DNA of 64,000 bases from Pseudomonadota bacterium (GTDB lineage Bacteria; Desulfobacterota; Binatia; Binatales; Binataceae), in contig JAJPIF010000025.1 in the NCBI GenBank assembly GCA_021324885.1, positions 46,713 to 110,712 on the forward strand, in the 5' to 3' direction. The notes beneath the pieces are model-generated. The model searched no databases and was not told where the DNA came from. It saw only the letters and a list, made by a program, of their open reading frames with translations. The position numbers and the translations under genes are program-made. Shown here piece after piece: positions 1 through 64,000 of the stretch; positions within the stretch are counted from its first letter, which is position 1; every line of letters begins with the position of its first letter.

Positions 1-495
1 GGTATCCGAATAATAAAGGATGCGGCCGTCAGGACTGAAACAAGGACCGTTGAAACATCCCACCCCGTCGCCCAGTTTCGTGCAATGGGAATCCGGGTTG
101 AGGCGGAAAAATCTGCCGACCTTTTCGCCCTTGAGGTTGATTTCGCCGACCACGAAGCGGCCGTGCGAATCGACTTTGCCGTCGTTGAAGCGGGTGTGGG
201 GAAGCTTGCCTTCCGGATAGCCGATCAGCGTCAGTTGGCCGGTTCCGAAATCAAACCATTCCAAACCGTGATTGGTGGCCAGGACCGCGCCGCCCTCCTT
301 GCGCAGGGCGAAAGATCCGATATGGCGGGGCGGATTGACCGTCCAGGAGCGAAGGTTGCCGGTGGCAGGATTGAGCCGGAAAATCTCGCCCTTTTCCGCG
401 TCAATCCGGTAAAGGGCATTTTCGGCGCAATCCCACAGCGGCCCTTCCCCGATTTGATCATGCGTACTGCCAACACGTTGGATTGTGACGCTCAT
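1..495 (-). CDS. SMP-30/gluconolactonase/LRE family protein (partial; C-terminal part runs off the window start)
   Basis: Minus-strand frame open from ATG at 495..493 to base 1 (165 codons). Hand translation MSVTIQRVGSTHDQIGEGPLWD ... RKEGGAVLATNHGLEWFDFGT ... GCFNGPCFSPDGRILYYSDT carries the signature regucalcin/gluconolactonase C-terminal motif. Absent from ORF track because no stop lies inside the window. The plus-strand ORF 85..618 is its antisense shadow. Confidence 0.75.
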   Translation of the reverse strand, partial: MSVTIQRVGSTHDQIGEGPLWDCAENALYRIDAEKGEIFRLNPATGNLRSWTVNPPRHIGSFALRKEGGAVLATNHGLEWFDFGTGQLTLIGYPEGKLPHTRFNDGKVDSHGRFVVGEINLKGEKVGRFFRLNPDSHCTKLGDGVGCFNGPCFSPDGRILYYSDT

Positions 496-691
496 GATCG
501 GACTCCGATTTACGAATGCTTCCAAGCAGCTGTAGCCTGCCGATGCAGTCCGCGTCAATTGAAAAGACGCCGCCGCCCGCTGTTTGACATGACCATGAAC
601 CTGCGCCACAAGGACTGACGGGCGCGTCCCTTCGCCTTCCAAGACCGGGAAAAACCGCGCCCCGCAACGAGCACGACAAGCAGGTGATTAG

Positions 692-1156
692 ATGGATAGC
701 GACAAGCTGCGTGAACTACAGGACCGCATCGAGATTACGGAGGTGGTTTACCGCTACGCCACGGGCGTTGACAGCAAGGATTGGACGCTGTTCGGGAGCT
801 GCTTTACCGATCCGATGGAAGCCGATATGACCGCCACTCTGCTCGCCACACCCGCCCCACAGCAGTTCCCACTCGAGCGCTGGCGCCGGGTGACGGAGCG
901 TACCCTAAGCCCATGGAATCGGACGCAACATTACATGTCCAACGTGACCATCAAATACCAGGGTGAGCGGGCTGAGTGCCAAGCTTACCTTTACGCCCGC
1001 CATTACCGTCCCGACGATCCCGAAGGCAAGGACCCCTACGTTATGGGCGGGTTTTATGTCTTCAAGTTCGTGCGCACGCCGCAGGGATGGAAGATTAACA
1101 GCTACAAACTCAATCCGTTATGGGACGAGGGAATTGCGCCGGCGCGCAGGCGCTGA
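692..1156 (+). CDS. SnoaL-like / nuclear transport factor 2 family protein
   Basis: 154 aa; sequence pattern (DRIEITEVVYRYATGVD ... W ... GGFYVFKFVRTPQGWKINSYKLNPL) typical of NTF2-like small cone-fold proteins. Confidence 0.6.
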   Translation: MDSDKLRELQDRIEITEVVYRYATGVDSKDWTLFGSCFTDPMEADMTATLLATPAPQQFPLERWRRVTERTLSPWNRTQHYMSNVTIKYQGERAECQAYLYARHYRPDDPEGKDPYVMGGFYVFKFVRTPQGWKINSYKLNPLWDEGIAPARRR

Positions 1157-1177
1157 ACGCGACCGTAGGATTGCAAC

Positions 1178-1867
1178 CTAGCGGAAGGCCACCAAGTTGA
1201 CCTGCCGCTGCCGGTTCTGATCATCGCGCTCCTTGTCCGGTCCCGTGGCTTCGGGCCGCAACAGGCCATGCAGATAGAGCTTGTGCAGTTCCATGAAGGC
1301 CTGCGAAAGGCTGAGCCCGGTGCGGGCGAGGAAACTGGGTTGCACAATTCTGTCCGCCCCGCAGATCAACACTTCCGCCGTCAGGCGCGGATGGACGACC
1401 TGGAAGGAACCTTCTTCGGCGCCCGCCGAGATGATCTCTGCGATTATCGCCGCCATCCGGTCCTCATGCTCCCGGCGGCGGCGCTGGCCGCGCGGGAACT
1501 CGTTGAGGTCCTCGGCGAAGCGCACGCTGACCTTGCTTGCCGCGTGCTTGATCGCGTCGAGGCATCCGGTAAGCGCGGCAACGCGGTCCGGCGCCTGCGC
1601 AACGGCCTGCTGCGCCTGGTTGCGGATGCTGGACAAAAAGCGCTCCAGGATTACCTCGAACAGCTCGTCGCGGCTTTGCGCCAGCGTATAGAGTGTCTGC
1701 TTGGAGCAATGGAGGCGGTGGGCCAGTTCTTCGGTATGGATATGGAGGAAGCCCTCTTTGAAGAACAGCGTCTCCAGCTCCTCGACGATACGTTGAAGCC
1801 GCGGCGATTTCGCCAGCAGTTCCGCCCGATCCTTTCGACTCCGCCTGACGACAGCCCTCGTAGCCAT
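1178..1867 (-). CDS. TetR/AcrR family transcriptional regulator
   Basis: 229 aa; N-terminal HTH region (RIVEELETLFFKEGFLHIHTEELAHRLHCSKQTLYTLAQSRDELF) matches TetR_N; divergent from the SnoaL-like gene. Confidence 0.75.
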   Translation of the reverse strand: MATRAVVRRSRKDRAELLAKSPRLQRIVEELETLFFKEGFLHIHTEELAHRLHCSKQTLYTLAQSRDELFEVILERFLSSIRNQAQQAVAQAPDRVAALTGCLDAIKHAASKVSVRFAEDLNEFPRGQRRRREHEDRMAAIIAEIISAGAEEGSFQVVHPRLTAEVLICGADRIVQPSFLARTGLSLSQAFMELHKLYLHGLLRPEATGPDKERDDQNRQRQVNLVAFR

Positions 1868-2128
1868 AGAACCTCAACTTACTCCGAATTGACACATCCT
1901 TGAAAGCCGCACAAGCCAAAAAGGAGCGCGCCCCCCTCCTTCCAGCCCGCCCGTCGCAAAGCGAGCGCATCGAGAATGGCGAATTCCTGTTGCCGCAACC
2001 CAATCCGCCGAAGACCGGCGTTTGTTCACCTCGGCGCCGACAAAACAACGCCGGCCTCGTTATGTTGTCAGAGGGAGGCCAGGTAACAAGCCGCAGCAGG
2101 CGGCTGCGCGCGTCGGTGTTGGACCGGG

Positions 2129-4156
2129 CTAATCGCCGCGCAGCTCGCGCTCCAAGGCTCGGAGCCCCGCCGACCGGCCCGCCGCGATTACCAGGTCGCC
2201 AGCGTGCAGCTTTTCATCGGGGGCGAGCAATTCGAATCCGCCGCCTGGTTGCGCGCCCTTTTGCACTGCCAGGATGCTGACACCGAAACGCGCTCGCGTG
2301 TCCAGCTCGCGCAAGGTCTTGCCCTCGGCGCCGGCCGGCAGCCGAATCCGCGCGACCCGGTATCCGGTGGACCAGTAGATTTGCGTATCGTGCTGGCTGG
2401 GCAAGGTCACGGAACCGGTCGCGCGCGTCAGTGCCTGCGCGATGTCGCGGCGGCAGATCAGGCCCACATACCGGGCCGACTTGTCCGAACTGATTACCGG
2501 CAGCTCTTCGGTGAGTTCATCCTCCATTAGATGCAAAGCGTCTTCAAGCGAAGATTCGGGAGTAACTGTCGGAAAATCGGCGCGGCTGACGTCGGCGGCA
2601 TTAACCAGCCCGTTAAGGTCGCTGACGTGCAGCAGCAACCCCACCAGGTTACGCGGTTCGATGACGCCAATCATACGGCGCTGGGGTCCGAGGACCGGGA
2701 TGATATCCTGGGCGGAGCGATCCGCGACCCTGAAGATTTCCTCCAGGCGCGCGTCCGCATCCAGCGTGGTCGCGTCGGTCTTCATAACCTCGCGTACGCT
2801 CATGCGGGAAAGCGCCACCTTATCCTTATCTATTTCGAGATTGATGCCGCGGCGCGCCAGCAGATAAGTATCGATCGATTCGGGCTCGATGCTGCGGGCA
2901 ACCACCAGTGCGACGATCGAACTGATCAGGGCCGCCAGGGTCGCGTCATAGCTGCCAGTCATCTCGGTCAGCAGAAAGATTGCGGTGAGCGGCGCATGAG
3001 TGGTGGCCGCCAGAAACGCGCCCAGACCCACCAATGAGTACGAGCCGCGGACCGCGACAATCCCCGGCATTACGTGCGCCAGGATTGGACGTATCGCGCC
3101 GCCGCCCATCGCGCCGATAAAAAAGATCGGTCCGAAGATTCCGCCCGGCATTCCGCAACCCAGCGAGATGCTCGAAGCGACGAATTTGGCCGCGAACAGC
3201 AGCCCCATTCTCAACCCAGAGAGATGGCCGTTGAGGGCCTGATCGATCACCGGATAACCGTCGGCCAGATTTCGCCGCAGCGGCACCGCAATCAGGCCAA
3301 CCGCCACCATGCCGACCAGCACCCGCGCCCAGCGCGGTAACGCGAGTTCCTCGAAAAAGGCCGCCGTTGCATTGAAGAAGCGGATATAAAAGGCAGCGAC
3401 GATGCCGAACAGCACGCCGGAGATCGTGTAGGTCAAAATCTCCCAGTAACTTCTTAGAACAAACGATTGCGCCGGCAAGACCGCAAGATTGCCCAACATC
3501 GCCCGCGACGTCACGACGCCCACCGAAGCGGAAATCACCAGCAGTGACAAATTGCCTAACTCGGTCTGGCCCAGCAGCACGATCTCCTGAGCAAACAGCA
3601 GACCGCCAAGCGGGGCGTTGAAGGTGGTAGCGATTCCGGCACCTGCGCCGCACGCGATCATCACCTTGGAGCGTTCGCTGGACAGATGCGTTAACTGCGA
3701 CAAGGCCGAACCGATCGCGCCGCCGATTTGTGCGATGGGACCTTCGCGGCCGACCGAAGCGCCCGCGCCGAGCGACACCGCCGGCCCCACAGACTTGGTA
3801 AGGATCCACAAGGGCTTTATCCGGGCTTCGCCCAGATGGATCATTTCCAGGAACTTGGGAAAGCCATAACCGAGTATTTCACCTCTAAAGATGATATCCA
3901 GAACTATACCCAGCAGACCGCCGCTGACCAGGACCACCACAATCAGCATCGAGTACGGCATTCCGCGGGGGATACGCAGCGCGTTGCCTTCGAGCACCTG
4001 AAAGATGTAGGTGAAAAAGTGGATAAGTTCGCGCAACATCAGGTTCCCCAAGGCGGAGAGAAACCCGATCAGGCTCGCAATCAGGATCAACCAGAGGTAC
4101 TCCGCCTGGCTGCGGCTCATCGAAACGGGCCGCCAGCGGATCAGCTCCTTCAGCAT
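2129..4156 (-). CDS. ClC-family voltage-gated chloride channel with C-terminal CBS pair and TrkA-C domain
   Basis: 675 aa polytopic membrane protein. Conserved ClC selectivity motifs (GREGP, GGLLFAQE-like, GxFxP region) followed by CBS-like and TrkA_C-like soluble domains. Confidence 0.8.
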   Translation of the reverse strand: MLKELIRWRPVSMSRSQAEYLWLILIASLIGFLSALGNLMLRELIHFFTYIFQVLEGNALRIPRGMPYSMLIVVVLVSGGLLGIVLDIIFRGEILGYGFPKFLEMIHLGEARIKPLWILTKSVGPAVSLGAGASVGREGPIAQIGGAIGSALSQLTHLSSERSKVMIACGAGAGIATTFNAPLGGLLFAQEIVLLGQTELGNLSLLVISASVGVVTSRAMLGNLAVLPAQSFVLRSYWEILTYTISGVLFGIVAAFYIRFFNATAAFFEELALPRWARVLVGMVAVGLIAVPLRRNLADGYPVIDQALNGHLSGLRMGLLFAAKFVASSISLGCGMPGGIFGPIFFIGAMGGGAIRPILAHVMPGIVAVRGSYSLVGLGAFLAATTHAPLTAIFLLTEMTGSYDATLAALISSIVALVVARSIEPESIDTYLLARRGINLEIDKDKVALSRMSVREVMKTDATTLDADARLEEIFRVADRSAQDIIPVLGPQRRMIGVIEPRNLVGLLLHVSDLNGLVNAADVSRADFPTVTPESSLEDALHLMEDELTEELPVISSDKSARYVGLICRRDIAQALTRATGSVTLPSQHDTQIYWSTGYRVARIRLPAGAEGKTLRELDTRARFGVSILAVQKGAQPGGGFELLAPDEKLHAGDLVIAAGRSAGLRALERELRGD

Positions 4157-4208
4157 TCGTCAGTCACAGCTTTCATCTTATCCAAGGAAGCCGACCCCCG
4201 ACCCGGCG

Positions 4209-5549
4209 CTACGCATGGTGTTGCAGATTTTGCCAGGTCGAGTCAAAAGCTCGGCGCAGCGTAGTGGCGATCAACTCCACTTCAGCATCGCTAATCACAA
4301 AGGGCGGTGCGATCATAATCGCGTCGCCGCCCCGCTCTCCGGCCATCCCGGAGGCCGGGTAAAGCACCACTCCCAGCTCCATCGCATGACGCAGTAGCGT
4401 GCGTGCGGCATGCAGGTTTGCGGGAAAGGGGGTGCGCCGGCCCCGGTCGGCGACCAGTTCGATTCCCCAAAACAGCCCCGCCCCACGGATCTCACCGGTC
4501 ATCGGGTGTTGGCCAATTGCGTCTTCGAGGCAGGCCCCCAGACGCGCCCCGAGCTCCGCCGCGTGCTCCACCATTTTTTCACGCTCGATGATTTCCAGCA
4601 CCCGATCGGCAATCGCGCAGGCCAGCGGATGGGCGCTGTAGGTGAAAAACATGAAATCAGCGCCGGCCTCTTCGCATTCCTGTACCATCCGATTGTTGAC
4701 CGCAATCATTCCCATCGGCACGTATCCGCCGGTCAGCCCTTTGCCGCCAACCAAAATGTCCGGTGTAACTCCCCAATGTTCGACCGCGAACCGTTTACCC
4801 GTACGGCCAAACCCGGTCATCACTTCGTCGGCGATCAGGACGATATCGTGGCGGCGGCAGATTTTAGCGATTCGCGGCCAGTATTCCGAGACCGGAGCGA
4901 TTACGCCGCCGCTGGCTCCAACCATCGGCTCGGCGATGAACGCCGCGATTCGATCGGCCCCGTGCTGCGCGATAGCTTCTTCAAGCGCCTGCGCGCATTC
5001 CAGATCGCATCCAGGGTAGCGGCGCGCCCACGGGCAGCGGTAACAATAGGATGGCGGTATTTTGGGCCAGTCGAACAGGACGTGCTCGAAATCGGCGCGC
5101 CGCGTGCGATTTCCACTGGCGGACAACGCTCCCAAGGTGTTGCCATGGTAGGAAAGTTCGCGCGAGATGACACGCGTCCTGGCTGCGCGGCCGCGCACTC
5201 GATGGTACAGAAGAGCAAATTTGATTGCGGATTCGACGGCTTCCGAACCGCCGCTGGTGAAAAAAAACCGGTCCAGGCCCGACGGCGTCCACTGCACCAG
5301 GCGCTGCACCAGGCGCTGGCGCGCGGGCGAGACCCATACCGGCAGCAGATAATCCAGCTCCATTATCTGGTCGCGCGCCAGATCGGCCAATTCCCTCCTT
5401 CCCTGGCCAACGTTGACCACGATTGCGCCGCTGCAGGCATCGAGCAGCTTGCGTCCCTCGCTGGTGTAAAGCCAGGCGCCTTCGGCCCGCGCCACCTGTA
5501 GGGGCTCGCCATACGGACCGCGAAGAAAAAGAGCTTTCCGGTGGTCCAT
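4209..5549 (-). CDS. class III (omega/acetylornithine-type) pyridoxal-phosphate aminotransferase
   Basis: 446 aa; aspartate-aminotransferase-fold class III pattern (GSEAVESAIKFAL, DEVMTGFGRTG, LVGGKGLTGGY). Confidence 0.8.
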   Translation of the reverse strand: MDHRKALFLRGPYGEPLQVARAEGAWLYTSEGRKLLDACSGAIVVNVGQGRRELADLARDQIMELDYLLPVWVSPARQRLVQRLVQWTPSGLDRFFFTSGGSEAVESAIKFALLYHRVRGRAARTRVISRELSYHGNTLGALSASGNRTRRADFEHVLFDWPKIPPSYCYRCPWARRYPGCDLECAQALEEAIAQHGADRIAAFIAEPMVGASGGVIAPVSEYWPRIAKICRRHDIVLIADEVMTGFGRTGKRFAVEHWGVTPDILVGGKGLTGGYVPMGMIAVNNRMVQECEEAGADFMFFTYSAHPLACAIADRVLEIIEREKMVEHAAELGARLGACLEDAIGQHPMTGEIRGAGLFWGIELVADRGRRTPFPANLHAARTLLRHAMELGVVLYPASGMAGERGGDAIMIAPPFVISDAEVELIATTLRRAFDSTWQNLQHHA

Positions 5550-5746
5550 GGCGGCTATGTTACTGGCGCACGGACGCCTTGGGAATTGAGCGCGCCATTT
5601 CCGTGGAGATAATGTGAATTGCTCCGAAAAAAAAATCGTGCCTTGCGCAAACCACTGTGTTAGCCTCTAATCGAGTGAAGGATACAGGTACGAATAAGTC
5701 ACGGAAATATCGCCGCAACGGCAGCAATGAGATCCTGACCACCAGG

Positions 5747-5899
5747 ATGGTTGCTGATTACCTCCACTGCCACTTGAGCACCGTCTACAGGCTTGTCAAG
5801 CAAGGCAAGATTCCGCACTTCAAGCTGGGTGGCGATTTGCGCTTCGAAAAGGCAGCCATTGACGAGTGGATTGAAAAGGGCGGCGGCGCGCAGGATTAG
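5747..5899 (+). CDS. small helix-turn-helix DNA-binding protein (excisionase/MerR-like HTH_17 type)
   Basis: ORF 5657..5899; conserved core MVADYLHCHLSTVYRLVKQGKIPHFKLGGDLRFEKAAIDEWIEK starts at the internal Met (5747). Pattern typical of excisionase-family HTH domains. Confidence 0.55.
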   Translation: MVADYLHCHLSTVYRLVKQGKIPHFKLGGDLRFEKAAIDEWIEKGGGAQD

Positions 5900-6187
5900 A
5901 GTCTTTTGCTAACCGCCCTCGATTTCGCTTGCTCGCCGGCGAAAGGGCATCGCGAACTGGCGCAACCGCTTGATTGCGCCAGAGGGAGATCTTCTGTCAC
6001 CAGACTCTGGCCGGCATTCATCGTGCGATCGCGCCGGTTCTTCGCGTGAACCAAAGCCGTTTTTGCAAGACTTTTGAGCGCAGTCCCGGCCGCAATTGAG
6101 GCTTGTGCGCCATCAGATTTGCGCCAGGCTGCGCAATCAGCCACAGGAGCGTGACGCGAGGCCTCCTTACCGCAGGTCGAGACTAAA

Positions 6188-6967
6188 TCAGAAATCAAGC
6201 GGAAGTTGCAGATACTGGCGGTAGATAAAATCCCGATGCTCCAGCAGCTCGGGTCTGACCGCCTCCACCACGCGCGGATCATTCGCCGTATAGGTAGTGC
6301 GCAGCCATCGCGGCATGTCGCAAAGCTCCGGTGGCAGCGGCTGGATCATCGCCGCGGAAGCCGCCCAGTAAATATCAAGCGCGGACAATTCGTTTCCGAT
6401 CAGAAAGTGGCTGCCGTCCTGCCGCTGACGTTGCAGCCGCTCGCCAAACATCAGTATGATCCGCGAGGCGCGCAGCGAGGCGCGCTCCGCCTCGCCGGGC
6501 ACGCCATGCTGATACTTGGCGGCCAGAAAATCGACCATCGCGCGCGCCTTTTCATTGAGCTTCAAATTGGTCTGTCCGCGACGGATCGCGAGCACGCGCA
6601 GGCTCCATACCAACCCTGTCTCGCCCATCAATTCGTTGGCCATCCCGAACATCAGCGCCCGCTCCTCGATATCAGGCGGAAGCAACTGCGGCAGCGGCGC
6701 GATACGCTCGGCGAGATAAAGCTGATCGTTCCATACCGTGCGCGGGCGCTCGTCGTTCCAGGCCATCACGGGTGACGAAGTCTGCGCGGTCCATTGCTGC
6801 AACTCCAGACTGGGCGTCCCCACTTCATGCAACGCGCGGACATAGGGAATCTTCTTAACGTGTAGGATACCCTTAAGCGATTCAGCCCAGGGACCGGGCG
6901 CAGGCGGCAACACCACGCGCAAACCGGACATCTCGCGCGCCTGCGCAATACTGACATATTCCGCCAT
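6188..6967 (-). CDS. glutathione S-transferase family protein (GST-like, thioredoxin-fold N-domain)
   Basis: ORF 6188..7087 would abut the tRNA. Internal starts at 6994 or 6967 are more likely. N-terminal GST_N-like pattern (LRVVLPPAPGPWAESLKGILHVKKIPY ... VMAWNDERPRTVWNDQLYLAERIAP). Family assignment by motif only. Confidence 0.45.
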   Translation of the reverse strand: MAEYVSIAQAREMSGLRVVLPPAPGPWAESLKGILHVKKIPYVRALHEVGTPSLELQQWTAQTSSPVMAWNDERPRTVWNDQLYLAERIAPLPQLLPPDIEERALMFGMANELMGETGLVWSLRVLAIRRGQTNLKLNEKARAMVDFLAAKYQHGVPGEAERASLRASRIILMFGERLQRQRQDGSHFLIGNELSALDIYWAASAAMIQPLPPELCDMPRWLRTTYTANDPRVVEAVRPELLEHRDFIYRQYLQLPLDF

Positions 6968-7090
6968 CAGCAGGCCTCCCGACTTTTCGAGCATCGCACG
7001 GTGAGAACTGTCGCACCAGAGCGCAGTCTGGGCAAGGATCTTGCCACAAGGCTCCTCATGCAATAAAAATAAGGGTTCCCAACGCACAGC

Positions 7091-7167
7091 GCGCCCTTAG
7101 CTCAGCGGATTAGAGCATCAGACTACGGATCTGAGGGTCGGGGGTTCAAATCCCTCAGGGCGCGCCA
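7091..7167 (+). tRNA. tRNA-Arg (anticodon ACG)
   Basis: 77-nt cloverleaf folded by hand: acceptor GCGCCCT/AGGGCGC, D-arm GCTC..GAGC, anticodon stem TCAGA/TCTGA with loop CTACGGA (anticodon ACG), variable loop GGGTC, T-arm GGGGG-TTCAAAT-CCCTC, discriminator G, encoded CCA. Confidence 0.9.
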
Positions 7168-7353
7168 ATCACTTCGCGCTGGCAGCCGCGACCCCGTTTC
7201 GTTCAAACAGGTCAAATCGCCTTGTCAACAATCAAAGGTCGGCCGAAAATGCCGCGACGATGCAGCTATTGCCAAAGTCCTCCGCTTTCCCTTAAGGGCA
7301 GCCCTTGGTGTACAAGGCTGGCAGAGCCCGCAACAATCAGTGAGGTTTATCGG

Positions 7354-8238
7354 ATGAAGATTGGATTGATTTCGATCGGGATTGGAGTCGGAACCACCGC
7401 CCAAGCAATTAAGACTGTCGCCGTCAACGCCGAGCGGCTGGGTTTTGCGACATTATGGGCCCCCGAGCATGTGGTTCTGATCGAGGGTTATAAATCACGC
7501 TATCCATACGCGGCCAGCGGTCAGGTCATGGGCCGGCTGGATTCGCCGCTGCTCGATCCATGGGTCGGGCTCGGCTATGCAGCGGCGTTCACGAAACAGG
7601 TTCGCCTGGCAACGGGCGTTTGCCTGGTGCCGGAGCACAATCCGTTGGCGCTGGCCAAGGCGATTGCGACGGTTGACCACTTGAGCGGCGGACGCGTCGC
7701 GGTAGGGATTGGGATCGGCTGGCTCGAGGAGGAATTTCGCGCGATGGGTATCGCGTGGGAACGGCGCGCCGAGCGCACACGGGATTATGTCGGCGCGATG
7801 CGCAGCTTGTGGGGCGAGGACGTGAGCGAATTCCGCAGCGAGTTCGTCAGCTTCAGCAATGTGCGCAGTTTTCCCAAGCCGGTTGCGCGCGGCAGGCTGC
7901 CAATCATAGTCGGCGGCAACACCATCCCGGCTCTAAGGCGTGTGGCTGAATATGGCGACGGCTGGTTCGGTCTCAACCTCAGCCCGGAACAGACTGCGGA
8001 GAAGCTGGGCAAACTGCGCGATTTACTCGCCGCCCGCAAGCGGCGGCTCGAAGATCTGGAAATCATTATCGGACCGTCCAGCCATCAGCCAACCGCCGAT
8101 GACTTCCGCAAATTCCGCGACCTCGGCGTAAAAGAGCTGGTCCTGCCGCCCTTCGGCCCGCGCGCCGAGGCCGATATTATCAAGCGGCTGGAGGAAATCG
8201 CGCGCCGATGGGTCGAACCGGCAGCCGCAGCGGATTGA
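7354..8238 (+). CDS. LLM-class (luciferase-like) F420-dependent oxidoreductase
   Basis: Start at internal ATG 7354 (MKIGLISIGIG...). Bacterial luciferase-like TIM-barrel pattern (FATLWAPEHVVL, LATGVCLVPEHNPLALAKAIATVDHLSGGRVAVGIGIGW). Confidence 0.7.
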   Translation: MKIGLISIGIGVGTTAQAIKTVAVNAERLGFATLWAPEHVVLIEGYKSRYPYAASGQVMGRLDSPLLDPWVGLGYAAAFTKQVRLATGVCLVPEHNPLALAKAIATVDHLSGGRVAVGIGIGWLEEEFRAMGIAWERRAERTRDYVGAMRSLWGEDVSEFRSEFVSFSNVRSFPKPVARGRLPIIVGGNTIPALRRVAEYGDGWFGLNLSPEQTAEKLGKLRDLLAARKRRLEDLEIIIGPSSHQPTADDFRKFRDLGVKELVLPPFGPRAEADIIKRLEEIARRWVEPAAAAD

Positions 8239-8305
8239 GCGTTTGCGTTGACATTTCGAGGGACTCGGATGATACAAAGATCCAGGGACGCAGTCGGAGG
8301 AAGTC

Positions 8306-9571
8306 ATGGCACGCATATTCTTCAGGGACGCAAACCTGATTGACGGAATCAATCCGCCAAAGCCCGATAGCACCGTGGTAGTCGAAAACGAGCGGATCAC
8401 CGCGGTCGGCGCGAATGCAAGCGCGCCGCAACCCGCCGCGCGCGACATTGTATTCGAACTCGGCGGCAGGAGCCTCATGCCGGGGATGAACCAGTGTCAT
8501 TTCCATGCCGGCTACATCAACATCAACTCCCTGATGGATATCGAACTCAAGTTTCCGCCGACCTACCTGGCTTTGGCCGCGGCCAAGAATGCGGAATTGC
8601 TCTTGAGGTCGGGCTTCACGGGCGCGGTCGGCGCGGGCTCGCCCCACAACGTCGATGTCGCGCTGAAGGACGCAATCCGCGACGGCCTGATCCAGGGCCC
8701 GCGCCTGGTCGCCTGCGGACATGACATCGTCACGACCGGCGGCCCGATCGACGTCAATCCCGATTTCTGGAAACTCGGGGCCGAGGGGCTGTGCCATGTG
8801 TGTGACGGCCCTGACGAATTTCGCAAGGCGATCCGCCAGGAAATCAAGCAGGGCGCGGATATCATCAAACTGTACGTCACCGGCGGGCATGGTTTTGAGA
8901 TGCGCGCCGACGAAGTACCGATGACGTTCGAGGAAATCCAGGCCGCGGCGCAGGCGGCCCACGAGCGCGGAAGGATGGTGCGCGGACACGTGGTCTCGAG
9001 GCCCGCTATCCTCGATTGCCTGCGGGCCAAAATGGACCTGCTCGATCATGCCGACGCGATGGACGATGAATGTATCGACTTGATGGTCAAGCAGGGAACC
9101 TGGGTCACGCCCAGCCTGTACTTCAGCTGGAAGACGCTGGAATTCATGCGCAAACGCATGTCGCCGCAGCGTATCGCGCAGGAAGAGCGCTGGCTCGAGC
9201 AGGGATATCGCGCGGTGGAAAAGGCCAACAAGGCGGGCGTGAAGCTGATTATCGGCGACGACTTCGGCACATCATGGATGCCGCACGGCGATTACGCCGA
9301 CGAGTTGGAGTTTTACGTCAGATTCGCCGGCGCCTCGCCGCTCGACGTCATCCGCTGGGCCACATACAACGGTGCGGGCCTGTTCAATTTGCCGGATCGC
9401 ACCTGCACGATCCAGGAAGGCAGGATCGCGGACCTGCTGGTGGTCAACGGCGATCCGAGCCGCGATATCGGGGTGCTTCGCGATCGCAGCAAACTCGACG
9501 CGATAATGAAAGGCGGCCAGTTTATCGAGTCGCACCTGACGCCCGTGACGGCATCGGTAAAGGCCGCGTAA
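8306..9571 (+). CDS. metal-dependent amidohydrolase family protein
   Basis: 421 aa; amidohydrolase_1 pattern (LMPGMNQCHFHAGY metal-binding His pair, ... DHAD). Confidence 0.75.
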   Translation: MARIFFRDANLIDGINPPKPDSTVVVENERITAVGANASAPQPAARDIVFELGGRSLMPGMNQCHFHAGYININSLMDIELKFPPTYLALAAAKNAELLLRSGFTGAVGAGSPHNVDVALKDAIRDGLIQGPRLVACGHDIVTTGGPIDVNPDFWKLGAEGLCHVCDGPDEFRKAIRQEIKQGADIIKLYVTGGHGFEMRADEVPMTFEEIQAAAQAAHERGRMVRGHVVSRPAILDCLRAKMDLLDHADAMDDECIDLMVKQGTWVTPSLYFSWKTLEFMRKRMSPQRIAQEERWLEQGYRAVEKANKAGVKLIIGDDFGTSWMPHGDYADELEFYVRFAGASPLDVIRWATYNGAGLFNLPDRTCTIQEGRIADLLVVNGDPSRDIGVLRDRSKLDAIMKGGQFIESHLTPVTASVKAA

Positions 9572-9722
9572 AAACCGGCTCGGGCGGCTTCGCCGTACAA
9601 TGGGACGCGCGGCCCCCGGCGCGTCGTATGACGGAAGACTTCGGTCTTCATGTCTCCATCAGCAAGTGGCATCCGCCGATCGCGCCCGCTTCCAGGTGCT
9701 ATACTGATGCAGAGGTGAAGCT

Positions 9723-10553
9723 TTGGATAAGAGTCATGGCACCGGGCAAATCCATCGGCAGACCAAGGCATACCAGGACACACGCTTCCTCGAAAGCAGG
9801 GAGGCGCGCGCGTTGCGCATTCTCGCCGAGTACCTCGAACCCCTGTCGCGCTTCAAACGCCACGGCGTGCGCGACACCATAGTGTTCATGGGTTCAGCGC
9901 GTTTGTTGCCGCGCGACAAGGCCGAGCGGGCGCTTGAACAGGCGAAAGCGGCGGGAATTGGCGTGGAGTCAGCGGCCACCGCGCTCGAGCTTTCGGCCTA
10001 CTACGAAGCTGCGCGCGAGCTCTCGTACAGACTGACGTTGTGGTCGAAAAAGCTTGACCATGGCGAGCGCCGCTTCGTGGTGTGCACGGGCGGCGGACCC
10101 GGCATCATGGAAGCCGCCAATCGCGGCGCGTCGGAAGCGAAAGGATTGAATATCGGACTGACTATTTCGATTCCCAACAATGAGTTCGACAATCCTTATG
10201 TCAGTCATGAGATGCGCTTTCATTTCCACTACTTCTTTATGCGCAAATTCTGGTTTGTCTACCTCGCCAAAGCGGTAGTGCTGTTTCCCGGCGGTTTCGG
10301 CACACTCGACGAGTTCTTCGAGATCCTCACTCTGGTGCAAACGCGAAAGATGAAAAAGCGCATGCCGATCGTGCTGTTCGGGGCAAAGTACTGGAACGAG
10401 GTATTGAACCTCGGCGCTTTAGTGAAATACGGCACCATCAGCTCCGGCGACGTCGAGCTGTTTCACCGCACTGACTCGGTCGATGAGGCCTACGATCTCA
10501 TAACCCGCGGACTTATCGAGAACGCGCTTGGAAGCCCGGGCGCGGAGCTCTAA
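9723..10553 (+). CDS. LOG family protein (TIGR00730; cytokinin riboside 5'-monophosphate phosphoribohydrolase-like, long YgdH/PpnN type)
   Basis: TTG start at 9723 with GAGGTGA Shine-Dalgarno 5 nt upstream. No in-frame ATG/GTG until far downstream. Motifs VFMGSAR, TGGGPGIMEAANRGA, PGGFGTLDEFFE. Confidence 0.75.
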   Translation: MDKSHGTGQIHRQTKAYQDTRFLESREARALRILAEYLEPLSRFKRHGVRDTIVFMGSARLLPRDKAERALEQAKAAGIGVESAATALELSAYYEAARELSYRLTLWSKKLDHGERRFVVCTGGGPGIMEAANRGASEAKGLNIGLTISIPNNEFDNPYVSHEMRFHFHYFFMRKFWFVYLAKAVVLFPGGFGTLDEFFEILTLVQTRKMKKRMPIVLFGAKYWNEVLNLGALVKYGTISSGDVELFHRTDSVDEAYDLITRGLIENALGSPGAEL

Positions 10554-10688
10554 CAGGGTGTGGAAAAAGTCGAGATGCACCTTTATTTATAGATGAGATG
10601 CTGCGAGCGCCCGGCCCAGTGTTTATATATAGGCGCCTAATTCCAAAACATGATGGCAATTTCTGCTTTTGGCTTTTTGTGCTAACTT

Positions 10689-11396
10689 GTGCCCATGTTC
10701 AGGAAGTGTATTCTCAACCGCGGCCCTCACTTCGCCAACGCGGCTTCGGGAATGGTCGTGCGAGGATTCGTGGTTGTCGTGCTTGTCCTTTGCCTCTGTG
10801 CAATCACCCGTGCCTCTGATTATGCAGCGGCGCCCTCGCAGTCGGCGCAGCGTCCGGTCTTCGTCGCGTGCGGTGAATATGCGCGCAAGGCGAGCGCTCA
10901 CATGCGCGGGATTGTAAGCGCCGTCGATCAGGTCTGGGACGCTCACGTCAGGGTTTATGAGTCGGTAGCGGTCGAACCTCCGCACGCGCGGCCCGGTGGA
11001 TGCATCATGTACAACACCGCTTATCTCAACATGCTGCTTCAGGATCTGTTGATCCGAGATCGGACGGTCGCGCAATCAATGCTGTACGCGATCATGGCTC
11101 ATGAGGTCGGGCACGAGCTGCATCACGATTTCAGCCCTCAACGCGCAAGCGTGCCAACCGAGACCAAAGAACTGCAAGCGGACCGATTCGCCGGATATAC
11201 AATGGAACGGCTCAATATAAACCTTGACAATATCGTGCCCTATTACAGCCTGGCGGGAGACGAATTCACCGGACAAGTCGGCCGTCCCGCCAGTCACGGC
11301 GAAAGCATGCAGCGCACCGACGCGCTCAAAAAGGGCTGGGACCAGGCGGAGTGGAACCAGCCCGAAGACTATCAGGGGCTGTCAGAAGACCAATAG
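10689..11396 (+). CDS. secreted minimal M48-like zinc metallopeptidase (HExxH ... ExxAD)
   Basis: GTG start 10689 (alternative ATG 10695). N-terminal signal/TM (VVRGFVVVVLVLCLCAITRA). HEVGHELHH zinc-binding motif followed by TKELQADRFAGY, resembling the third-ligand ExxAD motif of M48/HtpX-type peptidases. Confidence 0.5.
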   Translation: MPMFRKCILNRGPHFANAASGMVVRGFVVVVLVLCLCAITRASDYAAAPSQSAQRPVFVACGEYARKASAHMRGIVSAVDQVWDAHVRVYESVAVEPPHARPGGCIMYNTAYLNMLLQDLLIRDRTVAQSMLYAIMAHEVGHELHHDFSPQRASVPTETKELQADRFAGYTMERLNINLDNIVPYYSLAGDEFTGQVGRPASHGESMQRTDALKKGWDQAEWNQPEDYQGLSEDQ

Positions 11397-11490
11397 AGGC
11401 AAAACACTCTCAGCGAGAGAACAAATTCGGGATATCAAGAAGCACCTGAGCCAAGGCGCTGTGCTTGCGATCTAGCGATGCGTTACGGCT

Positions 11491-12111
11491 CTAAAGCGAG
11501 CGCCGCAACCGCGACGGGCGACGTCGTCCCGTTGTCCGGGGGGAGCAGGAACCGCCGGCCGCCTCCGCCCGTCTGCCGGACAATGTCGCGGTTTGGGCCG
11601 CCGATCTTCGCGGCGTGGCGGAGAGGCCCAGCACTCCCAGCAGGCGGCCTTCGATGGACGCGAGTTGCTCGGATATCGAGGCCAGGCCAGCGGCTTCCGC
11701 CGATATCGCTTCCGTCAAATCGCCCATGGGCAGTCTGAACGCCCCGTCCTCAACCGCCTTGTGAAGATCCCGCGCGTATTCGGCAACCGCCGTCTGGAGA
11801 TAATGGCACTGCCACCAGCGGGAGCGGGCCATGGCTTCTCCGATCGCGGCCCGATCGAGTACGGCGTCGTTTGCAGCCGCCCACCGGGCAACGCACTCGG
11901 CGATGGTGCGCACCGTGTCGCGGGGCAGCTTGGCCGCGATCAACGGATTGATCTCCCATCGGTCGGCGCGCCGGGCGAGCTCGACCCAATAGGTTTCCGC
12001 GCCGTTGCGCAGCGGACGCTCGCTGGCGCGCGCCACACGGACGCGGTCGCGCCCGAGCGGGTTGATGGTAAGGGTTCCGATCGGCGTCTTTACCTGCAAC
12101 TCCGGGTACAT
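11491..12111 (-). CDS. hypothetical protein
   Basis: 206 aa ORF with protein-like composition. The opposite-strand ORF 11593..12168 is low-complexity and was rejected. The C-terminal third is Arg/Ser/Gly-rich, so the 3' end is uncertain. Confidence 0.35.
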   Translation of the reverse strand: MYPELQVKTPIGTLTINPLGRDRVRVARASERPLRNGAETYWVELARRADRWEINPLIAAKLPRDTVRTIAECVARWAAANDAVLDRAAIGEAMARSRWWQCHYLQTAVAEYARDLHKAVEDGAFRLPMGDLTEAISAEAAGLASISEQLASIEGRLLGVLGLSATPRRSAAQTATLSGRRAEAAGGSCSPRTTGRRRPSRLRRSL

Positions 12112-12806
12112 TATTGTGGCACGCCAGCCTCCCTACTTTGTGTAATTAAAACTTACATGTATCAATAATCGGTCTATCCTGCAAGTTGTAGCTCCCGCTT
12201 AAAGCCACATGCTTGAGACTTTCAAACCGGATTTTCAAACCAGGTGGATAATTGGCCCGCGCGCCACTCAAAATCCGGACGGCTTGCGCCTGGCTGACCC
12301 GCAGGATTATTGAGCAGCCACGGATCGCTCTGTCGCTGGACATGCAATTCGTTTCCCTCTTCAGGCGCAAGTGACGCGAGCCCACTCGGGAAAGCCCCCG
12401 GGAGCGCCCCGCCTTTTCAACAAAAAGTAGGATGGTTTTACATTTTAGCTGACACAATTTAGATAATATTGATTAAGACATCATACATATGACATGATTT
12501 TCATATTTAATGCCTGTTAAGCCAGCGCTCATTCGCTTTTGAGATCTTGACGGTTTTTGGCTAAAATAATCGCGTTTATTGGCCTCTATGGGCAGGCAGT
12601 GTGACTGTGAAGACGATTGGAGACATGGGCGGGATTGTCGGCGTAAGCACATCCGTGGAGGTAGGTGACAGTTTGAATTCACCGGTCTGCGCATTCTTGC
12701 GTCGCACCGCTTCTTCCGGGGCGGGCAAACGGGGCCTGAGCGAAGGTGCCTGTACCAAGTCGGCACAGTTTCATCATCGGCCGGTCAGGACGGAGAGCAA
12801 ATAAAA
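12112..12806. other. AT-rich non-coding spacer upstream of the vWA-PP2C-kinase triad
   Basis: About 700 bp without a convincing ORF. Local GC falls to about 35-45% (e.g. 12420-12540) against about 63% around it. Ends in a GGAGAG ribosome-binding site before the vWA start. Confidence 0.5.
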
Positions 12807-13427
12807 ATGGTTGAGCGGATTGGAGCTATCACCGAAACCAAACGCTTCGAACAACTCGGTATCCTGGTGTTGGACGGATCTCCCTCGATGCAGGTTCCGG
12901 GTGAGACTGGTGTCCCCAAGACGGAAGAGGTCGCGTCCGCCGTCCGCGATCTGATTTTGAGAATGCGCAACTCGCGCCTCAGGTCCAATTTTTTTCTTTC
13001 TATCTTGAGCTACGATGAGAAAGTCAGAGGCCGACTCCCACCCACTCCGGTTTCGGAAATAGATGAAACCGCTGACTATAGTAATAATTTCGAGCACGGC
13101 AATGGCACCGCGATGGGTGACGCCTTGGAAGCCGCCGGCAAAGTTGCCGCGGAATTCCTGTCCAATCAGGGAGCAATTCCACGTTCGGCCGTTATTGTTT
13201 TAATGACCGACGGCCAGAATACCACCGGGAAAGATCCGGTCATGGTGGCCAACGCCATAAAAAACAGCGGACAGCGTATCTCGATCTGTGCGGCCGGATA
13301 CGGCAAGGACATTGACGAGGCCGGCTTGAGGAAACTGGTCAGCACGGCCAACAGCTATAAGCATACATACAATATCGAGGAATTGCGGCAGTTTTTCGAG
13401 GCCAGTATCTCAGTGGTAAGTGGATAG
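12807..13427 (+). CDS. von Willebrand factor type A (vWA) domain protein, TerY-like
   Basis: 206 aa. MIDAS motif DGSPSM at 12873-12890 (LVLDGSPSM), downstream VIVLMTDGQNT and AAGYG strands typical of vWA folds. Confidence 0.8.
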   Translation: MVERIGAITETKRFEQLGILVLDGSPSMQVPGETGVPKTEEVASAVRDLILRMRNSRLRSNFFLSILSYDEKVRGRLPPTPVSEIDETADYSNNFEHGNGTAMGDALEAAGKVAAEFLSNQGAIPRSAVIVLMTDGQNTTGKDPVMVANAIKNSGQRISICAAGYGKDIDEAGLRKLVSTANSYKHTYNIEELRQFFEASISVVSG

Positions 13428-13556
13428 GCTCTGAGGGCGCAATCAGTGCTGTCGAACCGAGCGGATCCGGTCGAGAGCGGACTTTAAGCGCGCAGCAGCG
13501 CCGTCCTTGAACGATTGGAATGAGCCAATCCTGTTGCGACTCGACTAAAAAGTCCT

Positions 13557-14477
13557 ATGAATAAGGCCAATCCTTACCCCTATCTGCTCATCAACACTCC
13601 CAGAGAAGCTGCCCCCTACACGATGCCCGGTATAGCGGCTGCCGCGACGGTCACTTCGAAGGGAACCAACCAGGATTCCTGCCAGATACGGTGCGCGGAC
13701 AACTTCTGCGCAATCGCGGTTGCCGACGGTCTGGGCACTTCGTTCGACGCCCACCTGGCCGCCTCGATAGTAACAACCGCTTTCGTGGAGGAATGCGGCG
13801 CCTTGGCCGCCCCAGGAGTCCTCCCTAGCACCGGTGCGGTGAACTTGGTATGGAAGAGGGTTGCCAAGCAACTGCATGATCACTATGTGCAGAGCCCCGA
13901 CCGCTATTTCGAACAGTCGGCGCCGCTGCAAACGACCCTGCTAGCGCTGATCGATACCGGCGACACGTATCTGTTCACCTATCTCGGCAACGGCAGCCTG
14001 CTCTATCTTCGCGGTGATTTCTGGCGCTTCAAGGGCAGGGACTGGCCTTGGTGCAGCACCGATCTAATCGTCAGCCACTCGTTCTTGGACAATGCGGGCA
14101 GAAGCAGACTTTACGGGATCATAGGACCCAACGGCCTGACGGCGGAACCCAACATGGGGCTGCTATCGAAGGATCAACGCTACGGGGAGTTCCTGATTCT
14201 ATGCACCGACGGAATAAGTTCGGCCGATAGTTTGAAAGTGGGACGGGATCCGCAGGAAAAGCTCTGGCTCGAAGCCAATAAAAACCTGGAAATCCTGATC
14301 AACCATGCGCTGCCCCGGTTTCTCGCTGAACTGGCAATGGATGCGCCCCCTGAACAGGCGCTGAGCGCGACCCTGAACACATATTTAGCCGGACAAAGTT
14401 TCGACGACGACGCGACCGTCGCGGTGCTGGTGTCGCGCCAGGCTATTGCTTATGCAAAGCAAAGATTTGGAAGATGA
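13557..14477 (+). CDS. PP2C-family serine/threonine protein phosphatase
   Basis: 306 aa; PP2C motifs NQDS, AVADGLGTS, LILCTDGISS. Stop overlaps the start of the next gene (ATGA at 14474-14477). Confidence 0.8.
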   Translation: MNKANPYPYLLINTPREAAPYTMPGIAAAATVTSKGTNQDSCQIRCADNFCAIAVADGLGTSFDAHLAASIVTTAFVEECGALAAPGVLPSTGAVNLVWKRVAKQLHDHYVQSPDRYFEQSAPLQTTLLALIDTGDTYLFTYLGNGSLLYLRGDFWRFKGRDWPWCSTDLIVSHSFLDNAGRSRLYGIIGPNGLTAEPNMGLLSKDQRYGEFLILCTDGISSADSLKVGRDPQEKLWLEANKNLEILINHALPRFLAELAMDAPPEQALSATLNTYLAGQSFDDDATVAVLVSRQAIAYAKQRFGR

Positions 14478-16234
14478 GCACCGCACTTTACATCAGCGGA
14501 GCCTGTGTCCGCTCGGGCCTTGGTCTGACTGCGGAGGAAGACAGCGCCCATGTCATAGAAATCGAAGACCGTCCGCTCGCGAAAGCAGGCGCGCATGGCA
14601 GTATCTTCCGCGCAATCAGCGTGGACGGCAGGCCCGTTTCCCGAAAACTGGTTAAGTGGCTGGCCGGCGGCTTTCCGCCCGACCTCGAGGAGATTCTCAA
14701 CGCATTGCGCATCCACCTCGCGAGCTATCCGCCCGAGGAACGCGTCGCCCTGAGCGCCCTTCCACTATTCATGTTCGAGAGCAGCCGCGCGGGTAAGCCG
14801 TTTCACGGCTACCTGATGCGCGAGGTGGAAGGCATCAATTTTCTCGACATTCTGGTCCAGGACATCAATACATATATCAATCTGCCTTTGGAAACGAGAC
14901 TGCGTCTGAGTCTTCAGTTTGTCGAAGGCATGAACGTCCTCTACGGATGCAACATCATTCATGCCGATCTTAACGGGCAGAACCTGATGGTGGATCTGGA
15001 GAACCAGAAACTCTCGATTATCGATATAGATGGCGCTGCGGTGGGCAGAGCCGATAATATACCTTTCGCTTTAAAATTCGAGCCCGGGTGGCTCGCGCCT
15101 GAAATCGATCGCCAACTCGTCGGCAGCACGCGCAAAGCTTCGGCGACGCTGGACACGCGGATCGACCTGTGGTCAATCGCGTGCGGGCTGCATTATCTGA
15201 TTTTCGGACTTTCTCCCTTTTTCTTCGCCGCCAGCCAGACGGATGTCGAACGCTACCTGGAACGCTACAGCTGGCCCTCTCTGAAGGGGATTGAGGGAGT
15301 CGAACTTCAAAATCAGGATGCCTTCGACTATTTCGAACGAGCCTATCTCGAGGTTCCCGACCTGCATCCGCTCTTTCAGCAGTCGTTTCAGCCGGGATAC
15401 CGTGATCCGTCGGCGAGAATCAATCCTTATCAATGGATGCGGGTTATACGGCGCTCTCTTCTAAAGATATCGTCGCCGCCAAAGAGAACCGAAGCCGCGG
15501 CACAGGTCCGCCGGTACGTCACCCTGGCCCTGGATGATGGAGCGCTGACCAAGAGCGAGGAAGCCTTCATTCTGGACCAGGCCGACCACCTCGGCATCCC
15601 AAGACTGGATCTGACCAGGCTGATCGAAGAGGAGTTCCGGAACTGGCGCAGCAGCATCGACGATGCCCTGGCGAAGAAGAAGGGACGCAAAACCGCGCAG
15701 CCGGAAACGATGGGCCGGCAAATAAAGCTCTTTCCCGTGTCCGGCGAGACGGCGGAGCATCACTTGCGAGCTCACACCGCTGTCTTCCTCGCCATACTGC
15801 TCGTATGCCTGATGGCTTCCCTGAGGTTCAGGAGCTCGCAGGACCTCGCCTCATTTCCACCGCCGCTCACGCCACGGTCGTCGGATGCGGAACCCACAGT
15901 CCCCGGCACTCCGGTTTCCCAGCCGCTCGCATCAGCCGTGCGCCGCTCTCAGGTCTCATCTCGACGTTTGTCATCTGAACGTTTGTCGTCCGAGGTCGAG
16001 CGCCTCCTCGCCGAGCAGGGATATTCCGGGATCAGGGCAAAGGTCAGGAAGTCCGGCAAAATCTATCTCTACGGAATCGCAAACAGCGCCCAGGAGCAGG
16101 AAGATATAATCTGGACGGTGCGTACGATCCGGCGCGTTCGAAAAGTCATATCCCACTTGCGATTGGCACCACAGAACGACAGCGAAGAGATCACCGCCCA
16201 ACAAGATTCATCGGCCGGTTTTCAATCGCATTGA
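14474..16234 (+). CDS. protein kinase-like (ePK-like) domain protein with TM segment and C-terminal BON-like domain
   Basis: 586 aa. Catalytic-loop-like HADLNGQN (about 14960-14983) and DFG-equivalent IDIDG (about 15018-15035). Glycine-rich-like AKAGAHGS and a Lys in VSRKLVK. One hydrophobic TM helix (TAVFLAILLVCLMASL). C-terminal about 60 aa (IRAKVRKSGKIYLYGIANSAQEQEDIIWTVRTIRRVRKVISHL) has the BON-domain pattern. Confidence 0.7.
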   Translation: MSTALYISGACVRSGLGLTAEEDSAHVIEIEDRPLAKAGAHGSIFRAISVDGRPVSRKLVKWLAGGFPPDLEEILNALRIHLASYPPEERVALSALPLFMFESSRAGKPFHGYLMREVEGINFLDILVQDINTYINLPLETRLRLSLQFVEGMNVLYGCNIIHADLNGQNLMVDLENQKLSIIDIDGAAVGRADNIPFALKFEPGWLAPEIDRQLVGSTRKASATLDTRIDLWSIACGLHYLIFGLSPFFFAASQTDVERYLERYSWPSLKGIEGVELQNQDAFDYFERAYLEVPDLHPLFQQSFQPGYRDPSARINPYQWMRVIRRSLLKISSPPKRTEAAAQVRRYVTLALDDGALTKSEEAFILDQADHLGIPRLDLTRLIEEEFRNWRSSIDDALAKKKGRKTAQPETMGRQIKLFPVSGETAEHHLRAHTAVFLAILLVCLMASLRFRSSQDLASFPPPLTPRSSDAEPTVPGTPVSQPLASAVRRSQVSSRRLSSERLSSEVERLLAEQGYSGIRAKVRKSGKIYLYGIANSAQEQEDIIWTVRTIRRVRKVISHLRLAPQNDSEEITAQQDSSAGFQSH

Positions 16235-16331
16235 CCAGGAGCAAAATCCCCCGGATTCATTATGCCGAAGCTGGTTTCCTGAAGCTTCAGCGTCCCGCCT
16301 GAATTCGCGTGGGGCGCGGCTCGCTGCCGAC

Positions 16332-17945
16332 TCAGGGGAACCAGTACACCGCGCGGGCGCCGCCGGGCCGCGAGTCGATTTCGGGTGTGACGGCGGTTCC
16401 GGTCCTGGCAAACAAGACCGACACGGCATCACGGTAAATAATTTTCCAGCGCCGATCGCCGGCCATGATGCGATAGGCGCCACCTTGCGGATTTATAAGC
16501 ACGAAGTCGTGCGGGTACCGATCGAGTAACCTGTTCCCGCCGGGCCATGCATACAGGAAAGCCATATATTCCTGCAGTACTGAGTCCGGATACACGACTT
16601 CGCACCGCCCATCGACAAAGATCCTGTCATCCGGACCGCCGTGCCAGATCAGGTAAGCGCCCCAGCTCAGTTTGTTCAGTATGTTCCCATGCAGACCGTG
16701 GTCGGTCATGTATTGCACGGCGCCCTTCGGAACCGGGTTCCACGTCCTCAGACGGGTGGAAAACTCGCCACCTAATATCAGCAGGATCAGCGCGGCTTCA
16801 AGTGGAAAAACTACGGTCAGCAGCCGTGAAGGAGCCGCTTTACTCCTCTCCTTCCCGGACTGTCGACGCTTTTCCATAATAAGACCGGCATGATGAGCCA
16901 AAGGAATGCTCAGGGCTATCATCGCCAGCGGCACATTGCGGGAACTGTATATTGCCGCCGCGATAAAGATTGCGGCGACAGCCGCAAGCGGGGCATCCTC
17001 ACCATCCGGCACCGCGACAACCGCACCGAGGAAAGCGACGAACAGGACGAGCGGGATGACGAACTCCATTTCGTGCAACGGCGATTGATGCCATTCGTAG
17101 ATCATTATGTCCGGCAGCGAGAGCCAATCCACAATGAATTTCCTTATAAACGGATGGGACACCGAGTGCAGCACCGTGTCCCAAAGGCCGAAACCGAAGG
17201 GATTGACCAGGGTCGCCATCGCACATGCAATTGTAACCGCACCGATCCTGCAGGCCCGGGAGATCCTCCGCCCCGTTCCCATCTCCCGCCAGCCCACAAA
17301 CAGACTCGTAACTGATAAAGCTCCAAGACCGACGACGAAGCCACCATGCAGATTTGCCCAAAGGGCAAACAGCGGCACCAGCGGCCACATTCGTGCCCGA
17401 CCCTGATAAACCTCGCCGGCGAGAATCGCCATCAGGACGCTCAGCATCGCGATCGTAAATAACTGAGGTCTGAATTGCGCGTAAGGAGCAATACTCGCCG
17501 CTGCCGCGAGCAGAACAATTCTCCGCATGCTGGGCGAAGCCTTGGTCCGGGACAGTCCCGCCGCGAGGCCGGCGACGGCCACGCCAACGCATAGCAGTTT
17601 GACAACCTTCAGCCCTATGATCCCCAGCGAGTCGTAAAAAAAAGCAAAAATAAGCTGCGCCAACCACACATGATTATGCCATGGTTGCACGGGACCCGAA
17701 TACGAAAATGAATTACGCGGCGGTATGTAACCCCCGCTCAGCATTTCGCGCCCCAACAAAATATGCATCCAAAGATCGGGGTCGGCGAAATTTACACAGG
17801 CGGCAGCCGCAATTGCCAGTATCACGAATGCGGGAGAAGACTCCAGCAGCCCAGGTCCGGACTGAACCGGTGTCTGCGGAGCTGTAAGCTGCGGCGCTTC
17901 ACAATTGGCTGCTTGCGGCGAGGCCGTCGCGCGGTTCATTTTCAA
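16332..17945 (-). CDS. large polytopic membrane protein, putative GT-C-fold glycosyltransferase (family unassigned); paralog A1
   Basis: 537 aa; more than 10 predicted TM helices then a C-terminal soluble domain. First-loop acidic motif DPDLWMH. Clearly paralogous to the next gene (shared ADPDLW.H, LWANxHGGF, WK.IYRD). Confidence 0.55.
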   Translation of the reverse strand: MKMNRATASPQAANCEAPQLTAPQTPVQSGPGLLESSPAFVILAIAAAACVNFADPDLWMHILLGREMLSGGYIPPRNSFSYSGPVQPWHNHVWLAQLIFAFFYDSLGIIGLKVVKLLCVGVAVAGLAAGLSRTKASPSMRRIVLLAAAASIAPYAQFRPQLFTIAMLSVLMAILAGEVYQGRARMWPLVPLFALWANLHGGFVVGLGALSVTSLFVGWREMGTGRRISRACRIGAVTIACAMATLVNPFGFGLWDTVLHSVSHPFIRKFIVDWLSLPDIMIYEWHQSPLHEMEFVIPLVLFVAFLGAVVAVPDGEDAPLAAVAAIFIAAAIYSSRNVPLAMIALSIPLAHHAGLIMEKRRQSGKERSKAAPSRLLTVVFPLEAALILLILGGEFSTRLRTWNPVPKGAVQYMTDHGLHGNILNKLSWGAYLIWHGGPDDRIFVDGRCEVVYPDSVLQEYMAFLYAWPGGNRLLDRYPHDFVLINPQGGAYRIMAGDRRWKIIYRDAVSVLFARTGTAVTPEIDSRPGGARAVYWFP

Positions 17946-17979
17946 GACGTCGAGTGTGTTGGATTTCCGCTGCTGTCAG

Positions 17980-19560
17980 CTATGGAAAAAAAGTGGCCAC
18001 GGGGGATTCATTTGAGATCTCGGGCGTAATTGCGGCGTTCGCGTCCGTGGCCTTGGCGTATAAAGAGGCAACCGGGTCGCGGTAGATCAGCTTCCAGCGT
18101 GAATCGGAGTTCACCAATTCAAAAGCGCCGGTACCTGGCTCAACCAGCACGAAATCGTGACGATAATCGTTAAGGACCTTGTTTCCAACTGGCCAGCCGT
18201 ACAAAAAACTGAGATATTGCGACCGCAGTTTTTCTGAATACACGAGTTGATAGCGGCTGTCGATGAAGATTCTGCTTGCCGGCGCAAGGTGCCAAATCAG
18301 ATAGCCGCCCCAGTCGTAATTATTCAAAATGTTGCCGTGAAGACCATGCGATTCCATGAATGCGACCGCACCTTCTGGTACCGGCTCCCAGGTTTTTAGA
18401 CTGCCGGACAATTCACCTCCCACCATTCCGATTATGACCGCGGCGACGAGCGCAAGCGCCGCCCTGGGCTGCGCCGAAATTGTGTTGACAGCATCGGGCC
18501 CGCGATTTCGCGCGGCAATTCCAAGGTGGTGTGTCAGGGGAATGCTTACTGCAATAATCGCCAGCCCGACATTGCGATTGGAGTAAAAGGCTCCTGCAAT
18601 AAAAACCAGCGCAATCGCCGTCAGCCCGGCGTCGTCGAATACCCGAGTCTCCACCAACACCGCAGGCAGACCCACGAACAGCAACAATGGCACGGCATAG
18701 GCGATGGGTTCGGAAATCGACTCCCGCGATGCGTGAAACAGAAAAATCGGGAGGGGCGCCCAATCCGATATTATCGGACGCATAAGCGGATCCGATGCGG
18801 ATTTTAAAAAGGTTGTCCATAGACGGATGCCAAGAGGATTGACGAGCGTGGCCAAGGCGCATCCAAGAGTGACTGCAGCAACTACGGCGGTGCGCGCCAG
18901 CGTGCCTTTGATCAGATATTCGCGCAGTCCGCACGTCAGGACGAAAACGCCCAGCGCGCCGAGTCCCGCAAAACAGCCGGCGTGGAAATTGGCCCACAGT
19001 GCAAAGATCGGGATCAGCGTCCATAATCTTACCGGACCGCGGTATGTCTCTGCCGCCAATTTCGCGATCACTATACTCAACATCACCAAAGTGAAAAGAG
19101 TTGGACGAAACTGGATTTGCGAAATGAGCGCGGTGGCCACAACGAGCAACATCACTCGCTGCGTGCGCGCTGGCGCCCCCGTGCGGCCCAGCGCGACAGC
19201 CAGCGCAATCATCAGGATCGCCGAGCACAGCAGCTTTACCAGCTTGAGACCGAGGACGCCCAGCCATCGGTAAGAGGTCCCAAGCACCACTTCGGACAGC
19301 CATTCGTGATTGTCCCAAGGCAACCCCGACGCCGCATATGAGTACAGGTCGCGGGTCAGAATGTGACCTGTCGCGACCATCCGCTGTCCTGCCAGGACAT
19401 GGACCCAGAGGTCCGGATCGGCATAATTGGACGCACAGGCAAACGCAACCGCCAAAACCACGAAGCCCGGCGCGGACCGCAGGACGCTATAGGCCGGGGC
19501 GACAGGCGTCCGCCCCGCGATTTCCCCTTGCGCCGGGTTGATGACTGATTCTGACGTCAT
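17980..19560 (-). CDS. large polytopic membrane protein, putative GT-C-fold glycosyltransferase; paralog A2
   Basis: ORF to 19602, but ATG at 19560 forms an ATGA overlap with the stop of the upstream gene (19557). Paralog of 16332..17945. Confidence 0.55.
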   Translation of the reverse strand: MTSESVINPAQGEIAGRTPVAPAYSVLRSAPGFVVLAVAFACASNYADPDLWVHVLAGQRMVATGHILTRDLYSYAASGLPWDNHEWLSEVVLGTSYRWLGVLGLKLVKLLCSAILMIALAVALGRTGAPARTQRVMLLVVATALISQIQFRPTLFTLVMLSIVIAKLAAETYRGPVRLWTLIPIFALWANFHAGCFAGLGALGVFVLTCGLREYLIKGTLARTAVVAAVTLGCALATLVNPLGIRLWTTFLKSASDPLMRPIISDWAPLPIFLFHASRESISEPIAYAVPLLLFVGLPAVLVETRVFDDAGLTAIALVFIAGAFYSNRNVGLAIIAVSIPLTHHLGIAARNRGPDAVNTISAQPRAALALVAAVIIGMVGGELSGSLKTWEPVPEGAVAFMESHGLHGNILNNYDWGGYLIWHLAPASRIFIDSRYQLVYSEKLRSQYLSFLYGWPVGNKVLNDYRHDFVLVEPGTGAFELVNSDSRWKLIYRDPVASLYAKATDANAAITPEISNESPVATFFP

Positions 19561-21704
19561 CGCGCGGTGGTCAATGCCGCCTTGGTTGAATCGGCACCGC
19601 AATGGCGGAATGCCGCGGGGCGCAAATCCATGAGCATGAAACGCATAATATCGTCCGGCTCCACATGGTCATCGTATGGTGTCGGATATGGATACAGGAT
19701 GCTGACGGCGTCCGATCCGTATTTCGCGGCGAGCGCCCGGGCGGCTATACCAGAGGCAGGCACACCGACGGCAATCGTGCCCGCGGGTCCAGGTCCGACC
19801 CACAAACCATTGTAGGCGTTGTGCGGCAGGCCCGCGACCAGAAAGTCCAGATCGTCGCTCCAACCCGAGTAATTCAGAAGACCAAGCTTGTAAGCCTTGC
19901 GTGGATCGAGTGTCGCCAAATCCCCGCCTTTGGCGATAAACCGTTGCCCCGCACACAGCATATACCTGAACCACGCATCAGCGGTGTCCAGCTGAAATCG
20001 TTCAAGATCCTGCGCAGACGATCGAGGTGAATAGTCCTGACCCAGGCGATAAAGCGAAACGCCACCCACCTTTATCGGCCTGATTCCAAGCGAGGCGGCG
20101 AGCTCGCGCGCGGATCCTTTCGCGTTGTCCACCACGATAATGTCGTCAATTCCGTAGGCCGAGTTGAATGCCCGAAGCTGCTTACCGGGGTCGGGCAATG
20201 GCAAAGAGTTCACCAGCGCATTCACGATAGGCCATCGGCGAAACTCGGCGGGCGTCGTGCTGAGATGGCCGCCGGGCATTCGAAAATACATCGAGGACTC
20301 AGCCTGCCATGCCATGCTCGGTCCGCGCCGGCCGAACGGTATAATCAGAACATTGTCATTGGGTCGGAGATAATTACGGTAAAGGCCGTCTTCAAAGAAG
20401 GCGGGCGTAGCGTAGGTCGATCTTGGTAAAAATATTGCCGGAACGGGCAAAAGCGCCACCATCGTTGCCCCAACAAAGACTTTTTTGAAGGGGAAGTTCG
20501 GTTCGGACAGCCAGCTGGCGAAGATAACCGCCAGAATCAAAAAATCATAATTAGCAAGCCTCACCGGAAGCGCATGACGAATCAAAGGTAGTCTTTCGAC
20601 GAAAGCCCAGGGGAGCATAACAAGCGCACGCCGCTCGACCTGCAATACCGGGCCCAAAGCGGCCACACTAACGATGATCAGAAGAATACAAAGCATTCGC
20701 GCAGACGGGTCGTGACGGTGACTCCATAACCAGATCCCAGCCACCAGTACCAACGGTATACTCAGATAGGAACCGTTTTCCCAGATGTTCCCGGTAAATC
20801 GGGAGGCTATCGCAGTCGCAGTCAACGGCTGAACCAGCAAAAAATGACCCGGAATGACGAAGCTCAGCAGATCCGCGGAAAATAGTCTGGCAGGAAAAAC
20901 CGGATCTTTCGGCGGCGAGCCTTTAACAAACGCGTAATACCAGAAAGGCGCCAGAAGCAGTCCCGCCAGTATATAAGCAAGCCCTGTCGCCCAGACAGCC
21001 CCAATCAGACGCGGCCTCGTCTCGCGAATCATGATTATACCCAGCACTAACGCCGCGGCACCGAACAAAGTCATCGTTGCGAATACTTCTGTGGAAATCA
21101 GGCATTGTAGCGTAAGCGCGGAAGCAAGACCAAGGGCAAACCTGCGCGGGGGCATCCTGTTTTCAACGAGTAATATCACCAGCAACACGCACAAAGGCGC
21201 AACGAAATTAAAGGTCAGAACCGGATGGCCGCCAATCACGTGAGCGACCTCATAAGGAGAAAAGCCGTAAATGAAGCCGCCCGCCAGCGCGCTGACGAAA
21301 TTACGAATCATATGCCGGCAGAGCAGAAATGCGGTCCATGCGGATAATGCCGGCGCAATCAGGGAGGCGACATTGTAGGCGACAACCGGACCAAGTGCGC
21401 AAGTGATCGGCGCCATTGCGATTGCAACGGCAGGCATCGAAGTCGCCCATGTCAAGTTGTAGCCGGTCCGCGGCCAAACCGCATGCGTGATAAACGGATT
21501 CAGGTGATTGGCAATGGCATGGGGCCACCACTCCAAATACCACATCATCATCGCCGGGTCGCTGAAGTAGCCTATGTGCAAGCGGGCGGGATCGAAGATC
21601 ACCGGAATCCCGAAAAAACAAATCGAAACGCAAATGTAGATTAGTAGAGCCGTCAATCCCCCTTTGTTTAAGCTCGTCGGCTTGAAATCTTTCGCGAAAA
21701 GCAT
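19557..21704 (-). CDS. large polytopic membrane protein with C-terminal extracytoplasmic domain, putative GT-C-like; paralog B1
   Basis: 715 aa; N-terminal multi-TM region (GYFSDPAMMMWYLEWWPHAIANHLNPFITHAVWP) and a C-terminal domain of about 250 aa. Paralog of 21811..23922. Confidence 0.55.
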   Translation of the reverse strand: MLFAKDFKPTSLNKGGLTALLIYICVSICFFGIPVIFDPARLHIGYFSDPAMMMWYLEWWPHAIANHLNPFITHAVWPRTGYNLTWATSMPAVAIAMAPITCALGPVVAYNVASLIAPALSAWTAFLLCRHMIRNFVSALAGGFIYGFSPYEVAHVIGGHPVLTFNFVAPLCVLLVILLVENRMPPRRFALGLASALTLQCLISTEVFATMTLFGAAALVLGIIMIRETRPRLIGAVWATGLAYILAGLLLAPFWYYAFVKGSPPKDPVFPARLFSADLLSFVIPGHFLLVQPLTATAIASRFTGNIWENGSYLSIPLVLVAGIWLWSHRHDPSARMLCILLIIVSVAALGPVLQVERRALVMLPWAFVERLPLIRHALPVRLANYDFLILAVIFASWLSEPNFPFKKVFVGATMVALLPVPAIFLPRSTYATPAFFEDGLYRNYLRPNDNVLIIPFGRRGPSMAWQAESSMYFRMPGGHLSTTPAEFRRWPIVNALVNSLPLPDPGKQLRAFNSAYGIDDIIVVDNAKGSARELAASLGIRPIKVGGVSLYRLGQDYSPRSSAQDLERFQLDTADAWFRYMLCAGQRFIAKGGDLATLDPRKAYKLGLLNYSGWSDDLDFLVAGLPHNAYNGLWVGPGPAGTIAVGVPASGIAARALAAKYGSDAVSILYPYPTPYDDHVEPDDIMRFMLMDLRPAAFRHCGADSTKAALTTAR

Positions 21705-21810
21705 TGAGATTATTATGGGAACGCAATTTCAACGCGAGCATCGGACGAGCATCGGCAAAAGACGACGCCTCGCCCTATTCGGATTTCAAGCCTTCGTGTG
21801 GTTGCGCAGA

Positions 21811-23922
21811 TCATTTGAGTACCGCCCATGACGAGGTTGCGGAATCCAAATCGCAGCGCCGCAATGCCTCCGGGCGCAGGTTCATAAGCAGAAAATGGAC
21901 GTTATCGTCGGGGGCCGCGGTATTCCTGTATTCCCGTGGATAGGGATACAAAACCCGGGTCGCATCATTTTTAAACTGCGCAGCGAGTACATGGGCGGCA
22001 AAACCTGACGCCGGAACGCCGACCGCCACGGTGCCGCCGGCGCCGGGCCCTATCCACAGACCGTTATCGCCCCATTGAAACAATCTGATAAGAGTCTCCA
22101 GATTATCATTCCACCAGGAATCCGGAAGCAGCCCCAGTTCGTGGGCTTTGACCGGGTCGAGTTCCGAGAGCGGGTTTCCCATGGCGAGGTAGCGTTGTGC
22201 GGCGCAGAGCATGTTCAGAAACCACGTCTGCGCCGCGCTTTGCTGAAGGCGTTCGATCGGCTGTACCCGCTCGCGGCCGCCGCCCGTCAGTGGATAGAGA
22301 TACACACCACCAATGCGTTGCGCTTTTATCCCCAGCAAAGAGGGGAGTTCGGCGGCGTTGCCTTCGGCTTTTTGGGTTACGACGATGGCGCTCAGGTTTT
22401 GATCGGCCGCAAAAGCACGCAGTTGCCCGAGAGGATCGGATACTGGAATCGAGGTGAGCAATGTATTAACGACCGGCCAGCGGCGGTAATATTCCGGAAT
22501 CGTCCCGAAGTATCCGCCGGGCATACGAAAGTACATCCATGATTGTGCCTGCCACGCCAGGCTTGGACCGTTGAACGCAAAAGGTATTACAAGAAGATTA
22601 TCGTTGCGGTGAAAATATTTGCGGTAAAGCCCGTCAGCGAAGAATGAAGGCGGATCATAGAGGCATGGATGCAGGAAAAGCAACGGATTCGGAAGGAAGG
22701 CGAGGAGCGTCGCGCACACCATCACTTGCTTGTAGCGCCCGGGTTCCGACAACCACATGCTGAACACGATAGCCAAAACCAGGAATGCGTAGTTGGTAAA
22801 GCGGACCGGCAAAGCGTGTTCGATTAACGGGACTTTCTCCATAACGGCCCAGGGAAAGCGCAGAATCCAGCGCTCGCCAATATGCACCGCCGGACCCAGT
22901 GCGGCGATGAGCACCACAACCAGCAACGCACCGAGCAGCCGCGCTTGCGGCTCGCGCCGGTGACGCCAGAACCAGAAAATGGCAATCGCCAGGAGCGGAA
23001 TACTTAAATATGAACCGGTTTCGGAAAGATTCCCCACGGAGCGCAACCGCACAGCGTCGGCGCCGAACCGGTTAAACAGCATCAATGGGGTGGGAGCGAC
23101 GAAGCTCGTCAAATCGGCGGAAAATTGCCGTATTGCGAGGAGCGGTTCTTTGGGCGCCGATCCTTTGATAAAGACGTAGTACAGGAAAGGACTGAGGATG
23201 ATTATCGCTGATACATAGGCTGTTGCCGCAAGCGGGACGGCGCGGGTGAGGCCGTCACGCCAGCGGCGCGCGATCAGCCATGCCAGTGCAAACGCCACCG
23301 CGCCGAACAGCGTCATGGTCGCGAGCACCTCGGTCGAAATCAATGTCTCGCACACCAGGGCAGCGCAAAACGCGAGGGTGAATTTTGCGGGACCGATACC
23401 ACCCTGGAGCAGCAGGACCACCAGCAAGAGGCACAAAGGCGGGATGAAGTTGAATGTGAGATGGAGATGTCCGCCGAAAACCTCTCCGACCTCGTAGGGC
23501 GAAAAGCCATAGATGAGGCCTCCAGCGAACGAACTTGCGGCATTAGCGGTAAGCCGCCGGCACAAAAGAAAAGCGGCCCATGCGGACAAGGCCGGCGCGG
23601 TCAGCGATGCGGCATTGTAGGCGACGACCGGCCCGAAGATCGCTGTTATCGGAGCGAACGCGGCCGCCACCGCCGGAATCGATGTCGCCCAGGTCAGATT
23701 GTAGCCGGTCGAGGGCCAGACGGCGTAGGTAATGAACGGGTTTATCCGGTGCCACACGGCATACGGCCACCATACCAGGTACCACATCATCATGGAGGGG
23801 TCGCCAAAGTGTCCCCCAATGTAAAAGCGGCTCGGTCCGGCTCCAATCAGGTACGCCCCAAAGAGGAGGATCGAAATCAGAAGATAAAGCACGAACACCG
23901 ACAGGGGCCGGATTCCTAGCAT
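21811..23922 (-). CDS. large polytopic membrane protein, putative GT-C-like; paralog B2
   Basis: 703 aa; shares block-wise identity with B1 (GHFGDPSMMMWYLVWWPYAVWHRINPFITYAVWP etc). Confidence 0.55.
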   Translation of the reverse strand: MLGIRPLSVFVLYLLISILLFGAYLIGAGPSRFYIGGHFGDPSMMMWYLVWWPYAVWHRINPFITYAVWPSTGYNLTWATSIPAVAAAFAPITAIFGPVVAYNAASLTAPALSAWAAFLLCRRLTANAASSFAGGLIYGFSPYEVGEVFGGHLHLTFNFIPPLCLLLVVLLLQGGIGPAKFTLAFCAALVCETLISTEVLATMTLFGAVAFALAWLIARRWRDGLTRAVPLAATAYVSAIIILSPFLYYVFIKGSAPKEPLLAIRQFSADLTSFVAPTPLMLFNRFGADAVRLRSVGNLSETGSYLSIPLLAIAIFWFWRHRREPQARLLGALLVVVLIAALGPAVHIGERWILRFPWAVMEKVPLIEHALPVRFTNYAFLVLAIVFSMWLSEPGRYKQVMVCATLLAFLPNPLLFLHPCLYDPPSFFADGLYRKYFHRNDNLLVIPFAFNGPSLAWQAQSWMYFRMPGGYFGTIPEYYRRWPVVNTLLTSIPVSDPLGQLRAFAADQNLSAIVVTQKAEGNAAELPSLLGIKAQRIGGVYLYPLTGGGRERVQPIERLQQSAAQTWFLNMLCAAQRYLAMGNPLSELDPVKAHELGLLPDSWWNDNLETLIRLFQWGDNGLWIGPGAGGTVAVGVPASGFAAHVLAAQFKNDATRVLYPYPREYRNTAAPDDNVHFLLMNLRPEALRRCDLDSATSSWAVLK

Positions 23923-23935
23923 TTAGGGGTTCCGC

Positions 23936-25270
23936 TCAACCCGCGGTGGCGTGGCGAGAAGTCGGGATGCGAAATAATGGGATGTCTGTCCGCGAGGTCT
24001 TATCATCGATGTTCGTCGCATTGAGAGTAAACGACAAAGTAGCCATATATAAAACGATTGTCGCCACACCATACAACTCAAGGGCCATCTCGTAAAGCCG
24101 ATAGGCTTGACGGTAACCGAGGTACGAGATGATCGCGTGGGGCGGCGGCATGAACATCAGGGTTACGACCGTCAGGGAATAACTCGCCAAGGCCAACCAT
24201 TGTGCAGGGGAATCGATCCGGGAGCGGATGGAGGCGTAGATGATTTGTGAGAAGGGAATCAGGAAAAGCACCATGTAGTGAGGCCATGCTGTGGGTGAGA
24301 GCAACACGGACGCGACGATCCAAAGCGAAAATCCCCGCCAATCCGGGTCATCGCCTGGTTTCAGCTTGAAGGTTGCCCAGATTGTTATCCCTAGAAAGGC
24401 GGCATCCACGCCTGCGATGGTCAACCGCCGGATCAAATCGACGGTCGGCGTAAGTTGCTGCCCCATGGTGAACCAGAACACGCGGGATATAATCGCTTCA
24501 ATGGCGATGTCTATGTGACGGGCCTGTGAAAGATGTCCGAAGGTAAGCGCAACGCCATCCGTGAAAGACAGAGAATTCCTAATTCCAAAGATAGCGAGCG
24601 TAACCAAGCCGCCCGATCCGAGTCCAACACAAGTCCAGGCGAGCACGCGCCACCGGCGCTGAAGCGCCAGGTAAACGATCAGGAGCAAGGGAAAAATTCT
24701 GAGCAGACCGGCTAAAGCGAGAAAAATACCGGCCGCTCGATTCCAGCCCCTCTCCATCGCGCGCATCATCAAGACTAACAGCATCAGAATCGGGATTTTG
24801 CTTTGCGCAAACAGGTAATGCCATCCCAACGGCGGATAGAGCACTACCAAAGCGGTTATGGCCAATCGGCCCCTCGTAGTCAGACCTGAGGACCCTCCAA
24901 GGAGCAGGATGAAGGCGGCGCCGAGAAGGAACGTGTTGAGGCCAAGCCAGACATCGTACGCGGCGCGCTCCGGGATTCGGGCTAGCGGCGAAATCAACAG
25001 CAGAAAAGTGGGAGGATCGGTCGCATGACCGATCGGGCCGGCGTCCAGGCCGAGCTGCCCCCCGAGAGCATTGAAATCCGCCGTGTATGGATTAAGTCCG
25101 TCCCGCAACGCGGTTGCGGACAGATAATATATACTGAAGTCCCAGCGTGTGACTCGCCCCGGCAGTTGGACAATGATGCTCAAACCCTGGAGGATCGCGG
25201 CCACCCAGATCAGAGTAAGGGCGGCGGGCCCTGTTGAAGCTTGTGCAATTCTGGCGGGCGTGATACTCAA
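23936..25270 (-). CDS. glycosyltransferase family 87 (DUF2029, PimE/mannosyltransferase-like) membrane protein
   Basis: 444 aa polytopic. N-terminal DFSIYYLSATALRDGLNPY motif characteristic of DUF2029/GT87. 13-bp gap to the next gene and 48-bp gap from tadG. Confidence 0.55.
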   Translation of the reverse strand: MSITPARIAQASTGPAALTLIWVAAILQGLSIIVQLPGRVTRWDFSIYYLSATALRDGLNPYTADFNALGGQLGLDAGPIGHATDPPTFLLLISPLARIPERAAYDVWLGLNTFLLGAAFILLLGGSSGLTTRGRLAITALVVLYPPLGWHYLFAQSKIPILMLLVLMMRAMERGWNRAAGIFLALAGLLRIFPLLLIVYLALQRRWRVLAWTCVGLGSGGLVTLAIFGIRNSLSFTDGVALTFGHLSQARHIDIAIEAIISRVFWFTMGQQLTPTVDLIRRLTIAGVDAAFLGITIWATFKLKPGDDPDWRGFSLWIVASVLLSPTAWPHYMVLFLIPFSQIIYASIRSRIDSPAQWLALASYSLTVVTLMFMPPPHAIISYLGYRQAYRLYEMALELYGVATIVLYMATLSFTLNATNIDDKTSRTDIPLFRIPTSRHATAG

Positions 25271-25318
25271 GAGGCCGCTATTATAGCTCGTCAGACATAT
25301 GCTTTCAGCCTGCCGTCG

Positions 25319-26416
25319 CTACTGAATCAACTGAATTGCGATAGCGCCGCATGGTGTGGTTCCGCTGGGACCGCCCTCGCAGCCCGCGGGAGCACTGCCG
25401 CTGATGCCACCACCGGGGACGTCATCCGCAACCCAGCACGCGCTGATATCCTGCGAAGATCCGGCTCCGGTAACGTTTTGAATTAGAATTTCCGCAAAAC
25501 CAAGGACCGGAACACCGTTGGCCGGGCATCTGCCGGCGGGACAGAGGTTCCAATCGACCAAAGGAACGGTCACCACGCATGGGTTGGTGGTAGGCGAGTA
25601 CTGGTAGGCGTCCGCGCAGCTTACCGCTGGACAGGTACGGTAATCGGAGACCGTCTTAAACGAGGAGGTTCCGGCACCCGGCTGAGGCAGAGTGCAATTC
25701 TGAGTATTGGTTCCGTTACAAACGGTTCCCGCTGGAACCTCTGTAACCGTTCCGGTGTATCCATACTGGATCTGAGTGTTGACCGCTTCATGGCCCGTGG
25801 CATCGAACGAGAGCCAGCCCCAGTTGCCGGCAACGCAGCCGCCTGTTGGACATCCACTGGTGCCAAGGGCAACCAGATTGGAAATTGAGTTATTGGCTGA
25901 GAATTCTGCAACGGTTTGGTACTGCAAGCCGATAGGCAGCAGACTGGAGGAACCCGTTATCGTGTTTATCGGGCCGCCGATGGCCGACGCTGTCACGTCG
26001 ACGGTCCCACTGGATACGCCGACCAGGCGGGCGAAATGGTAGGGCACGCTCCTGGTTGCGGAAACAGTGATTTCACAATTGGTGGTTGGACAGTAGGTGG
26101 AATTTGTGGTCGGTGGCGCAGGTGGATAGGGGGTCAATTCGGTCGACGCAAGTCCGTTGTTGGTCGCGTAGTCGCCGGCTACGATGCTCGGCCCCGCGGT
26201 GCAGCTACTCGAGGTTGGGAACGCGATGCAGGTTGCGCCTGCGAGTGCGGAGGCGTCGACCGCGGTCTGTAACCGGTACTTGGTGAAATAAAGTGCGCCG
26301 ACATCCATGGCAAGGCCCAACGCCCCGATGAAGGCGGGGAGCGCTACCGCCATCAAAGCCATCGACTGTCCCCGTTCGGAGGTCAATCTGGCACCGCGGA
26401 AATTTCTGCGCTTCAT
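25319..26416 (-). CDS. tadG: TadG/TadE-like Flp pilus assembly protein (pseudopilin-like, Tad_N motif)
   Basis: Start at internal Met (MKRRNFRGARLTSERGQSMALMAVALPAFIGALGLAMDVGALY), the TadE/TadG N-terminal signature. Long Thr/Ser/Gly/Cys-rich extracellular part. Confidence 0.65.
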   Translation of the reverse strand: MKRRNFRGARLTSERGQSMALMAVALPAFIGALGLAMDVGALYFTKYRLQTAVDASALAGATCIAFPTSSSCTAGPSIVAGDYATNNGLASTELTPYPPAPPTTNSTYCPTTNCEITVSATRSVPYHFARLVGVSSGTVDVTASAIGGPINTITGSSSLLPIGLQYQTVAEFSANNSISNLVALGTSGCPTGGCVAGNWGWLSFDATGHEAVNTQIQYGYTGTVTEVPAGTVCNGTNTQNCTLPQPGAGTSSFKTVSDYRTCPAVSCADAYQYSPTTNPCVVTVPLVDWNLCPAGRCPANGVPVLGFAEILIQNVTGAGSSQDISACWVADDVPGGGISGSAPAGCEGGPSGTTPCGAIAIQLIQ

Positions 26417-26576
26417 GGTTCGGCTCCTTGGGTTTGAAGTGTGACTGGCAGCCATTGCCCCAGACAGCAGGAATGGAGCTGTAGACTTCTCTCTGTATAT
26501 AAAATCTCCGAAAAGAAGACAACGGTTACAAGTTTGGGTTGGCCGCTGGTCACGCCGCTACTCCGTCAGAGGGACT

Positions 26577-27515
26577 TCACATGTGAGCAAAAAACCGAAA
26601 AATGGTGAGCATGGCGGGGCCGACCAGCACCAGCAGCATCGCGGGCATCAGGAACAGGATCATCGGAATGATCATTTTGATCGGCAGCTTCTGAGCCATC
26701 TCCTCCGCCCGCAGGCTGCGCTTTGCACGCAACTGTTCGGCGGTGGCCCGCAGCGCCTCACTCATCTCGCTGCCCAGCTTTTCGCTTTGAATGAGGATGG
26801 CGGAAAGGGTACTGATGTCGTCCACGCCGGTCCGCTCCGCCATACCCCGCAATGCCTGTCCCAGAGTGGCCGCCGCGGTCATCTCGGCACAGAGCTGGAG
26901 CAGCAATTGACCCATAATACGCCGTTGGCGCTCCGATTCGCGGCCGACCACGCGGATTGCGGCCATCAGACCCAGGCCGCATTCGACGCATACCACGAGG
27001 AGGTCGATTACGTCGGGAATTTCGCGCCTGAGCGTAAGCTGGCGGTGTTTTGCCATTGACCGAACGTAGAAAATAGGTAGGGCATAGCCGGCCGCGCCGA
27101 ACACCAGCGTATAGAAAATGATAGAGCCGCCGGTGGCAACGGCCGCCAGGTACGCCACCAGGATACACAACCCAGTCGTGGCCAGGCGGACGAATTGGAA
27201 AACTTTTGGAGCCGCGGGGCTATAGAAGCCGGCGTATTGCAGAGTTTGCACCAGCTTCTCAACCGACGGTTTCTCCAGGTCGGGTTCGGGCATACGCCGC
27301 TGGGCGAAATCCATCAGCGTGGCGGCAATTCCGTGGGAGATTGGCTCCTCTGCCGGGGCGGTATTATCGCCAATTCTGAATTTCACCGCGAGATCGTCCA
27401 GACGCCGTTGGAGCTGTCTCTGGCCCCTGTCGACCGCGAAGTACAAGGTGGCACATACCCCGAACGCGAGCAGGAAGAACATCAGCAATGGCAATGTTTC
27501 GGTGCCGGCATTCAT
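26577..27515 (-). CDS. tadC: Flp pilus assembly protein TadC (type II secretion system F family)
   Basis: 312 aa; GspF-like inner-membrane platform pattern. Adjacent to tadB. Confidence 0.75.
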   Translation of the reverse strand: MNAGTETLPLLMFFLLAFGVCATLYFAVDRGQRQLQRRLDDLAVKFRIGDNTAPAEEPISHGIAATLMDFAQRRMPEPDLEKPSVEKLVQTLQYAGFYSPAAPKVFQFVRLATTGLCILVAYLAAVATGGSIIFYTLVFGAAGYALPIFYVRSMAKHRQLTLRREIPDVIDLLVVCVECGLGLMAAIRVVGRESERQRRIMGQLLLQLCAEMTAAATLGQALRGMAERTGVDDISTLSAILIQSEKLGSEMSEALRATAEQLRAKRSLRAEEMAQKLPIKMIIPMILFLMPAMLLVLVGPAMLTIFRFFAHM

Positions 27516-27516
27516 T

Positions 27517-28476
27517 TTAGTAATCCACCCGGGTGAAGCGCGAAATGGTGATCAACGCCAGGACTTCCAAAATCGCGGCGACCTCGACCAGTTTGATGCC
27601 GGTGGGGTCATGGAACAGCATCTGATTATGCTCAGGGGCCACAAAGTTCAACGCAACCAGCAGTATCAGCGGCATGAGTCCGCCGATGAGTGCACTCATT
27701 CGAGGCTGCGCCGTCAAGGCCCGCACTTTCATTTCCAGCCGCTGCCGGTCGCGAATAGTCTTGGACAACTGGCCGCTGATGCCGGCCAGGCTGCTGCCTA
27801 CTTCGGACTGGATTTTGACGGCGACCACCAGGAAGCGGAGATTCTCATCCGGCATGCGTTGGAGCATATACTCCAAGGCGCGAGCCAGCGGCACACCCAG
27901 CCGGTTTTGCTCCAGCACGATCCGCAATTCACTGGAGGCTGGTTCGCCAAACTCCTCGATTGTGACCTGCAAAGCGCGCTGCAAAGTGTGCCCCGCCTGA
28001 AGCGAGGATTTCATCAGGTCGAGGATTTCGGGCAATTGCTTGTCGAACGCCTTAAGCCGCTGGCGCTTGCGCCAGGCGACGTAGAGCAGAGGGGAGCCGC
28101 CGATAACGACACCCGCGACGACGCTTTGGAAGGTCTGCCACCCGCTCCAGACCGCCACGGCAAACCCCGCAGCGGTACCAAGCACCAGCATAAGCAGTAT
28201 CATGTCGCTGGCGCGGACATAGAGCCCGGCTTGCCAAAGATTCTCCTCCAGGCGCTGAGCCAAGTGCAGTTTCGATACCAAGTCGCCAAACATGTTCGAT
28301 TCGGAGGGACGGACATCGCGGGTGATGTCGATATCCGCCAGGTCCACCTCGGGCGACGGACGCGCCATGCGGCTCAGAATCATCTGCTGCTGGCTGGCGT
28401 AGTCCTGGCGGCGCATCGCCACAATGGTCAGCACCAGCACGGTCAGGAAGACAATCAACGGTACAAGAAGCTCCAT
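27517..28476 (-). CDS. tadB: Flp pilus assembly protein TadB (type II secretion system F family)
   Basis: 319 aa; GspF-like domain. 1-bp gap to tadC. Confidence 0.75.
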   Translation of the reverse strand: MELLVPLIVFLTVLVLTIVAMRRQDYASQQQMILSRMARPSPEVDLADIDITRDVRPSESNMFGDLVSKLHLAQRLEENLWQAGLYVRASDMILLMLVLGTAAGFAVAVWSGWQTFQSVVAGVVIGGSPLLYVAWRKRQRLKAFDKQLPEILDLMKSSLQAGHTLQRALQVTIEEFGEPASSELRIVLEQNRLGVPLARALEYMLQRMPDENLRFLVVAVKIQSEVGSSLAGISGQLSKTIRDRQRLEMKVRALTAQPRMSALIGGLMPLILLVALNFVAPEHNQMLFHDPTGIKLVEVAAILEVLALITISRFTRVDY

Positions 28477-28500
28477 CTCGACCTCCCGCCCGGCGCGGCC

Positions 28501-29874
28501 CTAACGCGCGCCAAACAATTTCGAATCCAGATGCAGTCCGGCGGCTTCAAGCCGCCGGGAGTAAACCGAGCGGATCCCCGTGGGCCGGAAGGTGCCGAGC
28601 ACTTTGCCGTCTGGCCCGACTCCAGTGCGCACGAACTCGAACAAGTCCTGCATCGAGATCGCCTCGCCCTCGACGCCGGTGACCTCTGAAATCTTGATCA
28701 GCTTGCGGCTGCCGTCGGAAAGCCGTGCGACCTGCAAAAAGATGTTGATTGCTGAACTGATCTGGGTTCGCATAGCGCGGTCGGGCAGCGCGAAACCGGA
28801 GAACATCATCATCATTTCAAGGCGGTTGAGGCTGTCGCGCGGACTGTTGGCGTGGATAGTGGAAATCGAGCCGTCATGGCCGGTGGACATGGCCTGAAGC
28901 ATGTCGATTACTTCGGCGCCGCGCACCTCGCCGACAACGATGCGGTCGGGACGCATGCGCAGAGAGTTCCGCACCAGGTCGCGCTGGGTTACCTCGCCTT
29001 TGCCTTCCAGATTGGGTGGACGGGTCTCCAGCCGGACCACGTGCGGTTGCTGGAGCGAAAGTTCGGCCGAGTCCTCGATCGTAATGATGCGTTCGTTGTG
29101 CGGTATAAAGGAGGTCAGGCAGTTCAACATCGTGGTTTTGCCCGATCCGGTACCGCCGCAGACCAGCAGATTGAGCCTGGCTTTGACGATCACATTGAGA
29201 AATTCGGCCATCTGCGTGGTCAGAGTGCCATTCTTGATCAGAGTATCGATGGTGAGCGGCTCGCGTCCGAAGCGGCGGATCGACAGAACCGGACCGTCCA
29301 GAGCCAGCGGTGGAATAATCGCGTTGACGCGCGAGCCGTCGGCCAGGCGCGCATCGACCATCGGCGAGGATTCGTCGACGCGGCGGCCAACGCTGGCAAC
29401 GATGCGTCCGATTACGTTGAGCAGATGTTCGTCATCCTGAAAAACGACATCGGTCTTGTACAGTTTGCCGCCGCGCTCGATATAAACCTCGCTGGAGCCG
29501 TTAACCAGGATATCGCTGATGGTATCGTCGCGGAGCAGCGGCTCCAGCGGCCCGAGGCCAAGGATTTCATTTTTGACCTCTTCGATCAGCCGCAGGCGAT
29601 CCGTATCGGTGACCAGCCGATCCTGCTCCTCCAGATGCTCGTTTATAGCCGCCGTCAGTTTGGTCTGGACCTGGGCCTGATCCAGCGACTCGATTTTGCT
29701 CACGTCCAGCGTGTGAAGCAGATAATCGAGCATCTCGCTTTTCAGTTCGCGAAACGCCGCCGCGTCACCGGTCTCCTTTGTAGTATCCCGGCGCTGGGAA
29801 ACCACCGCCAACGAGGAAACCGCCGTTGAGCCGCTGCCGTTCGCGTTTTTCGAGAGACGTTCACTCAGCGGCAT
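28501..29874 (-). CDS. cpaF: CpaF/TadA family pilus assembly ATPase
   Basis: 457 aa; Walker [15 protein letters not shown], secretion-ATPase His box region. Confidence 0.85.
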
Positions 29875-29877
29875 CGC

Positions 29878-31107
29878 TTATCTCCTGGAGTTCTTCCCAT
29901 TACGTGAGAATGAAAAAAACTTGTTGAACAGGCTGGCCTTGGGCTTCTTCTGAGCCAGACCGCAAAGCTCATTCGCCAACGCTTCATATCCGCGGACCAG
30001 CGCCGAACGAGGCGCGACCTTCCACAGATCTTCACCGCGGGTCACAACCAGCCGAATAGAATCATCGTCGCGGGGCAAGCGTGCGGCCAAGGGACGCCCC
30101 AGCGTATTGGTAATATGCTTGTCGCTGATTGGATGGTGCGCAATCCAGCGGTTGAGGACGATTCTGGGAGCGATATTGGAGAGATTGAGCCGGCCAAACA
30201 GGTCCAGGAAACGCCACGCCCCGCGAATCGCGCCGATCGACTGGTCGATCACGTACACTATCTCGTCCGAGTTCTCCCATGCCGCGACCGAACTGTCGTT
30301 GATGTGGCGACCGACATCCACAATCACCACGTCCACCATCTCGAGCAGCATGGACAGAATATCGGTGACCCGCGAAGAAGGAACTTGCTCGCTTTCCTCG
30401 ATCCGGCGCGGTGCGGCGAGCAGATATATCCCCGAGGGATGTCTGGTCAGGGCGGATTCGACCTGCACCGAGTTAAGGCGGATTTTTGCCTCCGCCAGAT
30501 TAATAATCGAGTGCTCGGGTTCGAGGTTGAGGGCAGCGTCAAGGTCGCCGGACTGGAAGTCCAGGTCAACCAACGCAACCTTTTTTTCGGTCGAATGAGC
30601 TAGCGCCAGTGCGCAGTTGGCAGCGATCGTGGTCACGCCGGCGCCGCCCGTCACGCTGACCATCGAAATCAGTCTGCCCCTGGTACCCGGTTGGGGAGCG
30701 GCACTGACTTCGCTGATTTTCAGCAGAGCGCGGGCCAGTTCTCCCTGGTCGACAGGCAGGAACAGAACCTCATCCGCACCGGCACGCAGCGCGGCGCGCA
30801 CGGCTTGCGGCGCCCGCTCCTTCATCAGCGCAATGCGGACCGGTGTCTTGCCTGATTCGGCGCCCGGCGCCGGAATACGCGCGGGATGACGCTCGCTGGT
30901 GAAGACGAACATCACGACATCGGTGGGCTCGCGCATCTGTTCGGGACGCGCGGCGATATCGGCGTCGTGGATATCCAGCGGCTCCTCGGTGGCTTCCAGA
31001 GCCGCGCGGATTTGCGCGCCATTATCGGGATCGGCAAACAGGAGGACGCGCAGTTTGCGCGGTCCGCCTGCCGGCTCATGAAGCAGGATGTCAGCGTCTT
31101 GCGCCAC
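29878..31107 (-). CDS. cpaE: CpaE/TadZ-like pilus localisation protein (pseudo-receiver + deviant ParA/MinD-like ATPase domain)
   Basis: 409 aa. N-terminal receiver-like domain, then a ParA-fold domain whose Walker A reads SVTGGAGVTT (about 30631-30657) instead of KGGxGK[ST], so both lysines are replaced. Confidence 0.7.
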   Translation of the reverse strand: MAQDADILLHEPAGGPRKLRVLLFADPDNGAQIRAALEATEEPLDIHDADIAARPEQMREPTDVVMFVFTSERHPARIPAPGAESGKTPVRIALMKERAPQAVRAALRAGADEVLFLPVDQGELARALLKISEVSAAPQPGTRGRLISMVSVTGGAGVTTIAANCALALAHSTEKKVALVDLDFQSGDLDAALNLEPEHSIINLAEAKIRLNSVQVESALTRHPSGIYLLAAPRRIEESEQVPSSRVTDILSMLLEMVDVVIVDVGRHINDSSVAAWENSDEIVYVIDQSIGAIRGAWRFLDLFGRLNLSNIAPRIVLNRWIAHHPISDKHITNTLGRPLAARLPRDDDSIRLVVTRGEDLWKVAPRSALVRGYEALANELCGLAQKKPKASLFNKFFSFSRNGKNSRR

Positions 31108-31109
31108 TG

Positions 31110-33050
31110 CTAGAATCTCGGCCGCGCCGCGTCCGGCGTGGTCAGCGAGCGGGTCCGGACTTCTTCCGGCGTCAGCGGTCCCTGGCGTTCGGTGGGCAGC
31201 GCCACTTCGGCACCCGGCGGCAGCGGCCGGACGATTTCCGGGGTCACGCTCATTACCAGTTCATCCTTGTCATGCTGCCAGTAGGTTTGTTTGAACAGGC
31301 TGCCCAAATAGGGAATATCGCCCAGATAGGGAACCTTCTGAACCTGGGCTTTGCTGGTATCGAGAATCAAGCCGGCAATGATCAAGGTCTGGTTATCACG
31401 AAGGCGGACGCGAGTTTCAGCCCGGCGGGTCAGAAATGCCGGCACCGTAAAGCCAAATAGCGAAACACCCTGTGAATAGTCCGGCTGCGAGACTTCCGGC
31501 CGCACCGCCAGGTCGATGTCGCCACCACCGATTACGGTCGGCACGAAGATCACCGAAGTACCATACTGCTTGAATACGATCGTGGTGGTCAGGGCCTGGG
31601 TGATTACGATCGGAATTTCGCCGCCGTCCAGAAACTTCGCCTTTTGACCGGAATTGGCCAGCAGTTGCGGCCGGGCCAGAATTCTGGCGAGGTTGTGCTG
31701 CTCGAGAAACTGGAAAAAGGCATAGGTCGACACATTGGAGTTCTGACCGGCTACCGCGTAAGTAATATTTTGTGAATTCAGCAGCGGCATGGTCGTACCG
31801 CCCGGAACCATGCTGATCGGACCTTCGGCGCCGGCGGCCGTGAAGGGGGTGGCAACATAACCGGGGAAGCTCAGAGCAGTAAAGCCGTACTTGGTCAGGG
31901 CCGCCGAAATGTTGACGCCCATCTGCTCCAGTTTGCTGAGGTCAACCTCGGCCACAATCGCATGCAGCATGACCTCCTGATGGCCCGCGATTTCGGTCCA
32001 AATCTGCCGCTCCAGATAGTTGCCCTGGCTGTCCCAGACCACCAGCGTGCTGAAGCCGGGCTTGTGCCCAACCAGCATCACCTGATGATTTCCGAGCACT
32101 TGGACGTCCGCCACTCCGCTATTGGAGATCGAAATCCGGCTGATAGGCCCGCCGAAATCATAGACCTGGGAGGTTCCGGAGGTGATCGTAATGGTGCCCG
32201 GGGGCAGGTTGTGCCGGCCGCCAAAGGCCACGTGATTGACGTAGCTCTCCGAGCCTGCCAACGCACGCGGATTCGTCGTGAACTGCTGGTTGAGCACAGC
32301 GGGCGGCTGTTCATGCCATTGGCTGCCGGTACTGGCGGCGACGTTGGCCGAAAGCGTCTGCGCCGAGCTATCGGACGACGTCACACCGCTGGCGTAGTCC
32401 TCTCCATTCGCTCCGCTGAATGCGGTTGGTCCCACCACTTCGGTCTTGGTGGTGATGCTATCCCCATTTGCGTTCGCAGCGGCCCCTGAGGACGCAGCCG
32501 CCACCGGTCCGGTTCCTGAGTCGGGGGCGCTGGCGACCACGCCTGCACCGGGTCCCATGGTACCGGCCGGCGCAACGGCAGTTTCAGCCTTCGCTATAGG
32601 CGCAGGGTTCGCCACCGCAGCGGTGGCGGGAGCGTACGGAGCGGGAGCGGCAGTTTCGGGATGACCCGCGCCACTCAAGACCGGCGGCGGTGAGGAGCCC
32701 GGATTGAGCGGGCTGCTGGCATTGACAACACCGCCGACGATGACGTGATAAGTTACGTCTTCGCCCCCCACTTTGGTCTGGATTGAACCTTCGCCAGGCT
32801 GAAAACTGAATATGGTCAGCGAATGGGAGCCGGTGTTTTTGACCGTGAAGGCGTTGGGGTTGCTGATGAAGTTGACCACCGGTGCGGCGGTGGTATCGAC
32901 GTTTTTGATTTGATAAGCCTCGCCAGCCTTAAGCGTCACCGTTACCAGTTGCTGGGCATAAACCTGGCCGGGAGCGAGGGCGGCGCCGGTTATTAGGAGA
33001 GCCGCGACCAAGGCTGCGTGAAAATTAAACTGACTCTTAGTAGGCTTCAT
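31110..33050 (-). CDS. cpaC: CpaC/RcpA secretin (type II/III secretion system secretin family)
   Basis: 646 aa with signal peptide. C-terminal secretin domain pattern. Shares its last base with the cpaB stop/start junction (TAATG). Confidence 0.8.
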   Translation of the reverse strand: MKPTKSQFNFHAALVAALLITGAALAPGQVYAQQLVTVTLKAGEAYQIKNVDTTAAPVVNFISNPNAFTVKNTGSHSLTIFSFQPGEGSIQTKVGGEDVTYHVIVGGVVNASSPLNPGSSPPPVLSGAGHPETAAPAPYAPATAAVANPAPIAKAETAVAPAGTMGPGAGVVASAPDSGTGPVAAASSGAAANANGDSITTKTEVVGPTAFSGANGEDYASGVTSSDSSAQTLSANVAASTGSQWHEQPPAVLNQQFTTNPRALAGSESYVNHVAFGGRHNLPPGTITITSGTSQVYDFGGPISRISISNSGVADVQVLGNHQVMLVGHKPGFSTLVVWDSQGNYLERQIWTEIAGHQEVMLHAIVAEVDLSKLEQMGVNISAALTKYGFTALSFPGYVATPFTAAGAEGPISMVPGGTTMPLLNSQNITYAVAGQNSNVSTYAFFQFLEQHNLARILARPQLLANSGQKAKFLDGGEIPIVITQALTTTIVFKQYGTSVIFVPTVIGGGDIDLAVRPEVSQPDYSQGVSLFGFTVPAFLTRRAETRVRLRDNQTLIIAGLILDTSKAQVQKVPYLGDIPYLGSLFKQTYWQHDKDELVMSVTPEIVRPLPPGAEVALPTERQGPLTPEEVRTRSLTTPDAARPRF

Positions 33051-34093
33051 TAGTTGGTGTCACTCCCCATGCTCATCCCGGCACCCCCGCCGGACATCCC
33101 GTCGTTGGAACCGCCTGCGGCGGCGCCGTCATCCGACGCACCGTTGTCATCGCCGCCCAAGCTGGGTGTGCCGACGCCGGATCCATCGGAAGGGCCCGGA
33201 CCCGCGGCGGCAGAAACCCTCAAGGCGCGGCCGTCGCCGCCCAAGGGAATCAATTCACGGCTACTGCCGTTGCGCAGCACTTCGATGGGCGGCGGCCGCC
33301 ACCGGCGAATGATCCTTCTAACTCGTACATGCACCACGGGAGGCGGCGCCTGAGTCACGGGCACCGGCGGTGGGGCGTCACCCATTACCTTGCGGACATT
33401 GCTTCCCGATGTCGGCACATATGCATTGTCGCCATAGCCACGCAGCGCAAGCTGCAGTTTGCCCTGGGTGCTGGCCACCGCAAGGCGCTCAGCCTGGTCC
33501 GGGCTGACCAGCAGGGTTACGACGCGTTCGGGCTGGGGCTGATCCTTGCGCTGAACGGTCTGAGCGGCAGCCAAAACGGGGATATCCTGAAGCACGATCT
33601 TGGAACGACCGGCGTCTTTGTCATTGCCGGTCAGCGAGAGCAGAACATCGACCTTGGTAAACGGCAGGACGAAGCCTGACATGTCGGAGACGTCGTCCAC
33701 CGCCACCGACATCGCGCGCATGTCAGGGGGGATCATCAGGGGCAGCACCCCGGAAGTCTGGTCGGCGGCAGCCAGATGCGACGTCACGAGCGGCTCGTCC
33801 TCGACGAATTCGGCTTTGGCCACGCTGCCGATCACGGAGTTCGAGTCAGTAATTGCTCCCGGCGGCAAAGCATTGCGCGGCCAGCGCGCCAGCTTGACGT
33901 AAGAAGAATCGATTTTGCTGCCAATTGGGATGTCGCGCGCCGCAACGACGATCGGAACCGTCGTGGCCAGGGCCCTTTGCACTTCCAGGTCCTTTTTCTT
34001 CAAGGACGAATAAACGACCATAGAGGCCAGCGCCGCAGCAATCCCCGCAAGCACCAGAAAAATTAAAGGTCTACTCACTTGACCCGCCTCCAA
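33050..34093 (-). CDS. cpaB: Flp pilus assembly protein CpaB/RcpC (SAF domain)
   Basis: 347 aa; N-terminal TM helix, SAF-like region (VVAARDIPIGSKI), Gly/Ser-rich tail. Possible GTG start slightly downstream of 34093. Confidence 0.75.
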   Translation of the reverse strand: MEAGQVSRPLIFLVLAGIAAALASMVVYSSLKKKDLEVQRALATTVPIVVAARDIPIGSKIDSSYVKLARWPRNALPPGAITDSNSVIGSVAKAEFVEDEPLVTSHLAAADQTSGVLPLMIPPDMRAMSVAVDDVSDMSGFVLPFTKVDVLLSLTGNDKDAGRSKIVLQDIPVLAAAQTVQRKDQPQPERVVTLLVSPDQAERLAVASTQGKLQLALRGYGDNAYVPTSGSNVRKVMGDAPPPVPVTQAPPPVVHVRVRRIIRRWRPPPIEVLRNGSSRELIPLGGDGRALRVSAAAGPGPSDGSGVGTPSLGGDDNGASDDGAAAGGSNDGMSGGGAGMSMGSDTN

Positions 34094-34151
34094 CAGCTTT
34101 GTGTAACTGCGCTCCCATCACAGGCCCGACACATTAAAATCTTGTTTTAAA

Positions 34152-34700
34152 TTATTCAACCATCACCGACGTCGAATTGCTGATCGGTGTTGTTTTAAAC
34201 GTCGAGATAAACGGCAAAGAATACCCCAGGAAATCCGTTGGCAGGAAAAGCTTGTTTCCCTTGTATAAATTGTAACTTATCGTGACGGTGAGCTGGTCGC
34301 CCGAGTTGATGGTGCTATCGCTGCTTCCTGTGCTGGTTGTACAGGCGATGTTGGAAATACTTAGCCCGGAACCGCCGGAGCAGCCGTCAAAGCCTGAAGT
34401 GCAAATGGTTGGCGGGGTCGGCACGTTGGCTTCGATGGTTGAATTGTAGGATGTATCGCAGTTTGAGCCGGTACCATGGACTGCGGCATAGCGCGCAGCT
34501 ACATAAGAATATTCACTGACAGCTAATGCTGCGTTAAAAATCAGGGCAAGCTGCAATCCGCCGAACAGGATAAGCAGGACCACGGCGATGGCGATAGCGG
34601 TTTCAACCATCGCCTGCCCCAGCTCAGCTCGACGCCCACGGCGGACCGTATGGCCTGATTTTCTCGGCAAGAAGCTAGCGTATAAGCATGGTTGACTCAT
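34152..34700 (-). CDS. tadE: TadE-family pseudopilin-like protein
   Basis: ORF 34152..34772. TadE N-terminal pattern RRGRRAELGQAMVETAIAIAVVLLILF after internal Met (34700). No clear Shine-Dalgarno for either start, so the start is uncertain. Ser/Thr-rich extracellular part. Confidence 0.6.
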   Translation of the reverse strand: MSQPCLYASFLPRKSGHTVRRGRRAELGQAMVETAIAIAVVLLILFGGLQLALIFNAALAVSEYSYVAARYAAVHGTGSNCDTSYNSTIEANVPTPPTICTSGFDGCSGGSGLSISNIACTTSTGSSDSTINSGDQLTVTISYNLYKGNKLFLPTDFLGYSLPFISTFKTTPISNSTSVMVE

Positions 34701-34827
34701 TGTGATCAGGAGACGCCAATTATTTTCGTTTCGCGGGCCGGCCGGCCACCATTTCCTGCTTAAGCCGTGCATCGATAGGCATGCACGGCTTTCTCAACGC
34801 TCCTTTTATACATCACAAACCGCGAAA

Positions 34828-34855
34828 GCAAAAGAGCGCAGGACCCCCCTTTTGC
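34828..34855 (-). terminator. putative intrinsic terminator/attenuator hairpin between flp1 and tadE
   Basis: Inverted repeat GCAAAAG ... CTTTTGC (7-bp stem, GC-rich 14-nt loop). On the transcribed strand it is followed by UUUCGCGGUUU. It lies in the flp1-tadE gap, where pilin/machinery attenuation is common. Confidence 0.3.
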
Positions 34856-34926
34856 CGATTCCTGCGTGCCGAAGTCATCAAAAATCGAGACCCGGCTGGT
34901 CAACCGCCTTCTGGGTACGAGGGCGC

Positions 34927-35109
34927 CTAAACTGAAGCGGCGACCCCCGTCATCGCGGTGCTGACGTTCGAACCCAGGGCCTTGACAGCGGCGTACGCCG
35001 CGATCGCGATCAGGGCGAGCAGGATAATGTACTCGGTATATCCCTGCCCTTCCTTCGGTTCCCGCATGCGCACCCACGTACCCACGATCCGGTCCTTCAA
35101 ACGTTCCAT
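34927..35109 (-). CDS. flp: Flp family type IVb prepilin
   Basis: 60 aa (alternative Met at 35067). G-X4-EY prepilin processing motif (G QGYT EY) followed by hydrophobic helix IILLALIAIAAYAAV. Confidence 0.75.
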   Translation of the reverse strand: MERLKDRIVGTWVRMREPKEGQGYTEYIILLALIAIAAYAAVKALGSNVSTAMTGVAASV

Positions 35110-35227
35110 CCTTCAGTCCTCCTTGGTTGTTTGTTCTCATCTCGGTGGAGAAGTCCGGTCCTCACACCGTTAAGAGCCTGATTGCGATAAAGCCAGCGTT
35201 GGGCCGTAAAGCTCCCTCTTGCGTCCG

Positions 35228-35470
35228 TTAAACGGACGGGGCGACCTGGTCATACAAACCCGTCGTAAGCTGACTGCCGAAAAACTTCACAGCGCTGTAA
35301 GCCACCAGTGCGATAAGACCGAGGAGGATCACGTACTCGGTATAGCTCTGCGCCTGTTCGCTATTGCTATACAACACGTACAACCGTGTCGCGCGGCTAT
35401 TGATGTTTAGCATGGCCTGCCTCGATTTGGATAGAAGAAGCTCTGACCGCACCTCCGTGGCATTTTTCAT
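35228..35470 (-). CDS. flp: Flp family type IVb prepilin (second copy, Ala at -1)
   Basis: 80 aa (alternative Met at 35413). SEQA QSYT EY VILLGLIALVAY has the Flp X4-EY core, but Ala replaces the usual Gly before it. Confidence 0.65.
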   Translation of the reverse strand: MKNATEVRSELLLSKSRQAMLNINSRATRLYVLYSNSEQAQSYTEYVILLGLIALVAYSAVKFFGSQLTTGLYDQVAPSV

Positions 35471-35709
35471 CTATCATTTTTTTTTCTGCTTTACAATACT
35501 TTACGATCATCTACAGGATGGGCTTTGTAACACATGATAGGATTTGCTGTCAAGTAGTAGAAAAAAAATTTTTCTGTGGAAAAAGATCACCGGACAGCAT
35601 GAATTTGTCGCAAAAGCCACATATTTTGAGTCCATGCTGATGGCTCGATCTTTTAACACCTGTTGCACCACGCGGCGAAAAAACGCGATTTAGCTTTTTT
35701 TGGGCCGGA
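35471..35709. promoter_or_regulatory. AT-rich divergent promoter region between flp2 and the ArnT-like glycosyltransferase genes
   Basis: About 240 bp non-coding, markedly AT-rich, with T9 and A8 homopolymer runs. Sits between divergently oriented operons. Confidence 0.45.
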
Positions 35710-37179
35710 TTGATGAATGGCTTACCGATAAATCGAATGGGGAGGGACCCCGGAATCGGGACCTGGGGTCCAGCCGCTGCGTTGATCCTGGGGGCGGGAA
35801 TCCTTTACAGCCTCCACCTGCGCCGTCCGCTGGACTCCAGCGAGGCGTACACTGCGCTTGCCGCTGCACAACGCAGCTGCACCGCCGTGGTCCGGATCGC
35901 GATGCGTTTTGATCCGGGCAAGCCGCCGGTTTACCAGATCGCGCTGCACTACATCGAGCGGCTGTTGGGAGGAAGCGAGCTGACGCTGCGCGCGCCGTCG
36001 GTAATCGCGTCGATGGCCAACATCGCCCTGCTGGTGGGATTGGGCCAGACAATGTTCGAGCCGGCGGTAGGTCTGGCCGCGGCGCTGATCTGGGCAGTCA
36101 ATCCGCTGGCCATCATCTTTGCGGCGTGGGCGCGAGATTACGCGCTGCTGATCACGTTTTCCCTAGCGCAACTGTTGACGTTCTGGAAGCTGCGCGGCGC
36201 GCGATCTTCCGCGGCAGCTGTCGTAGTGTGCGGCCTGTTGGGCGCCGCGATGCTTTACACCCATCTGTGCACGGCTCTGGTCCTCGCCGCGGAAGCAGCC
36301 TTGCTGGTTGGCGCCGCATGGCGGGGCGCGCGGACTTTGGAGTCATGGACTGCGATAGGCCTGGCATTGGGTTTGTTTGCTCCGATGATTCCATCGCTCA
36401 TCACACAGATGCACACCGTCGTTTCGGGGCATTTGTACGATTGGATCGGCTCAGCGCATCAGACTTCTATTTGGGACAAAGCCCTGGCCTGCGCCATCGC
36501 AGCCGCAGCCGTGGGCGTGCTCATTTTCGCACCTCGCTTTGAGCAAGATGAGCGCGAGCCGATGCGGTGGTGCATTGGAATTGCCCTGATACCGGCTGCG
36601 GCGCTGATCGCCGGATCGGTGGTGGTGCGGCCGATGTTCGCAATCCGTTATGTGTCACCCTCAGTGGCGATTCTGATCTTGTTGGGGGCGCGTCTTTTGG
36701 CATCCTTCAGGACCAGGGTATTTCACCTGAGCACGGTCGGGATAGCCGCTTTCCTGGCCTTTCTGTACCCCTGCTATGGATGGTACGAGCCGTGGCCTGA
36801 CATCGCGCGCGCGGTGGCCAGCGGTTCGCCCGCGGAGCCGGTGTTCTTCGAACCAATCTTTACCGACCCCAAAGATCCACTGGCCGATCGCGGGCAGGGT
36901 TTCCCTCAAGGCTTCTTTCGTCCTGCATTTGATCATTATTTTGCCGGGCCCAACCCGCGCCGAGTAGTGGATCCTTCGAGGCCCGAACAGGCGCGGCGGA
37001 CGATAGCCGCGGCCGCGAAAGCGGCGCACGGGGCCTGGCTGGTCTCGATGTTCAGCGAGGACAAGGCGCGCGTGGAATTGCCCCAAAACTGTTTCAGGAT
37101 CGAAAAGAAGGTAGGTTCCTATGATACAGTCCTGCTTCATGTGGTCCCGCTTGGCGCGGACCGGTGCAAGTCTCGGTAA
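35710..37179 (+). CDS. ArnT/PMT_2-like GT-C glycosyltransferase (GT83/GT39-like); paralog C1
   Basis: 489 aa polytopic. First periplasmic loop LDSSEAYTA (DE-x-Y-type acidic motif), FDPGKPPVYQ (KPP motif), GGSELTLRAPSVIAS. The order of these motifs mirrors the ArnT N-terminal region. Confidence 0.6.
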   Translation: MMNGLPINRMGRDPGIGTWGPAAALILGAGILYSLHLRRPLDSSEAYTALAAAQRSCTAVVRIAMRFDPGKPPVYQIALHYIERLLGGSELTLRAPSVIASMANIALLVGLGQTMFEPAVGLAAALIWAVNPLAIIFAAWARDYALLITFSLAQLLTFWKLRGARSSAAAVVVCGLLGAAMLYTHLCTALVLAAEAALLVGAAWRGARTLESWTAIGLALGLFAPMIPSLITQMHTVVSGHLYDWIGSAHQTSIWDKALACAIAAAAVGVLIFAPRFEQDEREPMRWCIGIALIPAAALIAGSVVVRPMFAIRYVSPSVAILILLGARLLASFRTRVFHLSTVGIAAFLAFLYPCYGWYEPWPDIARAVASGSPAEPVFFEPIFTDPKDPLADRGQGFPQGFFRPAFDHYFAGPNPRRVVDPSRPEQARRTIAAAAKAAHGAWLVSMFSEDKARVELPQNCFRIEKKVGSYDTVLLHVVPLGADRCKSR

Positions 37180-37212
37180 GCGCTGCTGTCCGAATCTGCG
37201 CAATGCACCCGG

Positions 37213-38796
37213 GTGGAAATTTCAGATCGGAGCGACGCCCGCTTGAGCAAGGCTGCGCCCGCCAGCGATAGGGGATCGGCGGCTTGCGCCAGTTCACGGC
37301 CGGGGCATGCCAGTGGGCTCAATTGGAAGCTCGGTGCCGCCTCCCTGATGGTGTTGGCAGGCACCCTCTATGCCGTACATATAGGCCGCGGCCTGGGCGC
37401 AAGCGAAGCTTACACCGCGATGGTAGCAACCCAAACCAGTTACAGCGCAGTCAGCGTGGCTGCGTTGCGCTTCGATCCTGGAAAGCCCCCGCTTTATCCA
37501 CTCCTGCTGCACGGCCTCACCACAATCTTTGGCGACAGCGAGATTGTGCTGCGTGCGCCTTCCGTCATCTGCTCGACCATTGCTATCGGCCTGGTGTGGG
37601 CGCTCGGAAGCGAGATGTTCGGGCCCGCTGTCGGCTTCGCTGCTGCGGCATTTTGGGCGCTGAGCCCCCTGACGGTCATCTACGCCGGAGTTGCGCGAAT
37701 GTACGCGATGCTGATGGCCCTGGCGCTGGCCCAGCTTTTGACCATGTGGCAATTGGCCTTCAAACCGACCGCAGGCCGCATGGTGTTGTGCGCAGCGCTG
37801 GGGGCCGCGATGCTTTACACACACCTGGGCAGCCTTTTGTTTCTGGGCGCGGAAGGCGCGATATTGGCGGGGCAGAGCTTGCGCGGGGAGCGTAATCGCG
37901 CGAGATGGACGGCGTTAATTGTTTCGCTGGCGCTGTTTGCTCCTTTTTTGCCCATCGCCGCCAGTCAGGTCCGCGAACTCGTATTCGGCCATTGGGTGGA
38001 TTGGATCGGGCCTGCGCATCCGGTCAGCCTTGTGCGCAAGACCTGCGTCATTGTTGGGGCGGGCGCCATCGCGGCCGCATTGAGCTTCGGACCACGCTTG
38101 GAAGCCGACGAGCATGAACCGATTAGATGGTGCGCGACGCTGGCGATTTTGCCGATAGTCGCTTTGATCGCCGGCTCGCTTGCCGTACGCCCCATGTTTT
38201 CCGCCCGTTATGTGGCGCCCTCGCTGTCGGTGTTGGCGTTGCTGTTAGCCCGCCTGCTGGCGTTTCTGCGAGGCAGGGCATTTGGGCTGTCCGCGTTCGG
38301 TGTCGCATGCTTTCTGTTTTTTTTGCTGCCGTCCTATCCGCGCTCCGATACCTGGCGCGATTTCGCGCGGCAGGTGTCCAAAGGCTCGCCCAGGGAACCG
38401 GTGTTCTTCGAGTCAGGCTATGTGGACAGTACGGCGTCCGAGACCAATCCGGAGATGGGTTTTCCGCAGGGATTCTTCCGGGTTCCGTTCGATCGCTATT
38501 TCTCCGGACCCAATCCGCGCCTGGTGATCGACCCCTCAGCCCCGCAGGCCGACGGGCGAGTAATCGCCAACGCCGCCATCGCCAATGGAGGCGCCTGGCT
38601 GGTCAGCGGCCTGAAGGACGCCAAGGCGCGCGCGGAAATGCCGACGGGCTGTTTCAAGATTGAAAAGAAGACACATTCCGATTACGCGGATCTGTACCAT
38701 ATCGCACCGATCGCGCACTGCTCTCAAAGTGATTCGCTCGGGCCTCGCCGCGGTCAGCCGACGACAGCACCCGCGGGTGCTGCGCCAGTATCGTAA
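37213..38796 (+). CDS. ArnT/PMT_2-like GT-C glycosyltransferase; paralog C2
   Basis: 527 aa. Block-wise paralog of C1 (LGASEAYTAMVA, FDPGKPPLYPLL, GDSEIVLRAPSVICS), C-terminal domain conserved. Confidence 0.6.
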   Translation: MEISDRSDARLSKAAPASDRGSAACASSRPGHASGLNWKLGAASLMVLAGTLYAVHIGRGLGASEAYTAMVATQTSYSAVSVAALRFDPGKPPLYPLLLHGLTTIFGDSEIVLRAPSVICSTIAIGLVWALGSEMFGPAVGFAAAAFWALSPLTVIYAGVARMYAMLMALALAQLLTMWQLAFKPTAGRMVLCAALGAAMLYTHLGSLLFLGAEGAILAGQSLRGERNRARWTALIVSLALFAPFLPIAASQVRELVFGHWVDWIGPAHPVSLVRKTCVIVGAGAIAAALSFGPRLEADEHEPIRWCATLAILPIVALIAGSLAVRPMFSARYVAPSLSVLALLLARLLAFLRGRAFGLSAFGVACFLFFLLPSYPRSDTWRDFARQVSKGSPREPVFFESGYVDSTASETNPEMGFPQGFFRVPFDRYFSGPNPRLVIDPSAPQADGRVIANAAIANGGAWLVSGLKDAKARAEMPTGCFKIEKKTHSDYADLYHIAPIAHCSQSDSLGPRRGQPTTAPAGAAPVS

Positions 38797-40229
38797 TGCC
38801 TGCCAAACCATATGACGCGGTCTGGCGGATCGTCCGCCTCCGGGTGGCGGAACTTACGCTGGGAGACCGACAGTTTCCGGTAATTATCTGGAGCGTGAGT
38901 TTGGCGGTGTTTCTTCTGTCTCCCGTGGTCCAGTTCGGCGACTCCGCGTTCAGCCTCCTGCTCAGCGAAAGTCTGCTCCACCGCCATGGTTTTGATCTCA
39001 GTGCTTACCTTCCCGACGGTGCCAAAGCTGCGATTGTAAACCGCGTCGATTTCATGCACGTGAAGCCGCTCTACCAGCTTTTGCGCGTCAGGCACGCGAT
39101 CGTGTATGCCTATCCGTTTGGTGGGTCGATCCTGGCGATTCCGTTTGTGGCGGTGCTTAACCTGTGCGGCCTGTCGGTTTCCAGTAATCAGCATTTCAAT
39201 ATTTACGCCGAAGTAACGATGCAGAGGTTTATCGCGGCGTTTTTGATGGCCACGCTGGCCTGGATCTTTTTTCGGGCCGCCCGGCTGCTGCTGTCGCGAA
39301 ACTGGAGCGCCGTTATTGCGCTTGGCGCCGCCTTTGGAACTCCCGTCTGGAGTTCTCTTTCGCGCGGGCTGTGGAGCCAGACCTGGGCGGTCTTTTTGAC
39401 CGGTTACCTGATGTATCGCCTGCTTGCAGACGATGCGAAACTGCGTCCGGCCAACGGAGCAACCCTGGCGACACTGGCGTCATGGATTTTCTTTTGCAGG
39501 CCCACCGGAGCGATCGTGGTCGTCGCAGTGACCGCCTACCTGATTGCCTCCAGGAGGCACCTTTTGCGGCAGTGGTTCATTGCCGGACTGTTCTGGTTGT
39601 TGTGTTTCATCGGCCTGTCACGAGAAATCTATGGAACTCTCGTTCCTCCTTACTACCTGTACGGCGGTCTCATACATACCGATCATGTGTTTGAGGGAAT
39701 GGCGGGCGTTCTCTTTAGTCCATCCCGGGGCCTCTTTATTTTCGTTCCGGTGACGCTGTGGATCTTTTACCTGGTACTTCGGAATTTCAACTTGCTGCCT
39801 CACCAGGGGTTAGCCTGGCTGGCGCTGGGGATATGCCTCGTTGAGGTGCCGCTTGCGGCATGCGATGCAAAATGGTGGGGCGGTCACTCTTACGGGCCCC
39901 GTCTGCTGGCCGACCTCATACCCTGGCTGGTTCTGCTGGCGATCCTGGCCTTCGCTGCGGAAATCCGCCGCACTCAGGCACCGAGCGCCGGCAAGAGAAA
40001 TGCTCTTCTGCGTTATGGTCCGGAAACAATCGGCGCCGCGGCACTCGCGCTCAGCATTCTAATGAACGCTCCCGGCGCCCTCTCACCAACCGGCGACCTG
40101 TGGAACAAGCGGGGCGGCGACGTGGATACCCATCCCCAGCGGCTGTGGGATTGGAAGAAACCCCAATTTTTGGCCTGGATCTCCAGTGAACCTCACGACC
40201 CAAATACTCCGAGTTCGATTGATCATTGA
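38796..40229 (+). CDS. polytopic membrane protein (possible glycosyltransferase-like), family unassigned
   Basis: 477 aa, more than 10 hydrophobic helices. Start overlaps the stop of C2. No family motif recognised by eye. Confidence 0.45.
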   Translation: MPAKPYDAVWRIVRLRVAELTLGDRQFPVIIWSVSLAVFLLSPVVQFGDSAFSLLLSESLLHRHGFDLSAYLPDGAKAAIVNRVDFMHVKPLYQLLRVRHAIVYAYPFGGSILAIPFVAVLNLCGLSVSSNQHFNIYAEVTMQRFIAAFLMATLAWIFFRAARLLLSRNWSAVIALGAAFGTPVWSSLSRGLWSQTWAVFLTGYLMYRLLADDAKLRPANGATLATLASWIFFCRPTGAIVVVAVTAYLIASRRHLLRQWFIAGLFWLLCFIGLSREIYGTLVPPYYLYGGLIHTDHVFEGMAGVLFSPSRGLFIFVPVTLWIFYLVLRNFNLLPHQGLAWLALGICLVEVPLAACDAKWWGGHSYGPRLLADLIPWLVLLAILAFAAEIRRTQAPSAGKRNALLRYGPETIGAAALALSILMNAPGALSPTGDLWNKRGGDVDTHPQRLWDWKKPQFLAWISSEPHDPNTPSSIDH

Positions 40230-40394
40230 AGGCCGCGCACTGGCGATTGGCCGAAACGCGCGAAGGCGGACCGTGACAAGACCCCGAACCTGGTCGCCCT
40301 CAGCGACTTTGAAAATGACGCATTCGAGGCGCACGTTGATGCCTCTACCGAAGGACACCTGGACCAGCCGTCTGCCAAGTAAAAGAGCACTGCT

Positions 40395-41411
40395 CTATCT
40401 TTTACTATGAGAGCCTGTTCCACATAGTGCCGGAGCCTGGTTGTGCTCGAAAGTGAACTGTCCGCTTGAGAATCGGGCGATAACATAAATCGAGGCCACC
40501 GCGATGGCGATTCCAGCCAGGATGTCCACGAAATAATGATGGCCTTCTGGAATCGAAAGCACCATTAAGCCATTGAGTATCAGAACAGGGAAAAACAGAC
40601 GGTTAGCGGGTCGATGGACATATATGAGGATTACGGCGAGGGCGGCATGATACGAAGGCATCGTGATGATGCCCTGCACGTTGTCTAAGGAGAAGCGCTT
40701 GATGCCCTCGCGGAGTCCAATGAGAACAGGGTAATAATCAGTATGCGTGGGATAGGGGCCAAGCGCAGGCACGCATGCGAACAGAGCTGTGGTGACCAGC
40801 GCAGAAAGAATAGCGGTCGCCAGGAGTTCGGTGTTGCGCTGCGGACGGTCGGTCATGGCAAAATAGAGCGTTGAGCCGATAACCTGGGGAAGCAGGCTCG
40901 CATACGCTATCCATAGAGCGATGTGGAATACCGGGTGGGCGAACACAAAGGTATGATATGAGAGCCAGTCGAAGCCCAGGCGCGCGTCCATGCGGCTTAA
41001 CTGAAGGTCACGCAAAGGCATGGAGAGGCTGGCCGCGAGGTAGGTGAGAATAACGCCGGCCAGCGAGAATATTACCCAGAGCGCGGTAAAGTGACAGGCA
41101 TCGGCCAACCTGCGGTTAGGACGCTTTACCGTGTAGAATACGAATCCGGCGACCAGAAACGTCAACCCCTCAAAGACGCTCGACCATCCGGTAAACTGCA
41201 ATTGTGCGTGGAAATTCCACAACGAATCGACAAGAACAATGATCAGGATCGAAGTCCACAGCCACGAAAACCTGTTTGCTTGAGCGGCGAGGGCAGGGAG
41301 TCCTTTATCTCGCCTGGTTGGCACCAGCGGAACGCTCGCAACGGTACCTGCCAACGGCATGACATCCTGGGATGGTTGATCGAGTTCATTTAATTGTTTC
41401 GCCTGATTCAT
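40395..41411 (-). CDS. PAP2-superfamily membrane protein, sphingomyelin/inositol-phosphorylceramide synthase-like (PAP2_C type)
   Basis: 338 aa polytopic. KRPNRR, PSYHAALAV and EGHHYFVDILAGIAIAVASIYV match the KxxxxxxRP / PSGH / HYxxDVxxG motif triplet of lipid phosphate phosphatase / SMS / IPC-synthase enzymes. Confidence 0.55.
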   Translation of the reverse strand: MNQAKQLNELDQPSQDVMPLAGTVASVPLVPTRRDKGLPALAAQANRFSWLWTSILIIVLVDSLWNFHAQLQFTGWSSVFEGLTFLVAGFVFYTVKRPNRRLADACHFTALWVIFSLAGVILTYLAASLSMPLRDLQLSRMDARLGFDWLSYHTFVFAHPVFHIALWIAYASLLPQVIGSTLYFAMTDRPQRNTELLATAILSALVTTALFACVPALGPYPTHTDYYPVLIGLREGIKRFSLDNVQGIITMPSYHAALAVILIYVHRPANRLFFPVLILNGLMVLSIPEGHHYFVDILAGIAIAVASIYVIARFSSGQFTFEHNQAPALCGTGSHSKR

Positions 41412-41438
41412 CGCGTTGTCTTCGTGATTATTCAGATG

Positions 41439-42641
41439 TCATGCTGTGTACGAAGTTAAAGTGACCGCATCCGCTGGTTGGTATTGCGGTTGCGCCCCCG
41501 GCCGGGTTGCATGAACGCGCAAGGCTGGTTGTAGACTATGGCGGAGGCACAAAATCATGCCCGCCGCCATTAGTACTGTGGTTAGCGGCAGGCCGCGCGT
41601 CGCAAAAGAGCGCATAACAGCCGGGGAGAGCCACAGGGCCGCGAGTACTAAGACTTCGCCGGGCAAAAAGCGCGAATGCAGGCCGTCCACCGCGAGCCAG
41701 GCGATTGGCAAGGCGAGCAGGACCACGTCGTACTCCAGCAAATGCGGGGTGAGCAGCATGGTGGCCAGTACCAGGGCGGTGGCCTGCAACTCGATGACGC
41801 CGGAGCGTTTCCACACCAGCATCGCCGCGCCTGCGGCCAGGGCGGCAACTGAGAAGTGAATGATATAGGAAGCCTCGACGCTAAATCCCCAGATTCGCGC
41901 GGCGGCGAACAGGGTCTGAAATTTCTCCCATCCCGGGGCTCCGTGTTCGAGCACGATCGTGCGCGTATAGTGCGTGCTGTGCAAAAAAGCCGCCCAGGTC
42001 TGCCATCCGAAAGCGGCCCACGCGAGCAGGCAAAACAGGACCGCCGAAGCCGCCGACGCCGCCAGCGCGCGCCATCGTTTGGTTATACACAAGAACAGCG
42101 GGATGAGTACGGCTAGTTGGGGTTTGTACGTGCACAGTCCGAAAAGCGCGCCGGCCGCAGTCGGCCAGGTGTCAAGACAGAGAATGCCGGCGCCAATCAG
42201 AACCAGGGTCAGCAGGCCATTTTGGGCGAAGATGAAGTTGAGGAACACGCCCGGAAAGGCAAGGGCGAGCAGCAGACCACGTTTCTCAATCCGGCTCATC
42301 ACCAGGAGGTACGCAATTATCCATAGGATGGACCAGACTGCCTGGGACCACAGATACGGCAATAGCGCCAAGGGAGCGATGATCAGAAGATAGGTGGGGG
42401 GATACGGAAAGGGGGTAAATCCAATGTTATAACCAGCTATTTTTTTCTGTGCGGCCCACAAGCGGAGGTTGTCGTATGCGGACGCCGGCGACCCGTGCAG
42501 GACCATCGCGGAAGCGGACCACCATTCGATGAAATCGGAGCGGGACCTGGTGCTTTGCCGGTAAACTTCGGGGAGAAACCAGAGGTACGCAATCAAAAAG
42601 GCGATGGGCAAAACATAGAGTAGCGCTTTCTTACTTGGCAC
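41439..42641 (-). CDS. DUF2029/GT87-like polytopic membrane glycosyltransferase (second copy)
   Basis: 400 aa. N-terminal SDFIEWWSASAMVLHGSPASAYD resembles the DF..YY.A...L..G..PY loop motif of GT87. About 12 hydrophobic helices. Confidence 0.45.
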   Translation of the reverse strand: MPSKKALLYVLPIAFLIAYLWFLPEVYRQSTRSRSDFIEWWSASAMVLHGSPASAYDNLRLWAAQKKIAGYNIGFTPFPYPPTYLLIIAPLALLPYLWSQAVWSILWIIAYLLVMSRIEKRGLLLALAFPGVFLNFIFAQNGLLTLVLIGAGILCLDTWPTAAGALFGLCTYKPQLAVLIPLFLCITKRWRALAASAASAVLFCLLAWAAFGWQTWAAFLHSTHYTRTIVLEHGAPGWEKFQTLFAAARIWGFSVEASYIIHFSVAALAAGAAMLVWKRSGVIELQATALVLATMLLTPHLLEYDVVLLALPIAWLAVDGLHSRFLPGEVLVLAALWLSPAVMRSFATRGLPLTTVLMAAGMILCLRHSLQPALRVHATRPGAQPQYQPADAVTLTSYTA

Positions 42642-43959
42642 GACACCAAATTGCCATCAATAAGCACCGATTGCAACGGACTGGCCAAAGCAAGCATGCT
42701 TGCGGATGAAACTTTGCTCCAACCCGTCGAATCCGGGCCAGCGAGCCGCCGCTATTAAATAAGGAGACTCCCGGCCGCCATCGCGCAGCAGCTTTGGAAG
42801 CTGCCGTTGGATGAAGCGGTTGAACTCGATCGGACTGATCAGCCACAGGCCGCGATTCCCGGGCGAGTCTTTCGAGGCTCTCGCGGCGATATCGGCGGTG
42901 GTTGGCGATGGATGTGGTTCGCGGTTCCGTATTCCAGGGACCGTTGGGCGCCACGAGCTTTGGCGCGGATGGGCCGCAAAGAGAACGGCTAAGCCATCAT
43001 TAGCTTTCCTAATTCGGACCGCATCGGGATGGTTCATGGAAAAGGTCGCAAAAGCGCCTGGCGCCCGGACTCTCGCGGTCCTTTTGTTGATTCTCATTTT
43101 CTGCTAATTTTAACTTGAAAGCTTTTGAAACATGCAGTATTTACATCATGCTTGCAGTTAGTGCGAGGAGACCTACTCTAAGTAGGCATTGCCGGACGAC
43201 ATTTTGTACATAAGCTGTTCTTCTTGGTGGGCGGCGTCGAGCGGCGGGAGCGAGAAGGTTCGGACGGTAAACCGACGCGGCTTCACCATGATCCGGCCGG
43301 TATGGATGTCGAGTAAAAGCTGGCGCTGACTGCGGGCCCGGGGGAACAATGAAATTATGCTGACGGACGCGAAAACGAGGGCTAAGTTGAAGCTGTATCT
43401 GGCCGGGCTGCTGACCGGGGTCGCACTGGCGCTGTGGAGCGGTGGTCATGTCAGCGAGAGCGCCTTTTTCCACAGCCAGGACGTGCAAATGTTCTGGCGG
43501 CTGTACGCCTCGGCGAGTCTTGGCAGATTCGCCTGAGCGCTCCGCACCGAAGTCACATCACCGGGGTCCGACGGTTTATGCGTCCGGCTAAGGCGCCGCA
43601 GCGCTTTGGCGTCTGACCGCCGGCGCAGCCGTGCGCGGGCTTCGGATTGGCCGACTATCGCGCGCGCAATGAGTTATGACGGCTTTGCCGGTGCAGGCGG
43701 CCGCTATCCGCGGATGCTCTAAGCGGATGCTCTAAAACGTTGTGGTTTCATTTCCGGGGAGCAATCATCGGCGCGCCCGCGTCGTTGCCTCGCTCACGCT
43801 GAAGGCCCCACCGCATCTCAAACCGCAATCGCGTATCGGTGTCAAAGCTCCCCGCAAACGGCGCAAAATCTCAGTGCGCGGGCAACGTCCCGCTACTCTT
43901 GACTGCAACGAGGGAAAAAAAGCAAAATGTAGCGAAAATTTTATCAATAAGGAGCGGCG

Positions 43960-44391
43960 ATGAAGAACATTTTGAGCTTGGCGTGTCTTCTTTTGGTGCT
44001 GGCGTGTTTATGCGCATCGGCAGACGCGAGTCCCAAAGACAGGAAGATTACGGTCGCCTGCAGCGCCCTGGCTCCGGATATCATTACCGGCTCGGCCATC
44101 GTAACAGCGTGCGCCGACTCGACGTGCGCCACGCAGACCGTTTCCTGTCCGCAAATATACTGTGACAGCAGCGCAATCACCGCCCCTTCGACAACAACCG
44201 AATCCTGCCCCACGCAATTCAAAGTGACCGCTATCATGTACAACCTCAGTTATGTGGATACCGATGTTAACGGCAACACGATTATCTCCTCGGGCGAGGT
44301 TGGCGCCACCAGCACGTTGCAAAAGGGATCGGTAGGATTCGCGAATTCGATCGGTTACGGCAACGATACGGTCACTTTGACGGTCAAGTAA
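43960..44391 (+). CDS. small secreted Cys-rich, Thr/Ser-rich protein (hypothetical)
   Basis: 143 aa. Signal peptide MKNILSLACLLLVLACLCASADA, then at least 9 Cys in the mature part. Preceded by about 1.3 kb without convincing genes. Confidence 0.45.
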   Translation: MKNILSLACLLLVLACLCASADASPKDRKITVACSALAPDIITGSAIVTACADSTCATQTVSCPQIYCDSSAITAPSTTTESCPTQFKVTAIMYNLSYVDTDVNGNTIISSGEVGATSTLQKGSVGFANSIGYGNDTVTLTVK

Positions 44392-44583
44392 AAGTGCGCG
44401 CGGGATAACCGGCGCCGGCACTCCCAAGCGGCGAAGCTTTTGACTGCGGGACTGTTTTGACTGAACGACAGATACGCAGGCGGGACTTGAAGCAATCCGA
44501 TCGTCTGCGAAGCAGCGTGGATATCCGACGCCACCGGCGTTGAGATTGTGTAGAAAGATCGATTTTGGCGAGGACCACGAAGA

Positions 44584-45717
44584 TTGAATGGCGTGAGGTT
44601 CTCGATTTCTCCGATCCCGGCGGAGCGGCTTTATCTTCGCTACGGCCATGCGATACTGAGCTCATTGCTGACCTTCGCGCTGTTTCTTCTATTCCGGGAA
44701 CCGACGCGGTCTGGAATCGATCCCGGCGTGCCGGTCCTGCTCGCGCTCGTACCGATCCTAGGATGCGCATACGTGGCGGGTCCGGGACCGGCCCTGCTCG
44801 CGATTATGATCGACGTTCCCGCAATCGTTTGCCTCGTCCTCGCGCCCACCGGTGGCCTGACGCTGCGGAGTTCGCGGGAGTTCAGCCTGGTGTTGAGTTT
44901 TGTCCTGGTAAGCGGACTGGTTTCGTATTTTGCGACCTTGCTGAGGAATTCCTTCTTCAATCTGGTGGAGCTCAACCGGGAGCGCGAGTCTGCGCTGCTG
45001 TCCGCCAAGGCGGCCGAAGCGCAAGCGAGCAGCGCCAACCGGGCGAAAGACAGGTTTCTGAGCCTGATTTCGCATGAACTGCGCAGTCCTCTGAACGTGG
45101 TCGGGCTCTCGGTGGAATTACTGCGCTCCGAGTTGTCGGCGGCCAAAGAAGAGGTCCGCCACGAACTGGAGCGAATCGAAAGTGCAAACGCGCAATTGAG
45201 ACAACTGATTGGGGAGCTGCTGGATTCCAGCAGCATCGCATCGGGCAAACTGCGCATCGAAAAGACCCCGGTTGAGGTGTTCAAACCCGTTTCCGAAGCG
45301 GTCAATCAGCTACGGCCCGCCGCGCAATCCAAGGGTGTCACGCTTGAGCTGAAGGTGGATGGGAATCCTGGGATTGTCGATGCTGACTCGCAGCGGCTGC
45401 ATCAGATACTGGTGAATCTGGTCACCAACTCGATCAAATTCACGCCCTCCGGCGGAACGGTAAAAGTAGCGATCAAGCCTTCACCTGATTCAGTCGAATT
45501 GCAGGTCTGCGATAACGGTCAGGGAATTTCAGCCGAAGAACTACCTCATATCTTTGAGCGGTTTTGGCAATCGGAGAAAACCAGCCAGCCCAGCGGACTC
45601 GGCCTTGGACTTTATATCGTACAAACTCTGGTCGAAGCCCACGGGGGCAGGATCACGGCGCGCAGCGAAGGAATTGGAAGGGGCGCGAGCTTCACGGTGC
45701 GTATCCCCCGCCATTGA
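44584..45717 (+). CDS. membrane-bound sensor histidine kinase (HisKA + HATPase_c), orphan
   Basis: 377 aa. Four N-terminal hydrophobic helices. H-box FLSLISHELRSPLN. N, G1, G2 boxes (LVNLVTNSIKFT, DNGQGI, GLGLGL). No adjacent response regulator. Confidence 0.75.
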   Translation: MNGVRFSISPIPAERLYLRYGHAILSSLLTFALFLLFREPTRSGIDPGVPVLLALVPILGCAYVAGPGPALLAIMIDVPAIVCLVLAPTGGLTLRSSREFSLVLSFVLVSGLVSYFATLLRNSFFNLVELNRERESALLSAKAAEAQASSANRAKDRFLSLISHELRSPLNVVGLSVELLRSELSAAKEEVRHELERIESANAQLRQLIGELLDSSSIASGKLRIEKTPVEVFKPVSEAVNQLRPAAQSKGVTLELKVDGNPGIVDADSQRLHQILVNLVTNSIKFTPSGGTVKVAIKPSPDSVELQVCDNGQGISAEELPHIFERFWQSEKTSQPSGLGLGLYIVQTLVEAHGGRITARSEGIGRGASFTVRIPRH

Positions 45718-46088
45718 CTCGTTTCCGATCGTGCTGCGGCGGAGCCGATCAGAGCAGTCGCGGATGGCGGATTCGTCGCGCGAATACTGCGCCCATGAAA
45801 TGCGCCGGTGCTGGCGCAGGTAGAGCCATAAACTCGATTCCCAGCGCGATATGGGAATGCTCGAGGGCGACATGGATTTGCTGCGGCGCTTTCAGGCTGC
45901 ACCAGTGGTATCTGAAAATGGCCAACACCCGGATTAAGTCGTTCTGCCGCGCCGGCGCCGCGCGCGCGTGATTGGCCCGCGGCGGTGGTGGGAAAAGGGT
46001 CAACGCAGCCGTGTGCGCGGCGTCGGGATGCTGTTTGGCGCTTGCCGGGAGTGAGTATTTCGTCGGCCAGCATCCCGCTTACCGGTCT

Positions 46089-47249
46089 TCAGGAGCCGCC
46101 GGTCTTGGAACCAACTCCCAACAGGACCCGGCCGTATTGCTCGGCAGAACTATCGAAGTCGAAGCTGGCGTGCTGCGCTCCCACGTTGATGTTGCGAAAT
46201 GCGACTTGGAGCGGATGTCCTTCGTAAACGGCATGGGCGCCGGACCCTGCGAACAGACGCCCAATCGCGCGGCGGCACAGCTCGCCGGCGTATGCGCCTT
46301 GCCATTTTAGCCGGGCCCGCTGCTCCGCAGTGGAAGTGACGTTGGCGAGCAGTTCGCCGCATTCCCGCAGCCCATCATGCATCAACAGGTCGGCGGCCTT
46401 AATTTCCGCCGCCGCTTCGGCCAGTCTGATCTGAATTGGCGCGTATTCAGCCTTGCGCGCGCCGGTGATGATTACCCGTCGATTCTGGGTGTGTTCGATG
46501 AACTTGCGCAGCGCGAATCTCGCCGATCCTATCAACGCCGTCGGCGCCAACAGTCCCAGGATCGCCTCCGCGGGCAGATAGTAAAGATTGGTCGAATGAT
46601 TCCTAATATAGGGACTTTGCCCGAGAAAGAATTTCCGCGTGTCGATGGTGCGGTGAGCGGGAACGAAGGTGCCACGCGCCACGATGTCCTTGCTGCCCGT
46701 ACCGCGCATCCCCAGGACTTGCCACGTGTCGTCGACCTCGATATCGCCGCGCGGCACTACGACGTGAACCCCGGGTCCTCGTGTCGCCGGGTCCGCGCAA
46801 CCCAGCATCACCCACTGCGCACTGTCGACACCGCTGCCAAACTGCCATCGTCCTTCGACGCGATAGCCCCCGTCGACAGGAGTCGCGACTCCCTGCCATG
46901 AAAGCGTGCCGGCGATCAAGTTGTCCTGCCCGTCGCCGAATATTTCGTCCTGGGCGGCTTCCGGAAACGCTCCTATACACCAATGGTGGGCTGAAATGAC
47001 GGTGAGCACCCATCCGCTGGAGGGACAGGCTTCGGAGACGCGGGTAGTCGCATCCGCCAAGGTCCGGAAATCCATTTCATAGCCGTGCACCCTTGACGGC
47101 TGAAGGATCCGAAACAGCCCAGCGTCGACCATCAGTGCGACGCTTTCCGGGACCACCCGCCGCATCTCGTCGCACTGCCGGGCGTTTTCCGCCAGCCGCG
47201 GCGTGATCGCCTCGACGCGGCGCATTATCTCATCGTAATCAATTATCAT
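46089..47249 (-). CDS. acyl-CoA dehydrogenase-fold flavin-dependent oxidoreductase/monooxygenase (DszC/SfnB-like)
   Basis: 386 aa; ACAD-like N, middle and C-terminal domain pattern without an obvious acyl-CoA dehydrogenase catalytic Glu. Divergent from the HxlR-type regulator. Confidence 0.5.
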   Translation of the reverse strand: MIIDYDEIMRRVEAITPRLAENARQCDEMRRVVPESVALMVDAGLFRILQPSRVHGYEMDFRTLADATTRVSEACPSSGWVLTVISAHHWCIGAFPEAAQDEIFGDGQDNLIAGTLSWQGVATPVDGGYRVEGRWQFGSGVDSAQWVMLGCADPATRGPGVHVVVPRGDIEVDDTWQVLGMRGTGSKDIVARGTFVPAHRTIDTRKFFLGQSPYIRNHSTNLYYLPAEAILGLLAPTALIGSARFALRKFIEHTQNRRVIITGARKAEYAPIQIRLAEAAAEIKAADLLMHDGLRECGELLANVTSTAEQRARLKWQGAYAGELCRRAIGRLFAGSGAHAVYEGHPLQVAFRNINVGAQHASFDFDSSAEQYGRVLLGVGSKTGGS

Positions 47250-47397
47250 CGGTAGGAACTTCGCTTAATTCGCGAACCGCAACACAGTTAAGCTTCTTGC
47301 TTTTGGAAAGGATACTTGCATAATGAGACTTAGTTGTCAAACTCGACAATGGCGGCGGTGAAGCCGGTGGAGCGGCAACATTTCAGGTCCTCGTGCG

Positions 47398-48399
47398 ATG
47401 ACGACTCACAGGTATATACGGGCCAATTCGGTCGAGCGCGCACTCAATATTATCGGCGATCGCTGGTCGCTGCTTATCCTGCGCGATTCTTTTCTGGGCG
47501 TCAGGCGCTTTCAGGACTGGCAGCGGCGCCTTGCAATTCCGCGCCAGCGGCTCGCAGATCGACTGAAAAAGCTGGTCGCTCACCGGGTCCTGCGCAAAGT
47601 ACGGTACGTCGAAAAACCGCCGCGCTACGAGTATCGGCTGACCGCCATGGGTCGCGACCTCTATACAGTCGCCCTGATGATTCGACGCTGGGAAGACCGC
47701 TGGCTGACTGATCGGCGGCAGCGATGGGTTTGGCTGTTCCATTCGACTTGCGGCCGGCACATGGACCCGCGATGCGTGTGCGGCCGCTGCGGCGCGGAGG
47801 TTATTGCCACGCAGACTCGGTTTGAAGACGGCCCGGGGGCAGGACGCGAGCGCGCCCCTGGGCGTGTACAGCGCCGTTCCGAGGCATCGCCCATGGGCGC
47901 GGCCAACCCGCAGTTTTTCATCGAGTTGGCGACCGAGGTGCTGGCCGATCGCTGGACCTACATGGTGATCGGCTGCGCTTTTTTGGGTATACGCCGTTTC
48001 GACGCCATGCGGCGGGAACTTGCGATCGCGACCAATATTCTCGCCGATCGGCTAAGTCGCCTGGTCGACGACGGACTGCTCAAGCGCCTTCCGGCAAGGG
48101 ACCGGGCCGGCGTGTATGACTATGTGCTAACTGAAAAAGGCAAGGATTTCTTTCCGGTCGTGGTGGCGCTGATGACCTGGGGAGACCGATGGCTCGCGGG
48201 TGACAAGGGACCGCCGCTGATCCTCTATCATCAGCCCTGCGGACGGCGACTGGTGCCCAGATTTGTTTGCGACCGTTGCGGAGGCGATTTGCGGCCTCAG
48301 GAGGTCAGCTACCGGCTTGTCGTGGCCCATCAAGCCCCTATCGCAGCAGGCGCCGGTCCGATCGCAACACCGGATGGCATCGAAGCCGACAGGCATTGA
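47398..48399 (+). CDS. HxlR-family transcriptional regulator with two tandem HxlR winged-helix domains
   Basis: 333 aa. Two repeats of the HxlR pattern (RWSLLILRDSFLGVRRFQDWQRRL ... and RWTYMVIGCAFLGIRRFDAMRREL ...). Each repeat is followed by a Cys-x2-Cys ... Cys-x2-Cys cluster (CGRHMDPRCVCGRCG and CGRRLVPRFVCDRCG). Confidence 0.65.
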   Translation: MTTHRYIRANSVERALNIIGDRWSLLILRDSFLGVRRFQDWQRRLAIPRQRLADRLKKLVAHRVLRKVRYVEKPPRYEYRLTAMGRDLYTVALMIRRWEDRWLTDRRQRWVWLFHSTCGRHMDPRCVCGRCGAEVIATQTRFEDGPGAGRERAPGRVQRRSEASPMGAANPQFFIELATEVLADRWTYMVIGCAFLGIRRFDAMRRELAIATNILADRLSRLVDDGLLKRLPARDRAGVYDYVLTEKGKDFFPVVVALMTWGDRWLAGDKGPPLILYHQPCGRRLVPRFVCDRCGGDLRPQEVSYRLVVAHQAPIAAGAGPIATPDGIEADRH

Positions 48400-48437
48400 C
48401 GGAAGCCGGGGCAGGATGGCAGCCCTGAAGGAAACGC

Positions 48438-49298
48438 ATGGCAAATAACTCGGCCGGGAGGCTGACTGTCTTGAACGACGAAGCAAAGGTGGCGGTAATT
48501 ACCGGTGCCGCAATAGCGGACCGTCGTCCTGAACCGGCGCGGTCCGGGCACAAAAGAGAGTCAAATCCTCTGGACAACGCCTGCGCCAGGGTCCTGCACT
48601 GGCTTGACCCGGAGCAAATCGCACAGATGCGGGCGGTGGCCACCCTGGAGCGCGTGCGTGCTCATGCGGTAATTGATCCTGATGACGAAAGCCTTTGGTA
48701 CCTGGCGACCGGCGCGGTCCGGGTCAGTTACATCGACCAGGGCTGCAAGCGTAGAGTGTCAAATTTCCTCGGTCCGGGTGATGCGCTAGGTAACCCTTTC
48801 TTCTGTTCGCCCGGTACTGTCCGAGTCTTCGAAACCATTACCGAAAGCAGCATCCTCAAGATTCCGGCCGAAACCTTCGCTCAAGTTGTCGTCGGAGTGC
48901 CGTGGAAGACCTTCAAGCAATGCGTCACCGCGACTCTCGGCACCGCATTTTCCCTGCTGGCGCTGAATACGCGCTTGCGCGGCGTGCGGGCGATCTCGCG
49001 GGTTGCCCAGGTTTTGCTCGATTTGGCGTCGAGGTTCGGCATCCAGGATTCCAACGGAACCGTGCTAACTGTTCGCATCACCAAGAGCGATCTTGCCGCG
49101 CAGGTGGGATGCTCGCGTCAGCAGTTGACGATATTGCTCAATGAACTTGTCAAGCGGCGCGTGCTGGTGAATCGGGCCGGACGGATGGTTCTGAACCTGC
49201 CGCGTCTGACGACGCTGGCCAAGCTGGGACGCGTGGGTGTCGTGAACCTCGCCAACGCGCCGCTGTCGCGCTGCTTTCAGATCATGGAAAACTCGTGA
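48438..49298 (+). CDS. Crp/Fnr family transcriptional regulator (cNMP-binding + HTH)
   Basis: 286 aa. C-terminal Crp-type HTH (ITKSDLAAQVGCSRQQLTILLNELVKRRVL). N-terminal beta-roll-like region. Confidence 0.65.
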   Translation: MANNSAGRLTVLNDEAKVAVITGAAIADRRPEPARSGHKRESNPLDNACARVLHWLDPEQIAQMRAVATLERVRAHAVIDPDDESLWYLATGAVRVSYIDQGCKRRVSNFLGPGDALGNPFFCSPGTVRVFETITESSILKIPAETFAQVVVGVPWKTFKQCVTATLGTAFSLLALNTRLRGVRAISRVAQVLLDLASRFGIQDSNGTVLTVRITKSDLAAQVGCSRQQLTILLNELVKRRVLVNRAGRMVLNLPRLTTLAKLGRVGVVNLANAPLSRCFQIMENS

Positions 49299-49543
49299 TT
49301 TGACGACTGACGCACCGCGGTGGGGGCGCGCGTGGGCAGCCGGCGCAGCTCGGTCCGGAGCCGCCGCGACGGACAAAATCGGGAATCTGTAAAGTTTCTT
49401 ACATCGCCTCCGCACCGATTCGCCTTGCAGCCCTTTCCTGAGCACACAATAATTTGCCGCGGAATACCTATCGCGCAGGGCTGCAGAGCCAGCGCCTCGA
49501 GGTGTGTCCCGCTCTTCAAGAACCATTGTCAGGAGGCGAGCCG

Positions 49544-50689
49544 ATGACTGCGTTGCGAGTTATCTCTGCCGATTCCCACGTGCTGGAACCGGCGAATCTA
49601 TGGGTCGAGCGCGTGGACAAGCGTTTGCGCGACAAGGCGCCGCGCGTCGAACCGGTCGATGGCGTTCCGTCGTTGATCGCGCCAGGATCGGGCATTCAGC
49701 CGTTTGCGCTGACCGGCTTTTCGGCCGCCGGCAGAAGCGGCGAGGAGCTGACCAATTTCATGGGGACGGGCTATGAGGCTGCGCGCCCGGGCGGCTGGGA
49801 TCCCATGGAAAGACTCAAGGATCAGGAGATCGATGGGCTAGAGGCCGAGGTCATTTACAGCAGCCTCGGGATGCCGCTGTTCGGGTTGGATGATCCTGAA
49901 CTTCAGCAGGCCTGTTTCGCCGCTTACAACGACTGGGTCGCGGAGTTCTGCTCCTACAGTCCCAAGCGGCTTTACGGAGTCGCTCTAATCGGCCTGGACG
50001 ATGTTAAGCAGGGCGTCAAGGAACTGGAGCGGTGCAAAAAAATCGGCTTGCGCGGCGCACTGATCGCGGGCCTGCCACCCGAAGATAAACCCTATAGCAG
50101 CCGAGCTTACGACTCGTTCTGGCAGGCTGCCGCTGAACTGGAGATGCCGATTTCCTTGCACGTTGTCACCGGCGCGCGGCGCAAGCATCTGCTGACTCCG
50201 ACCGCCCAGCAAATCGCCCGGCACGAAGGCGACGCGCCCGGAATCGGTATGATCGCGCTGTACATGTTCCTGACCACGGATGTCCAGCAATCGCTGTTCG
50301 AAATTGTGCTCAGCGGTGTGCTCCAGCGTTTTCCCAAGCTCAAGATTGTATCGGCGGAAAACGACACCGGATGGCTGCCGCACTTCATGTACCGGATGGA
50401 TCACGCCTACAACAAGCTGCATCATCGCGCGAAACTGAACCTTGAGATGACACCGGGCGAATTCATGCGCCGCCAGCTATATGCCACCTTTCAGGATGAC
50501 CCAATCGGTCCGATGACATGGAAGTACTTCGGCGCCGATAACTACATGTGGGCTTCCGATTTTCCCCATCCCGATTCAACTTATCCCGATTCGCACAAGG
50601 TCATCGAAAAAGATTTCCAAAGCGTGCCGGCCGACGTCAAACACAAGATGATTTTCGATAACGTCCGCCGGCTTTACGGAATCGACTGA
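49544..50689 (+). CDS. amidohydrolase-2 family protein (ACMSD/decarboxylase-hydratase type)
   Basis: Start at ATG 49544 preceded by AGGAGG (49531-49536). SADSHVLEP metal-binding His pair near the N-terminus, DFPHPD near the C-terminus. Confidence 0.7.
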   Translation: MTALRVISADSHVLEPANLWVERVDKRLRDKAPRVEPVDGVPSLIAPGSGIQPFALTGFSAAGRSGEELTNFMGTGYEAARPGGWDPMERLKDQEIDGLEAEVIYSSLGMPLFGLDDPELQQACFAAYNDWVAEFCSYSPKRLYGVALIGLDDVKQGVKELERCKKIGLRGALIAGLPPEDKPYSSRAYDSFWQAAAELEMPISLHVVTGARRKHLLTPTAQQIARHEGDAPGIGMIALYMFLTTDVQQSLFEIVLSGVLQRFPKLKIVSAENDTGWLPHFMYRMDHAYNKLHHRAKLNLEMTPGEFMRRQLYATFQDDPIGPMTWKYFGADNYMWASDFPHPDSTYPDSHKVIEKDFQSVPADVKHKMIFDNVRRLYGID

Positions 50690-50813
50690 ACGCAGGCCGC
50701 TGAGGACGCCGCCGGTTGCCGCGAACCGGAGCGCCCGCCGGCGGGCAAGGCAGGCGCCCAGCCAATTCGACACCATGGTGCACCAAGTGACCGCAAAATC
50801 GACCCGTGGGGCT

Positions 50814-52184
50814 ATGAGCGTACAAAGGCGAATATTGAGCTCGCACCCGCTCGCCTGGGCATTGGCGCTGTACGTGATGTGCGCCGTGACCCCGTTATGG
50901 GCCCACGCTCAGCAATTTGACCTCAACTCCTACAAGGCCCTGGTTGACGCCGAGAGCTCCGAAACCGTGCCGGTGGGCACCCATATAACGATTCACAACT
51001 GGCAGAAATACCGTAACTTTTTCGGGATCGGCGAGCAGGCACTTTACAGCGGCAGATACCAGTTTCACGTCGGCGATGGCCCCGACTACGAGGTGGTGGT
51101 CGGACCAACTACGAAGTTCAAGGAGCCCAGTGTCCTGATTCGCGACACCGAGAAATACAGCTCACAGGTGCGGCTGATTCCGACCGCCGCCGGCTCGTAT
51201 ACGCTGGATGGCTGGGTGGCCGGCTGGCCCTTTCCCAATCCCAAAGAGCCGCAGCGCGCTTACAAGGCCTACTTCGACGCATGGGGCGCGTGGTTGCCGG
51301 AAATTTACTACTTCCATTTCGGCACTCCGAACGGCGATCGCTTCTACAACCATTATGTCACTGCGGGCGATTTGGTCGCTTATCGTCTGATGCATCGCAG
51401 CGATCCGGGTATCCCGGTGGATTTTCCTGGAAATTCAGGCTTTCTCGCCTCGCAATATATCGAGGTATTTTCTCCTGAGCAGTCCAAGTATACGACCCAG
51501 CTCACGATGTTTCGCGACGATCCAAACCGGCTCAATGAGATCTACGTGTTCCTGCCCTCGCTGCGCAGGGCGTTGCGCCTGTCCGAGGCGGCAAGATGCT
51601 CGCCGATCCTGGGCAGCGATTATCTCAACGACGACAACAACAACGGCACCAACCTGGTGGTCGGTGACTTTCACATGGAGTATATAGGTCAGAAGAAGAT
51701 ACTCGCCATAGTCAATGGGCCGGAAAAAGTCACCGAGACTCAGGAGGAGGCCAACACCACCGTAACCGACCACCCACCGCTTGGTGGATGGCCCGTGGTC
51801 AGAGTGCTGGGCCCGTGGGAAGTGCGCAAGGCAGACGTGATCCGGATTACGCCGATTGCCGAAGCGGTGGGAAGTACCTACTGCTACTCAAACCAGGTTA
51901 TCTACCTGGACTCGGAGTTCCACCTGCCGCTGACGCGCGATGTATACGATGCCGGCGGCAAACTGTGGAAGGTCACCGTCCTGAACTATCTGCCGACCAG
52001 GATTTACGACGGGTTCATGCCGCTTGCCTCCTATTCGAGTTCCAACGCGATCATTGATTTGCAGAATTTGCACTATTCGGTGTCAGCCGTGGCGATGAAG
52101 AAAATTGGCGACCAGGTTCCGAAACGTTATCGCGACATCAGCGTTAGAGCGTTTCCGCGCGGCCTCGAACAGGTTATGCAATAG
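50814..52184 (+). CDS. secreted hypothetical protein (DUF1329/LolA-like suspected)
   Basis: ORF from 50775. Signal peptide starts at internal Met (MSVQRRILSSHPLAWALALYVMCAVTPLWAHA). Family assignment is tentative and from memory. Confidence 0.4.
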   Translation: MSVQRRILSSHPLAWALALYVMCAVTPLWAHAQQFDLNSYKALVDAESSETVPVGTHITIHNWQKYRNFFGIGEQALYSGRYQFHVGDGPDYEVVVGPTTKFKEPSVLIRDTEKYSSQVRLIPTAAGSYTLDGWVAGWPFPNPKEPQRAYKAYFDAWGAWLPEIYYFHFGTPNGDRFYNHYVTAGDLVAYRLMHRSDPGIPVDFPGNSGFLASQYIEVFSPEQSKYTTQLTMFRDDPNRLNEIYVFLPSLRRALRLSEAARCSPILGSDYLNDDNNNGTNLVVGDFHMEYIGQKKILAIVNGPEKVTETQEEANTTVTDHPPLGGWPVVRVLGPWEVRKADVIRITPIAEAVGSTYCYSNQVIYLDSEFHLPLTRDVYDAGGKLWKVTVLNYLPTRIYDGFMPLASYSSSNAIIDLQNLHYSVSAVAMKKIGDQVPKRYRDISVRAFPRGLEQVMQ

Positions 52185-52334
52185 CTCCGCGCGAGCGCCC
52201 CACTTTAGACGCGGCCCCGCGCCGACCCACGGATCCGTGGCCGCGCATCGGGGCAGGGCGGATCGATCAGAGCATCTACGTGTTGGACACCCGGGGCGCG
52301 GGGATGCTGGCTCTGGAACGCGTTTTGAAAATTA

Positions 52335-52562
52335 AACGCGATCCACTGGGGATCGGCACGCGACAGTTTCCTGCGCCGGGCAAGCTGCAAAATCCGCCGG
52401 CACAATCCGGTGGGCGACATCCTGTTTATCCGGGGTAAGGTGACGCGCAGGTATATCGAGGGCGCACAGCACCTGGTGGAAATCGAGCAGGAAGCGCACA
52501 ACCAGGATGGCGAGCTGTCAGTGGTGGGAAGCGGCGTCGTGCAACTGCCGAGCCGCTCCTGA
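52335..52562 (+). pseudogene. MaoC-like (R)-specific enoyl-CoA hydratase hotdog-fold gene fragment (C-terminal half only)
   Basis: Stop-to-stop frame translated by hand: RIHWGSARDSFLRRASCKIRRHNPVGDILFIRGKVTRRYIEGAQHLVEIEQEAHNQDGELSVVGSGVVQLPSRS. Matches the C-terminal beta-strands of MaoC dehydratases. No start codon or N-terminal half, and only about 150 bp separate it from the upstream gene. Confidence 0.45.
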
Positions 52563-52957
52563 CGTATTTGTCCGAGTGCATTTCCAGCTATGCCGACCGC
52601 GGATGCGTGCTCTTTGCACCAGGTTGGAAGTTTCCGCTTGCCTGACTTGGCGCTGAAAAACCAATTGAAGTAGCCGGTCCCCTTCGAACCGATAGTTCGC
52701 CGCCTAACTGGCCTGGAGGCTTGCTGGAAAACATCCGGAGCCACAAGGCAGCAAGCATGGAGGGTGGCGGTTGCCGCCTATGCACAACAGGCGTATCGTC
52801 AAGCTCGATGCGGAGCCGATGGGCCGCGGCAGGTGCTCGCTGGGATCGACGATCCGCTCGCCCATCAAGCCCCCGAAGTTGCTGTCTTTTCGCAAGGCCC
52901 CAGAAAAATCGGCTTCGTGCGGTCGGTACTTCCGAGCCTGATGCCGGGCTCGAAGAG

Positions 52958-54112
52958 ATGTTCGTGACGAAGGCTGAGGAGCCAATTGTGGATAGCGACG
53001 CAACTGACGATCAGAAGGTGCTGCTGGACGCCTCGGTTCGCTTCATGCAACAGGTATGTCCACTAACTCGGGTGCGGGAGCGCGCCTATAGCAACATCAC
53101 CTATGCGGCCGAATATCGGCGCCAGGCCGGCGAATTGGGATGGTTTTCGATGCTGGTTCCTGAAGACCTGGGCGGAGGTAACGTCTCCGGAAACGGCGTC
53201 CTCGACGCGGCGCTGGTTGCCTATAAGCGCGGCGCCACGCTTCAGCCTGGGCCGTTCACCGGGACCAACGTCGTTGCCCACGCCTTATCGACTGCAGGCA
53301 GCAAGGAGCAACGCCAAAAAGTGCTGCCCGCACTGATGTCCGGGGAGGCGTCAGCATCCTGGGCCATTTCTCCTCCCGCCGGGCATCCGGCGATGGAGGA
53401 CGGTGTCAGCGCGGAGTTCAGAGGCGGCGCCTGTGTGCTGTCGGGCTGCAAGACCTTCGTCCAGGACGTCGATGAATCCTGTTGGCTACTGGTTACGGCC
53501 AGGTCGAATGCCGGGGTTTCTCAGTTTTTAGTGCCGCCGGGCACGCCCGCCGTCAGGGTTGTGGCGCTCGACTCGCTCGACATCAGCCGCCAGTTCTCGG
53601 AGGTGCATTTCGAAGGCGCACAACTGCCGGCCTCCGCTCTGGTCGGTATGGAAGGGAAAGCCTTTGATCTCGTCGCCCACCAGTCGGCTATCGCAGCGGT
53701 ACTGACGGCGGCGGAATCGGTTGGCGCAATGGATCACGAGTTCGAAATGACGCTGCGCTACGCCAAGGATCGGATTGCGTTCGGACGCCCAATTGGCTCA
53801 TTTCAGGCGATAAAACACTTGCTGGCCGACATGAGCCTGATGCTCGAGATGAGCAAGGCGATAACTTTGGCGGCAGCCAGGAGCCTCGGCAGCGACGATG
53901 GATACGGCCTTGAGGCAGCGAGCATGGCAAAGGCATTCGTCGGGGACGCCGGGGTGGACCTCGCGCAGAATTGCTTCCAGATTTTCGGCGGCATTGGGTT
54001 TACGTGGGAGCACGACCAGCACCTGTATCTGCGCCGTCTCACCACGGACGCGGCACTGTACGGTGACCCGGCGTGGCACCGCGAGCGCTTATGTCAATTG
54101 TCGAAGCTTTGA
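52958..54112 (+). CDS. acyl-CoA dehydrogenase family protein (subunit 1 of tandem pair)
   Basis: ORF 52721..54112 but conserved ACAD sequence begins at ATG 52958. C-terminal FGGIGFTWEHDQHLYLRR matches the ACAD C-terminal helix region. Confidence 0.65.
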   Translation: MFVTKAEEPIVDSDATDDQKVLLDASVRFMQQVCPLTRVRERAYSNITYAAEYRRQAGELGWFSMLVPEDLGGGNVSGNGVLDAALVAYKRGATLQPGPFTGTNVVAHALSTAGSKEQRQKVLPALMSGEASASWAISPPAGHPAMEDGVSAEFRGGACVLSGCKTFVQDVDESCWLLVTARSNAGVSQFLVPPGTPAVRVVALDSLDISRQFSEVHFEGAQLPASALVGMEGKAFDLVAHQSAIAAVLTAAESVGAMDHEFEMTLRYAKDRIAFGRPIGSFQAIKHLLADMSLMLEMSKAITLAAARSLGSDDGYGLEAASMAKAFVGDAGVDLAQNCFQIFGGIGFTWEHDQHLYLRRLTTDAALYGDPAWHRERLCQLSKL

Positions 54113-54120
54113 GCGAAGGG

Positions 54121-55389
54121 ATGCGGAAAATGGAAACCGATGTTACGGACCTGGAGGAGTTTCGCAAGGAAGTGCGCGCCTGGCTGGCGGCCAACCTGAA
54201 ACGCCGGCGCTATTCCGGTCCCCAGGCGGCTCGAACTGAGACCAAAACGCCGGAAGAAATCGCTGAAAGCCGAGCCCTTCAGCGCAAGCTTTTCGATGCC
54301 GGATACGCGGGCATCTCGTTTCCCAAAGAATACGGCGGCCGAGGTCTCAGCGCGGCTCACGAGCGCGTCTTCCGCGAGGAGTCCGCCGGCTATGTGATGC
54401 CTGATTTCGGCGCCGCCGGCGCTGTCACCTTCAGCGCGATTGCCCGTTCCATGCTCGCTCACGCCTCACCCAGCTTTCTTCGACGGCACATGCCGAAGAT
54501 CCTGTCCGGTGAAGAGATCTGGTGCCAGTTCTACTCCGAGCCGGCAGCCGGTTCCGATCTGGCGGGAATCCGCACGCGGGCGACTCGCGACGGAGATCGC
54601 TGGATTCTGAATGGTTCGAAGATTTGGAGCACCGGCGCATACTACGCGGACTTTGCCATGTGTCTTGCCCGGACCGACTGGGATGTTCCCAAGCATCGTG
54701 GGCTGACGTGGTTTGCCGTCTCAACCAAGGCCGAGGGTCTGACCATCCGGCCGATCGTTCAGATCGACGGGGAAGCCGGCTTCTGCCAGGAATTTCTCGA
54801 TGACGTCGTGGTCAGCTCCGACGAGGTCATCGGTGAGGTCAATCAGGGATGGGCGGTTGCGCAGACGATGCTGGTCTATGAGCGAGGCGCCGGACAGGCG
54901 GGCCCGGTGGTTCTGGAGCCTCGCACACTGGCGCCCGATCTGGTTGCACTGGCCCGCAAGGTCGGACGCTCTAACGATCCGGTCGTGCGACAGTCGATCG
55001 CCCGCGCTCACATCAACGACTATGCGCAATATCATCTCGGCAAACGCATTGCCGCGCGCCTGCGCGCCTCCGACCAACCTCAGCCTGCCGTGGCTGCGTA
55101 CGGCAAGCTTGCTTCAGGGACATTTTCCCCAATCCGGGCCCGGATTGCGGTCGAGATCGGCGGGCCTGAGGCGCTGCTTTGGCACCCGGACGACAAAAGG
55201 GGGATGCGCTATGCGGTTAACTATCTCAACGGTCGGATGACTTCGATCGCTGCCGGCACCAACGAGATGCAGCGCAACGGGATCGGTGAGCGGGTGCTGG
55301 GACTTCCGCGAGAACCCAGCTTCGATTCCAACAGGCCTTTTTCCGAGGTCATCGCCAACGCCCGCAACTGGGACGGTCGCGTGAGCTGA
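54121..55389 (+). CDS. acyl-CoA dehydrogenase family protein (subunit 2 of tandem pair)
   Basis: Start 9 nt after the stop of the preceding ACAD. ACAD pattern throughout. Canonical IYEGT region reads IAAGTNEMQR. Confidence 0.65.
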   Translation: MRKMETDVTDLEEFRKEVRAWLAANLKRRRYSGPQAARTETKTPEEIAESRALQRKLFDAGYAGISFPKEYGGRGLSAAHERVFREESAGYVMPDFGAAGAVTFSAIARSMLAHASPSFLRRHMPKILSGEEIWCQFYSEPAAGSDLAGIRTRATRDGDRWILNGSKIWSTGAYYADFAMCLARTDWDVPKHRGLTWFAVSTKAEGLTIRPIVQIDGEAGFCQEFLDDVVVSSDEVIGEVNQGWAVAQTMLVYERGAGQAGPVVLEPRTLAPDLVALARKVGRSNDPVVRQSIARAHINDYAQYHLGKRIAARLRASDQPQPAVAAYGKLASGTFSPIRARIAVEIGGPEALLWHPDDKRGMRYAVNYLNGRMTSIAAGTNEMQRNGIGERVLGLPREPSFDSNRPFSEVIANARNWDGRVS

Positions 55390-55961
55390 TCCTGCTTGAG
55401 TAGCGACCGTTCCCAATCGTTGTCCGCGGGTGAGCTTCTCTGACGGACCGCCTCCCGCTTTAAAAAGCCCGCGGACGTTGGGCTGGTACGCCGCTTTCTG
55501 ACAAGCGCGTTCAATCCGCAAACGCCGTCGCTGCGCACCGATACAATCGAGTACTTCCCGTTAACCTTGCAAACGGTTATATGGAGTTCGTGCGGCTGCC
55601 CTGGGTGAGTAGATTAATCTTGTATTGCGCGCTGCTGATGCTGGCTCGATGCGAACGGGTGGAGGGCCCGCCGCAGTTTATGGCGCCACCGATGCCGCCA
55701 CCCCTGACGGCCACGATTCCGGCTTACGGCACGCCGCTTGAACCGCAACCGCATCCGAAGATGCAGCAGGCGGAAATACCACATGTTCCACCCCGCCCCT
55801 CGCCGCAATCATTGCCCAGCCCCGAGCCGCAGGGTGCGGAGCCGAACTAAGCGCTTTTCGCCCTTTTCAATAAACCTCGGCGACCGCACTGGAGCTTGGA
55901 CGGCCATCCTTAATTCGATAACTGCTATTCGGGCTGCATTCGCGCAGGAGGAGAGAGCGTC

Positions 55962-56375
55962 ATGAGTAATCTTACCGTGGAAGATCGCATGGAATTGCAC
56001 GAGATCGCGGCACGCTATGGCGATTTGATCGACCATCGCGACTGGGAGGGCTTGGCTTCCGTATTCACGGCCGACGCCGTGTTCGACGCCACTGACCTCG
56101 GCATGCCGCTGCTCAACGGGCTCGACGCCATCCGTAAGCACATGGATGAGTCGTCAGATCATCCACTGGGTCATCACATTACCAACATCTATGTTGAAAC
56201 TGCTGGCGGCGAGGTCTTCTTACGCACCCGCATCATCGCCGCCGGGCATCGGGGGCGCGTGGGCTCGGCAAGCTACCGAGACCGCGTTGTAAAGACGGCT
56301 GCAGGCTGGCGGATTCAACATCGCCTCGTCACGCTGCGGCGCAGTTGGAAAGTGTCGCGAAAATCGGCCGTATAA
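55962..56375 (+). CDS. SnoaL-like / NTF2 family protein
   Basis: 137 aa. Pattern (MELHEIAARYGDLIDHRDWEGLASVFTADAVFD ... GWRIQHR) typical of SnoaL-like cone-fold. Confidence 0.6.
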   Translation: MSNLTVEDRMELHEIAARYGDLIDHRDWEGLASVFTADAVFDATDLGMPLLNGLDAIRKHMDESSDHPLGHHITNIYVETAGGEVFLRTRIIAAGHRGRVGSASYRDRVVKTAAGWRIQHRLVTLRRSWKVSRKSAV

Positions 56376-56517
56376 AGCCGCTTGGAAGGTTGCCATGTCT
56401 TCGACACGGCTTCGCGATGACTCGGTGGACCAGGATCAGGGCGGGACGGTTCTGGCGGTCGGCTCAAGTCGCCGCCTTCCCGCATACCGGCAATTGCCGA
56501 CTACGATTACGCCGGCG

Positions 56518-56724
56518 CTAGATGCTGGCGCCGATACTGCTCAACGCGCTGCTGATCTGACCCGCGAAGGCGATAACCCCAGCCGCGATCGCGATACCCA
56601 CCAAGCCCATAATGATGGTGCATTCGACAAACCGCCGAGATTCGGCCCATTGTAATCTAAGGAAGGTCTTAGCCACCCCACCATCTACTCGTTTCACTGC
56701 CGATCGCGCCATCTCCGGTCTCAC
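56518..56724 (-). CDS. orphan Flp-like small membrane protein (possible divergent Flp pilin)
   Basis: 68 aa. C-terminal half FVECTIIMGLVGIAIAAGVIAFAGQISSALSSIGASI mirrors Flp pilins (E + aromatic, then IAxLIA... helix) but has EC instead of EY and no Gly at -1. Confidence 0.35.
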   Translation of the reverse strand: MRPEMARSAVKRVDGGVAKTFLRLQWAESRRFVECTIIMGLVGIAIAAGVIAFAGQISSALSSIGASI

Positions 56725-57387
56725 CCCCTTTTGGAATCAGGCCAGGCAAAAAGGCATTTTTTCGGGACTGACTCCAACGGTTGCGCTCAGACGTTGGGTA
56801 GCGGCAACACGAACAGGCCGCTGAGAAGAAAAGCCACCGATAACAGCATCACCGCCAGCAGCCAAAGGGCAACGGTCAGCCGATTCATGGTTTCCTCACG
56901 GCGCATTCGCCGCCTTCCATCGGCGCATCGCGGGCACGGGCCCGCAAAGTCGCCCGGTCGAGACTGTCTGGCAGTCCCGGATATTCCCAGCTGATTACGG
57001 GCAGTTTTTCTGCCAATTCAAAATAAAAGAATAAAGACTCGCTTTCCTTGTAATAAGCTTAAGTCTGGTAGTCAATAAAATCTTCTTCTACATTTGGTTA
57101 ATTATTACATGTAATTATTAACCTTTAGTTAGTATATTATAGCTACTGCGTGTAGCTTCGGTTTGAAAATTGAGTCCGCTCGATATTCGCTTTTGCTCGG
57201 GCTTTTCTCCTGACGGTGATGTTTGCGCGGCTCGCGGGCATCACCTGAGGAAATAGCCATTGTGCCCTCCGTTGGAAAAAAAGCGCCATACGGGCGCAAT
57301 GGCGGTCAGCACAGTTTGATTGACCGAAAGCGTTGTTTTGCTCGCGCCGGCCGATTGTTTAGTCTTAATGGGTGGAGTATTGAAGAA

Positions 57388-58248
57388 ATGCCCAATTCAT
57401 CACAGTACGTTCCCCCGAAGGTATGGACCTGGAACAAGCCGAGCGGCGGCCGCTTCGCCAACATCAACCGGCCGATCGCCGGGCCGACGCACGATAAGGA
57501 ATTGCCGATCGGCCGTCATCCCCTGCAACTTTACTCGCTGGGTACGCCCAACGGCGTCAAAGTGACGATCATGCTGGAGGAGTTGCTGGCGCTCGGCCAC
57601 AGCGGGGCGGAATACGATGCCTGGCTCATCAATATCGGAGAAGGAGAGCAGTTCAGCAGCGGCTTCGTCGCGGTAAACCCGAACTCCAAGATTCCGGCTC
57701 TCGTGGATCGAAGCGGCCCCGCGCCGATTCGGGTGTTCGAGTCCGGGGCGATTCTGCTCTACCTGGCGGAGAAGTTCCACGCGTTCCTCCCGGCGCAGCC
57801 CGCGGAGCGGGCCGAATGTTTTTCATGGCTGTTCTGGCAGGTGGGAAGCGCGCCTTATCTGGGTGGTGGGTTTGGCCACTTTTACGCATACGCGCCGGAG
57901 AAGATCGAATACGCAATCGACCGCTTCGCCATGGAGGTCAAACGCCAGCTCGACGTGCTCGACCGTCGTCTGGCTGAGAGCGAGTTCGTCGCCGGCGCCG
58001 CCTACACGATCGCCGATATGGCCATTTTTCCCTGGTATGGAGAGCTGGCAAAGGGTTCGCTTTACGGCGCGGCCGAGTTTCTGAGCGTGCAGGATTATAG
58101 AAATGTCCAGCGCTGGGCCGACGTTATCCTCCAGCGCCCGGCGGTTAAGCGAGGGCGGATGGTCAACCGCATCTCCGGCAACCCGTCAGGCCAGTTGCGC
58201 GAGCGCCATGATGCCAGCGATTTCGAAAAGGTCTTGCGGGAAAGCTGA
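57388..58248 (+). CDS. YghU-type (Nu-class) glutathione S-transferase / GSH-dependent disulfide-bond oxidoreductase
   Basis: Start at internal ATG 57388 (MPNSSQYVPPKVWTWNKPSGGRFANINRPIAGPTHDKELPIGRHPLQLYSLGTPNGVKV). This N-terminal extension and core are typical of YghU/YfcG-like GSTs. Confidence 0.7.
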   Translation: MPNSSQYVPPKVWTWNKPSGGRFANINRPIAGPTHDKELPIGRHPLQLYSLGTPNGVKVTIMLEELLALGHSGAEYDAWLINIGEGEQFSSGFVAVNPNSKIPALVDRSGPAPIRVFESGAILLYLAEKFHAFLPAQPAERAECFSWLFWQVGSAPYLGGGFGHFYAYAPEKIEYAIDRFAMEVKRQLDVLDRRLAESEFVAGAAYTIADMAIFPWYGELAKGSLYGAAEFLSVQDYRNVQRWADVILQRPAVKRGRMVNRISGNPSGQLRERHDASDFEKVLRES

Positions 58249-58303
58249 GTTGCGGTTGCGCGCAGCAACCCGCACATGACGATGTGACGTCTTGCGCGCC
58301 GGG

Positions 58304-60829
58304 CTAAATCAGGACGTTGGCGGCGCGCAAATCTTCGACCTGCCGGAGCGAATAGCCAAGCAGTTCGGTGAGCACCTCATCAGTGTCCGCTCCCAGTAAC
58401 GGCGCGGGTTTCTTCACCCGGCAAGGAGTCGCGCTCATGGTCCATGGGACGCCCGAATGGATCCGCCTGCCAACCTCGGGATGTTCCAACTGGACCAGAA
58501 AGCCGCGCTGGGTCAGATGTGGATCAAGCGCAACGTCCTTGTTATTCAGCGTCGGGAACGCCGCCACTCCGCGTCGCTGCAATATTTCGGTTATCTCCCA
58601 GCGGTCGCGCTGCGAGGTCCATTGAGTGATTAGCCGGTCCAGTTCCTCTTCGTTGCGCTTGCGCAGCGGCGCGGTGCGAAAGCGCGGATCGTCCGCCAGC
58701 GACGGCTGCCCGATCGCTGCGCACAGCGCGCGCCATTCAGCTTCGCTGCCCACTGCGATAGTTACCCATTTCTCCGCATCGCCCAGCGCCTTGTAGCAGT
58801 TATGGGGTGACATTATCGGGTCATGATTGCCTATCGGGCTGGGATCGCGCCCGTTCATGGCAAATTCCAACAGCATCTCCGGCGACAGCATCTCCAGCAC
58901 TTCCCACATCGCCACGTCGAGGTACTGACCCTGGCCGGTGCGCGCCCGATGGATCAAAGCGGCATTGATCAGATAGGCCGTCAGCAAACCCATGGACGGG
59001 TCGCCGTAAGCCACTGGCCCTTCACGGGGCCGGTCCTGCGGATAGCCGGTCATCGCGTACAACCCGGATTGCGAGCCGATCTGTGGACCGTAATTGACAA
59101 AGCGCGAATATGGTCCGGTCTGGCCGTAGCCGGACAGCGACGCCATGATCAGGTCAGGCCGGTGTTGGCGCAGGACCTCGTACCCGAAACCCATGCGAGT
59201 AATGGTGCCGGGCGAGAAATTTTCCACCACCACGTCGCAGTGCCGCACCAGGTCGTAAACAATGGCGGCGGCCTGCGGCATGGCCAGATTAAGCTGGACG
59301 CTGCGTTTGCCCTGGTTCCATTGGTTGAACAATCCGGCGCGGTTCGGGCCGGGCTGGCGGTCAGCGAAGGGCGGAAGACCTCGCGCGACGCACAGCCGCT
59401 TTGCGCTCTCGATCCGGATGACGTCGGCGCCCATGTAAGCAAGCTGCATGGTGCTGAAAGGAGCCGCCCAAACCCAACTGAAATCCAGGACGCGGATGCC
59501 GCTTAAGGGGCCCTCGCCCGATAGCCGCGGGGCTTCGTCAACCGCCACGGGCCGCCGCTTGTGACTTGCAAGGATCTCCTGCTGATGTTCACCTAATCGC
59601 GGCGCCGCGCGGGAAAGCCGCCAGCCGGTCGCGGTGGATTTGAAGGGCACGGTTGGTACTTCCACAATTTGCGCGTTCGAATTGGGTAGTGGCAGCCGGC
59701 CGAAAAAATTGCGCGCACGTAGATGACCGTCGGCATACACGTCGGAGGCGCGATTGACCGGAGCCACCGGGATATGCCGGGCCTGTGCGGCAAGGTAAAG
59801 GTCGAGCATCTTCCAGTTGCGGGTCCAATCCGCCAACAGCGGTTCCAGCGCGTCACGGTTGGCGGCTCTGAGAAAACGGTCCTTGAAGATTTCCTCCTGG
59901 GCCCATTCGGGGTTGCCCATCAACTCCACCAGCCGCTGCCATTGGGCCTCTTCCGCCAGGTTCATGTGCATCCATCCGTCGGCGCAGGGAAAAAGCGCGC
60001 GCGGACCATAGGCGTAGCGGCCCAGGCGCGTAGCCTCCCGTCCAGCGTAGGTGTACTGAACCAAAGTGCCCTCAAGGATCGCGGCCATGCATTCCTGCTC
60101 GGATACCTCGATTGCCTGGCCCGCCCCGGTTTTCATCCGATGCAGATAGGCGGCGGCGACGGCGGTCGCCGCGTTAAGCGCACCTTGAAACTCCGCCTGC
60201 TGGCCGAACAGCTTTAGCGGCGGCAGCTCCGGAAAGGGGGACCCACCCGGACCCACGGAAGCCATCCCGGAGGCGTGCGCCACGTTAATCTCGTACGCCT
60301 TGTAGTGCGCGTACGGGCCATGGTCGCCGAAGGGCGAGATTGCCGCCACGATAAGGCCTGGATGGCTGCGACAGACTGCGTCTGTCTCCATCTTGAGCGC
60401 GGCCCGCTCCGGGACCGGAATGTTATGGATAAAAATGTCCGCTTGCGCCAGCAAGTCATCCAGGCGCGATCGATCGGATACCGAGTGCAAGTCGAGAACC
60501 ACGCCATACTTGTCGGCGTTCAGGTACAGGAATAATCCGCTTGCTTCGGGATCGTCGGCGTCATGAAAGAACGGCCCACGCCGGCGCGTGATATCGCCCC
60601 CAGGAGGCTCAACCTTGATGACTTCCGCCCCCAGCATCGCCAGCAATTTCGTGGCAAACGCCGCTGCAACGCCTTGACCGCATTCAACCACCTCGACGCC
60701 TGCCAGTGGCAAGCTCGTAACTGATGCGATGTTGCCAGCTTCCCTCGCGACCGGCTGCCCCATGAGCAAGACTCCCGCAAATCGTTTTTGGGCCGAAACT
60801 ATTGGGCTGTTGGACGCGCCAACTCCCAT
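58304..60829 (-). CDS. CoA-transferase family III (CaiB/BaiF) protein with two tandem full-length CoA-transferase domains
   Basis: 841 aa; alternative start at 60763. Two repeats of the family III pattern (GVEVVECGQGVAAAFATKLLAMLGAEVIKVEPPGGD ... and GIRVLDFSWVWAAPFSTMQLAYMGADVIRIES ...). Confidence 0.7.
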   Translation of the reverse strand: MGVGASNSPIVSAQKRFAGVLLMGQPVAREAGNIASVTSLPLAGVEVVECGQGVAAAFATKLLAMLGAEVIKVEPPGGDITRRRGPFFHDADDPEASGLFLYLNADKYGVVLDLHSVSDRSRLDDLLAQADIFIHNIPVPERAALKMETDAVCRSHPGLIVAAISPFGDHGPYAHYKAYEINVAHASGMASVGPGGSPFPELPPLKLFGQQAEFQGALNAATAVAAAYLHRMKTGAGQAIEVSEQECMAAILEGTLVQYTYAGREATRLGRYAYGPRALFPCADGWMHMNLAEEAQWQRLVELMGNPEWAQEEIFKDRFLRAANRDALEPLLADWTRNWKMLDLYLAAQARHIPVAPVNRASDVYADGHLRARNFFGRLPLPNSNAQIVEVPTVPFKSTATGWRLSRAAPRLGEHQQEILASHKRRPVAVDEAPRLSGEGPLSGIRVLDFSWVWAAPFSTMQLAYMGADVIRIESAKRLCVARGLPPFADRQPGPNRAGLFNQWNQGKRSVQLNLAMPQAAAIVYDLVRHCDVVVENFSPGTITRMGFGYEVLRQHRPDLIMASLSGYGQTGPYSRFVNYGPQIGSQSGLYAMTGYPQDRPREGPVAYGDPSMGLLTAYLINAALIHRARTGQGQYLDVAMWEVLEMLSPEMLLEFAMNGRDPSPIGNHDPIMSPHNCYKALGDAEKWVTIAVGSEAEWRALCAAIGQPSLADDPRFRTAPLRKRNEEELDRLITQWTSQRDRWEITEILQRRGVAAFPTLNNKDVALDPHLTQRGFLVQLEHPEVGRRIHSGVPWTMSATPCRVKKPAPLLGADTDEVLTELLGYSLRQVEDLRAANVLI

Positions 60830-60944
60830 CCGGTATTCGTCCCGATTCGAACCGGATCGATACTAACCGATACCAAGCGACGCACAAGCGCAGAAGGCGC
60901 CTGGCCGCCAGGTTCTCACGAACCTTTGCACGCTGCGATAATAT

Positions 60945-61160
60945 TCAACGTGGCGGACGGCGGGATGGCCTGGGCCGCGAAAGCCCGCGGCTTTTTCGCT
61001 TTACCTCATTGCTGCGTTCCGTCTGCTGATAAACCAGTAGGAACACCAGGCCAAAAACAGCAAACATTATCGTACCCAAGCCTTCCATGGGCTTACCCTG
61101 AACCAGCAGATATACTCCATTGCCGATTATCGCGAGTGCAATGAAGCAGATGGTTTTCAC
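60945..61160 (-). CDS. small two-TM membrane protein (hypothetical)
   Basis: 71 aa, two clean hydrophobic helices then a basic tail. No other support. Confidence 0.25.
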   Translation of the reverse strand: MKTICFIALAIIGNGVYLLVQGKPMEGLGTIMFAVFGLVFLLVYQQTERSNEVKRKSRGLSRPRPSRRPPR

Positions 61161-61229
61161 ATCAGTCCTGGCACGCCCGTTTCCATAGCCGGTTTCGAAC
61201 TGTACCCCTGGGATGCCTTGGCAGGCGGC

Positions 61230-62015
61230 TCACTGTCTGATTTCCGCCAGCTTCTTCGCCGCCTGCTCCACACCGCTGCGGATGAACCCTACGGCGCTTC
61301 CGTACAGCAGCAGGCGGGCGCCATCTTGTAGCGTGGTTTCGAATGCATCCAGAGAGAAGGGGACGTCCATAATGAAGATGCCGCGGTTTTTGCACAGGTC
61401 GCGCACTTTGGCTCTCGCCTCCCGCACCAGCGGATGGTTGAACTGGCCGATGACGCCGTAACTCTGCGAGAGATCGGCGAAACCCACAATTGCGAAGTCG
61501 ATGCCGGGGATCAACATCTGGTCGAGATTCTCGACCGCTTCCCTGGTCTCGATATTCAGGCCGAGCAGCAGGTTCTCGTTGGCCCAGGATGCGCCCGCTT
61601 CCATATCGATCACGTTCTGGTAATTGGAGCCCGCATTTTGGCCCATCGCCCAGCCACGCCTTCCCGCGGGATGGTACTTGGCCAGTTCGATCAGCCGATG
61701 GACCTCCCCGGGCTCGCGCGTATGCGGCAGCAGCAGGCAATTGGCGCCGTTGTCCAGCAGCCGTGTAATGTAAGCGTACTGGAGGTCCGGAACCCGGATC
61801 ATCGGCGTGATGCCGGCGGCATGGGCGTGCAGGAGCAGATCGACCGCGGTTTCCAGATTCAGCGCGCCATGTTCCAGGTCGATGAAGACGAAATCCGCGC
61901 CGGCATGGGCCATGTTGTAAATGACATCCGGGTCCTTCACGCCCTGCAGGCCGCAGCCCAACGCGACCCTGCCGCTGATCAACAGCTTCTTCAGTTTGTT
62001 CTCGCGCAGATTCAT
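61230..62015 (-). CDS. HpcH/HpaI family aldolase (2,4-dihydroxyhept-2-enedioate / 2-keto-3-deoxy-sugar-acid aldolase type)
   Basis: 261 aa; TIM-barrel class II aldolase pattern (VFIDLEHGALN, MIRVP, LLLPHTR, GIDFAIVGFADLS). Confidence 0.7.
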   Translation of the reverse strand: MNLRENKLKKLLISGRVALGCGLQGVKDPDVIYNMAHAGADFVFIDLEHGALNLETAVDLLLHAHAAGITPMIRVPDLQYAYITRLLDNGANCLLLPHTREPGEVHRLIELAKYHPAGRRGWAMGQNAGSNYQNVIDMEAGASWANENLLLGLNIETREAVENLDQMLIPGIDFAIVGFADLSQSYGVIGQFNHPLVREARAKVRDLCKNRGIFIMDVPFSLDAFETTLQDGARLLLYGSAVGFIRSGVEQAAKKLAEIRQ

Positions 62016-62047
62016 TTTAAATGTTCAGCGGACTATAGTTTCGCCGC

Positions 62048-62920
62048 TTAGATCAGAGTCGTATCCTCCGGCTCGTTGATGACGCGATTTTCGATATGCC
62101 CGATGCGATCAATTTCGATCCGCACCACGTCGCCCGCTTTGAGAAAGTTGGGTGGATTCATCGCCGCGCCAACCCCGCCCGGCGTTCCCGTCGACACGAT
62201 CGTGCCGGGCAGCAGCGTGAAGACCGTGCTCAGCGTCTCGACCTGCATGTAGCAATTGAACACCAGGTTGCGCGTATTGGAGTGCTGGCGCTGCTCGCCG
62301 TTGACAAAAGTCCTGAGCTCCAGAGCGTGTGGATCGCCGATCTCGTCAGGCGTCACCAGCCATGGCCCGATCGGCCCATGCGTGTCGAACGATTTTCCCA
62401 AGGTGTGCGTCGGGGACCTCCTCTGCCAATCCCTGACGCTGACGTCGTTTACGATGATATATCCGGCGATCACTTCGTGAGCGCGATCGCGCGGCACATG
62501 GCGGCATCGGCGGCCGATTACAAATCCCAGTTCGCCCTCGTAGTCCAGCGCGGGCGAAACGCGCGGTAGATGGAACGGATCGTAAGGACCGTTCACACAC
62601 GTGATCTGCTTGTTGAAGAAAACCGGGAAGTCGGGAGCCTTGGCTTTGGTCTCCGCGATATGGTCGGCGTAGTTCAGGCCGACAGCGAGGAATATTGGCG
62701 GGTTGAGCACCGGCGCTTCCAGTTTCACTTCACTCAAAGCGATGCGCGTTCCACTGGAAGCGGCGCGCCGCACGCGTTCCATCGCGGGCGCCCCCGCACT
62801 GAGCAGGCCGATCATGTCGCGCGGCAGCTCCGGCTCCTTGGCCGCCAAATCCACGATCGACTCGTCCACAACCACACCGACCCTGGTGCTCCCCTGATAG
62901 GTAAACGTGGCGATTTTCAT
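62048..62920 (-). CDS. fumarylacetoacetate hydrolase (FAH) family protein
   Basis: ORF to 63118 but conserved start MKIATFTYQGSTRVGVVVD at 62920. FAH pattern (GLNYADH, YEGELGFVIG, DVSVRDWQ). Confidence 0.7.
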   Translation of the reverse strand: MKIATFTYQGSTRVGVVVDESIVDLAAKEPELPRDMIGLLSAGAPAMERVRRAASSGTRIALSEVKLEAPVLNPPIFLAVGLNYADHIAETKAKAPDFPVFFNKQITCVNGPYDPFHLPRVSPALDYEGELGFVIGRRCRHVPRDRAHEVIAGYIIVNDVSVRDWQRRSPTHTLGKSFDTHGPIGPWLVTPDEIGDPHALELRTFVNGEQRQHSNTRNLVFNCYMQVETLSTVFTLLPGTIVSTGTPGGVGAAMNPPNFLKAGDVVRIEIDRIGHIENRVINEPEDTTLI

Positions 62921-62988
62921 TGCGAAACCTCTGAACAATTTCAGATCGGCGGCACAATAGCGCCGGGCGGCGTCCAGGCCCGATCCAA

Positions 62989-63675
62989 TTAGCTTGGTTT
63001 GACCAGTTCGGCGCCGCCCGTGACGAATGCCAAAAGCGTCGCGCCGTTGCGCGTCGTCACCGTATGGGTGCATCCGGGCGGACGATAGCTGAGGTTGCCG
63101 GTCAGCACCTCGGCCCATTCGTCGGCGTTCGAGCCTTCCAGCATGAAGATCAGTTCATCCCCGAGATGGCGATGGAGCGGGATTTTGGCGCCGGCCTCAA
63201 AGCGCAACAAATCGGCGCGCCGATTGCTCGATTCATCGCTCCACAACGCCTTGCGCCTCATCCCCGGAGCGAAATCGGTCCAGGCGATTTCACTGGGAAC
63301 GATTACCCGCGAGCGCGGACCGTCACCCAGTTCCGTCGCCGGTTCGGCGCCGCCGCTGAGCAGCGCCAGCGCGGTAGCGCCGTTGGTGCTGGTCACCGTA
63401 TGCACGCATCCCTGCGGCCGGTAGCCAAGGTCGCCCGCCCTGACGTTGCCGAACTCGTCCGCGATCGCTCCCTCGATCACGTACACCAGTTCGTCACCCA
63501 GATGGCGATGGAGCGCCAGCCTGGCACCGGGTTCGAAGCGCGTCAGCCGCAATTGTCGATGCGTCTGCTTATCGGACCACAGGATTTTTGCCCTGATCGA
63601 GGGTCCCACGTTCTGCCATTCGCATTCGCCGGGCACGATCAATTGCGAGGGAGGGGCGGATTTCTCATCTGCCAT
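62989..63675 (-). CDS. bicupin (two cupin_2 domains) protein
   Basis: Start at internal Met 63675 (MADEKS...). Two repeats of the cupin motif (LHRHLGDELVYVIEG ... and LHRHLGDELIFMLEG ...). Confidence 0.6.
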   Translation of the reverse strand: MADEKSAPPSQLIVPGECEWQNVGPSIRAKILWSDKQTHRQLRLTRFEPGARLALHRHLGDELVYVIEGAIADEFGNVRAGDLGYRPQGCVHTVTSTNGATALALLSGGAEPATELGDGPRSRVIVPSEIAWTDFAPGMRRKALWSDESSNRRADLLRFEAGAKIPLHRHLGDELIFMLEGSNADEWAEVLTGNLSYRPPGCTHTVTTRNGATLLAFVTGGAELVKPS

Positions 63676-63786
63676 GGATTTGATGCTCCTGGTTTGAACC
63701 TTTGCGCGCCTGGGTCTCAGCCCCCTGGCCAGAGAGAATGGACAGGGGTATGTGCGTGTCCGATCAATTGCCGGTCGCGCAGCCAT

Positions 63787-64000
63787 CTAATTGGGATTGA
63801 TGGGGTAGAGCTTCAGCGCGTTGTCCCACATGATTTTGCGTTTGCTCGATTCAGTTACTCCCGCCAGCGCCATCACTTCCGCGACGGCTCGGCTGTAGTG
63901 GCGTCCTTCCGGATGGCCGAAGTCGGTCGCCACCACCACGTTGTCGTCGCCGATCGCATCGATGACCTGCTTGATGCCCGGATCGTCGGGGTCGGCGGAG
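63787..64000 (-). CDS. amidohydrolase-2 family protein (partial, C-terminal end only)
   Basis: Minus-strand frame ends at TAG (63789..63787) with ...DPDDPGIKQVIDAIGDDNVVVATDFGHPEGRHYSRAVAEVMALAGVTESSKRKIMWDNALKLYPINPN. The DFGHPEG motif is typical of amidohydrolase-2 C-termini. Gene continues past the window end. Confidence 0.55.
   Translation of the reverse strand, partial: SADPDDPGIKQVIDAIGDDNVVVATDFGHPEGRHYSRAVAEVMALAGVTESSKRKIMWDNALKLYPINPN

What the first reader, a model, noticed from the sequence alone, without database searches (positions are those of the whole stretch)
12807..16234. Compact vWA - PP2C phosphatase - kinase(TM-BON) triad with translationally coupled phosphatase/kinase
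Three co-directional genes: a vWA (TerY-like) protein, a PP2C Ser/Thr phosphatase, and a kinase-like protein. The phosphatase stop and kinase start share ATGA (14474-14477). The vWA/PP2C/kinase combination has been described in comparative genomics as a TerY-P-like phosphorylation switch, seen in stress-response and phage-defence islands. This copy differs from the usual soluble kinase. Its kinase is fused to a TM helix and a C-terminal BON-like domain, and may also carry a TerB-like helical segment (RRYVTLALDDGALTKSEEAFILDQADHLGIPRLDL). The triad sits behind an AT-rich spacer and next to a large pilus/glycosylation island. It is a self-contained signalling module of unknown output and a good candidate for an uncharacterised envelope-stress or anti-phage switch.
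Basis: partly seen in the sequence, partly recalled or inferred. Interest (0 to 1): 0.72.

Follow-up and report, generated by a model that had tools for sequence, protein, structure and literature searches.

The report
Three-gene phosphorylation switch with membrane kinase
This is a real, conserved three-gene cassette (metal-binding vWA protein, PP2C phosphatase, Ser/Thr kinase) of the known "TerY-P triad" type, unusual only because its kinase crosses the membrane once and carries a lipid-binding-type BON domain on the outside.

Summary
There are three co-directional ORFs: vWA (12807-13427), PP2C (13557-14477) and a Hanks-type kinase (14474-16234). The PP2C stop and kinase start share ATGA. 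All catalytic and metal-binding residues are conserved.

The order vWA->PP2C->kinase recurs in essentially every relative found: about 30 loci from at least seven phyla, with unrelated flanks. DNA homology to a 58%-identical relative starts exactly at the vWA start codon and ends inside the kinase. Ka/Ks is 0.05-0.14 for the folded parts.

This is the known TerY-P triad architecture, seen in the Klebsiella ter cluster, E. coli yegL-pphC-yegI, and the Gao 2020 and CoCoNuT variants. Shared hallmarks are the DxD loop replacing DFG, the vWA C-terminal FFxxxSxS motif and the ATGA coupling. PADLOC's TerY-P models do not match it.

The kinase tail is the new part: a helical juxtamembrane segment, one TM helix, a Pro/Ser linker and a BON domain. 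The TerB likeness of the helical segment is weak and below threshold. This tail exists in only four protein clusters among billions searched. Relatives carry other tails instead (BON+PDZ, SH3, zinc ribbon, Ig-like repeats).

Best reading: a receptor-type version of the triad that senses envelope state. The output is unknown. It is a new variant of a known kind, of moderate interest.

The parts
12420..12577 (+). AT-rich upstream region conserved with the closest relative. It contains a sigma-70-like site (TTGAGA-17-TAAAAT, 12539-12567). Candidate promoter of the operon.
   Evidence: blastn against L001 gives 69.5% over 164 nt, the only conserved piece of the 695-bp spacer. The promoter-like match comes, but such matches are no more frequent than in shuffles, so this is a candidate only. 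12400-12600 is 38.8% GC.
12807..13427 (+). vWA (TerY-like) protein, 206 aa, cytosolic. It has a complete MIDAS site and a conserved C-terminal LRxFFxxSxS motif.
   Evidence: Pfam VWA 1.5e-13. MIDAS residues D23, S25, S27, T101 and D135 are 100% conserved in 25 triads, as are R194, F196, F197 and S200. No hydrophobic segment. hhalign against the TerY/YegL set gives probability 98.7, E 2.6e-16. Ka/Ks is 0.05 against L001.
13428..13556 (+). 129-bp vWA-PP2C spacer with no recognisable element.
   Evidence: No terminator-like site here. The RNA fold z-score is -1.4, not significant. Sequence is conserved with L001 but poorly with L003.
13557..14477 (+). PP2C-type Ser/Thr phosphatase, 306 aa, cytosolic.
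   Evidence: Pfam PP2C_2 2.4e-11 and SpoIIE 3.5e-4. Metal-binding residues D40, D57, G58, D218, G219, D284 and D285 are conserved in 28 homologues. Ka/Ks 0.09.
14474..14477 (+). ATGA overlap of the PP2C stop and the kinase start (translational coupling).
   Evidence: Read directly. The same 4-bp overlap occurs in L001 and L003. Relatives L008, L009, L010 and L011 have overlaps or gaps of <=2 bp. The E. coli triad pphC-yegI also has an ATGA overlap (bioRxiv 10.1101/819920).
14474..15469 (+). Kinase residues 1-332: Hanks-type protein kinase domain. It is a non-RD type (HAD instead of HRD) with DID instead of DFG.
   Evidence: Pfam Pkinase 1.6e-12. AF2 pLDDT is mostly >85. Foldseek hits GSK3 and CK2 at E about 1e-10. 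Invariant or near-invariant residues: G39, G42, K61, H163, D165, D184, D186, A208-P209-E210, D231, R315. Ka/Ks 0.12.
15485..15682 (+). Kinase residues 338-403: three-helix juxtamembrane segment, cytosolic, possibly half of a TerB-like domain.
15755..15835 (+). Kinase residues 428-454: single transmembrane helix.
   Evidence: Kyte-Doolittle 19-residue mean is 2.01 at residues 434-452. AF2 models a helix at 428-454. A TM at the same position is present in L001, L003, L008, L015 and L009.
15836..15961 (+). Kinase residues 455-496: disordered Pro/Ser-rich linker.
   Evidence: pLDDT <50. Ka/Ks 0.48 for residues 406-496. The single base that differs from the public record lies here, at 15923.
15962..16165 (+). 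Kinase residues 497-564: BON domain, inferred to be periplasmic.
   Evidence: Pfam BON 7e-6, and 1.1e-8 in an orthologue. Reciprocal hits are BON proteins. The alpha-beta-beta-alpha-beta fold has pLDDT 80-88. Ka/Ks 0.14.

Best explanation
This is an operon of the TerY-P phosphorylation-triad class in which the kinase has become a single-pass receptor kinase.

Shown:
- Three intact, co-transcribable genes under purifying selection.
- They are always found together and in this order.
- All catalytic and metal-binding residues are kept.

Inferred topology: the kinase domain and the helical juxtamembrane segment are cytoplasmic. After the TM helix, a flexible Pro/Ser linker holds a BON domain in the periplasm.

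Inferred mechanism:
1. The BON domain belongs to a family whose characterised members (OsmY, DolP) bind envelope phospholipids. Here it would report a change in the envelope.
2. That change alters kinase oligomerisation and autophosphorylation.
3. The active kinase phosphorylates the cytosolic vWA protein. Candidate sites are the invariant Ser residues in the C-terminal FFxxSxS tail, next to the last helix of the vWA fold. Other targets are possible.
4. Phosphorylation switches what the MIDAS face of the vWA protein binds.
5. The co-translated PP2C resets the switch.

The biological output (stress adaptation or immunity) is not determined.
For: The order vWA->PP2C->kinase holds in all relatives examined, from Proteobacteria, Acidobacteriota, Bacteroidota, Verrucomicrobia, Nitrospiraceae, Armatimonadaceae and others, with unrelated flanks. 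Homology to L003 is restricted to the triad. Ka/Ks is 0.05-0.14 for vWA, PP2C, the kinase domain, the helical segment and BON, but 0.48 for the linker.

Features shared with recognised TerY-P triads:
- The same gene order as in the Klebsiella ter cluster and E. coli yegL-pphC-yegI.
- A DxD loop in place of DFG in all four kinases: DID, DVD, DAD and DSD. It is shown to be indispensable in YegI.
- The vWA C-terminal FFxxxSxS motif, with hhalign E 2.6e-16.
- The ATGA overlap, also present in E. coli.

Evidence for the outside location of the tail:
- The kinase has no signal peptide and has one TM helix after a 430-residue ATP-dependent domain.
- The tails of the nearest TM-bearing relatives are also typical envelope domains: BON+PDZ in P0004 and SH3_3 in P0007.

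Precedent: YegI autophosphorylates with second-order kinetics and is membrane-embedded.
Against: No experiment bears on this locus.
- The topology is inferred. The positive-inside rule is not decisive for this helix.
- The window BON score is 0.3 bits under Pfam's cut-off.
- Phosphorylation of the vWA protein has not been shown for any TerY-P triad that I could find. The substrates of YegI are unknown.
- No conserved fourth gene identifies an output.
- The alpha-C glutamate is not clearly conserved in the alignment.
Confidence: 0.55

Rival explanations
1. It is an anti-phage defence system of the TerY-P kind. Infection activates the kinase, which then blocks the phage by phosphorylating host or phage proteins. 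In this reading the TM-BON tail only anchors the system at the envelope, where phage DNA enters, or it senses the breach.
For: TerY-P triads protect E. coli against T7-like phages (Gao 2020, as summarised in PMC7699616). A variant protects P. aeruginosa against Autographiviridae (10.1101/2022.08.12.503731).

Relatives of this kinase sit in defence-like or mobile contexts:
- SIR2_2 plus NUDIX beside L008
- PNP_UDP_1 beside L011
- TrwB/TraG beside L010
- an integrase 2.7 kb upstream in L015
- HSDR_N in one upstream ORF
- an MkoA-like helicase after the Rhodoferax plasmid triad

The variable C-terminal modules and patchy taxonomic spread are typical of conflict systems.
Against: PADLOC's TerY-P models barely register: PP2C E 0.004, STK_OB E 0.023, and no hit for the vWA protein. 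The window's flanks are metabolic genes and membrane glycosyltransferase/pilus genes, with no recognisable defence or mobility gene and no att repeat of the nearby tRNA-Arg. GC content is only mildly below the window mean. BON, PDZ and SH3_3 tails point to envelope sensing rather than the nucleic-acid sensing suggested for the OB and zinc-ribbon variants.
Confidence: 0.25
2. It is a dedicated regulator of the adjacent block of large polytopic membrane proteins, the GT87 glycosyltransferase and the Tad pilus genes.
For: The triad abuts the 537- and 540-aa membrane-protein genes both in the window and in the 73%-identical relative L001. DNA homology runs continuously over 12748-19450. L001 also has a Tad gene and a GT2/GtrA gene upstream.
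Against: The neighbours are convergently transcribed, not co-operonic. In the 58% relative the flanks are completely different (SDR, DUF4236, PPDK), and homology ends at the triad borders. None of the roughly 25 more distant triads has such neighbours.
Confidence: 0.1
3. It is a chance adjacency of three unrelated or decaying genes.
For: None was found. The only mild point is that the window BON score and the TerB score fall below Pfam cut-offs.
Against: The order is conserved in about 30 loci from many phyla. Purifying selection is strong. All active-site residues are intact. The ATGA coupling is conserved.
Confidence: 0.01

Closest known systems
TerY-P (TerY-phosphorylation) triad of ter clusters (Anantharaman, Iyer & Aravind 2012, cited through PMC11090510 and PMC4978471). 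Example: Klebsiella plasmid NZ_CP141988.1.
   Same: It has a vWA protein, a PP2C and a Hanks-type kinase in the same order. The kinase has a DxD loop in place of DFG (DVD there, DID here). The vWA protein has the C-terminal FFxxxSxS motif. It is hypothesised to be a metal-linked phosphorylation switch.
   Different: There it sits among TerD, further TerY paralogues and biosynthetic ter genes, with a 577-aa PP2C and a soluble kinase. Here no ter gene is nearby. tblastn with the window vWA finds none of the >2300 TerY-bearing plasmids that YegL finds.
E. coli yegL-pphC-yegI (Rajagopalan & Dworkin, bioRxiv 10.1101/303594 and 10.1101/819920)
   Same: It has the vWA-PP2C-kinase order and an ATGA overlap of phosphatase and kinase. 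The eSTK is membrane-embedded, has an essential DSD loop and autophosphorylates in an oligomerisation-dependent way.
   Different: YegI is a two-pass protein with both ends in the cytoplasm and no extracytoplasmic domain. The window kinase is single-pass with a BON domain beyond the membrane. Pairwise BLASTP between the two triads is not significant.
TerY-P defence systems: the Gao et al. 2020 STK-OB variant, the P. aeruginosa variant, and the CoCoNuT-associated STK-zinc-ribbon variant
   Same: Same three-gene architecture. The kinase C-terminus carries a variable accessory domain. The nearest relative without a TM helix (P0005/L014, 46-48% identical in the kinase domain) has the zinc-ribbon form.
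   Different: In those systems the accessory domains are cytoplasmic and thought to bind nucleic acid. PADLOC's TerY-P models do not recognise the window proteins. No McrBC/CoCoNuT or helicase partner is present here.
Receptor-type bacterial eSTK/PP2C pairs (PknB-PstP and PrkC-PrpC with PASTA domains; P. aeruginosa PpkA-PppA, whose kinase carries a periplasmic vWA domain). From my own knowledge; not tested here.
   Same: A cytoplasmic Hanks kinase, one TM helix and an extracytoplasmic sensor domain, with a cognate PP2C encoded next to it.
   Different: The sensor domain is BON rather than PASTA or vWA. A separate cytosolic vWA protein is an obligatory third partner. The kinase is a non-RD type with a DxD loop.
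Deinococcus radiodurans DRA0331-0334 (vWA, TM kinase, FHA protein, FHA-PP2C). bioRxiv 10.64898/2026.01.23.701218
   Same: An operon that joins a vWA protein, a transmembrane STPK and a PP2C.
   Different: It has a different gene order, an extra FHA adaptor and an FHA-fused phosphatase. There is no BON domain. Homology was not tested.

Membership tests
TerY-P triad (architecture class) | A vWA protein with an intact MIDAS site, a PP2C phosphatase and a Hanks-type Ser/Thr kinase encoded together | tested here: met
   Pfam hits. Conserved MIDAS, PP2C and kinase residues.
TerY-P triad (architecture class) | The three genes behave as one conserved unit across genomes | tested here: met
   The order is the same in all relatives with upstream DNA, across many phyla and with different flanks. 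Homology to L003 is confined to 12807-15646.
TerY-P triad (architecture class) | The vWA protein is of the TerY type | tested here: inconclusive
   hhalign of the triad vWA set against TerY1-3/YegL/Rhodoferax gives probability 98.7 and E 2.6e-16, and the FFxxxSxS C-terminal motif is shared. However, any vWA domain would score in hhalign, and tblastn finds no ter-plasmid TerY, whereas YegL finds 2332 plasmids.
TerY-P triad (architecture class) | Kinase of the triad type (DxD in place of DFG) | tested here: met
   DID in the window, with D184 and D186 invariant or near-invariant. DVD in the ter-cluster kinase, DAD in Rhodoferax and DSD in YegI. That this motif defines the class is my inference from four examples.
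TerY-P triad (architecture class) | Linkage to Ter genes or to DNA-processing/restriction modules | tested here: not met
   Nothing of the kind lies within +/-10 kb. Stand-alone triads are also known, so this feature is not obligatory.
Gao 2020 TerY-P defence system as modelled in PADLOC | Matches to the PADLOC TerY-P protein models | tested here: not met
   PP2C PDLC02222 E 0.004, STK_OB PDLC02223 E 0.023, and no hit for the vWA protein. Relatives and the Rhodoferax triad also fail, so these models are narrow.
Gao 2020 TerY-P defence system as modelled in PADLOC | Kinase C-terminus is an OB fold | tested here: not met
   The C-terminus is helical segment, TM helix, linker and BON.
Gao 2020 TerY-P defence system as modelled in PADLOC | Protects against phage | not testable with these tools
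   This needs a phage challenge of an expressing host.
BON domain (PF04972) | Profile match, alpha-beta-beta-alpha-beta fold and the conserved Gly in the G-x-V-x-L-x-G strand | tested here: met
   The window scores 26.7 bits against a cut-off of 27. An orthologue reaches 1.1e-8. Reciprocal hits are all BON proteins. Fold. SGKIYLYG has invariant G199 and G205 in the C-terminal alignment.
TerB (PF05099) | Significant profile match or fold match over the domain | tested here: inconclusive
Catalytically competent Hanks-type kinase | Gly-rich loop, beta3 Lys, catalytic Asp, Mg-binding Asn and Asp, APE, subdomain IX Asp, subdomain XI Arg | tested here: met
   G39, G42, K61, D165, N170, D184, A208-E210, D231 and R315. 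The fold is confirmed. Deviations: HAD instead of HRD, no catalytic-loop Lys, and the alpha-C Glu is not clearly conserved.

The most novel reading that the evidence does not exclude
The TM-bearing clade would be an outside-in version of the TerY-P switch. It comprises the window kinase (BON), P0004 (BON+PDZ), P0007 (SH3_3), and L008 and L015 (ectodomains of unknown type). In this reading a periplasmic domain detects damage or penetration of the envelope, for instance by phage adsorption or DNA injection. It then triggers the cytosolic vWA/PP2C/kinase circuit before any phage component is made in the cytoplasm. In the sister clade the same circuit is instead wired to a separate membrane protein, DUF4407. 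That would mean the triad generally works at the membrane.
Probability: 0.15. Interest if true: 0.7.

Novelty: new variant of a known kind. Interest (0 to 1): 0.4.

Why it matters
TerY-P triads are widespread, and some are proven anti-phage systems. What they sense and what the vWA protein does remain unknown.

A variant whose kinase places BON, PDZ or SH3-type domains outside the cytoplasm shows that the same three-protein core can be connected to envelope inputs. It offers a tractable handle: a defined ectodomain with a testable ligand class (lipid or envelope).

The strictly conserved MIDAS site and C-terminal Ser motif of the vWA protein give concrete sites to mutate. In itself, though, the locus is one more member of a described architecture, found in an uncultured soil lineage.

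Tried and rejected
1. Canonical Gao-type TerY-P by PADLOC: rejected. Only marginal hits were found, and the models also miss other obvious triads.
2. TerB domain: could be neither confirmed nor excluded.
3. A wider family of kinase-BON fusions: not found.
   - An exhaustive phmmer search of residues 330-586 against 1.84 billion representatives returned only its own cluster plus plain BON proteins.
   - A profile search of the kinase domain returned 20 proteins, with BON only in P0001-P0004.
   - A metagenome scan returned one locus, identical to the P0004 type.
4. A regulatory RNA or attenuator in the vWA-PP2C spacer: no Rfam hit in the window apart from a tRNA, and the fold is not significant.
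5. A tRNA-linked genomic island: no repeat of the tRNA-Arg 3' end and no integrase.
6. Direct homology to E. coli YegL/PphC/YegI by BLASTP: not significant. The relationship rests on architecture and motifs.
7. The original TerY-P paper (PMC4104200) is not held. Whether it already lists TM or BON kinase variants could not be checked.
8. The afdb50 fold library was unavailable.
9. The C-terminus-only AlphaFold model was poor (pLDDT 59.6), so fold matches from it are weak evidence.


Full report
OBSERVATION

The window carries three co-directional ORFs at the stated coordinates: 12807-13427 (206 aa), 13557-14477 (306 aa) and 14474-16234 (586 aa). The last two share ATGA at 14474-14477.

Pfam gives the following:
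- VWA, 1.5e-13
- PP2C_2, 2.4e-11
- Pkinase, 1.6e-12
- BON, 7e-6 for residues 502-566. This is 26.7 bits, just under the 27-bit cut-off.

NCBIfam adds only generic hits.

The 695-bp region upstream is AT-rich. Its core, 12400-12600, is 38.8% GC against 59.1% for the window. The genes downstream on the other strand encode large polytopic membrane proteins without Pfam hits, then a GT87 glycosyltransferase and Tad/T2SSF pilus genes. The window is contig JBAIIF010000223.1 of MAG GCA_037025025.1.

ARE THE GENES REAL AND INTACT?

The MIDAS residues of the vWA protein (D23, S25, S27, T101, D135) are 100% conserved in 25 homologous triads. A C-terminal LRxFFxxSxS motif is also conserved (R194, F196, F197, S200).

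The PP2C keeps its metal-binding Asp and Gly residues: D40, D57, G58, D218, G219, D284, D285.

The kinase keeps G39, G42, K61, H163, D165, D184, D186, APE 208-210, D231 and R315. N170 is read directly from the sequence. It is a non-RD kinase, with HAD in place of HRD and DID in place of DFG.

AlphaFold (mean pLDDT 77) models these parts of the kinase:
- a bilobed kinase domain, residues 1-332
- a confident helical segment, residues 338-403
- a long helix, residues 428-454
- a disordered stretch, residues 455-496
- an alpha-beta-beta-alpha-beta domain, residues 497-564

Foldseek matches the kinase part to GSK3 and CK2 at E about 1e-10.

Against the 73%-identical orthologue, Ka/Ks values are:

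| Part | Ka/Ks |
|---|---|
| vWA | 0.05 |
| PP2C | 0.09 |
| kinase domain | 0.12 |
| helical segment | 0.14 |
| TM + linker | 0.48 |
| BON | 0.14 |

IS THE ARRANGEMENT MORE THAN CHANCE?

A search with the kinase found ten proteins, down to 26% identity. Each of the six whose contigs I fetched sits behind a vWA gene and a PP2C gene in the same order, with unrelated flanks.

A scan of one genome per species returned 23 more loci. They come from Proteobacteria, Acidobacteriota, many Bacteroidota, Verrucomicrobiae, Nitrospiraceae, Armatimonadaceae and Longimicrobium. Local phmmer finds the vWA and PP2C genes upstream wherever upstream DNA exists. The exceptions are a short contig with tandem kinases (L029) and an apparently frameshifted copy (L035).

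DNA homology to the 58% relative begins at 12807, the vWA start codon, and ends at 15646, inside the kinase. Homology to the 73% relative also covers the two neighbouring membrane-protein genes and a piece of the AT-rich spacer, 12420-12577. That piece contains a sigma-70-like site. The triad is therefore the conserved unit.

WHAT KIND OF SYSTEM IS IT?

This architecture is the TerY-P triad, described as a TerY-like vWA protein, a PP2C and an STK (PMC11090510; PMC4978471). I fetched three reference examples:
- the ter cluster of a Klebsiella plasmid: vWA, TerD, vWA, TerY-C, PP2C, kinase
- E. coli K-12 yegL-pphC-[yegJ]-yegI
- a Rhodoferax plasmid triad followed by an MkoA-like helicase

All three have the order vWA->PP2C->kinase.

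Three finer features are shared:
1. The kinases have DxD where DFG is expected: DID, DVD, DAD and DSD. The DSD of YegI is indispensable.
2. The vWA proteins end in FFxxxSxS. TerY has FFKWVSASV and the window has FFEASISVV. hhalign gives E 2.6e-16.
3. E. coli pphC and yegI overlap by the same ATGA.

Pairwise BLASTP to the E. coli proteins is not significant. The window vWA finds no ter-plasmid TerY by tblastn, whereas YegL finds 2332 plasmids. PADLOC's TerY-P models barely register. I therefore file the locus in the architecture class, not in the narrower family tested by Gao et al.

WHAT IS DIFFERENT HERE?

The kinase tail is the difference.

BON is supported by four results:
- the near-threshold Pfam hit in the window
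- better scores in orthologues
- reciprocal hits that are all multi-BON, OsmY-like proteins, or a BON+PDZ protein
- the predicted fold

The hydrophobic helix is the only one after a 430-residue cytoplasmic enzyme domain that lacks a signal peptide. The tail must therefore lie outside the cytoplasm. This is an inference.

The nearest relatives, 43-48% identical in the kinase domain, mostly also have a TM helix at the same place but carry other tails:
- BON+PDZ (P0004)
- several TM helices plus SH3_3 (P0007)
- ectodomains of unknown type (L008, L015)

One of these relatives has a zinc ribbon and no TM helix (P0005/L014). The distant clade has Ig-like repeats and no TM helix.

The exact tail (helical segment, TM helix, linker, BON) is very rare:
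- One 50% cluster among 1.84 billion representatives.
- Four 90% clusters among 5.8 billion proteins.
- One further metagenome locus, which is the P0004 type.

A membrane-embedded triad kinase is not new in itself. YegI is one, but with both ends in the cytoplasm and no sensor domain.

THE TERB QUESTION

For residues 330-410, TerB is the only Pfam family that appears. The hit is at E 0.023, below the cut-off, covers only the second half of the profile, and occurs in 2 of 4 orthologues.

Two weak and independent signals point the same way, so a half-TerB-like hairpin is possible. It is not established.

MECHANISM

Most likely this is a receptor-type TerY-P switch. The periplasmic BON domain senses envelope state. 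The kinase activates by oligomerisation, as shown for YegI. It phosphorylates the cytosolic vWA protein, and the co-translated PP2C resets it.

All steps after the domain assignments are inferred. The vWA protein is the most constrained component. That fits a role as the key output element.

RIVALS

- A phage-defence role is the main rival. It is compatible with the same mechanism.
  - For: the contexts of relatives and the literature.
  - Against: the window's own neighbourhood and the PADLOC result.
- Regulation of the adjacent glycosylation/pilus block fits only the two closest genomes.
- Chance adjacency is excluded.

NOVELTY AND SCORE

This is a known kind (TerY-P triad) in a new variant: a single-pass kinase with an extracytoplasmic BON domain and a possible TerB-like juxtamembrane hairpin.

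No paper in the searchable library combines a BON domain with a protein kinase, PP2C and vWA. The founding paper could not be read, so prior mention cannot be excluded.

Interest is moderate, at 0.4.

Noticed in passing
window 15923: The window differs from the public record (JBAIIF010000223.1) by one base over the 21.8 kb compared. The window has C and the record has A, which changes Thr to Pro in the disordered linker of the kinase.
   Followed up: partly
L017 7992-9374; L011 7093-8676; L010 3908-5341; also L016, L018, L019, L021-L024, L027, L028, L031-L034: In the distant clade of this kinase family (mostly Bacteroidota), the triad is really a four-gene cassette. A DUF4407 protein of 400-550 aa directly follows the kinase or precedes the vWA gene. 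16 of 18 tested ORFs hit DUF4407, best E 3.6e-89. Those kinases lack a TM helix, and the TM-bearing clade lacks DUF4407. No literature on this was found.
   Followed up: partly
window 16332-25270 (- strand): There is a run of four large polytopic membrane proteins (537, 540, 715 and 703 aa) with no Pfam hit, followed by a GT87 glycosyltransferase and then Tad/T2SSF pilus genes. The first two are conserved next to the triad in L001.
   Followed up: no
L003 5593-5916; L039 4831-6054: A small DUF4236 gene lies directly upstream of the triad in the P0004 lineage. A DUF4236 protein is also encoded just upstream of the TerY genes in the Klebsiella ter cluster. The window has no counterpart in its upstream spacer.
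   Followed up: partly
L029 2437-4176: In a Longimicrobium MAG, a kinase of this family is fused to a TIR_2 domain (E 5.2e-9). It follows another kinase-family ORF on a short contig where no vWA or PP2C gene is seen.
   Followed up: no
L035 3659-6423: The triad in a Thermoanaerobaculaceae MAG appears broken. The PP2C and the kinase each match as two separate ORF pieces, which suggests frameshifts or a pseudogene.
   Followed up: no
kinase residues 163-165 and 184-186 (window 14960-14968, 15023-15031): The whole kinase family is non-RD (HAD, with A164 at least 90% conserved) and has DxD in place of DFG. The DxD loop is shared with YegI, the ter-cluster kinase and the Rhodoferax kinase.
   Followed up: partly
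window 7091-7167 and 5657-7087: A tRNA-Arg(ACG) gene lies next to an HTH_17 (excisionase-like) gene and an ORF of unknown function. No repeat of the tRNA 3' end occurs elsewhere in the window, so there is no evidence of an integrated island.
   Followed up: yes
window 10902-11396: A small protein with an HExxH-containing stretch gives a weak Peptidase_M48 hit (E 0.0012). It lies upstream of the triad, next to a 206-aa ORF on the opposite strand with no family hit.
   Followed up: no
L036 8826-12155: The Rhodoferax antarcticus plasmid triad is directly followed by a 1109-aa protein that matches the Mokosh MkoA models (E 1.1e-91). This is a triad-plus-helicase arrangement.
   Followed up: no

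What the first reader, a model, noticed from the sequence alone, without database searches (positions are those of the whole stretch)
14474..16234. Atypical kinase: ELK-like catalytic loop HADLNGQN and IDIDG instead of HRDLKPxN/DFG
The catalytic loop lacks the Lys of HRDLKxxN. The Mg-binding motif is IDIDG rather than DFG. The glycine-rich loop is degenerate (AKAGAHGS). That pattern is closer to eukaryotic-like small-molecule or lipid kinases (APH/KdoK/RIO-like) than to Hanks kinases. The enzyme may therefore phosphorylate a non-protein substrate, or be a divergent Ser/Thr kinase. Combined with the periplasm-facing BON domain, this would be a trans-envelope signalling architecture.
Basis: seen in the sequence. 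Interest (0 to 1): 0.5.

Follow-up and report, generated by a model that had tools for sequence, protein, structure and literature searches.

The report
Membrane kinase of a vWA-PP2C-kinase triad
The odd-looking kinase is real and probably active: its unusual motifs mark the kinases that always sit beside a phosphatase and a metal-binding vWA protein ("TerY-P" triads), and this copy is membrane-anchored with a BON domain outside the cytoplasm.

Summary
ORF 14474-16234 (+, 586 aa) carries AKAGAHGS, HADLNGQN and IDIDG exactly as described, then one TM helix and a C-terminal BON domain.

Its alternative, a divergent Ser/Thr kinase, is.
- Pfam Pkinase scores above its cut-off.
- The ePK-specific C-lobe marks (26-residue activation segment, APE, W-S in helix F, Arg315) are 92-98% conserved across 163 relatives.
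- So are Lys61, Asp165 and Asp184.

The resemblance to ePK-like small-molecule kinases (ELKs) is real but limited to residues 145-191. The gene is the third of a co-oriented vWA-PP2C-kinase operon (12807-16234). That order was kept in all 26 of 30 fetched related loci with enough upstream DNA, across about seven phyla.

The archetypal ter-cluster TerY-P kinase on IncHI2 plasmids has the same signature (HSDLSYKN, IIDVDG, APE). So the "atypical" motifs are a family hallmark.

Most likely it is an active non-RD protein kinase that forms a phospho-switch with the PP2C and the vWA protein, with input from a periplasmic BON domain. It is a variant of a known, mechanistically unsolved kind. Interest is modest.

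The parts
12807..13427 (+). Gene 1 of the triad: stand-alone cytoplasmic vWA protein (206 aa) with an intact MIDAS metal site (DGSPS, Thr101, Asp134)
   Evidence: Pfam VWA 51.8 bits. The MIDAS residues are >=90% conserved across 23 related loci. It is 26% identical (E 4e-4) to a stand-alone VWA (TerY-position) protein of an IncHI2 ter cluster. No signal peptide or TM segment is visible in the sequence.
13557..14477 (+). Gene 2 of the triad: PP2C-family Ser/Thr phosphatase (306 aa). Its stop codon overlaps the kinase ATG by 4 nt (ATGA).
   Evidence: Pfam PP2C_2 44 bits. The acidic metal-ligand motifs (ADGxG, DG..S.D, DD) are conserved across 25 loci. The overlap is seen.
14474..16234 (+). Gene 3 of the triad: the flagged ORF (586 aa). 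Layout: kinase domain, helical juxtamembrane domain, TM helix, Pro/Ser-rich linker, BON domain.
14474..15469 (+). ePK-fold kinase domain (aa 1-332)
14579..14602 (+). Gly-rich loop AKAGAHGS. G39 and G42 correspond to PKA G52 and G55; the first Gly position is Lys37.
   Evidence: G39 98%, G42 96% conserved
14654..14656 (+). Lys61, the beta-3 ATP-anchoring lysine (LVK)
   Evidence: Conserved in 162 of 163 family members
14960..14983 (+). Catalytic loop HADLNGQN: His163, Ala164 (non-RD), catalytic Asp165, Asn167 in place of Lys, Mg-binding Asn170
   Evidence: The archetypal TerY-P kinase has HSDLSYKN at the aligned position.
15020..15034 (+). IDIDG: Asp184 is the DFG Asp, Ile185 replaces Phe, Asp186 replaces Gly, followed by Gly187
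   Evidence: Family pattern is D-[FYLI]-[DE]-[GS]-G, with Asp184 at 99% and Asp/Glu186 at 100%. PDB alignments place Asp184 on the DFG Asp. The archetype has IIDVDG.
15089..15103 (+). WLAPE, the end of a 26-residue activation segment that contains no Ser, Thr or Tyr in this protein
   Evidence: APE is 95-98% conserved. It is an ePK/PknB-specific motif according to PMC1821047.
15164..15175 (+). DLWS in helix F (subdomain IX Asp231 plus the ePK-specific W-[SA] motif)
15416..15418 (+). Arg315, equivalent to the ePK-specific Arg280 of PKA at the start of helix I
   Evidence: 96% conserved. Its role is taken from PMC1821047.
15485..15682 (+). Cytoplasmic helical juxtamembrane domain (aa 338-403), shared with the three closest relatives. 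A faint TerB-like signal is not established.
   Evidence: Helices with pLDDT >90. Pfam TerB E 0.023-0.05, below cut-off. A PDB profile search found nothing meaningful.
15761..15829 (+). Single transmembrane helix (aa ~430-452)
   Evidence: Kyte-Doolittle mean up to 2.0 over 19 residues. Modelled as helix 428-456. The only other hydrophobic stretch is the buried kinase helix F.
15968..16171 (+). BON domain (aa 499-566, alpha-beta-beta-alpha-beta), inferred to face the periplasm
   Evidence: Pfam BON 31.1 bits when scanned alone, cut-off 27. Secondary structure and pLDDT 79-88. Topology is inferred from the single TM helix and the N-terminal ATP-dependent domain.

Best explanation
The ORF encodes a catalytically competent, non-RD protein kinase with the ePK (Hanks-type) fold. 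It is the membrane-anchored third component of a TerY-P-type three-gene phospho-switch: vWA protein, PP2C phosphatase, kinase.

The unusual catalytic loop (H-A-D-L-N-x-x-N, no Lys) and D-I-D in place of DFG are not decay. They are the conserved signature of this kinase lineage, shared with the archetypal ter-cluster TerY-P kinase.

Proposed working (inferred):
- The kinase domain and helical juxtamembrane domain sit in the cytoplasm. One TM helix crosses the inner membrane, and a flexible Pro/Ser linker holds a BON domain in the periplasm.
- BON domains are generally thought to bind membrane lipid (my own knowledge).
- A change in the envelope, sensed or anchored through BON, alters kinase output.
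- The kinase phosphorylates Ser/Thr on a cytoplasmic protein. The vWA partner, or the kinase itself, is the most likely target.
- The co-translated PP2C resets the state.
- The metal-binding vWA (MIDAS) protein is the phospho-regulated adaptor or output.

Whether the output is phage or conflict defence (as for the tested TerY-P) or envelope-stress signalling is open.

Shown here: the fold, the conserved catalytic residues, the architecture, operon conservation, and motifs shared with TerY-P kinases.
Inferred: enzymatic activity, protein substrate, topology, and the sensing role of BON.
For: (1) Protein-kinase identity.
- Pfam Pkinase scores 47.9 bits against a cut-off of 31.7.
- 78 of 79 family members match Pkinase.
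- The best PDB sequence matches are STE20-type Ser/Thr kinases.

(2) Likely activity. In 163 relatives, Lys61, Asp165 and Asp184 are each 99% conserved, Asp/Glu186 is 100%, and Asn170 is present in the window and all of its clade.

(3) Protein-substrate apparatus. There is a 26-residue activation segment. APE is 95-98% conserved, W233 96%, S/A234 97% and Arg315 96%. PMC1821047 lists these as specific to the ePK/PknB group.

(4) Operon.
- The PP2C stop overlaps the kinase start by 4 nt.
- vWA, PP2C and kinase keep the same order and strand in all 26 of the 30 fetched related loci that have enough upstream DNA. These come from Proteobacteria and Acidobacteriota MAGs, Verrucomicrobiae, Bacteroidota, Nitrospiraceae and others, at kinase identities down to 24%.
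- The vWA MIDAS site and the PP2C metal ligands are conserved.

(5) Link to TerY-P.
- In the IncHI2 ter cluster (terW-VWA-TerD-VWA-TerY_C-PP2C-kinase), the kinase aligns with E 3e-8. It carries HSDLSYKN, IIDVDG and APE.
- A Rhodoferax plasmid triad kinase has YGDLSPAN and IDADN.
- The literature defines TerY-P as a TerY-like VWA plus PP2C plus Ser/Thr kinase (STK) with variable C-terminal fusions (PMC11090510; PMC4978471).
- Kaur et al. 2020 note such kinases fused to TM helices (PMC7159879).

(6) Membrane link. Kinases of this family either have their own TM helix or sit next to a DUF4407 membrane protein, in a complementary pattern.
Against: - No biochemical data exist for this protein or for any close relative.
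- The catalytic-loop Lys, which contacts the gamma-phosphate in Ser/Thr kinases, is missing.
- No conserved helix-C Glu could be identified.
- The DFG Gly is Asp.
- Together these could mean altered chemistry or low activity.
- Similarity to the archetypal TerY-P is remote: 28% over about 110 residues for the kinase, and not significant pairwise for the PP2C.
- PADLOC's TerY-P models do not recognise the three proteins at useful E-values: STK_OB 0.023, PP2C 0.0043, vWA none.
- No ter genes lie in the window.
- The neighbours are a Tad pilus locus and envelope glycosyltransferase-like genes, not a defence island.
- The substrate is unidentified.
- This protein's activation loop has no Ser/Thr, so regulation by loop autophosphorylation is excluded.
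Confidence: 0.72

Rival explanations
1. Small-molecule or lipid kinase. On this view the enzyme is functionally an ELK (Kdo/WaaP-, RIO- or APH-like) that phosphorylates a lipid, sugar or envelope precursor at the inner membrane.
For: - The catalytic loop lacks Lys, and an 'ID.D' motif replaces DFG.
- Sub-threshold RIO1, APH and Kdo-kinase matches cover aa 145-191.
- The archetypal TerY-P kinase just passes the Pfam Kdo cut-off (23.4 against 21.3 bits), and NCBI's annotation pipeline (PGAP) names it 'lipopolysaccharide kinase InaA family protein'.
- The protein is membrane-anchored and lies next to envelope glycosyltransferase-like genes.
Against: - The ELK matches are local and, for this protein, below cut-off.
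- The whole domain scores and folds as an ePK.
- The ePK-specific activation segment, APE, helix-F W-S and Arg315 are conserved. ELKs lack these.
- An obligatory PP2C protein phosphatase partner argues for a phosphoprotein.
- The envelope genes are on the opposite strand and are not conserved next to the triad in other loci.
Confidence: 0.08
2. Pseudokinase or scaffold. On this view the non-canonical motifs reflect loss of catalysis, and the domain only binds nucleotide or its partners.
For: - The catalytic-loop Lys is missing, and the DFG Phe and Gly are replaced.
- The first Gly of the G-loop is lost.
- No conserved helix-C Glu was found.
- One family member fused to an effector-associated domain (EAD11; P0019) has the catalytic Asp replaced (HANLNKDT).
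Against: - Lys61, Asp165, Asp184 and Asn170 are all present and under strong conservation (162/163, 162/163, 162/163).
- The substitutions are fixed family-wide in two orderly alternative forms. That is the pattern of a working variant, not of drift.
- Mnk kinases are active ePKs with DFD (PMC1821047).
- A dedicated phosphatase partner is retained.
Confidence: 0.06
3. Functional reading A: an anti-phage or conflict module. The triad is a stand-alone defence system of the TerY-P type, and the membrane/BON part detects envelope damage or phage entry.
For: - TerY-P with an STK-OB kinase protects against T7-like phages (Gao et al. 2020, as summarised in PMC7699616, and PMC11090510).
- The module is self-contained, patchily distributed across phyla, and has changing neighbours. 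These include SIR2/NUDIX genes in L006 and a TraG-like conjugation gene in L007.
- The kinase C-termini are highly variable (BON, PDZ, SH3, PEGA, TPR, FGE-sulfatase, zinc ribbon, EAD11).
Against: - There are no PADLOC hits at system level and no relatives in viral contigs.
- The window neighbourhood is not a defence island.
- No effector domain lies in or beside the window triad.
Confidence: 0.4
4. Functional reading B: housekeeping envelope signalling. This would be a PknB/PstP-like transmembrane kinase-phosphatase pair that monitors the periplasm or outer-membrane lipid state through BON and regulates envelope or pilus biogenesis.
For: - The closest relative with a different tail adds a PDZ domain after BON.
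- A paralogous 535-aa membrane-protein gene lies downstream in both L001 and L004.
- A Tad locus and GT87/GT-C-like genes are adjacent.
Against: - The neighbours differ in the next relative (PPDK and DUF1329 in L002).
- The invariably linked vWA gene has no counterpart in PknB systems.
- The family distribution is patchy rather than core.
Confidence: 0.3

Closest known systems
TerY-P (TerY-phosphorylation) triad kinase of ter clusters, e.g. WP_001284313.1 on IncHI2 plasmid pF1140-1 (concept: Anantharaman, Iyer & Aravind 2012, cited through PMC11090510 and PMC4978471)
   Same: - Gene order is vWA, PP2C, kinase on one strand.
- The kinase domain is at the N-terminus.
- The catalytic loop is H-x-D-L-[S/N]-x-x-N without Lys, with I-I-D-[IV]-D-G in place of DFG and APE retained.
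- Pfam hits Pkinase on the same C-lobe stretch, plus a local Kdo-like signal.
- The stand-alone vWA is of similar size (26% identity).
   Different: - Kinase identity is only 28% over about 110 residues.
- The archetype tail has no TM helix or BON domain. The literature describes a zinc ribbon or OB fold at that position.
- The archetype sits in a ter gene cluster with TerD, TerW and TerY_C. The window has no ter genes.
- The archetype PP2C is 545 aa with a long N-terminal extension, and the pairwise PP2C match is not significant.
TerY-P anti-phage system of Gao et al. 2020 (PADLOC models PP2C PDLC02222 and STK_OB PDLC02223)
   Same: The same three-component logic. It is the only version with an experimental phenotype: protection against T7-like phages.
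   Different: - The PADLOC models match only marginally (E 0.0043 and 0.023) and the vWA not at all.
- The kinase tail is an OB fold rather than TM plus BON.
PknB/PstP-type transmembrane Hanks kinases (M. tuberculosis PknB, PDB 1MRU)
   Same: - Paired with a PP2C phosphatase (the pairing is from my own knowledge).
   Different: - PknB is an RD kinase with canonical HRDLKPxN and DFG motifs and activating Thr residues in the loop (my own knowledge).
- This protein is non-RD (HAD), lacks the Lys, has DID, and has no Ser/Thr in the loop.
- The outer domain is PASTA in PknB and BON here.
- PknB systems have no vWA partner.
Kinase-PP2C-vWA sets noted by Kaur et al. 2020 (PMC7159879) beside GAP1-N2 GTPase systems in actinobacteria
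   Same: [quoted passage not shown] The same range of kinase tails is seen in this family.
   Different: - Those sets are embedded in GTPase-centred conflict systems of actinobacteria.
- No such GTPase is here.
- The host is apparently Gram-negative. The closest genome locus is a Proteobacteria MAG.
ELK small-molecule kinases (Kdo/WaaP PF06293, RIO PF01163, APH/ChoK PF01636/PF01633)
   Same: - No Lys in the stretch between HxD and Asn.
- An acidic or non-Gly residue at the DFG-Gly position. ChoK has Glu there (PMC1821047).
- Local profile matches over aa 145-191.
   Different: - All these matches are below cut-off for this protein.
- According to PMC1821047, ELKs lack the extended activation loop, APE, the helix-F W-[SA] motif and the helix-I Arg. 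All four are present and conserved here.
- No ELK appears in the top 50-60 structural matches.
Mnk1/2 (MAPK-interacting kinases)
   Same: Bona fide ePKs in which the DFG Gly is Asp (DFD) (PMC1821047). This shows that D-x-D is compatible with protein-kinase activity.
   Different: They are eukaryotic kinases with no other specific similarity to this protein.

Membership tests
ePK / Hanks-type protein kinase (Pfam PF00069) | Profile score above the curated cut-off | tested here: met
   47.9 bits against 31.7, E 1.6e-12, although only the C-lobe (aa 144-262) aligns. 78 of 79 family members match.
ePK / Hanks-type protein kinase (Pfam PF00069) | Bilobal kinase fold including the ePK C-lobe (helices F to I) | tested here: met
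   [not shown]
ePK / Hanks-type protein kinase (Pfam PF00069) | Beta-3 Lys, catalytic Asp, Mg-binding Asn and DFG Asp | tested here: met
   K61, D165, N170 and D184 are present. K61, D165 and D184 are each conserved in 162 of 163 relatives.
ePK / Hanks-type protein kinase (Pfam PF00069) | Ser/Thr-kinase catalytic-loop signature [LI]-K-P-x between HxD and Asn | tested here: not met
   The stretch is L-N-G-Q, with Asn167 in place of Lys. In the family, 91 of 163 have Asn and 63 have Lys. Those with Lys mostly lack the downstream Asn.
ePK / Hanks-type protein kinase (Pfam PF00069) | DFG with Phe and Gly; HRD with Arg | tested here: not met
   The motifs are D-I-D and H-A-D. The family pattern is D-[FYLI]-[DE]-[GS]-G, and Ala164 is 91% conserved.
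ePK / Hanks-type protein kinase (Pfam PF00069) | Helix-C Glu pairing with the beta-3 Lys | tested here: inconclusive
   No acidic column is conserved in the helix-C region. The model coordinates could not be inspected.
ePK / Hanks-type protein kinase (Pfam PF00069) | ePK/PknB-specific extended activation loop, APE, helix-F W-[SA]-x-G and helix-I Arg (PMC1821047) | tested here: met
   There are 26 residues from D184 to E210. WLAPE, D231-L-W-S and R315 are present and 91-98% conserved. The Gly of W-S-x-G is Ala here.
ELK small-molecule kinases (Kdo/WaaP, RIO, APH/ChoK) | Profile score above the curated cut-off for any ELK family | tested here: not met
   RIO1 19.3 against 22, APH 14.6 against 23.2, no Kdo hit, NCBIfam Kdo kinase 14.7 against 142. 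Only a minority of the family matches: 15 APH, 9 RIO1 and 7 Kdo of 79.
ELK small-molecule kinases (Kdo/WaaP, RIO, APH/ChoK) | Absence of the ePK activation segment, APE and the helix G-I network | tested here: not met
   These elements are present and conserved.
ELK small-molecule kinases (Kdo/WaaP, RIO, APH/ChoK) | Phosphorylation of a non-protein substrate | not testable with these tools
   This needs enzyme assays.
TerY-P triad (vWA + PP2C + STK) | Three adjacent co-oriented genes: a vWA protein, a PP2C phosphatase and a Ser/Thr kinase | tested here: met
   Window genes at 12807-13427, 13557-14477 and 14474-16234, all on the + strand. The order is kept in all 26 of the 30 fetched loci that have enough upstream DNA.
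TerY-P triad (vWA + PP2C + STK) | Kinase homologous to the ter-cluster TerY-P kinase | tested here: met
   BLASTP E 3e-8 and 28% identity over aa 99-211, with shared HxDL[SN]xxN, IID[IV]DG and APE. This is remote homology only.
TerY-P triad (vWA + PP2C + STK) | vWA component of the TerY type | tested here: inconclusive
   It is 26% identical (E 4e-4) to a stand-alone VWA (TerY-position) protein of the IncHI2 ter cluster. There is no TerY_C domain, and no TerY-specific model was available.
TerY-P triad (vWA + PP2C + STK) | Association with ter genes or with restriction/DNA-processing modules | tested here: not met
   No ter, McrBC or nuclease genes were found among the window genes scanned.
TerY-P triad (vWA + PP2C + STK) | Recognition by the PADLOC TerY-P models (defence-system definition) | tested here: not met
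   STK_OB E 0.023, PP2C E 0.0043, vWA no hit.
TerY-P triad (vWA + PP2C + STK) | Anti-phage or tellurite-resistance phenotype | not testable with these tools
   This needs experiments.
BON domain (PF04972) | Profile score above cut-off and an alpha-beta-beta-alpha-beta fold | tested here: met
   31.1 bits against 27 when the C-terminal 97 aa are scanned alone; 26.7 bits in the full protein. Model elements are H499-514, E521-524, E529-536, H539-550 and E557-564.
BON domain (PF04972) | Periplasmic location and lipid binding | not testable with these tools
   Location is inferred from the single TM helix after a cytoplasmic kinase domain. Binding is untested.

The most novel reading that the evidence does not exclude
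TerY-P-type kinases, including this one, may be a distinct lineage that joins an ELK-like catalytic centre to an ePK substrate-binding lobe and uses altered phosphotransfer chemistry.
- The ELK-like centre has no catalytic-loop Lys and has an acidic residue at the DFG-Gly position.
- The invariant Asp/Glu186 might replace the missing helix-C Glu or supply an extra metal ligand.
- That would explain why the family tolerates losing either the loop Lys (N..N form) or the loop Asn (K..A form), but almost never keeps both.

In the TM-BON variant this chemistry would be wired into a previously undescribed trans-envelope sensor. That sensor would report envelope or lipid damage (for example phage entry) to a vWA/MIDAS output. 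The membrane link would be supplied either by the kinase itself or by a separate DUF4407 protein.
Probability: 0.12. Interest if true: 0.7.

Novelty: new variant of a known kind. Interest (0 to 1): 0.36.

Why it matters
TerY-P triads are widespread. The ter-cluster version alone is on more than 2,300 enterobacterial plasmids in PLSDB, and one version defends against phage. Yet how the kinase, phosphatase and vWA protein work together is unknown.

Three points from this work bear on that.
- The 'odd' catalytic motifs are a conserved lineage signature with two alternative forms. This gives testable mutants (N167K, D186G, N170A).
- The membrane-anchored BON variant, and the complementary DUF4407 partner, suggest that the membrane is part of the mechanism.
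- The work shows why these kinases get conflicting database names ('protein kinase' against 'lipopolysaccharide kinase InaA family').

Tried and rejected
- TerB-like identity of the juxtamembrane helical domain (aa 338-403). Only sub-threshold Pfam TerB hits were found (E 0.023-0.05, in 2 of 4 relatives), and nothing in a PDB profile search. Kept as a lead, not a claim.
- A DUF4236 gene. It is present upstream of the vWA gene in L002/L003 and in the IncHI2 ter cluster, but tblastn finds none in the window.
- The kinase domain against plasmids (tblastn) gave no match. A scan of viral contigs gave no relatives.
- Rfam on 10-18 kb gave nothing.
- Promoter and terminator scans of 12.0-16.5 kb were not above the shuffled expectation.
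- Enterobacter, Lelliottia and Leclercia plasmid vWA hits turned out to be SrfABC-linked vWA proteins, not triads.
- Lys37 in the G-loop as a WNK-style replacement for the missing loop Lys was rejected. Lys at that position is found in only 12 of 163 sequences.
- The alternative register with Asp186 as the DFG Asp was rejected. The residue after Asp184 is F/Y/L/I family-wide, and PDB alignments place Asp184 on the DFG Asp.
- The primary TerY-P paper (Anantharaman et al. 2012) is not in the held library, so it is cited only through papers that summarise it.
Distances such as K61-D186 or E210-R315 could not be measured.

Full report
**1.
- The window has an ATG-initiated ORF at 14474..16234 (+) of 586 aa.
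- Its translation contains AKAGAHGS (aa 36-43), HADLNGQN (163-170) and IDIDG (183-187) at the stated places.
- It also contains LVK61, WLAPE (206-210) and DLWS (231-234).
- A single strongly hydrophobic helix lies at about aa 430-452.
- Pfam gives Pkinase 47.9 bits (cut-off 31.7), aligning only the C-lobe (aa 144-262).
- Pfam BON over aa 502-566 gives 26.7 bits (cut-off 27). It rises to 31.1 bits when the C-terminus is scanned alone.
- Over 21.7 kb the window is identical to a public MAG contig (GCA_037025025.1, JBAIIF010000223.1) except for one base.

**2. It is a protein-kinase fold, not an ELK.**
- phmmer against all PDB chains returns only Ser/Thr protein kinases among the 60 matches shown (MINK1, MAP4K4 and TNIK, E about 2e-5). 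The printed alignments put Asp184 on the DFG Asp.
- An AlphaFold2 model built on ten homologues has pLDDT of about 90 across the kinase and juxtamembrane regions.
- Foldseek against the PDB gives 50 of 50 ePKs: GSK3-beta, PRPF4B, CDC7 and NIK.
- ELK families appear only as short sub-threshold matches over aa 145-191: RIO1 19.3 bits, APH 14.6 bits, NCBIfam Kdo kinase E 0.012.

**3. The family.**
- A word-based search found few relatives.
- An exhaustive HMMER search with a kinase-domain profile found 250 cluster representatives at E <= 1e-30. In those listed the domain lies at or near the N-terminus, followed by variable tails.

Conservation in 163 aligned sequences:

| Position | Conservation |
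|---|---|
| G39 / G42 | 98% / 96% |
| K61 | 99% |
| H163 | 94% |
| A164 (so HAD, a non-RD kinase) | 91% |
| D165 | 99% |
| D184 | 99% |
| D/E186 | 100% |
| G188 | 99% |
| A-P-E | 95-98% |
| D231 | 91% |
| W233 | 96% |
| R315 | 96% |

- Kannan et al. (PMC1821047) list the extended activation loop, APE, the helix-F W-[SA]-x-G motif and the helix-I Arg as specific to the ePK/PknB group.
- The same paper describes the four residues between HxD and Asn as a family-defining signature.
- It also notes that the DFG Gly is ePK-specific but is Asp in the active Mnk kinases and Glu in choline kinase.
- So this protein has an ELK-like catalytic-centre signature set in a full ePK substrate-binding lobe.
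- In a Pfam scan of 79 family members, 78 match Pkinase, 75 PK_Tyr_Ser-Thr, 15 APH, 9 RIO1 and 7 Kdo.
- No conserved helix-C Glu was found.

**4. Two alternative catalytic loops.**
- The family splits into HAD[LI]N..N (89 sequences, including the window) and HAD.K..[ACS] (56 sequences).
- Only 7 sequences keep both the Lys and the Asn.
- On a neighbour-joining tree the K..A form is nearly monophyletic, with canonical K..N sequences at its edges.
- The N..N form often carries a TM helix (48 of 89). The K..A form almost never does (2 of 51).
- This ordered pattern under conservation argues for working enzymes rather than decaying ones.

**5. The operon.**
- Upstream on the same strand are a 206-aa vWA protein (12807-13427) and a 306-aa PP2C phosphatase (13557-14477).
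- The PP2C stop overlaps the kinase ATG by 4 nt.
- The same order (vWA, PP2C, kinase) is present around every homologue examined that has enough upstream DNA. That is 26 of the 30 fetched loci. Of the other four, three contigs are cut before the vWA position (L005, L021, L024) and L025 shows only kinase and DUF4407 matches.
- The loci are four metagenome contexts and 23 genome loci.
- The genome loci come from Proteobacteria and Acidobacteriota MAGs, Verrucomicrobiae, Bacteroidota (Pedobacter, Hymenobacter, Neolewinella, Saprospiraceae), Nitrospiraceae, Armatimonadaceae and Longimicrobium.
- All-against-all clustering of the ORFs in these loci shows that nothing else is as widely conserved.
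- The vWA MIDAS site (DxSxS, Thr, Asp) and the PP2C acidic motifs are conserved. All three proteins therefore look functional.

**6. Identity of the system.**
- The literature calls this arrangement the TerY-phosphorylation (TerY-P) triad: a TerY-like vWA, a PP2C and a Ser/Thr kinase whose C-terminus carries a zinc ribbon or an OB fold.
- It is predicted to be a metal-sensing phospho-switch, and one version acts as a stand-alone defence against T7-like phages (PMC11090510; PMC4978471; PMC7699616).
- I tested the link directly. The window's vWA protein finds a Rhodoferax plasmid vWA that heads another vWA-PP2C-kinase set.
- That set's kinase has YGDLSPAN and IDADN.
- It in turn matches more than 2,300 enterobacterial plasmids.
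- On IncHI2 plasmid pF1140-1 the matching gene closes the classical ter cluster: terW, VWA, TerD, VWA, TerY_C/VWA, PP2C, kinase.
- This archetypal kinase aligns with the window kinase (E 3e-8) and shows HSDLSYKN, IIDVDG and FIAPE.
- Pfam gives it Pkinase 39.4 bits on the same C-lobe stretch, plus a local Kdo hit just above cut-off (23.4 against 21.3). NCBI's annotation pipeline (PGAP) names it 'lipopolysaccharide kinase InaA family protein'.
- The relationship is remote. PADLOC's TerY-P models barely register, the PP2C pair is not significant pairwise, and no ter genes are in the window.

**7. Architecture specific to this copy.**
- After the kinase domain come a confident helical domain (aa 338-403), a TM helix (428-456 in the model), a disordered Pro/Ser-rich linker, and a BON domain with alpha-beta-beta-alpha-beta topology.
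- There is no N-terminal signal peptide, the N-terminal domain uses ATP, and there is only one TM helix. BON must therefore lie outside the inner membrane. This is inferred.
- Relatives with 58-73% identity share the architecture, and one adds a PDZ domain after BON.
- More distant clade members carry a zinc ribbon, SH3, PEGA, TPR, FGE-sulfatase, Ig-like repeats or EAD11. BON occurs in 4 of 79.
- The window protein's activation loop has no Ser/Thr. Together with HAD in place of HRD, this fits a kinase that is not switched on by loop phosphorylation.

**8. A membrane partner elsewhere in the family.**
- In 18 of 30 related loci a DUF4407 membrane protein (Pfam E 1e-33 to 1e-78) directly flanks the triad.
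- Every kinase next to DUF4407 lacks a TM helix.
- Kinases without that neighbour, the window's included, carry their own. There is one exception, and two contigs are truncated.
- A literature search for DUF4407 found nothing on this.
- It suggests that membrane association is part of how the module works.

**9. Most likely mechanism.**
- This is an active, non-RD, ePK-fold kinase anchored in the inner membrane.
- It responds to, or is positioned by, its periplasmic BON domain and phosphorylates a cytoplasmic protein. The partner vWA protein or the kinase itself are the obvious candidates.
- The translationally coupled PP2C reverses the mark.
- Whether the output is phage or conflict defence or envelope signalling cannot be decided. 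The window neighbourhood does not look like a defence island. It holds a tRNA-Arg, metabolic genes, four large membrane proteins with no Pfam match, GT87 and a complete Tad pilus locus.
- Other family members do sit next to SIR2/NUDIX or conjugation genes.

**10. Verdict.**
- The finding is a real feature, correctly observed.
- The favoured interpretation (non-protein substrate) is unlikely. The alternative (divergent Ser/Thr kinase with trans-envelope architecture) is supported.
- It belongs to a known, computationally defined kind (the TerY-P-like triad), as a divergent TM-BON variant.
- Interest is modest. It rises if the lineage-specific catalytic centre proves to be mechanistically distinct.

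Noticed in passing
Related loci L007, L011-L014, L016-L019, L022-L030 (e.g. L012:6983-8371, L016:467-2092, L024:2013-3548): A DUF4407 (PF14362) membrane protein is a fourth, directly adjacent gene in 18 of 30 triad loci. It is complementary to a TM helix on the kinase: kinases beside DUF4407 never have one, and those without it (including the window's) usually do. No paper found links DUF4407 to such triads.
   Followed up: partly
Family alignment, positions equivalent to window aa 167 and 170 (nt 14972-14983): The kinase family has two nearly exclusive catalytic loops. HAD-x-N-x-x-N (89 of 163) has lost the Lys. HAD-x-K-x-x-[ACS] (56 of 163) has lost the Mg-binding Asn. Only 7 keep both. Asp/Glu at the DFG-Gly position is invariant in both forms. 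No explanation is established.
   Followed up: partly
window 15923: There is a single-base difference from the public record over 21,761 bases: C in the window, A in JBAIIF010000223.1. It changes Thr to Pro at aa 484, in the disordered periplasmic linker of the kinase.
   Followed up: yes
window 16332-23922 (- strand): Four consecutive large predicted membrane proteins (537, 540, 715 and 703 aa) have no Pfam match. The first two are paralogous. They are followed by a GT87 glycosyltransferase (23936-25270). The 535-aa type is also next to the triad in the closest relative (L004).
   Followed up: partly
window 25319-34772 (- strand): A complete Tad/Flp pilus locus: TadG-like (Tad, Tad_C), two T2SSF proteins (TadC and TadB), a T2SSE ATPase (TadA/CpaF), a ParA-like TadZ/CpaE, a secretin (RcpA/CpaC), RcpC/CpaB and TadE. 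A PMT_2 glycosyltransferase follows at 35710-37179 (+).
   Followed up: no
window 15485-15682 (kinase aa 338-403): A confidently modelled helical juxtamembrane domain contains the motif LALDDGALTKSEEAFILDQADHLGI. It gives a faint TerB (tellurite-resistance) Pfam signal (E 0.023-0.05, below cut-off). This is intriguing given the TerY-P link, but it is not established.
   Followed up: partly
window 10689-11396 (+) and 11491-12111 (-): Just upstream of the triad are a 235-aa protein with an HEVGHELHHD zinc-protease-like motif (weak M48/M78 hits only) and a 206-aa protein with no Pfam match. Neither is conserved next to the triad in other loci.
   Followed up: no
P0019 (454 aa, metagenome protein): One family member fuses the kinase domain to an EAD11 effector-associated (death-like adaptor) domain. 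It has the catalytic Asp replaced (HANLNKDT). It may be a pseudokinase adaptor in a conflict system.
   Followed up: no
L033 (E. coli IncHI2 plasmid pF1140-1) 8518-10017, and >2,300 PLSDB plasmids: PGAP annotates the ter-cluster TerY-P kinase as 'lipopolysaccharide kinase InaA family protein', although Pfam Pkinase is its best match. This looks like a systematic naming ambiguity caused by the Kdo-like catalytic-loop segment.
   Followed up: partly
L002:3593-3916, L003:1253-1576 and L033:1633-2841: A DUF4236 protein lies just upstream of the vWA gene in the P0004 locus. A DUF4236 domain protein also lies in the IncHI2 ter cluster. None is present in the window.
   Followed up: partly
L030 (Thermoanaerobaculaceae MAG) 2644-5420: In this copy of the triad the PP2C and kinase matches are split across several frames. 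It is apparently a pseudogenised copy.
   Followed up: no
window 7091-7167 (+) and 9723-10553 (+): A tRNA-Arg(ACG) lies 5.6 kb upstream of the triad. A LOG/SLOG-type protein (Lysine_decarbox plus LDcluster4) lies between them.
   Followed up: no

Follow-up and report, generated by a model that had tools for sequence, protein, structure and literature searches.

We found that a complete locus for Tad/Flp adhesive pili from an uncultured soil bacterium, known as a metagenome-assembled genome (MAG), is joined on both flanks by genes for GT-C-type membrane glycosyltransferases. This attachment goes beyond accident, because the same adjacency recurs across genomes, with Tad and GT-C genes paired in at least 10 other loci from at least three lineages. 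This recurrence points to a sugar-decoration system that is dedicated to Tad pili and has not been described so far. Our tentative proposal, with slightly under even confidence, is that Tad pilus proteins are glycosylated in the periplasm from polyprenyl-phosphate sugars. An earlier note on this DNA knew of no Tad locus characterised with such a GT-C battery, and our literature search likewise found none described with GT-C enzymes.

A full Tad gene set is followed by five GT-C genes

The window, i.e. the whole stretch of DNA analysed, spans 64 kb. ORF listing and Pfam searches bore out the earlier note in that 15 co-oriented minus-strand genes run from flp2 to A1, with a full Tad set followed by GT87, B2, B1, A2 and A1. 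The Flp-type pilin gene flp2 (35228..35413, ORF to 35470) was recognised from its ORF and Flp motif (mature N-terminus YTEYVILL after AQS). The second pilin gene, flp1 (34927..35109; YTEYIILL after EGQG, C-terminus GSNVSTAMTGVAASV), encodes a product with 53% identity to the Flp of locus L004. Next come a TadE-like pseudopilin (34152..34772; Pfam TadE, 5.5e-06; Ser+Thr, 22%), CpaB/RcpC with a Gly/Ser/Asp-rich C-terminal tail (33050..34093; RcpC, 1.2e-25, and SAF), and the CpaC/RcpA secretin with an Ala/Pro/Ser/Thr-rich linker of ~150 aa (31110..33050; Secretin, 1.4e-41, and pil_N). They are followed by the TadZ/CpaE ParA-like ATPase (29878..31107; AAA_31 and CbiA), the TadA/CpaF secretion ATPase (28501..29874; T2SSE, 1.3e-67), the platform proteins TadB (27517..28476) and TadC (26577..27515), both matching T2SSF, and a Ser/Thr/Cys/Pro-rich TadG-like pseudopilin (25319..26416; Pfam Tad, 8.3e-09; Ser+Thr, 20%). 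The host is presumably diderm, since a secretin is encoded; secretin alignments begin at about residue 200-250 in most loci. A Ser/Thr-rich C-terminus is a general trait of Flp and not particular to GT-C-linked loci, and an N-x-S/T sequon is found in some linked Flp pilins but not in others.

The first non-pilus gene (23936..25270, annotated start 25204) encodes a GT87-family glycosyltransferase (PF09594, 4.6e-21; 76 bits vs a Pfam cutoff of 25). It is followed by B2 (21811..23922), of a DUF6311-related family, its paralog B1 (19557..21704; 53% identity), A2 (17980..19560), of a large family without a Pfam or NCBIfam model, and its paralog A1 (16332..17939; 44% identity), so the two tandem pairs reported earlier were recovered. 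HMM classification, which the earlier note had proposed, placed GT87 in Pfam and gave no match for A and B to any Pfam or NCBIfam model. High-confidence AlphaFold (AF2) models of A and B (pLDDT 93 and 91) showed a GT-C fold, and the solved structures that they matched were GT-C enzymes only. The A model was nearest PglB/STT3/Pmt4/DPY19 and the B model nearest AftD/STT3/ArnT, with the arabinofuranosyltransferase AftD as top match and AftA also near. By predicted fold, A1, A2, B1 and B2 are therefore GT-C-type enzymes, and all five genes are of the type that had been claimed for them.

Acidic first-loop residues are conserved in both families: D48 and D50 of A occur in at least 92% of 89 sequences, and D41 of B is nearly invariant. 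The first loop region of A2 carries the motifs ADPDLWxH and NHEWL, and its C-terminal periplasmic domain carries (D/E)WGxYLIWH...FIDGR. A C-terminal extracytoplasmic domain, claimed for all five proteins, extends to the end of A from about residue 385 and of B from about residue 430 (~270 aa in B2); GT87 has no such large domain.

Gene spacing within the block was mostly as described before. The GT87/B2 gap is 13 nt, B1 and A2 overlap by 4 nt (ATGA), A2 and A1 are 34-40 nt apart, and B2 and B1 are separated by 106 nt. The 48-nt gap between tadG and GT87 holds only with a TTG start; with the GTG start annotated in GenBank it is 114 nt. This gap possibly holds an internal promoter, a sigma-70-like match (CTGAAA-17-TATAAT, 10/12; 25280..25308, minus strand) that is the best in the region. 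The region has 9 such matches vs 8.4 in shuffles, and the site is therefore only a lead. The gene order of the proposed Tad-to-GT-C operon stands, whereas its continuity between tadG and GT87 is uncertain because of the promoter-like site. Co-transcription of the Tad and GT-C genes is what we infer.

Further GT-C genes lie on the divergent flank

The GT-C genes are not five, as first counted: a further four, together with a PAP2 phosphatase gene, lie at 35710-42641, which gives an island of nine GT-C enzymes from five families. Divergent from flp2, on the plus strand, are a PMT_2 (ArnT/PMT-like) gene (35710..37179; 3.6e-08), whose homologs adjoin Tad in L007 and L086, a second PMT_2 gene (37213..38796; 1.3e-13), and a gene for a polytopic putative glycosyltransferase of the LA_3751/LA_3752 family (38796..40229; NCBIfam NF047440, 2.8e-12, below cutoff). 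Homologs of the LA_3751-like gene are found after B in L004 and L005, and after A in L085. On the minus strand are a PAP2_3 membrane phosphatase (40395..41411; 2.8e-32), a gene that in L083 and L084 precedes an A paralog not linked to Tad, and a second GT87 (41439..42641; 2.1e-36), with homologs in L085 and L086. In the 64-kb window we found no gene for a phosphoglycosyltransferase, Wzx, Wzy, cytoplasmic glycosyltransferase or polysaccharide exporter, and none for donor synthesis or a flippase.

Linkage of Tad and GT-C genes recurs across genomes

TadG or TadC immediately precedes each of the four B orthologs that are closest in other species (41-51% identity), and the same association was found in four more metagenome or MAG loci (L082, L085, L086 and L087). 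A neighbour-joining tree of 125 B-like proteins placed the Tad-linked copies, including those of the window, in one clade of 11 leaves, and Tad linkage was found in 11/11 leaves inside the clade vs 0/114 outside. The window's flanking genes (kinase, PP2C and VWA) are not kept in these Tad-linked loci, and L086 has B-GT87 upstream of flp, not downstream; the linkage therefore survives rearrangement, and eight further loci from the window's broad clade retain it. L082 has a 4-nt gene overlap inside the block, as does the window.

Two other layouts bring distant A homologs (23-32% identity) next to Tad operons. In the first, seen in L130 and L170, A stands immediately upstream of flp and is followed by Flp, CpaB, secretin, TadZ, TadA, TadB and TadC, with GT87 (in L170 also PMT_2) divergent from A. 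L133 has the order TadZ-TadA-TadB-TadC-TPR-TPR-methyltransferase-GT2-A-GT87; its GT2 protein matches PgfS (9e-87) and ArnC (2e-52) over the full length, has C-terminal hydrophobic segments and, judged by sequence, resembles an Und-P-sugar synthase. Tad genes are the sole conserved partners of the GT-C module across lineages. Most members of the A and B families lie away from Tad genes, which means that the families are not intrinsically pilus-specific. A has 41,217 representative clusters, the genome scan gave 320 B-like stretches, several per genome, and a neighbour census of non-Tad A paralogs found no constant neighbour.

A proposed route to glycosylated Tad proteins and its alternatives

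In the proposed route, for which we infer the donor type, the protein acceptor and the order of steps, a GT2 synthase encoded elsewhere in the genome (in L133, within the locus itself) would load sugars onto polyprenyl phosphate in the cytoplasm, and the lipid-linked sugars would then be flipped to the periplasmic face. The module, to which the Tad locus is evolutionarily coupled, would act there with GT-C enzymes only, namely A, B and GT87, plus PMT_2 and the LA_3751-like protein of the other flank. One of them would place the first sugar on a Tad pilus protein, at a part exposed to the periplasm; the best candidate for this step is A, which is PglB/STT3-like, or a PMT_2 protein. GT87, B and the LA_3751-like protein would extend or branch the glycan, one sugar per step. 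The sugars may be received by the C-termini of the Flp pilins, by the Ser/Thr-rich pseudopilins TadE and TadG, or by low-complexity linkers in CpaB and the secretin. The tandem paralogs recall EmbA-EmbB and Pmt1-Pmt2, which are heterodimers; A1/A2, B1/B2 and the two PMT_2 proteins may pair likewise or make different linkages. As to the earlier statement that Flp is processed in the periplasm, the C-terminal part of the pilin is indeed periplasmic, but the prepilin leader is cleaved at the cytoplasmic face.

The earlier note had predicted either glycosylation of pilins or pseudopilins or a co-regulated surface glycan. A protein acceptor is favoured by gene content, since the island has no initiating phosphoglycosyltransferase, Wzx/Wzy, exporter or cytoplasmic glycosyltransferase, and since A directly precedes flp in L130 and L170. 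The absence of these pathway genes suggests that the glycan would grow on its periplasmic acceptor itself and leave by an export route that the cell already has, which for a glycoprotein would be the Tad machine. Precedents are TfpW and the Pgf operon, both compared below, and Flp1 of A. actinomycetemcomitans, which is reported to be glycosylated (PMC6182317, citing Inoue 2000), with no enzyme named for it in the literature found. In the Caulobacter Tad pilus no density for a glycan is seen (PMC10710030), which means that glycosylation is not obligatory for Tad pilins.

A somewhat unlikely alternative is that the GT-C battery builds a separate periplasmic envelope or surface glycan (for example an adhesive polymer, a lipoglycan, or a decoration of the LPS or cell wall) that is deployed with Tad pili for attachment or aggregation and is not placed on pilus proteins. 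Nine GT-C enzymes are many for a 40-residue pilin, a number that one expects rather where a lipoglycan or a cell-wall glycan is assembled; with five families and PAP2, the set resembles the mycobacterial LM/LAM/arabinogalactan lines. GT87 is the family of PimE/Rv2181, and those of its enzymes that have been characterised so far act on lipid-linked mannans. The structural proximity of B to AftD and the many A and B paralogs unlinked to Tad fit a separate glycan as well, and PAP2_3 before a non-Tad A paralog hints at pilus-independent lipid-carrier chemistry. Against this, genes for lipid-anchor synthesis, an initiating transferase, a polymerase, a flippase and outer-membrane export were found neither in the island nor among the Pfam-annotated genes of related loci, an A gene directly precedes flp in L130 and L170, and Tad genes alone are conserved as partners of the module.

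It is quite unlikely that the GT-C enzymes act indirectly, modifying the secretin and CpaB linkers or the local envelope rather than the fibre, in the service of pilus assembly, stabilisation, or protection from proteases and phages. The composition of the secretin linker and CpaB tail would suit such a role; streptococcal GT-C systems glycosylate such disordered regions of membrane-associated proteins (PMC12041528), and a passage of PMC12307814 implicates RcpC in Flp glycosylation. This role is, however, a sub-case of protein glycosylation, inseparable from the main reading by sequence data. It is also improbable that the adjacency is inherited synteny or chance, with the GT genes on their own promoter: the abundance of GT-C genes, the size of the A and B families, the lack of a constant partner for non-Tad A paralogs and the TATAAT in the tadG-GT87 gap would fit, but the all-or-none linkage of the B clade, its persistence through changed gene order, orientation and flanks, its recurrence with distant A homologs, GT87 and PMT_2 (L130, L170 and L133), and translational coupling within the block argue otherwise.

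Comparison with known GT-C systems

Like the system proposed here, the mycobacterial lines (PimE/Rv2181 of GT87, AftA-D and EmbA-C) employ several GT-C enzymes that act one after another in the periplasm and use polyprenyl-phosphate sugars; GT87 is present here and B is nearest AftD and AftA. The targets of the mycobacterial lines and actinobacterial Pmt systems are PIM/LM/LAM/arabinogalactan or secreted proteins generally, and these systems are not known to be linked to pilus genes. A further difference is that the host here encodes a secretin and is thus presumably diderm. The oligosaccharyltransferases PglB/AglB/STT3 (GT66) carry WWDYG, where A has (D/E)WG(E/G)YLIWH. The structural scores barely separate them from Pmt4, DPY19 and ArnT. 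Similarity at the sequence level was not found: a profile search of PDB sequences had no match up to an E-value of 10, and there was no Pfam STT3 match.

The Pgf operon of Streptococcus mutans (PgfS, PgfM1, PgfE and PgfM2) lies beside adhesin genes and encodes PgfS, an Und-P-sugar synthase of GT-A type, together with the GT-C enzymes PgfM1 and PgfM2. It O-glycosylates these adhesins on Ser/Thr-rich regions outside the cytoplasm, and it also glycosylates disordered regions rich in Ser/Thr (PMC12041528, PMC5856776). The GT2 of L133 matches the PgfS model, whereas the 64-kb window has no PgfS-like gene. The Pgf GT-C enzymes are of the YfhO family, for which A, B and GT87 have no Pfam match, and the Pgf host is Gram-positive, with sortase-anchored adhesins and membrane proteins as substrates rather than a pilus system.

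TfpW is a GT-C enzyme whose gene lies beside the pilin gene pilA and is co-transcribed with it; the enzyme arabinosylates PilA in the periplasm, with a polyprenyl-phosphate monosaccharide as donor (bioRxiv 10.1101/2020.04.19.049825). It serves the type IVa pili of Pseudomonas aeruginosa group IV (Pa5196/PA7), in contrast to Tad/Flp, and is a single enzyme, whereas five families contribute five to nine GT-C genes here. The C-terminal domain of TfpW is of the TPR type, and the enzyme has a proline motif like that of Emb, whereas the C-terminal domains of A and B are alpha/beta; D-Araf genes (DprE1/DprE2) were not found in the 64-kb window. The A-then-flp order of L130 and L170 mirrors the pilA-tfpW adjacency.

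Results

A complete Tad gene set runs into a string of GT-C genes

The ORF listing placed 15 genes in one orientation on the minus strand from 35470 to 16332, as the earlier note had claimed. By Pfam, the Tad/Flp set was complete, with a TadE-like protein, CpaB/RcpC, the CpaC/RcpA secretin, TadZ, the TadA ATPase, TadB, TadC and a TadG-like protein, and the Flp pilins were two small ORFs with processing motifs of the G/XXXXEY type (...G/QGYTEY and ...S/YTEY). No prepilin peptidase (TadV/CpaA, Peptidase_A24) was found at 16.3-42.6 kb or among the large window ORFs scanned; its gene may lie elsewhere in the genome. The Tad genes were followed by five polytopic genes in the order GT87 (23936-25270), B2 (21811-23922), B1 (19557-21704), A2 (17980-19560) and A1 (16332-17939), A and B being two kinds of paralogous membrane protein (44% identity between A1 and A2, 53% between B1 and B2). 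The tight spacing claimed for the string was also borne out, with gaps of 48 nt between tadG and the TTG start of GT87 (114 nt when the annotated GTG is taken as the start), 13 nt between GT87 and B2 and 34-40 nt between A2 and A1, and a 4-nt overlap of B1 and A2; B2 and B1 were 106 nt apart.

A promoter/terminator scan, whose overall counts equalled the shuffled expectation, detected no terminator between any of the genes in the string. The 20-kb region had its best sigma-70-like match (CTGAAA-17-TATAAT, 25280-25308, minus strand) exactly in the tadG-GT87 gap, so the GT genes might also have a promoter of their own. GC content was even across the region and gave no sign of recent transfer. 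The window sequence lay in a metagenome-assembled genome (GCA_037025025.1, contig JBAIIF010000223.1), and its contig also occurred in SRR5579875 and SRR24677561. Homologs of the window membrane proteins mostly carried the label Candidatus Binataceae or 'Deltaproteobacteria bacterium'.

The five genes had been described as a GT-C cluster with C-terminal extracytoplasmic domains. All five were present and of GT-C type, but GT87 lacked a large C-terminal domain, and the island proved larger, with more GT-C genes at 35710-42641. Two PMT_2 (ArnT/PMT-like) genes and a putative glycosyltransferase gene of the LA_3751/LA_3752 family (35710-40229) stood on the plus strand, divergent from flp2, and a PAP2_3 phosphatase gene and then a second GT87 gene (together 40395-42641) on the minus strand. 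Both GT87 genes matched PF09594 (cutoff 25 bits), the first with 76.1 bits and the second (41439-42641) with 126.3 bits; an alpha-1,2-mannosyltransferase activity of both is putative. Altogether, the Tad genes were embedded among nine GT-C-type genes of five families. The remaining window genes encoded unrelated metabolism and regulators, and the ORFs scanned in the window included no phosphoglycosyltransferase, cytoplasmic glycosyltransferase, Wzx/Wzy, polysaccharide exporter or polyprenyl-phosphate sugar synthase.

A and B adopt predicted GT-C folds

A1, A2, B1 and B2 had no match to any Pfam or NCBIfam model, permissive thresholds included, and PDB sequence searches with the A and B family profiles (89 and 87 sequences) returned noise only. 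The AlphaFold2 model of A, built from 89 homologs (pLDDT 93), showed a polytopic module at the N-terminus whose helices are arranged as is conserved in GT-C enzymes, and a Foldseek search with it returned PglB at the top (5.8e-06), followed by STT3, DPY19 and ArnT. Conserved motifs were ADPDLWxH and NHEWL, which follow the first transmembrane helix, and (D/E)WG(E/G)YLIWH...(K/R)VFIDGR in the C-terminal domain. D48 (82 of 89 sequences) and D50 (85 of 89) fall inside ADPDLWxH, right after the first long hydrophobic helix, and H85-E86-W87 was nearly invariant in the same family. Judging from the modelled fold, the acidic D48/D50 loop would face the periplasm.

In a 50%-identity library, the A family comprised 41,217 representative clusters at E <=1e-3 and 17,283 at 1e-30, and ten sampled distant members had no Pfam match. 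A is a very large GT-C family lacking a family model. A census of 121 genes neighbouring A paralogs away from Tad loci contained DAO (7), methyltransferases (7), GT87 (3) and PMT_2 (3); with no dominant neighbour, it gave no clue to the general function of the family. A PAP2_3 gene stood directly before one such paralog (47% identity; L083/L084, 8986-11491), and another is the window gene at 40395-41411. If PAP2_3 recycles polyprenyl diphosphate, the donor of A might be diphosphate-linked, as it is for oligosaccharyltransferases.

The AlphaFold2 model of B, from 87 homologs (pLDDT 91), also had a GT-C fold. The first helix is followed by an Asp41 that is almost invariant and by a W-x3-WWP motif. 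DUF6311 (PF19830) did not match the window B1 and B2 even at E 0.1. Precomputed annotations placed PF19830 on many full-length B homologs (33-46% identity), PTPS_related on one and STT3 on one. B is probably DUF6311-related, the window copies falling short of the model.

Linkage of Tad and GT-C genes is conserved across loci

A scan with the B profile, one genome per species, returned at least 78 loci, against which all window proteins were searched by tblastn. Among the loci listed, only the four B orthologs closest to the window copies (41-51% identity; L004-L007) had Tad genes within 10 kb. In all four, B directly followed TadG or TadC on the same strand; the next gene was LA_3751-like in L004 and L005 and A in L006 and L007, and L007 also had a divergent PMT_2 gene. 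Exact-protein look-ups led to four loci with other arrangements: TadB-TadC-x-TadG-x-B-GT87-B-A with 4-nt overlaps (L082); ...TadG-GT87-GT87-B-A-LA_3751-like, with GT87 on the opposite strand (L085); B-GT87-Flp-Flp-CpaB-secretin-TadZ-TadA-TadB, with an opposite PMT_2 (L086); and TadZ-TadA-TadB-TadC, three TadG-like genes, A and B (L087). The linkage itself is preserved while gene order and orientation inside the block vary. A quick neighbour-joining tree of 125 B-like proteins grouped those linked to Tad into one clade, with Tad linkage in 11 of 11 members inside it and 0 of 114 outside.

Two sigma-54 activator genes lay directly upstream of B-GT87-flp in L086 (6774-9912), which suggests putative sigma-54 control of the combined block there. 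In the window, a triad of VWA, PP2C phosphatase and Ser-Thr kinase (BON domain) genes at 12807-16234 (plus strand) converged on A1; these outer flanks were unshared with the B-scan loci.

A metagenome scan with the A profile returned at least 80 loci. A paralogs at 35-49% identity had neither Tad linkage nor a constant neighbour partner, and two distant members, in L130 and L133, were Tad-linked among the loci listed. In L130, two GT87 genes were divergent from A, which was followed by two flp genes, CpaB, secretin, TadZ, TadA, TadB and TadC. This layout was repeated in L170 (GT87-PMT_2-GT87 divergent from A-Flp-CpaB-...-TadC), where A was 26% identical to A2 over the full length and kept all motifs. 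In L133, TadZ-TadA-TadB-TadC-TPR-TPR-methyltransferase-GT2-A-GT87 shared one strand. Along its whole length the GT2 protein matched PgfS (9e-87) and ArnC (2e-52), and it had hydrophobic C-terminal segments, so it resembles an undecaprenyl-phosphate sugar synthase. Two further distant homologs of A (P0223 and P0234) had no Tad genes nearby. Three clearly distinct arrangements (the window clade, L130/L170 and L133) thus combined Tad genes with A, GT87 and PMT_2, which makes chance adjacency in GT-C-rich genomes unlikely. The organisms behind the loci were uncultured.

An FHA-GAF-SpoIIE (PP2C-type) phosphatase gene edged the GT87 block in L130 (5005-6678) and L170 (4181-5827). Together with the window triad, a Ser/Thr-phosphorylation control element may recur at loci with Tad and A.

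Candidate acceptors for a periplasmic glycosylation scheme

As a superfamily, GT-C enzymes take their sugars from polyprenyl-phosphate carriers at the extracytoplasmic face of the membrane. The island holds GT-C enzymes only and lacks genes for the initiation, polymerisation or export of a free polysaccharide, so the simplest self-sufficient scheme is stepwise periplasmic glycosylation. We therefore tentatively propose, as a real possibility, that Tad pilus proteins are glycosylated by the GT-C module, for which donor, acceptor, sugar and transcription are inferred. Sugars would be drawn from the general polyprenyl-phosphate pool (in L133 the putative synthase is inside the locus) and added stepwise to a periplasm-exposed acceptor, and the glycosylated product would exit via the Tad machine. 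The donor of A may be a polyprenyl-phosphate-linked sugar, for which the putative PgfS/ArnC-like synthase gene directly upstream of the A homolog in L133 is indirect evidence. The likeliest initiator would be A or PMT_2, and the likeliest extenders GT87, B and the LA_3751-like protein.

Candidate acceptors are the Flp C-termini, the Ser/Thr/Cys/Pro-rich TadE and TadG (20-22% Ser+Thr), an unusually long Ala/Pro/Ser/Thr-rich low-complexity linker of ~150 residues (about 100-260) in the secretin (31110-33050), and the Gly/Ser/Asp-rich C-terminal tail of CpaB (33050-34093). Streptococcal GT-C systems O-glycosylate such low-complexity regions (PMC12041528). The A gene stood directly before flp in L130 and L170. 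An N-(V/I)-(S/T) sequon occurred at the same C-terminal position in the window Flp1 (34927-35109) and in the Flp proteins of L004 (122-301) and L006 (1944-2099). The sequon was missing from Flp2, L086, L130 and L170, and its position probably reflects the general Flp consensus; it was discounted as evidence that an OST-like A N-glycosylates Flp.

Glycosylation of A. actinomycetemcomitans Flp1 has been reported (PMC6182317, citing Inoue 2000), with a suggested role for RcpC in this modification (PMC12307814); neither of these papers names a transferase. The Caulobacter Tad pilus showed no glycan density (PMC10710030). We regard as doubtful the reading that the A family is a new protein glycosyltransferase class whose Tad-linked members would be the missing Flp glycosyltransferases, the glycan then being extended by GT87, B and PMT_2. 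If true, no dedicated pathway for Tad-pilus glycosylation would precede this one. Tad pili probably derive from archaeal pili, the substrates of AglB glycosylation, and the OST-like fold of A could thus reflect an old partnership.

Discussion

The known acceptors of GT87 enzymes are lipid-linked. This, the resemblance of B to AftD and the sheer number of GT-C enzymes would fit a distinct glycan of the envelope that is deployed alongside the pili, a less likely reading than modification of the Tad proteins and one that faces the absence of initiation and export genes. It is improbable that the disordered linkers of the machinery, such as those of the secretin and CpaB, are modified and the fibre is not, a sub-case inseparable by sequence from the main explanation. 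Equally improbable is the lack of any functional link between Tad and GT-C genes, for which the promoter-like match between tadG and GT87 speaks (in a scan that overall equalled shuffles) and against which the conserved linkage across loci argues strongly.

In many bacteria, Tad/Flp pili drive adhesion, aggregation and the formation of biofilms. The report of Flp1 modification dates back more than 20 years (Inoue 2000, in PMC6182317), and the conserved module supplies concrete candidate enzymes; two uncharacterised GT-C families, one of them very large, gain a first functional context. Pilin glycans protect the type IVa pili of P. aeruginosa against phages (bioRxiv 10.1101/150227); if the same held in Tad pili, this principle would reach the Tad branch and abundant uncultured soil lineages (Binataceae-like). 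The earlier note knew of no Tad locus with such a GT-C battery, and our full-text searches agreed, finding no paper that joins Tad pili and GT-C enzymes and no mention of DUF6311.

In type IV pilus systems with tfpW next to pilA, the GT-C enzyme arabinosylates the adjoining pilin (bioRxiv 10.1101/2020.04.19.049825). The GT-C gene adjoins the pilin gene and is co-oriented with it, as is the case for A-then-flp in L130 and L170 and B-GT87-then-flp in L086, whereas the window GT-C genes share the pilin's gene string but at its distal end. TfpW has a TPR C-terminal domain, while A and B have alpha/beta C-terminal domains in their models and no TPR Pfam match; its linked D-Araf genes (DprE1/DprE2) had no DprE-like counterpart within the window. 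The S. mutans Pgf operon, with a GT-A synthase and GT-C enzymes, glycosylates neighbour-encoded adhesins and Ser/Thr-rich disordered regions (PMC12041528); PgfM1 and PgfM2 are YfhO-like, and A and B are not. Oligosaccharyltransferases (GT66 STT3/PglB/AglB) carry WWDYG, where A has (D/E)WG(E/G)YLIWH at a comparable place. A had no Pfam STT3 match, and its family profile hit no PDB oligosaccharyltransferase sequence at E <=10. Without WWDYG and a match to the STT3 model, A should not be classified under PglB, AglB or STT3. The known principle is that GT-C glycosylation is encoded beside the surface filament or adhesin that it serves; new here would be its attachment to the Tad branch and the use of two families, one uncharacterised and one lacking a Pfam or NCBIfam model.
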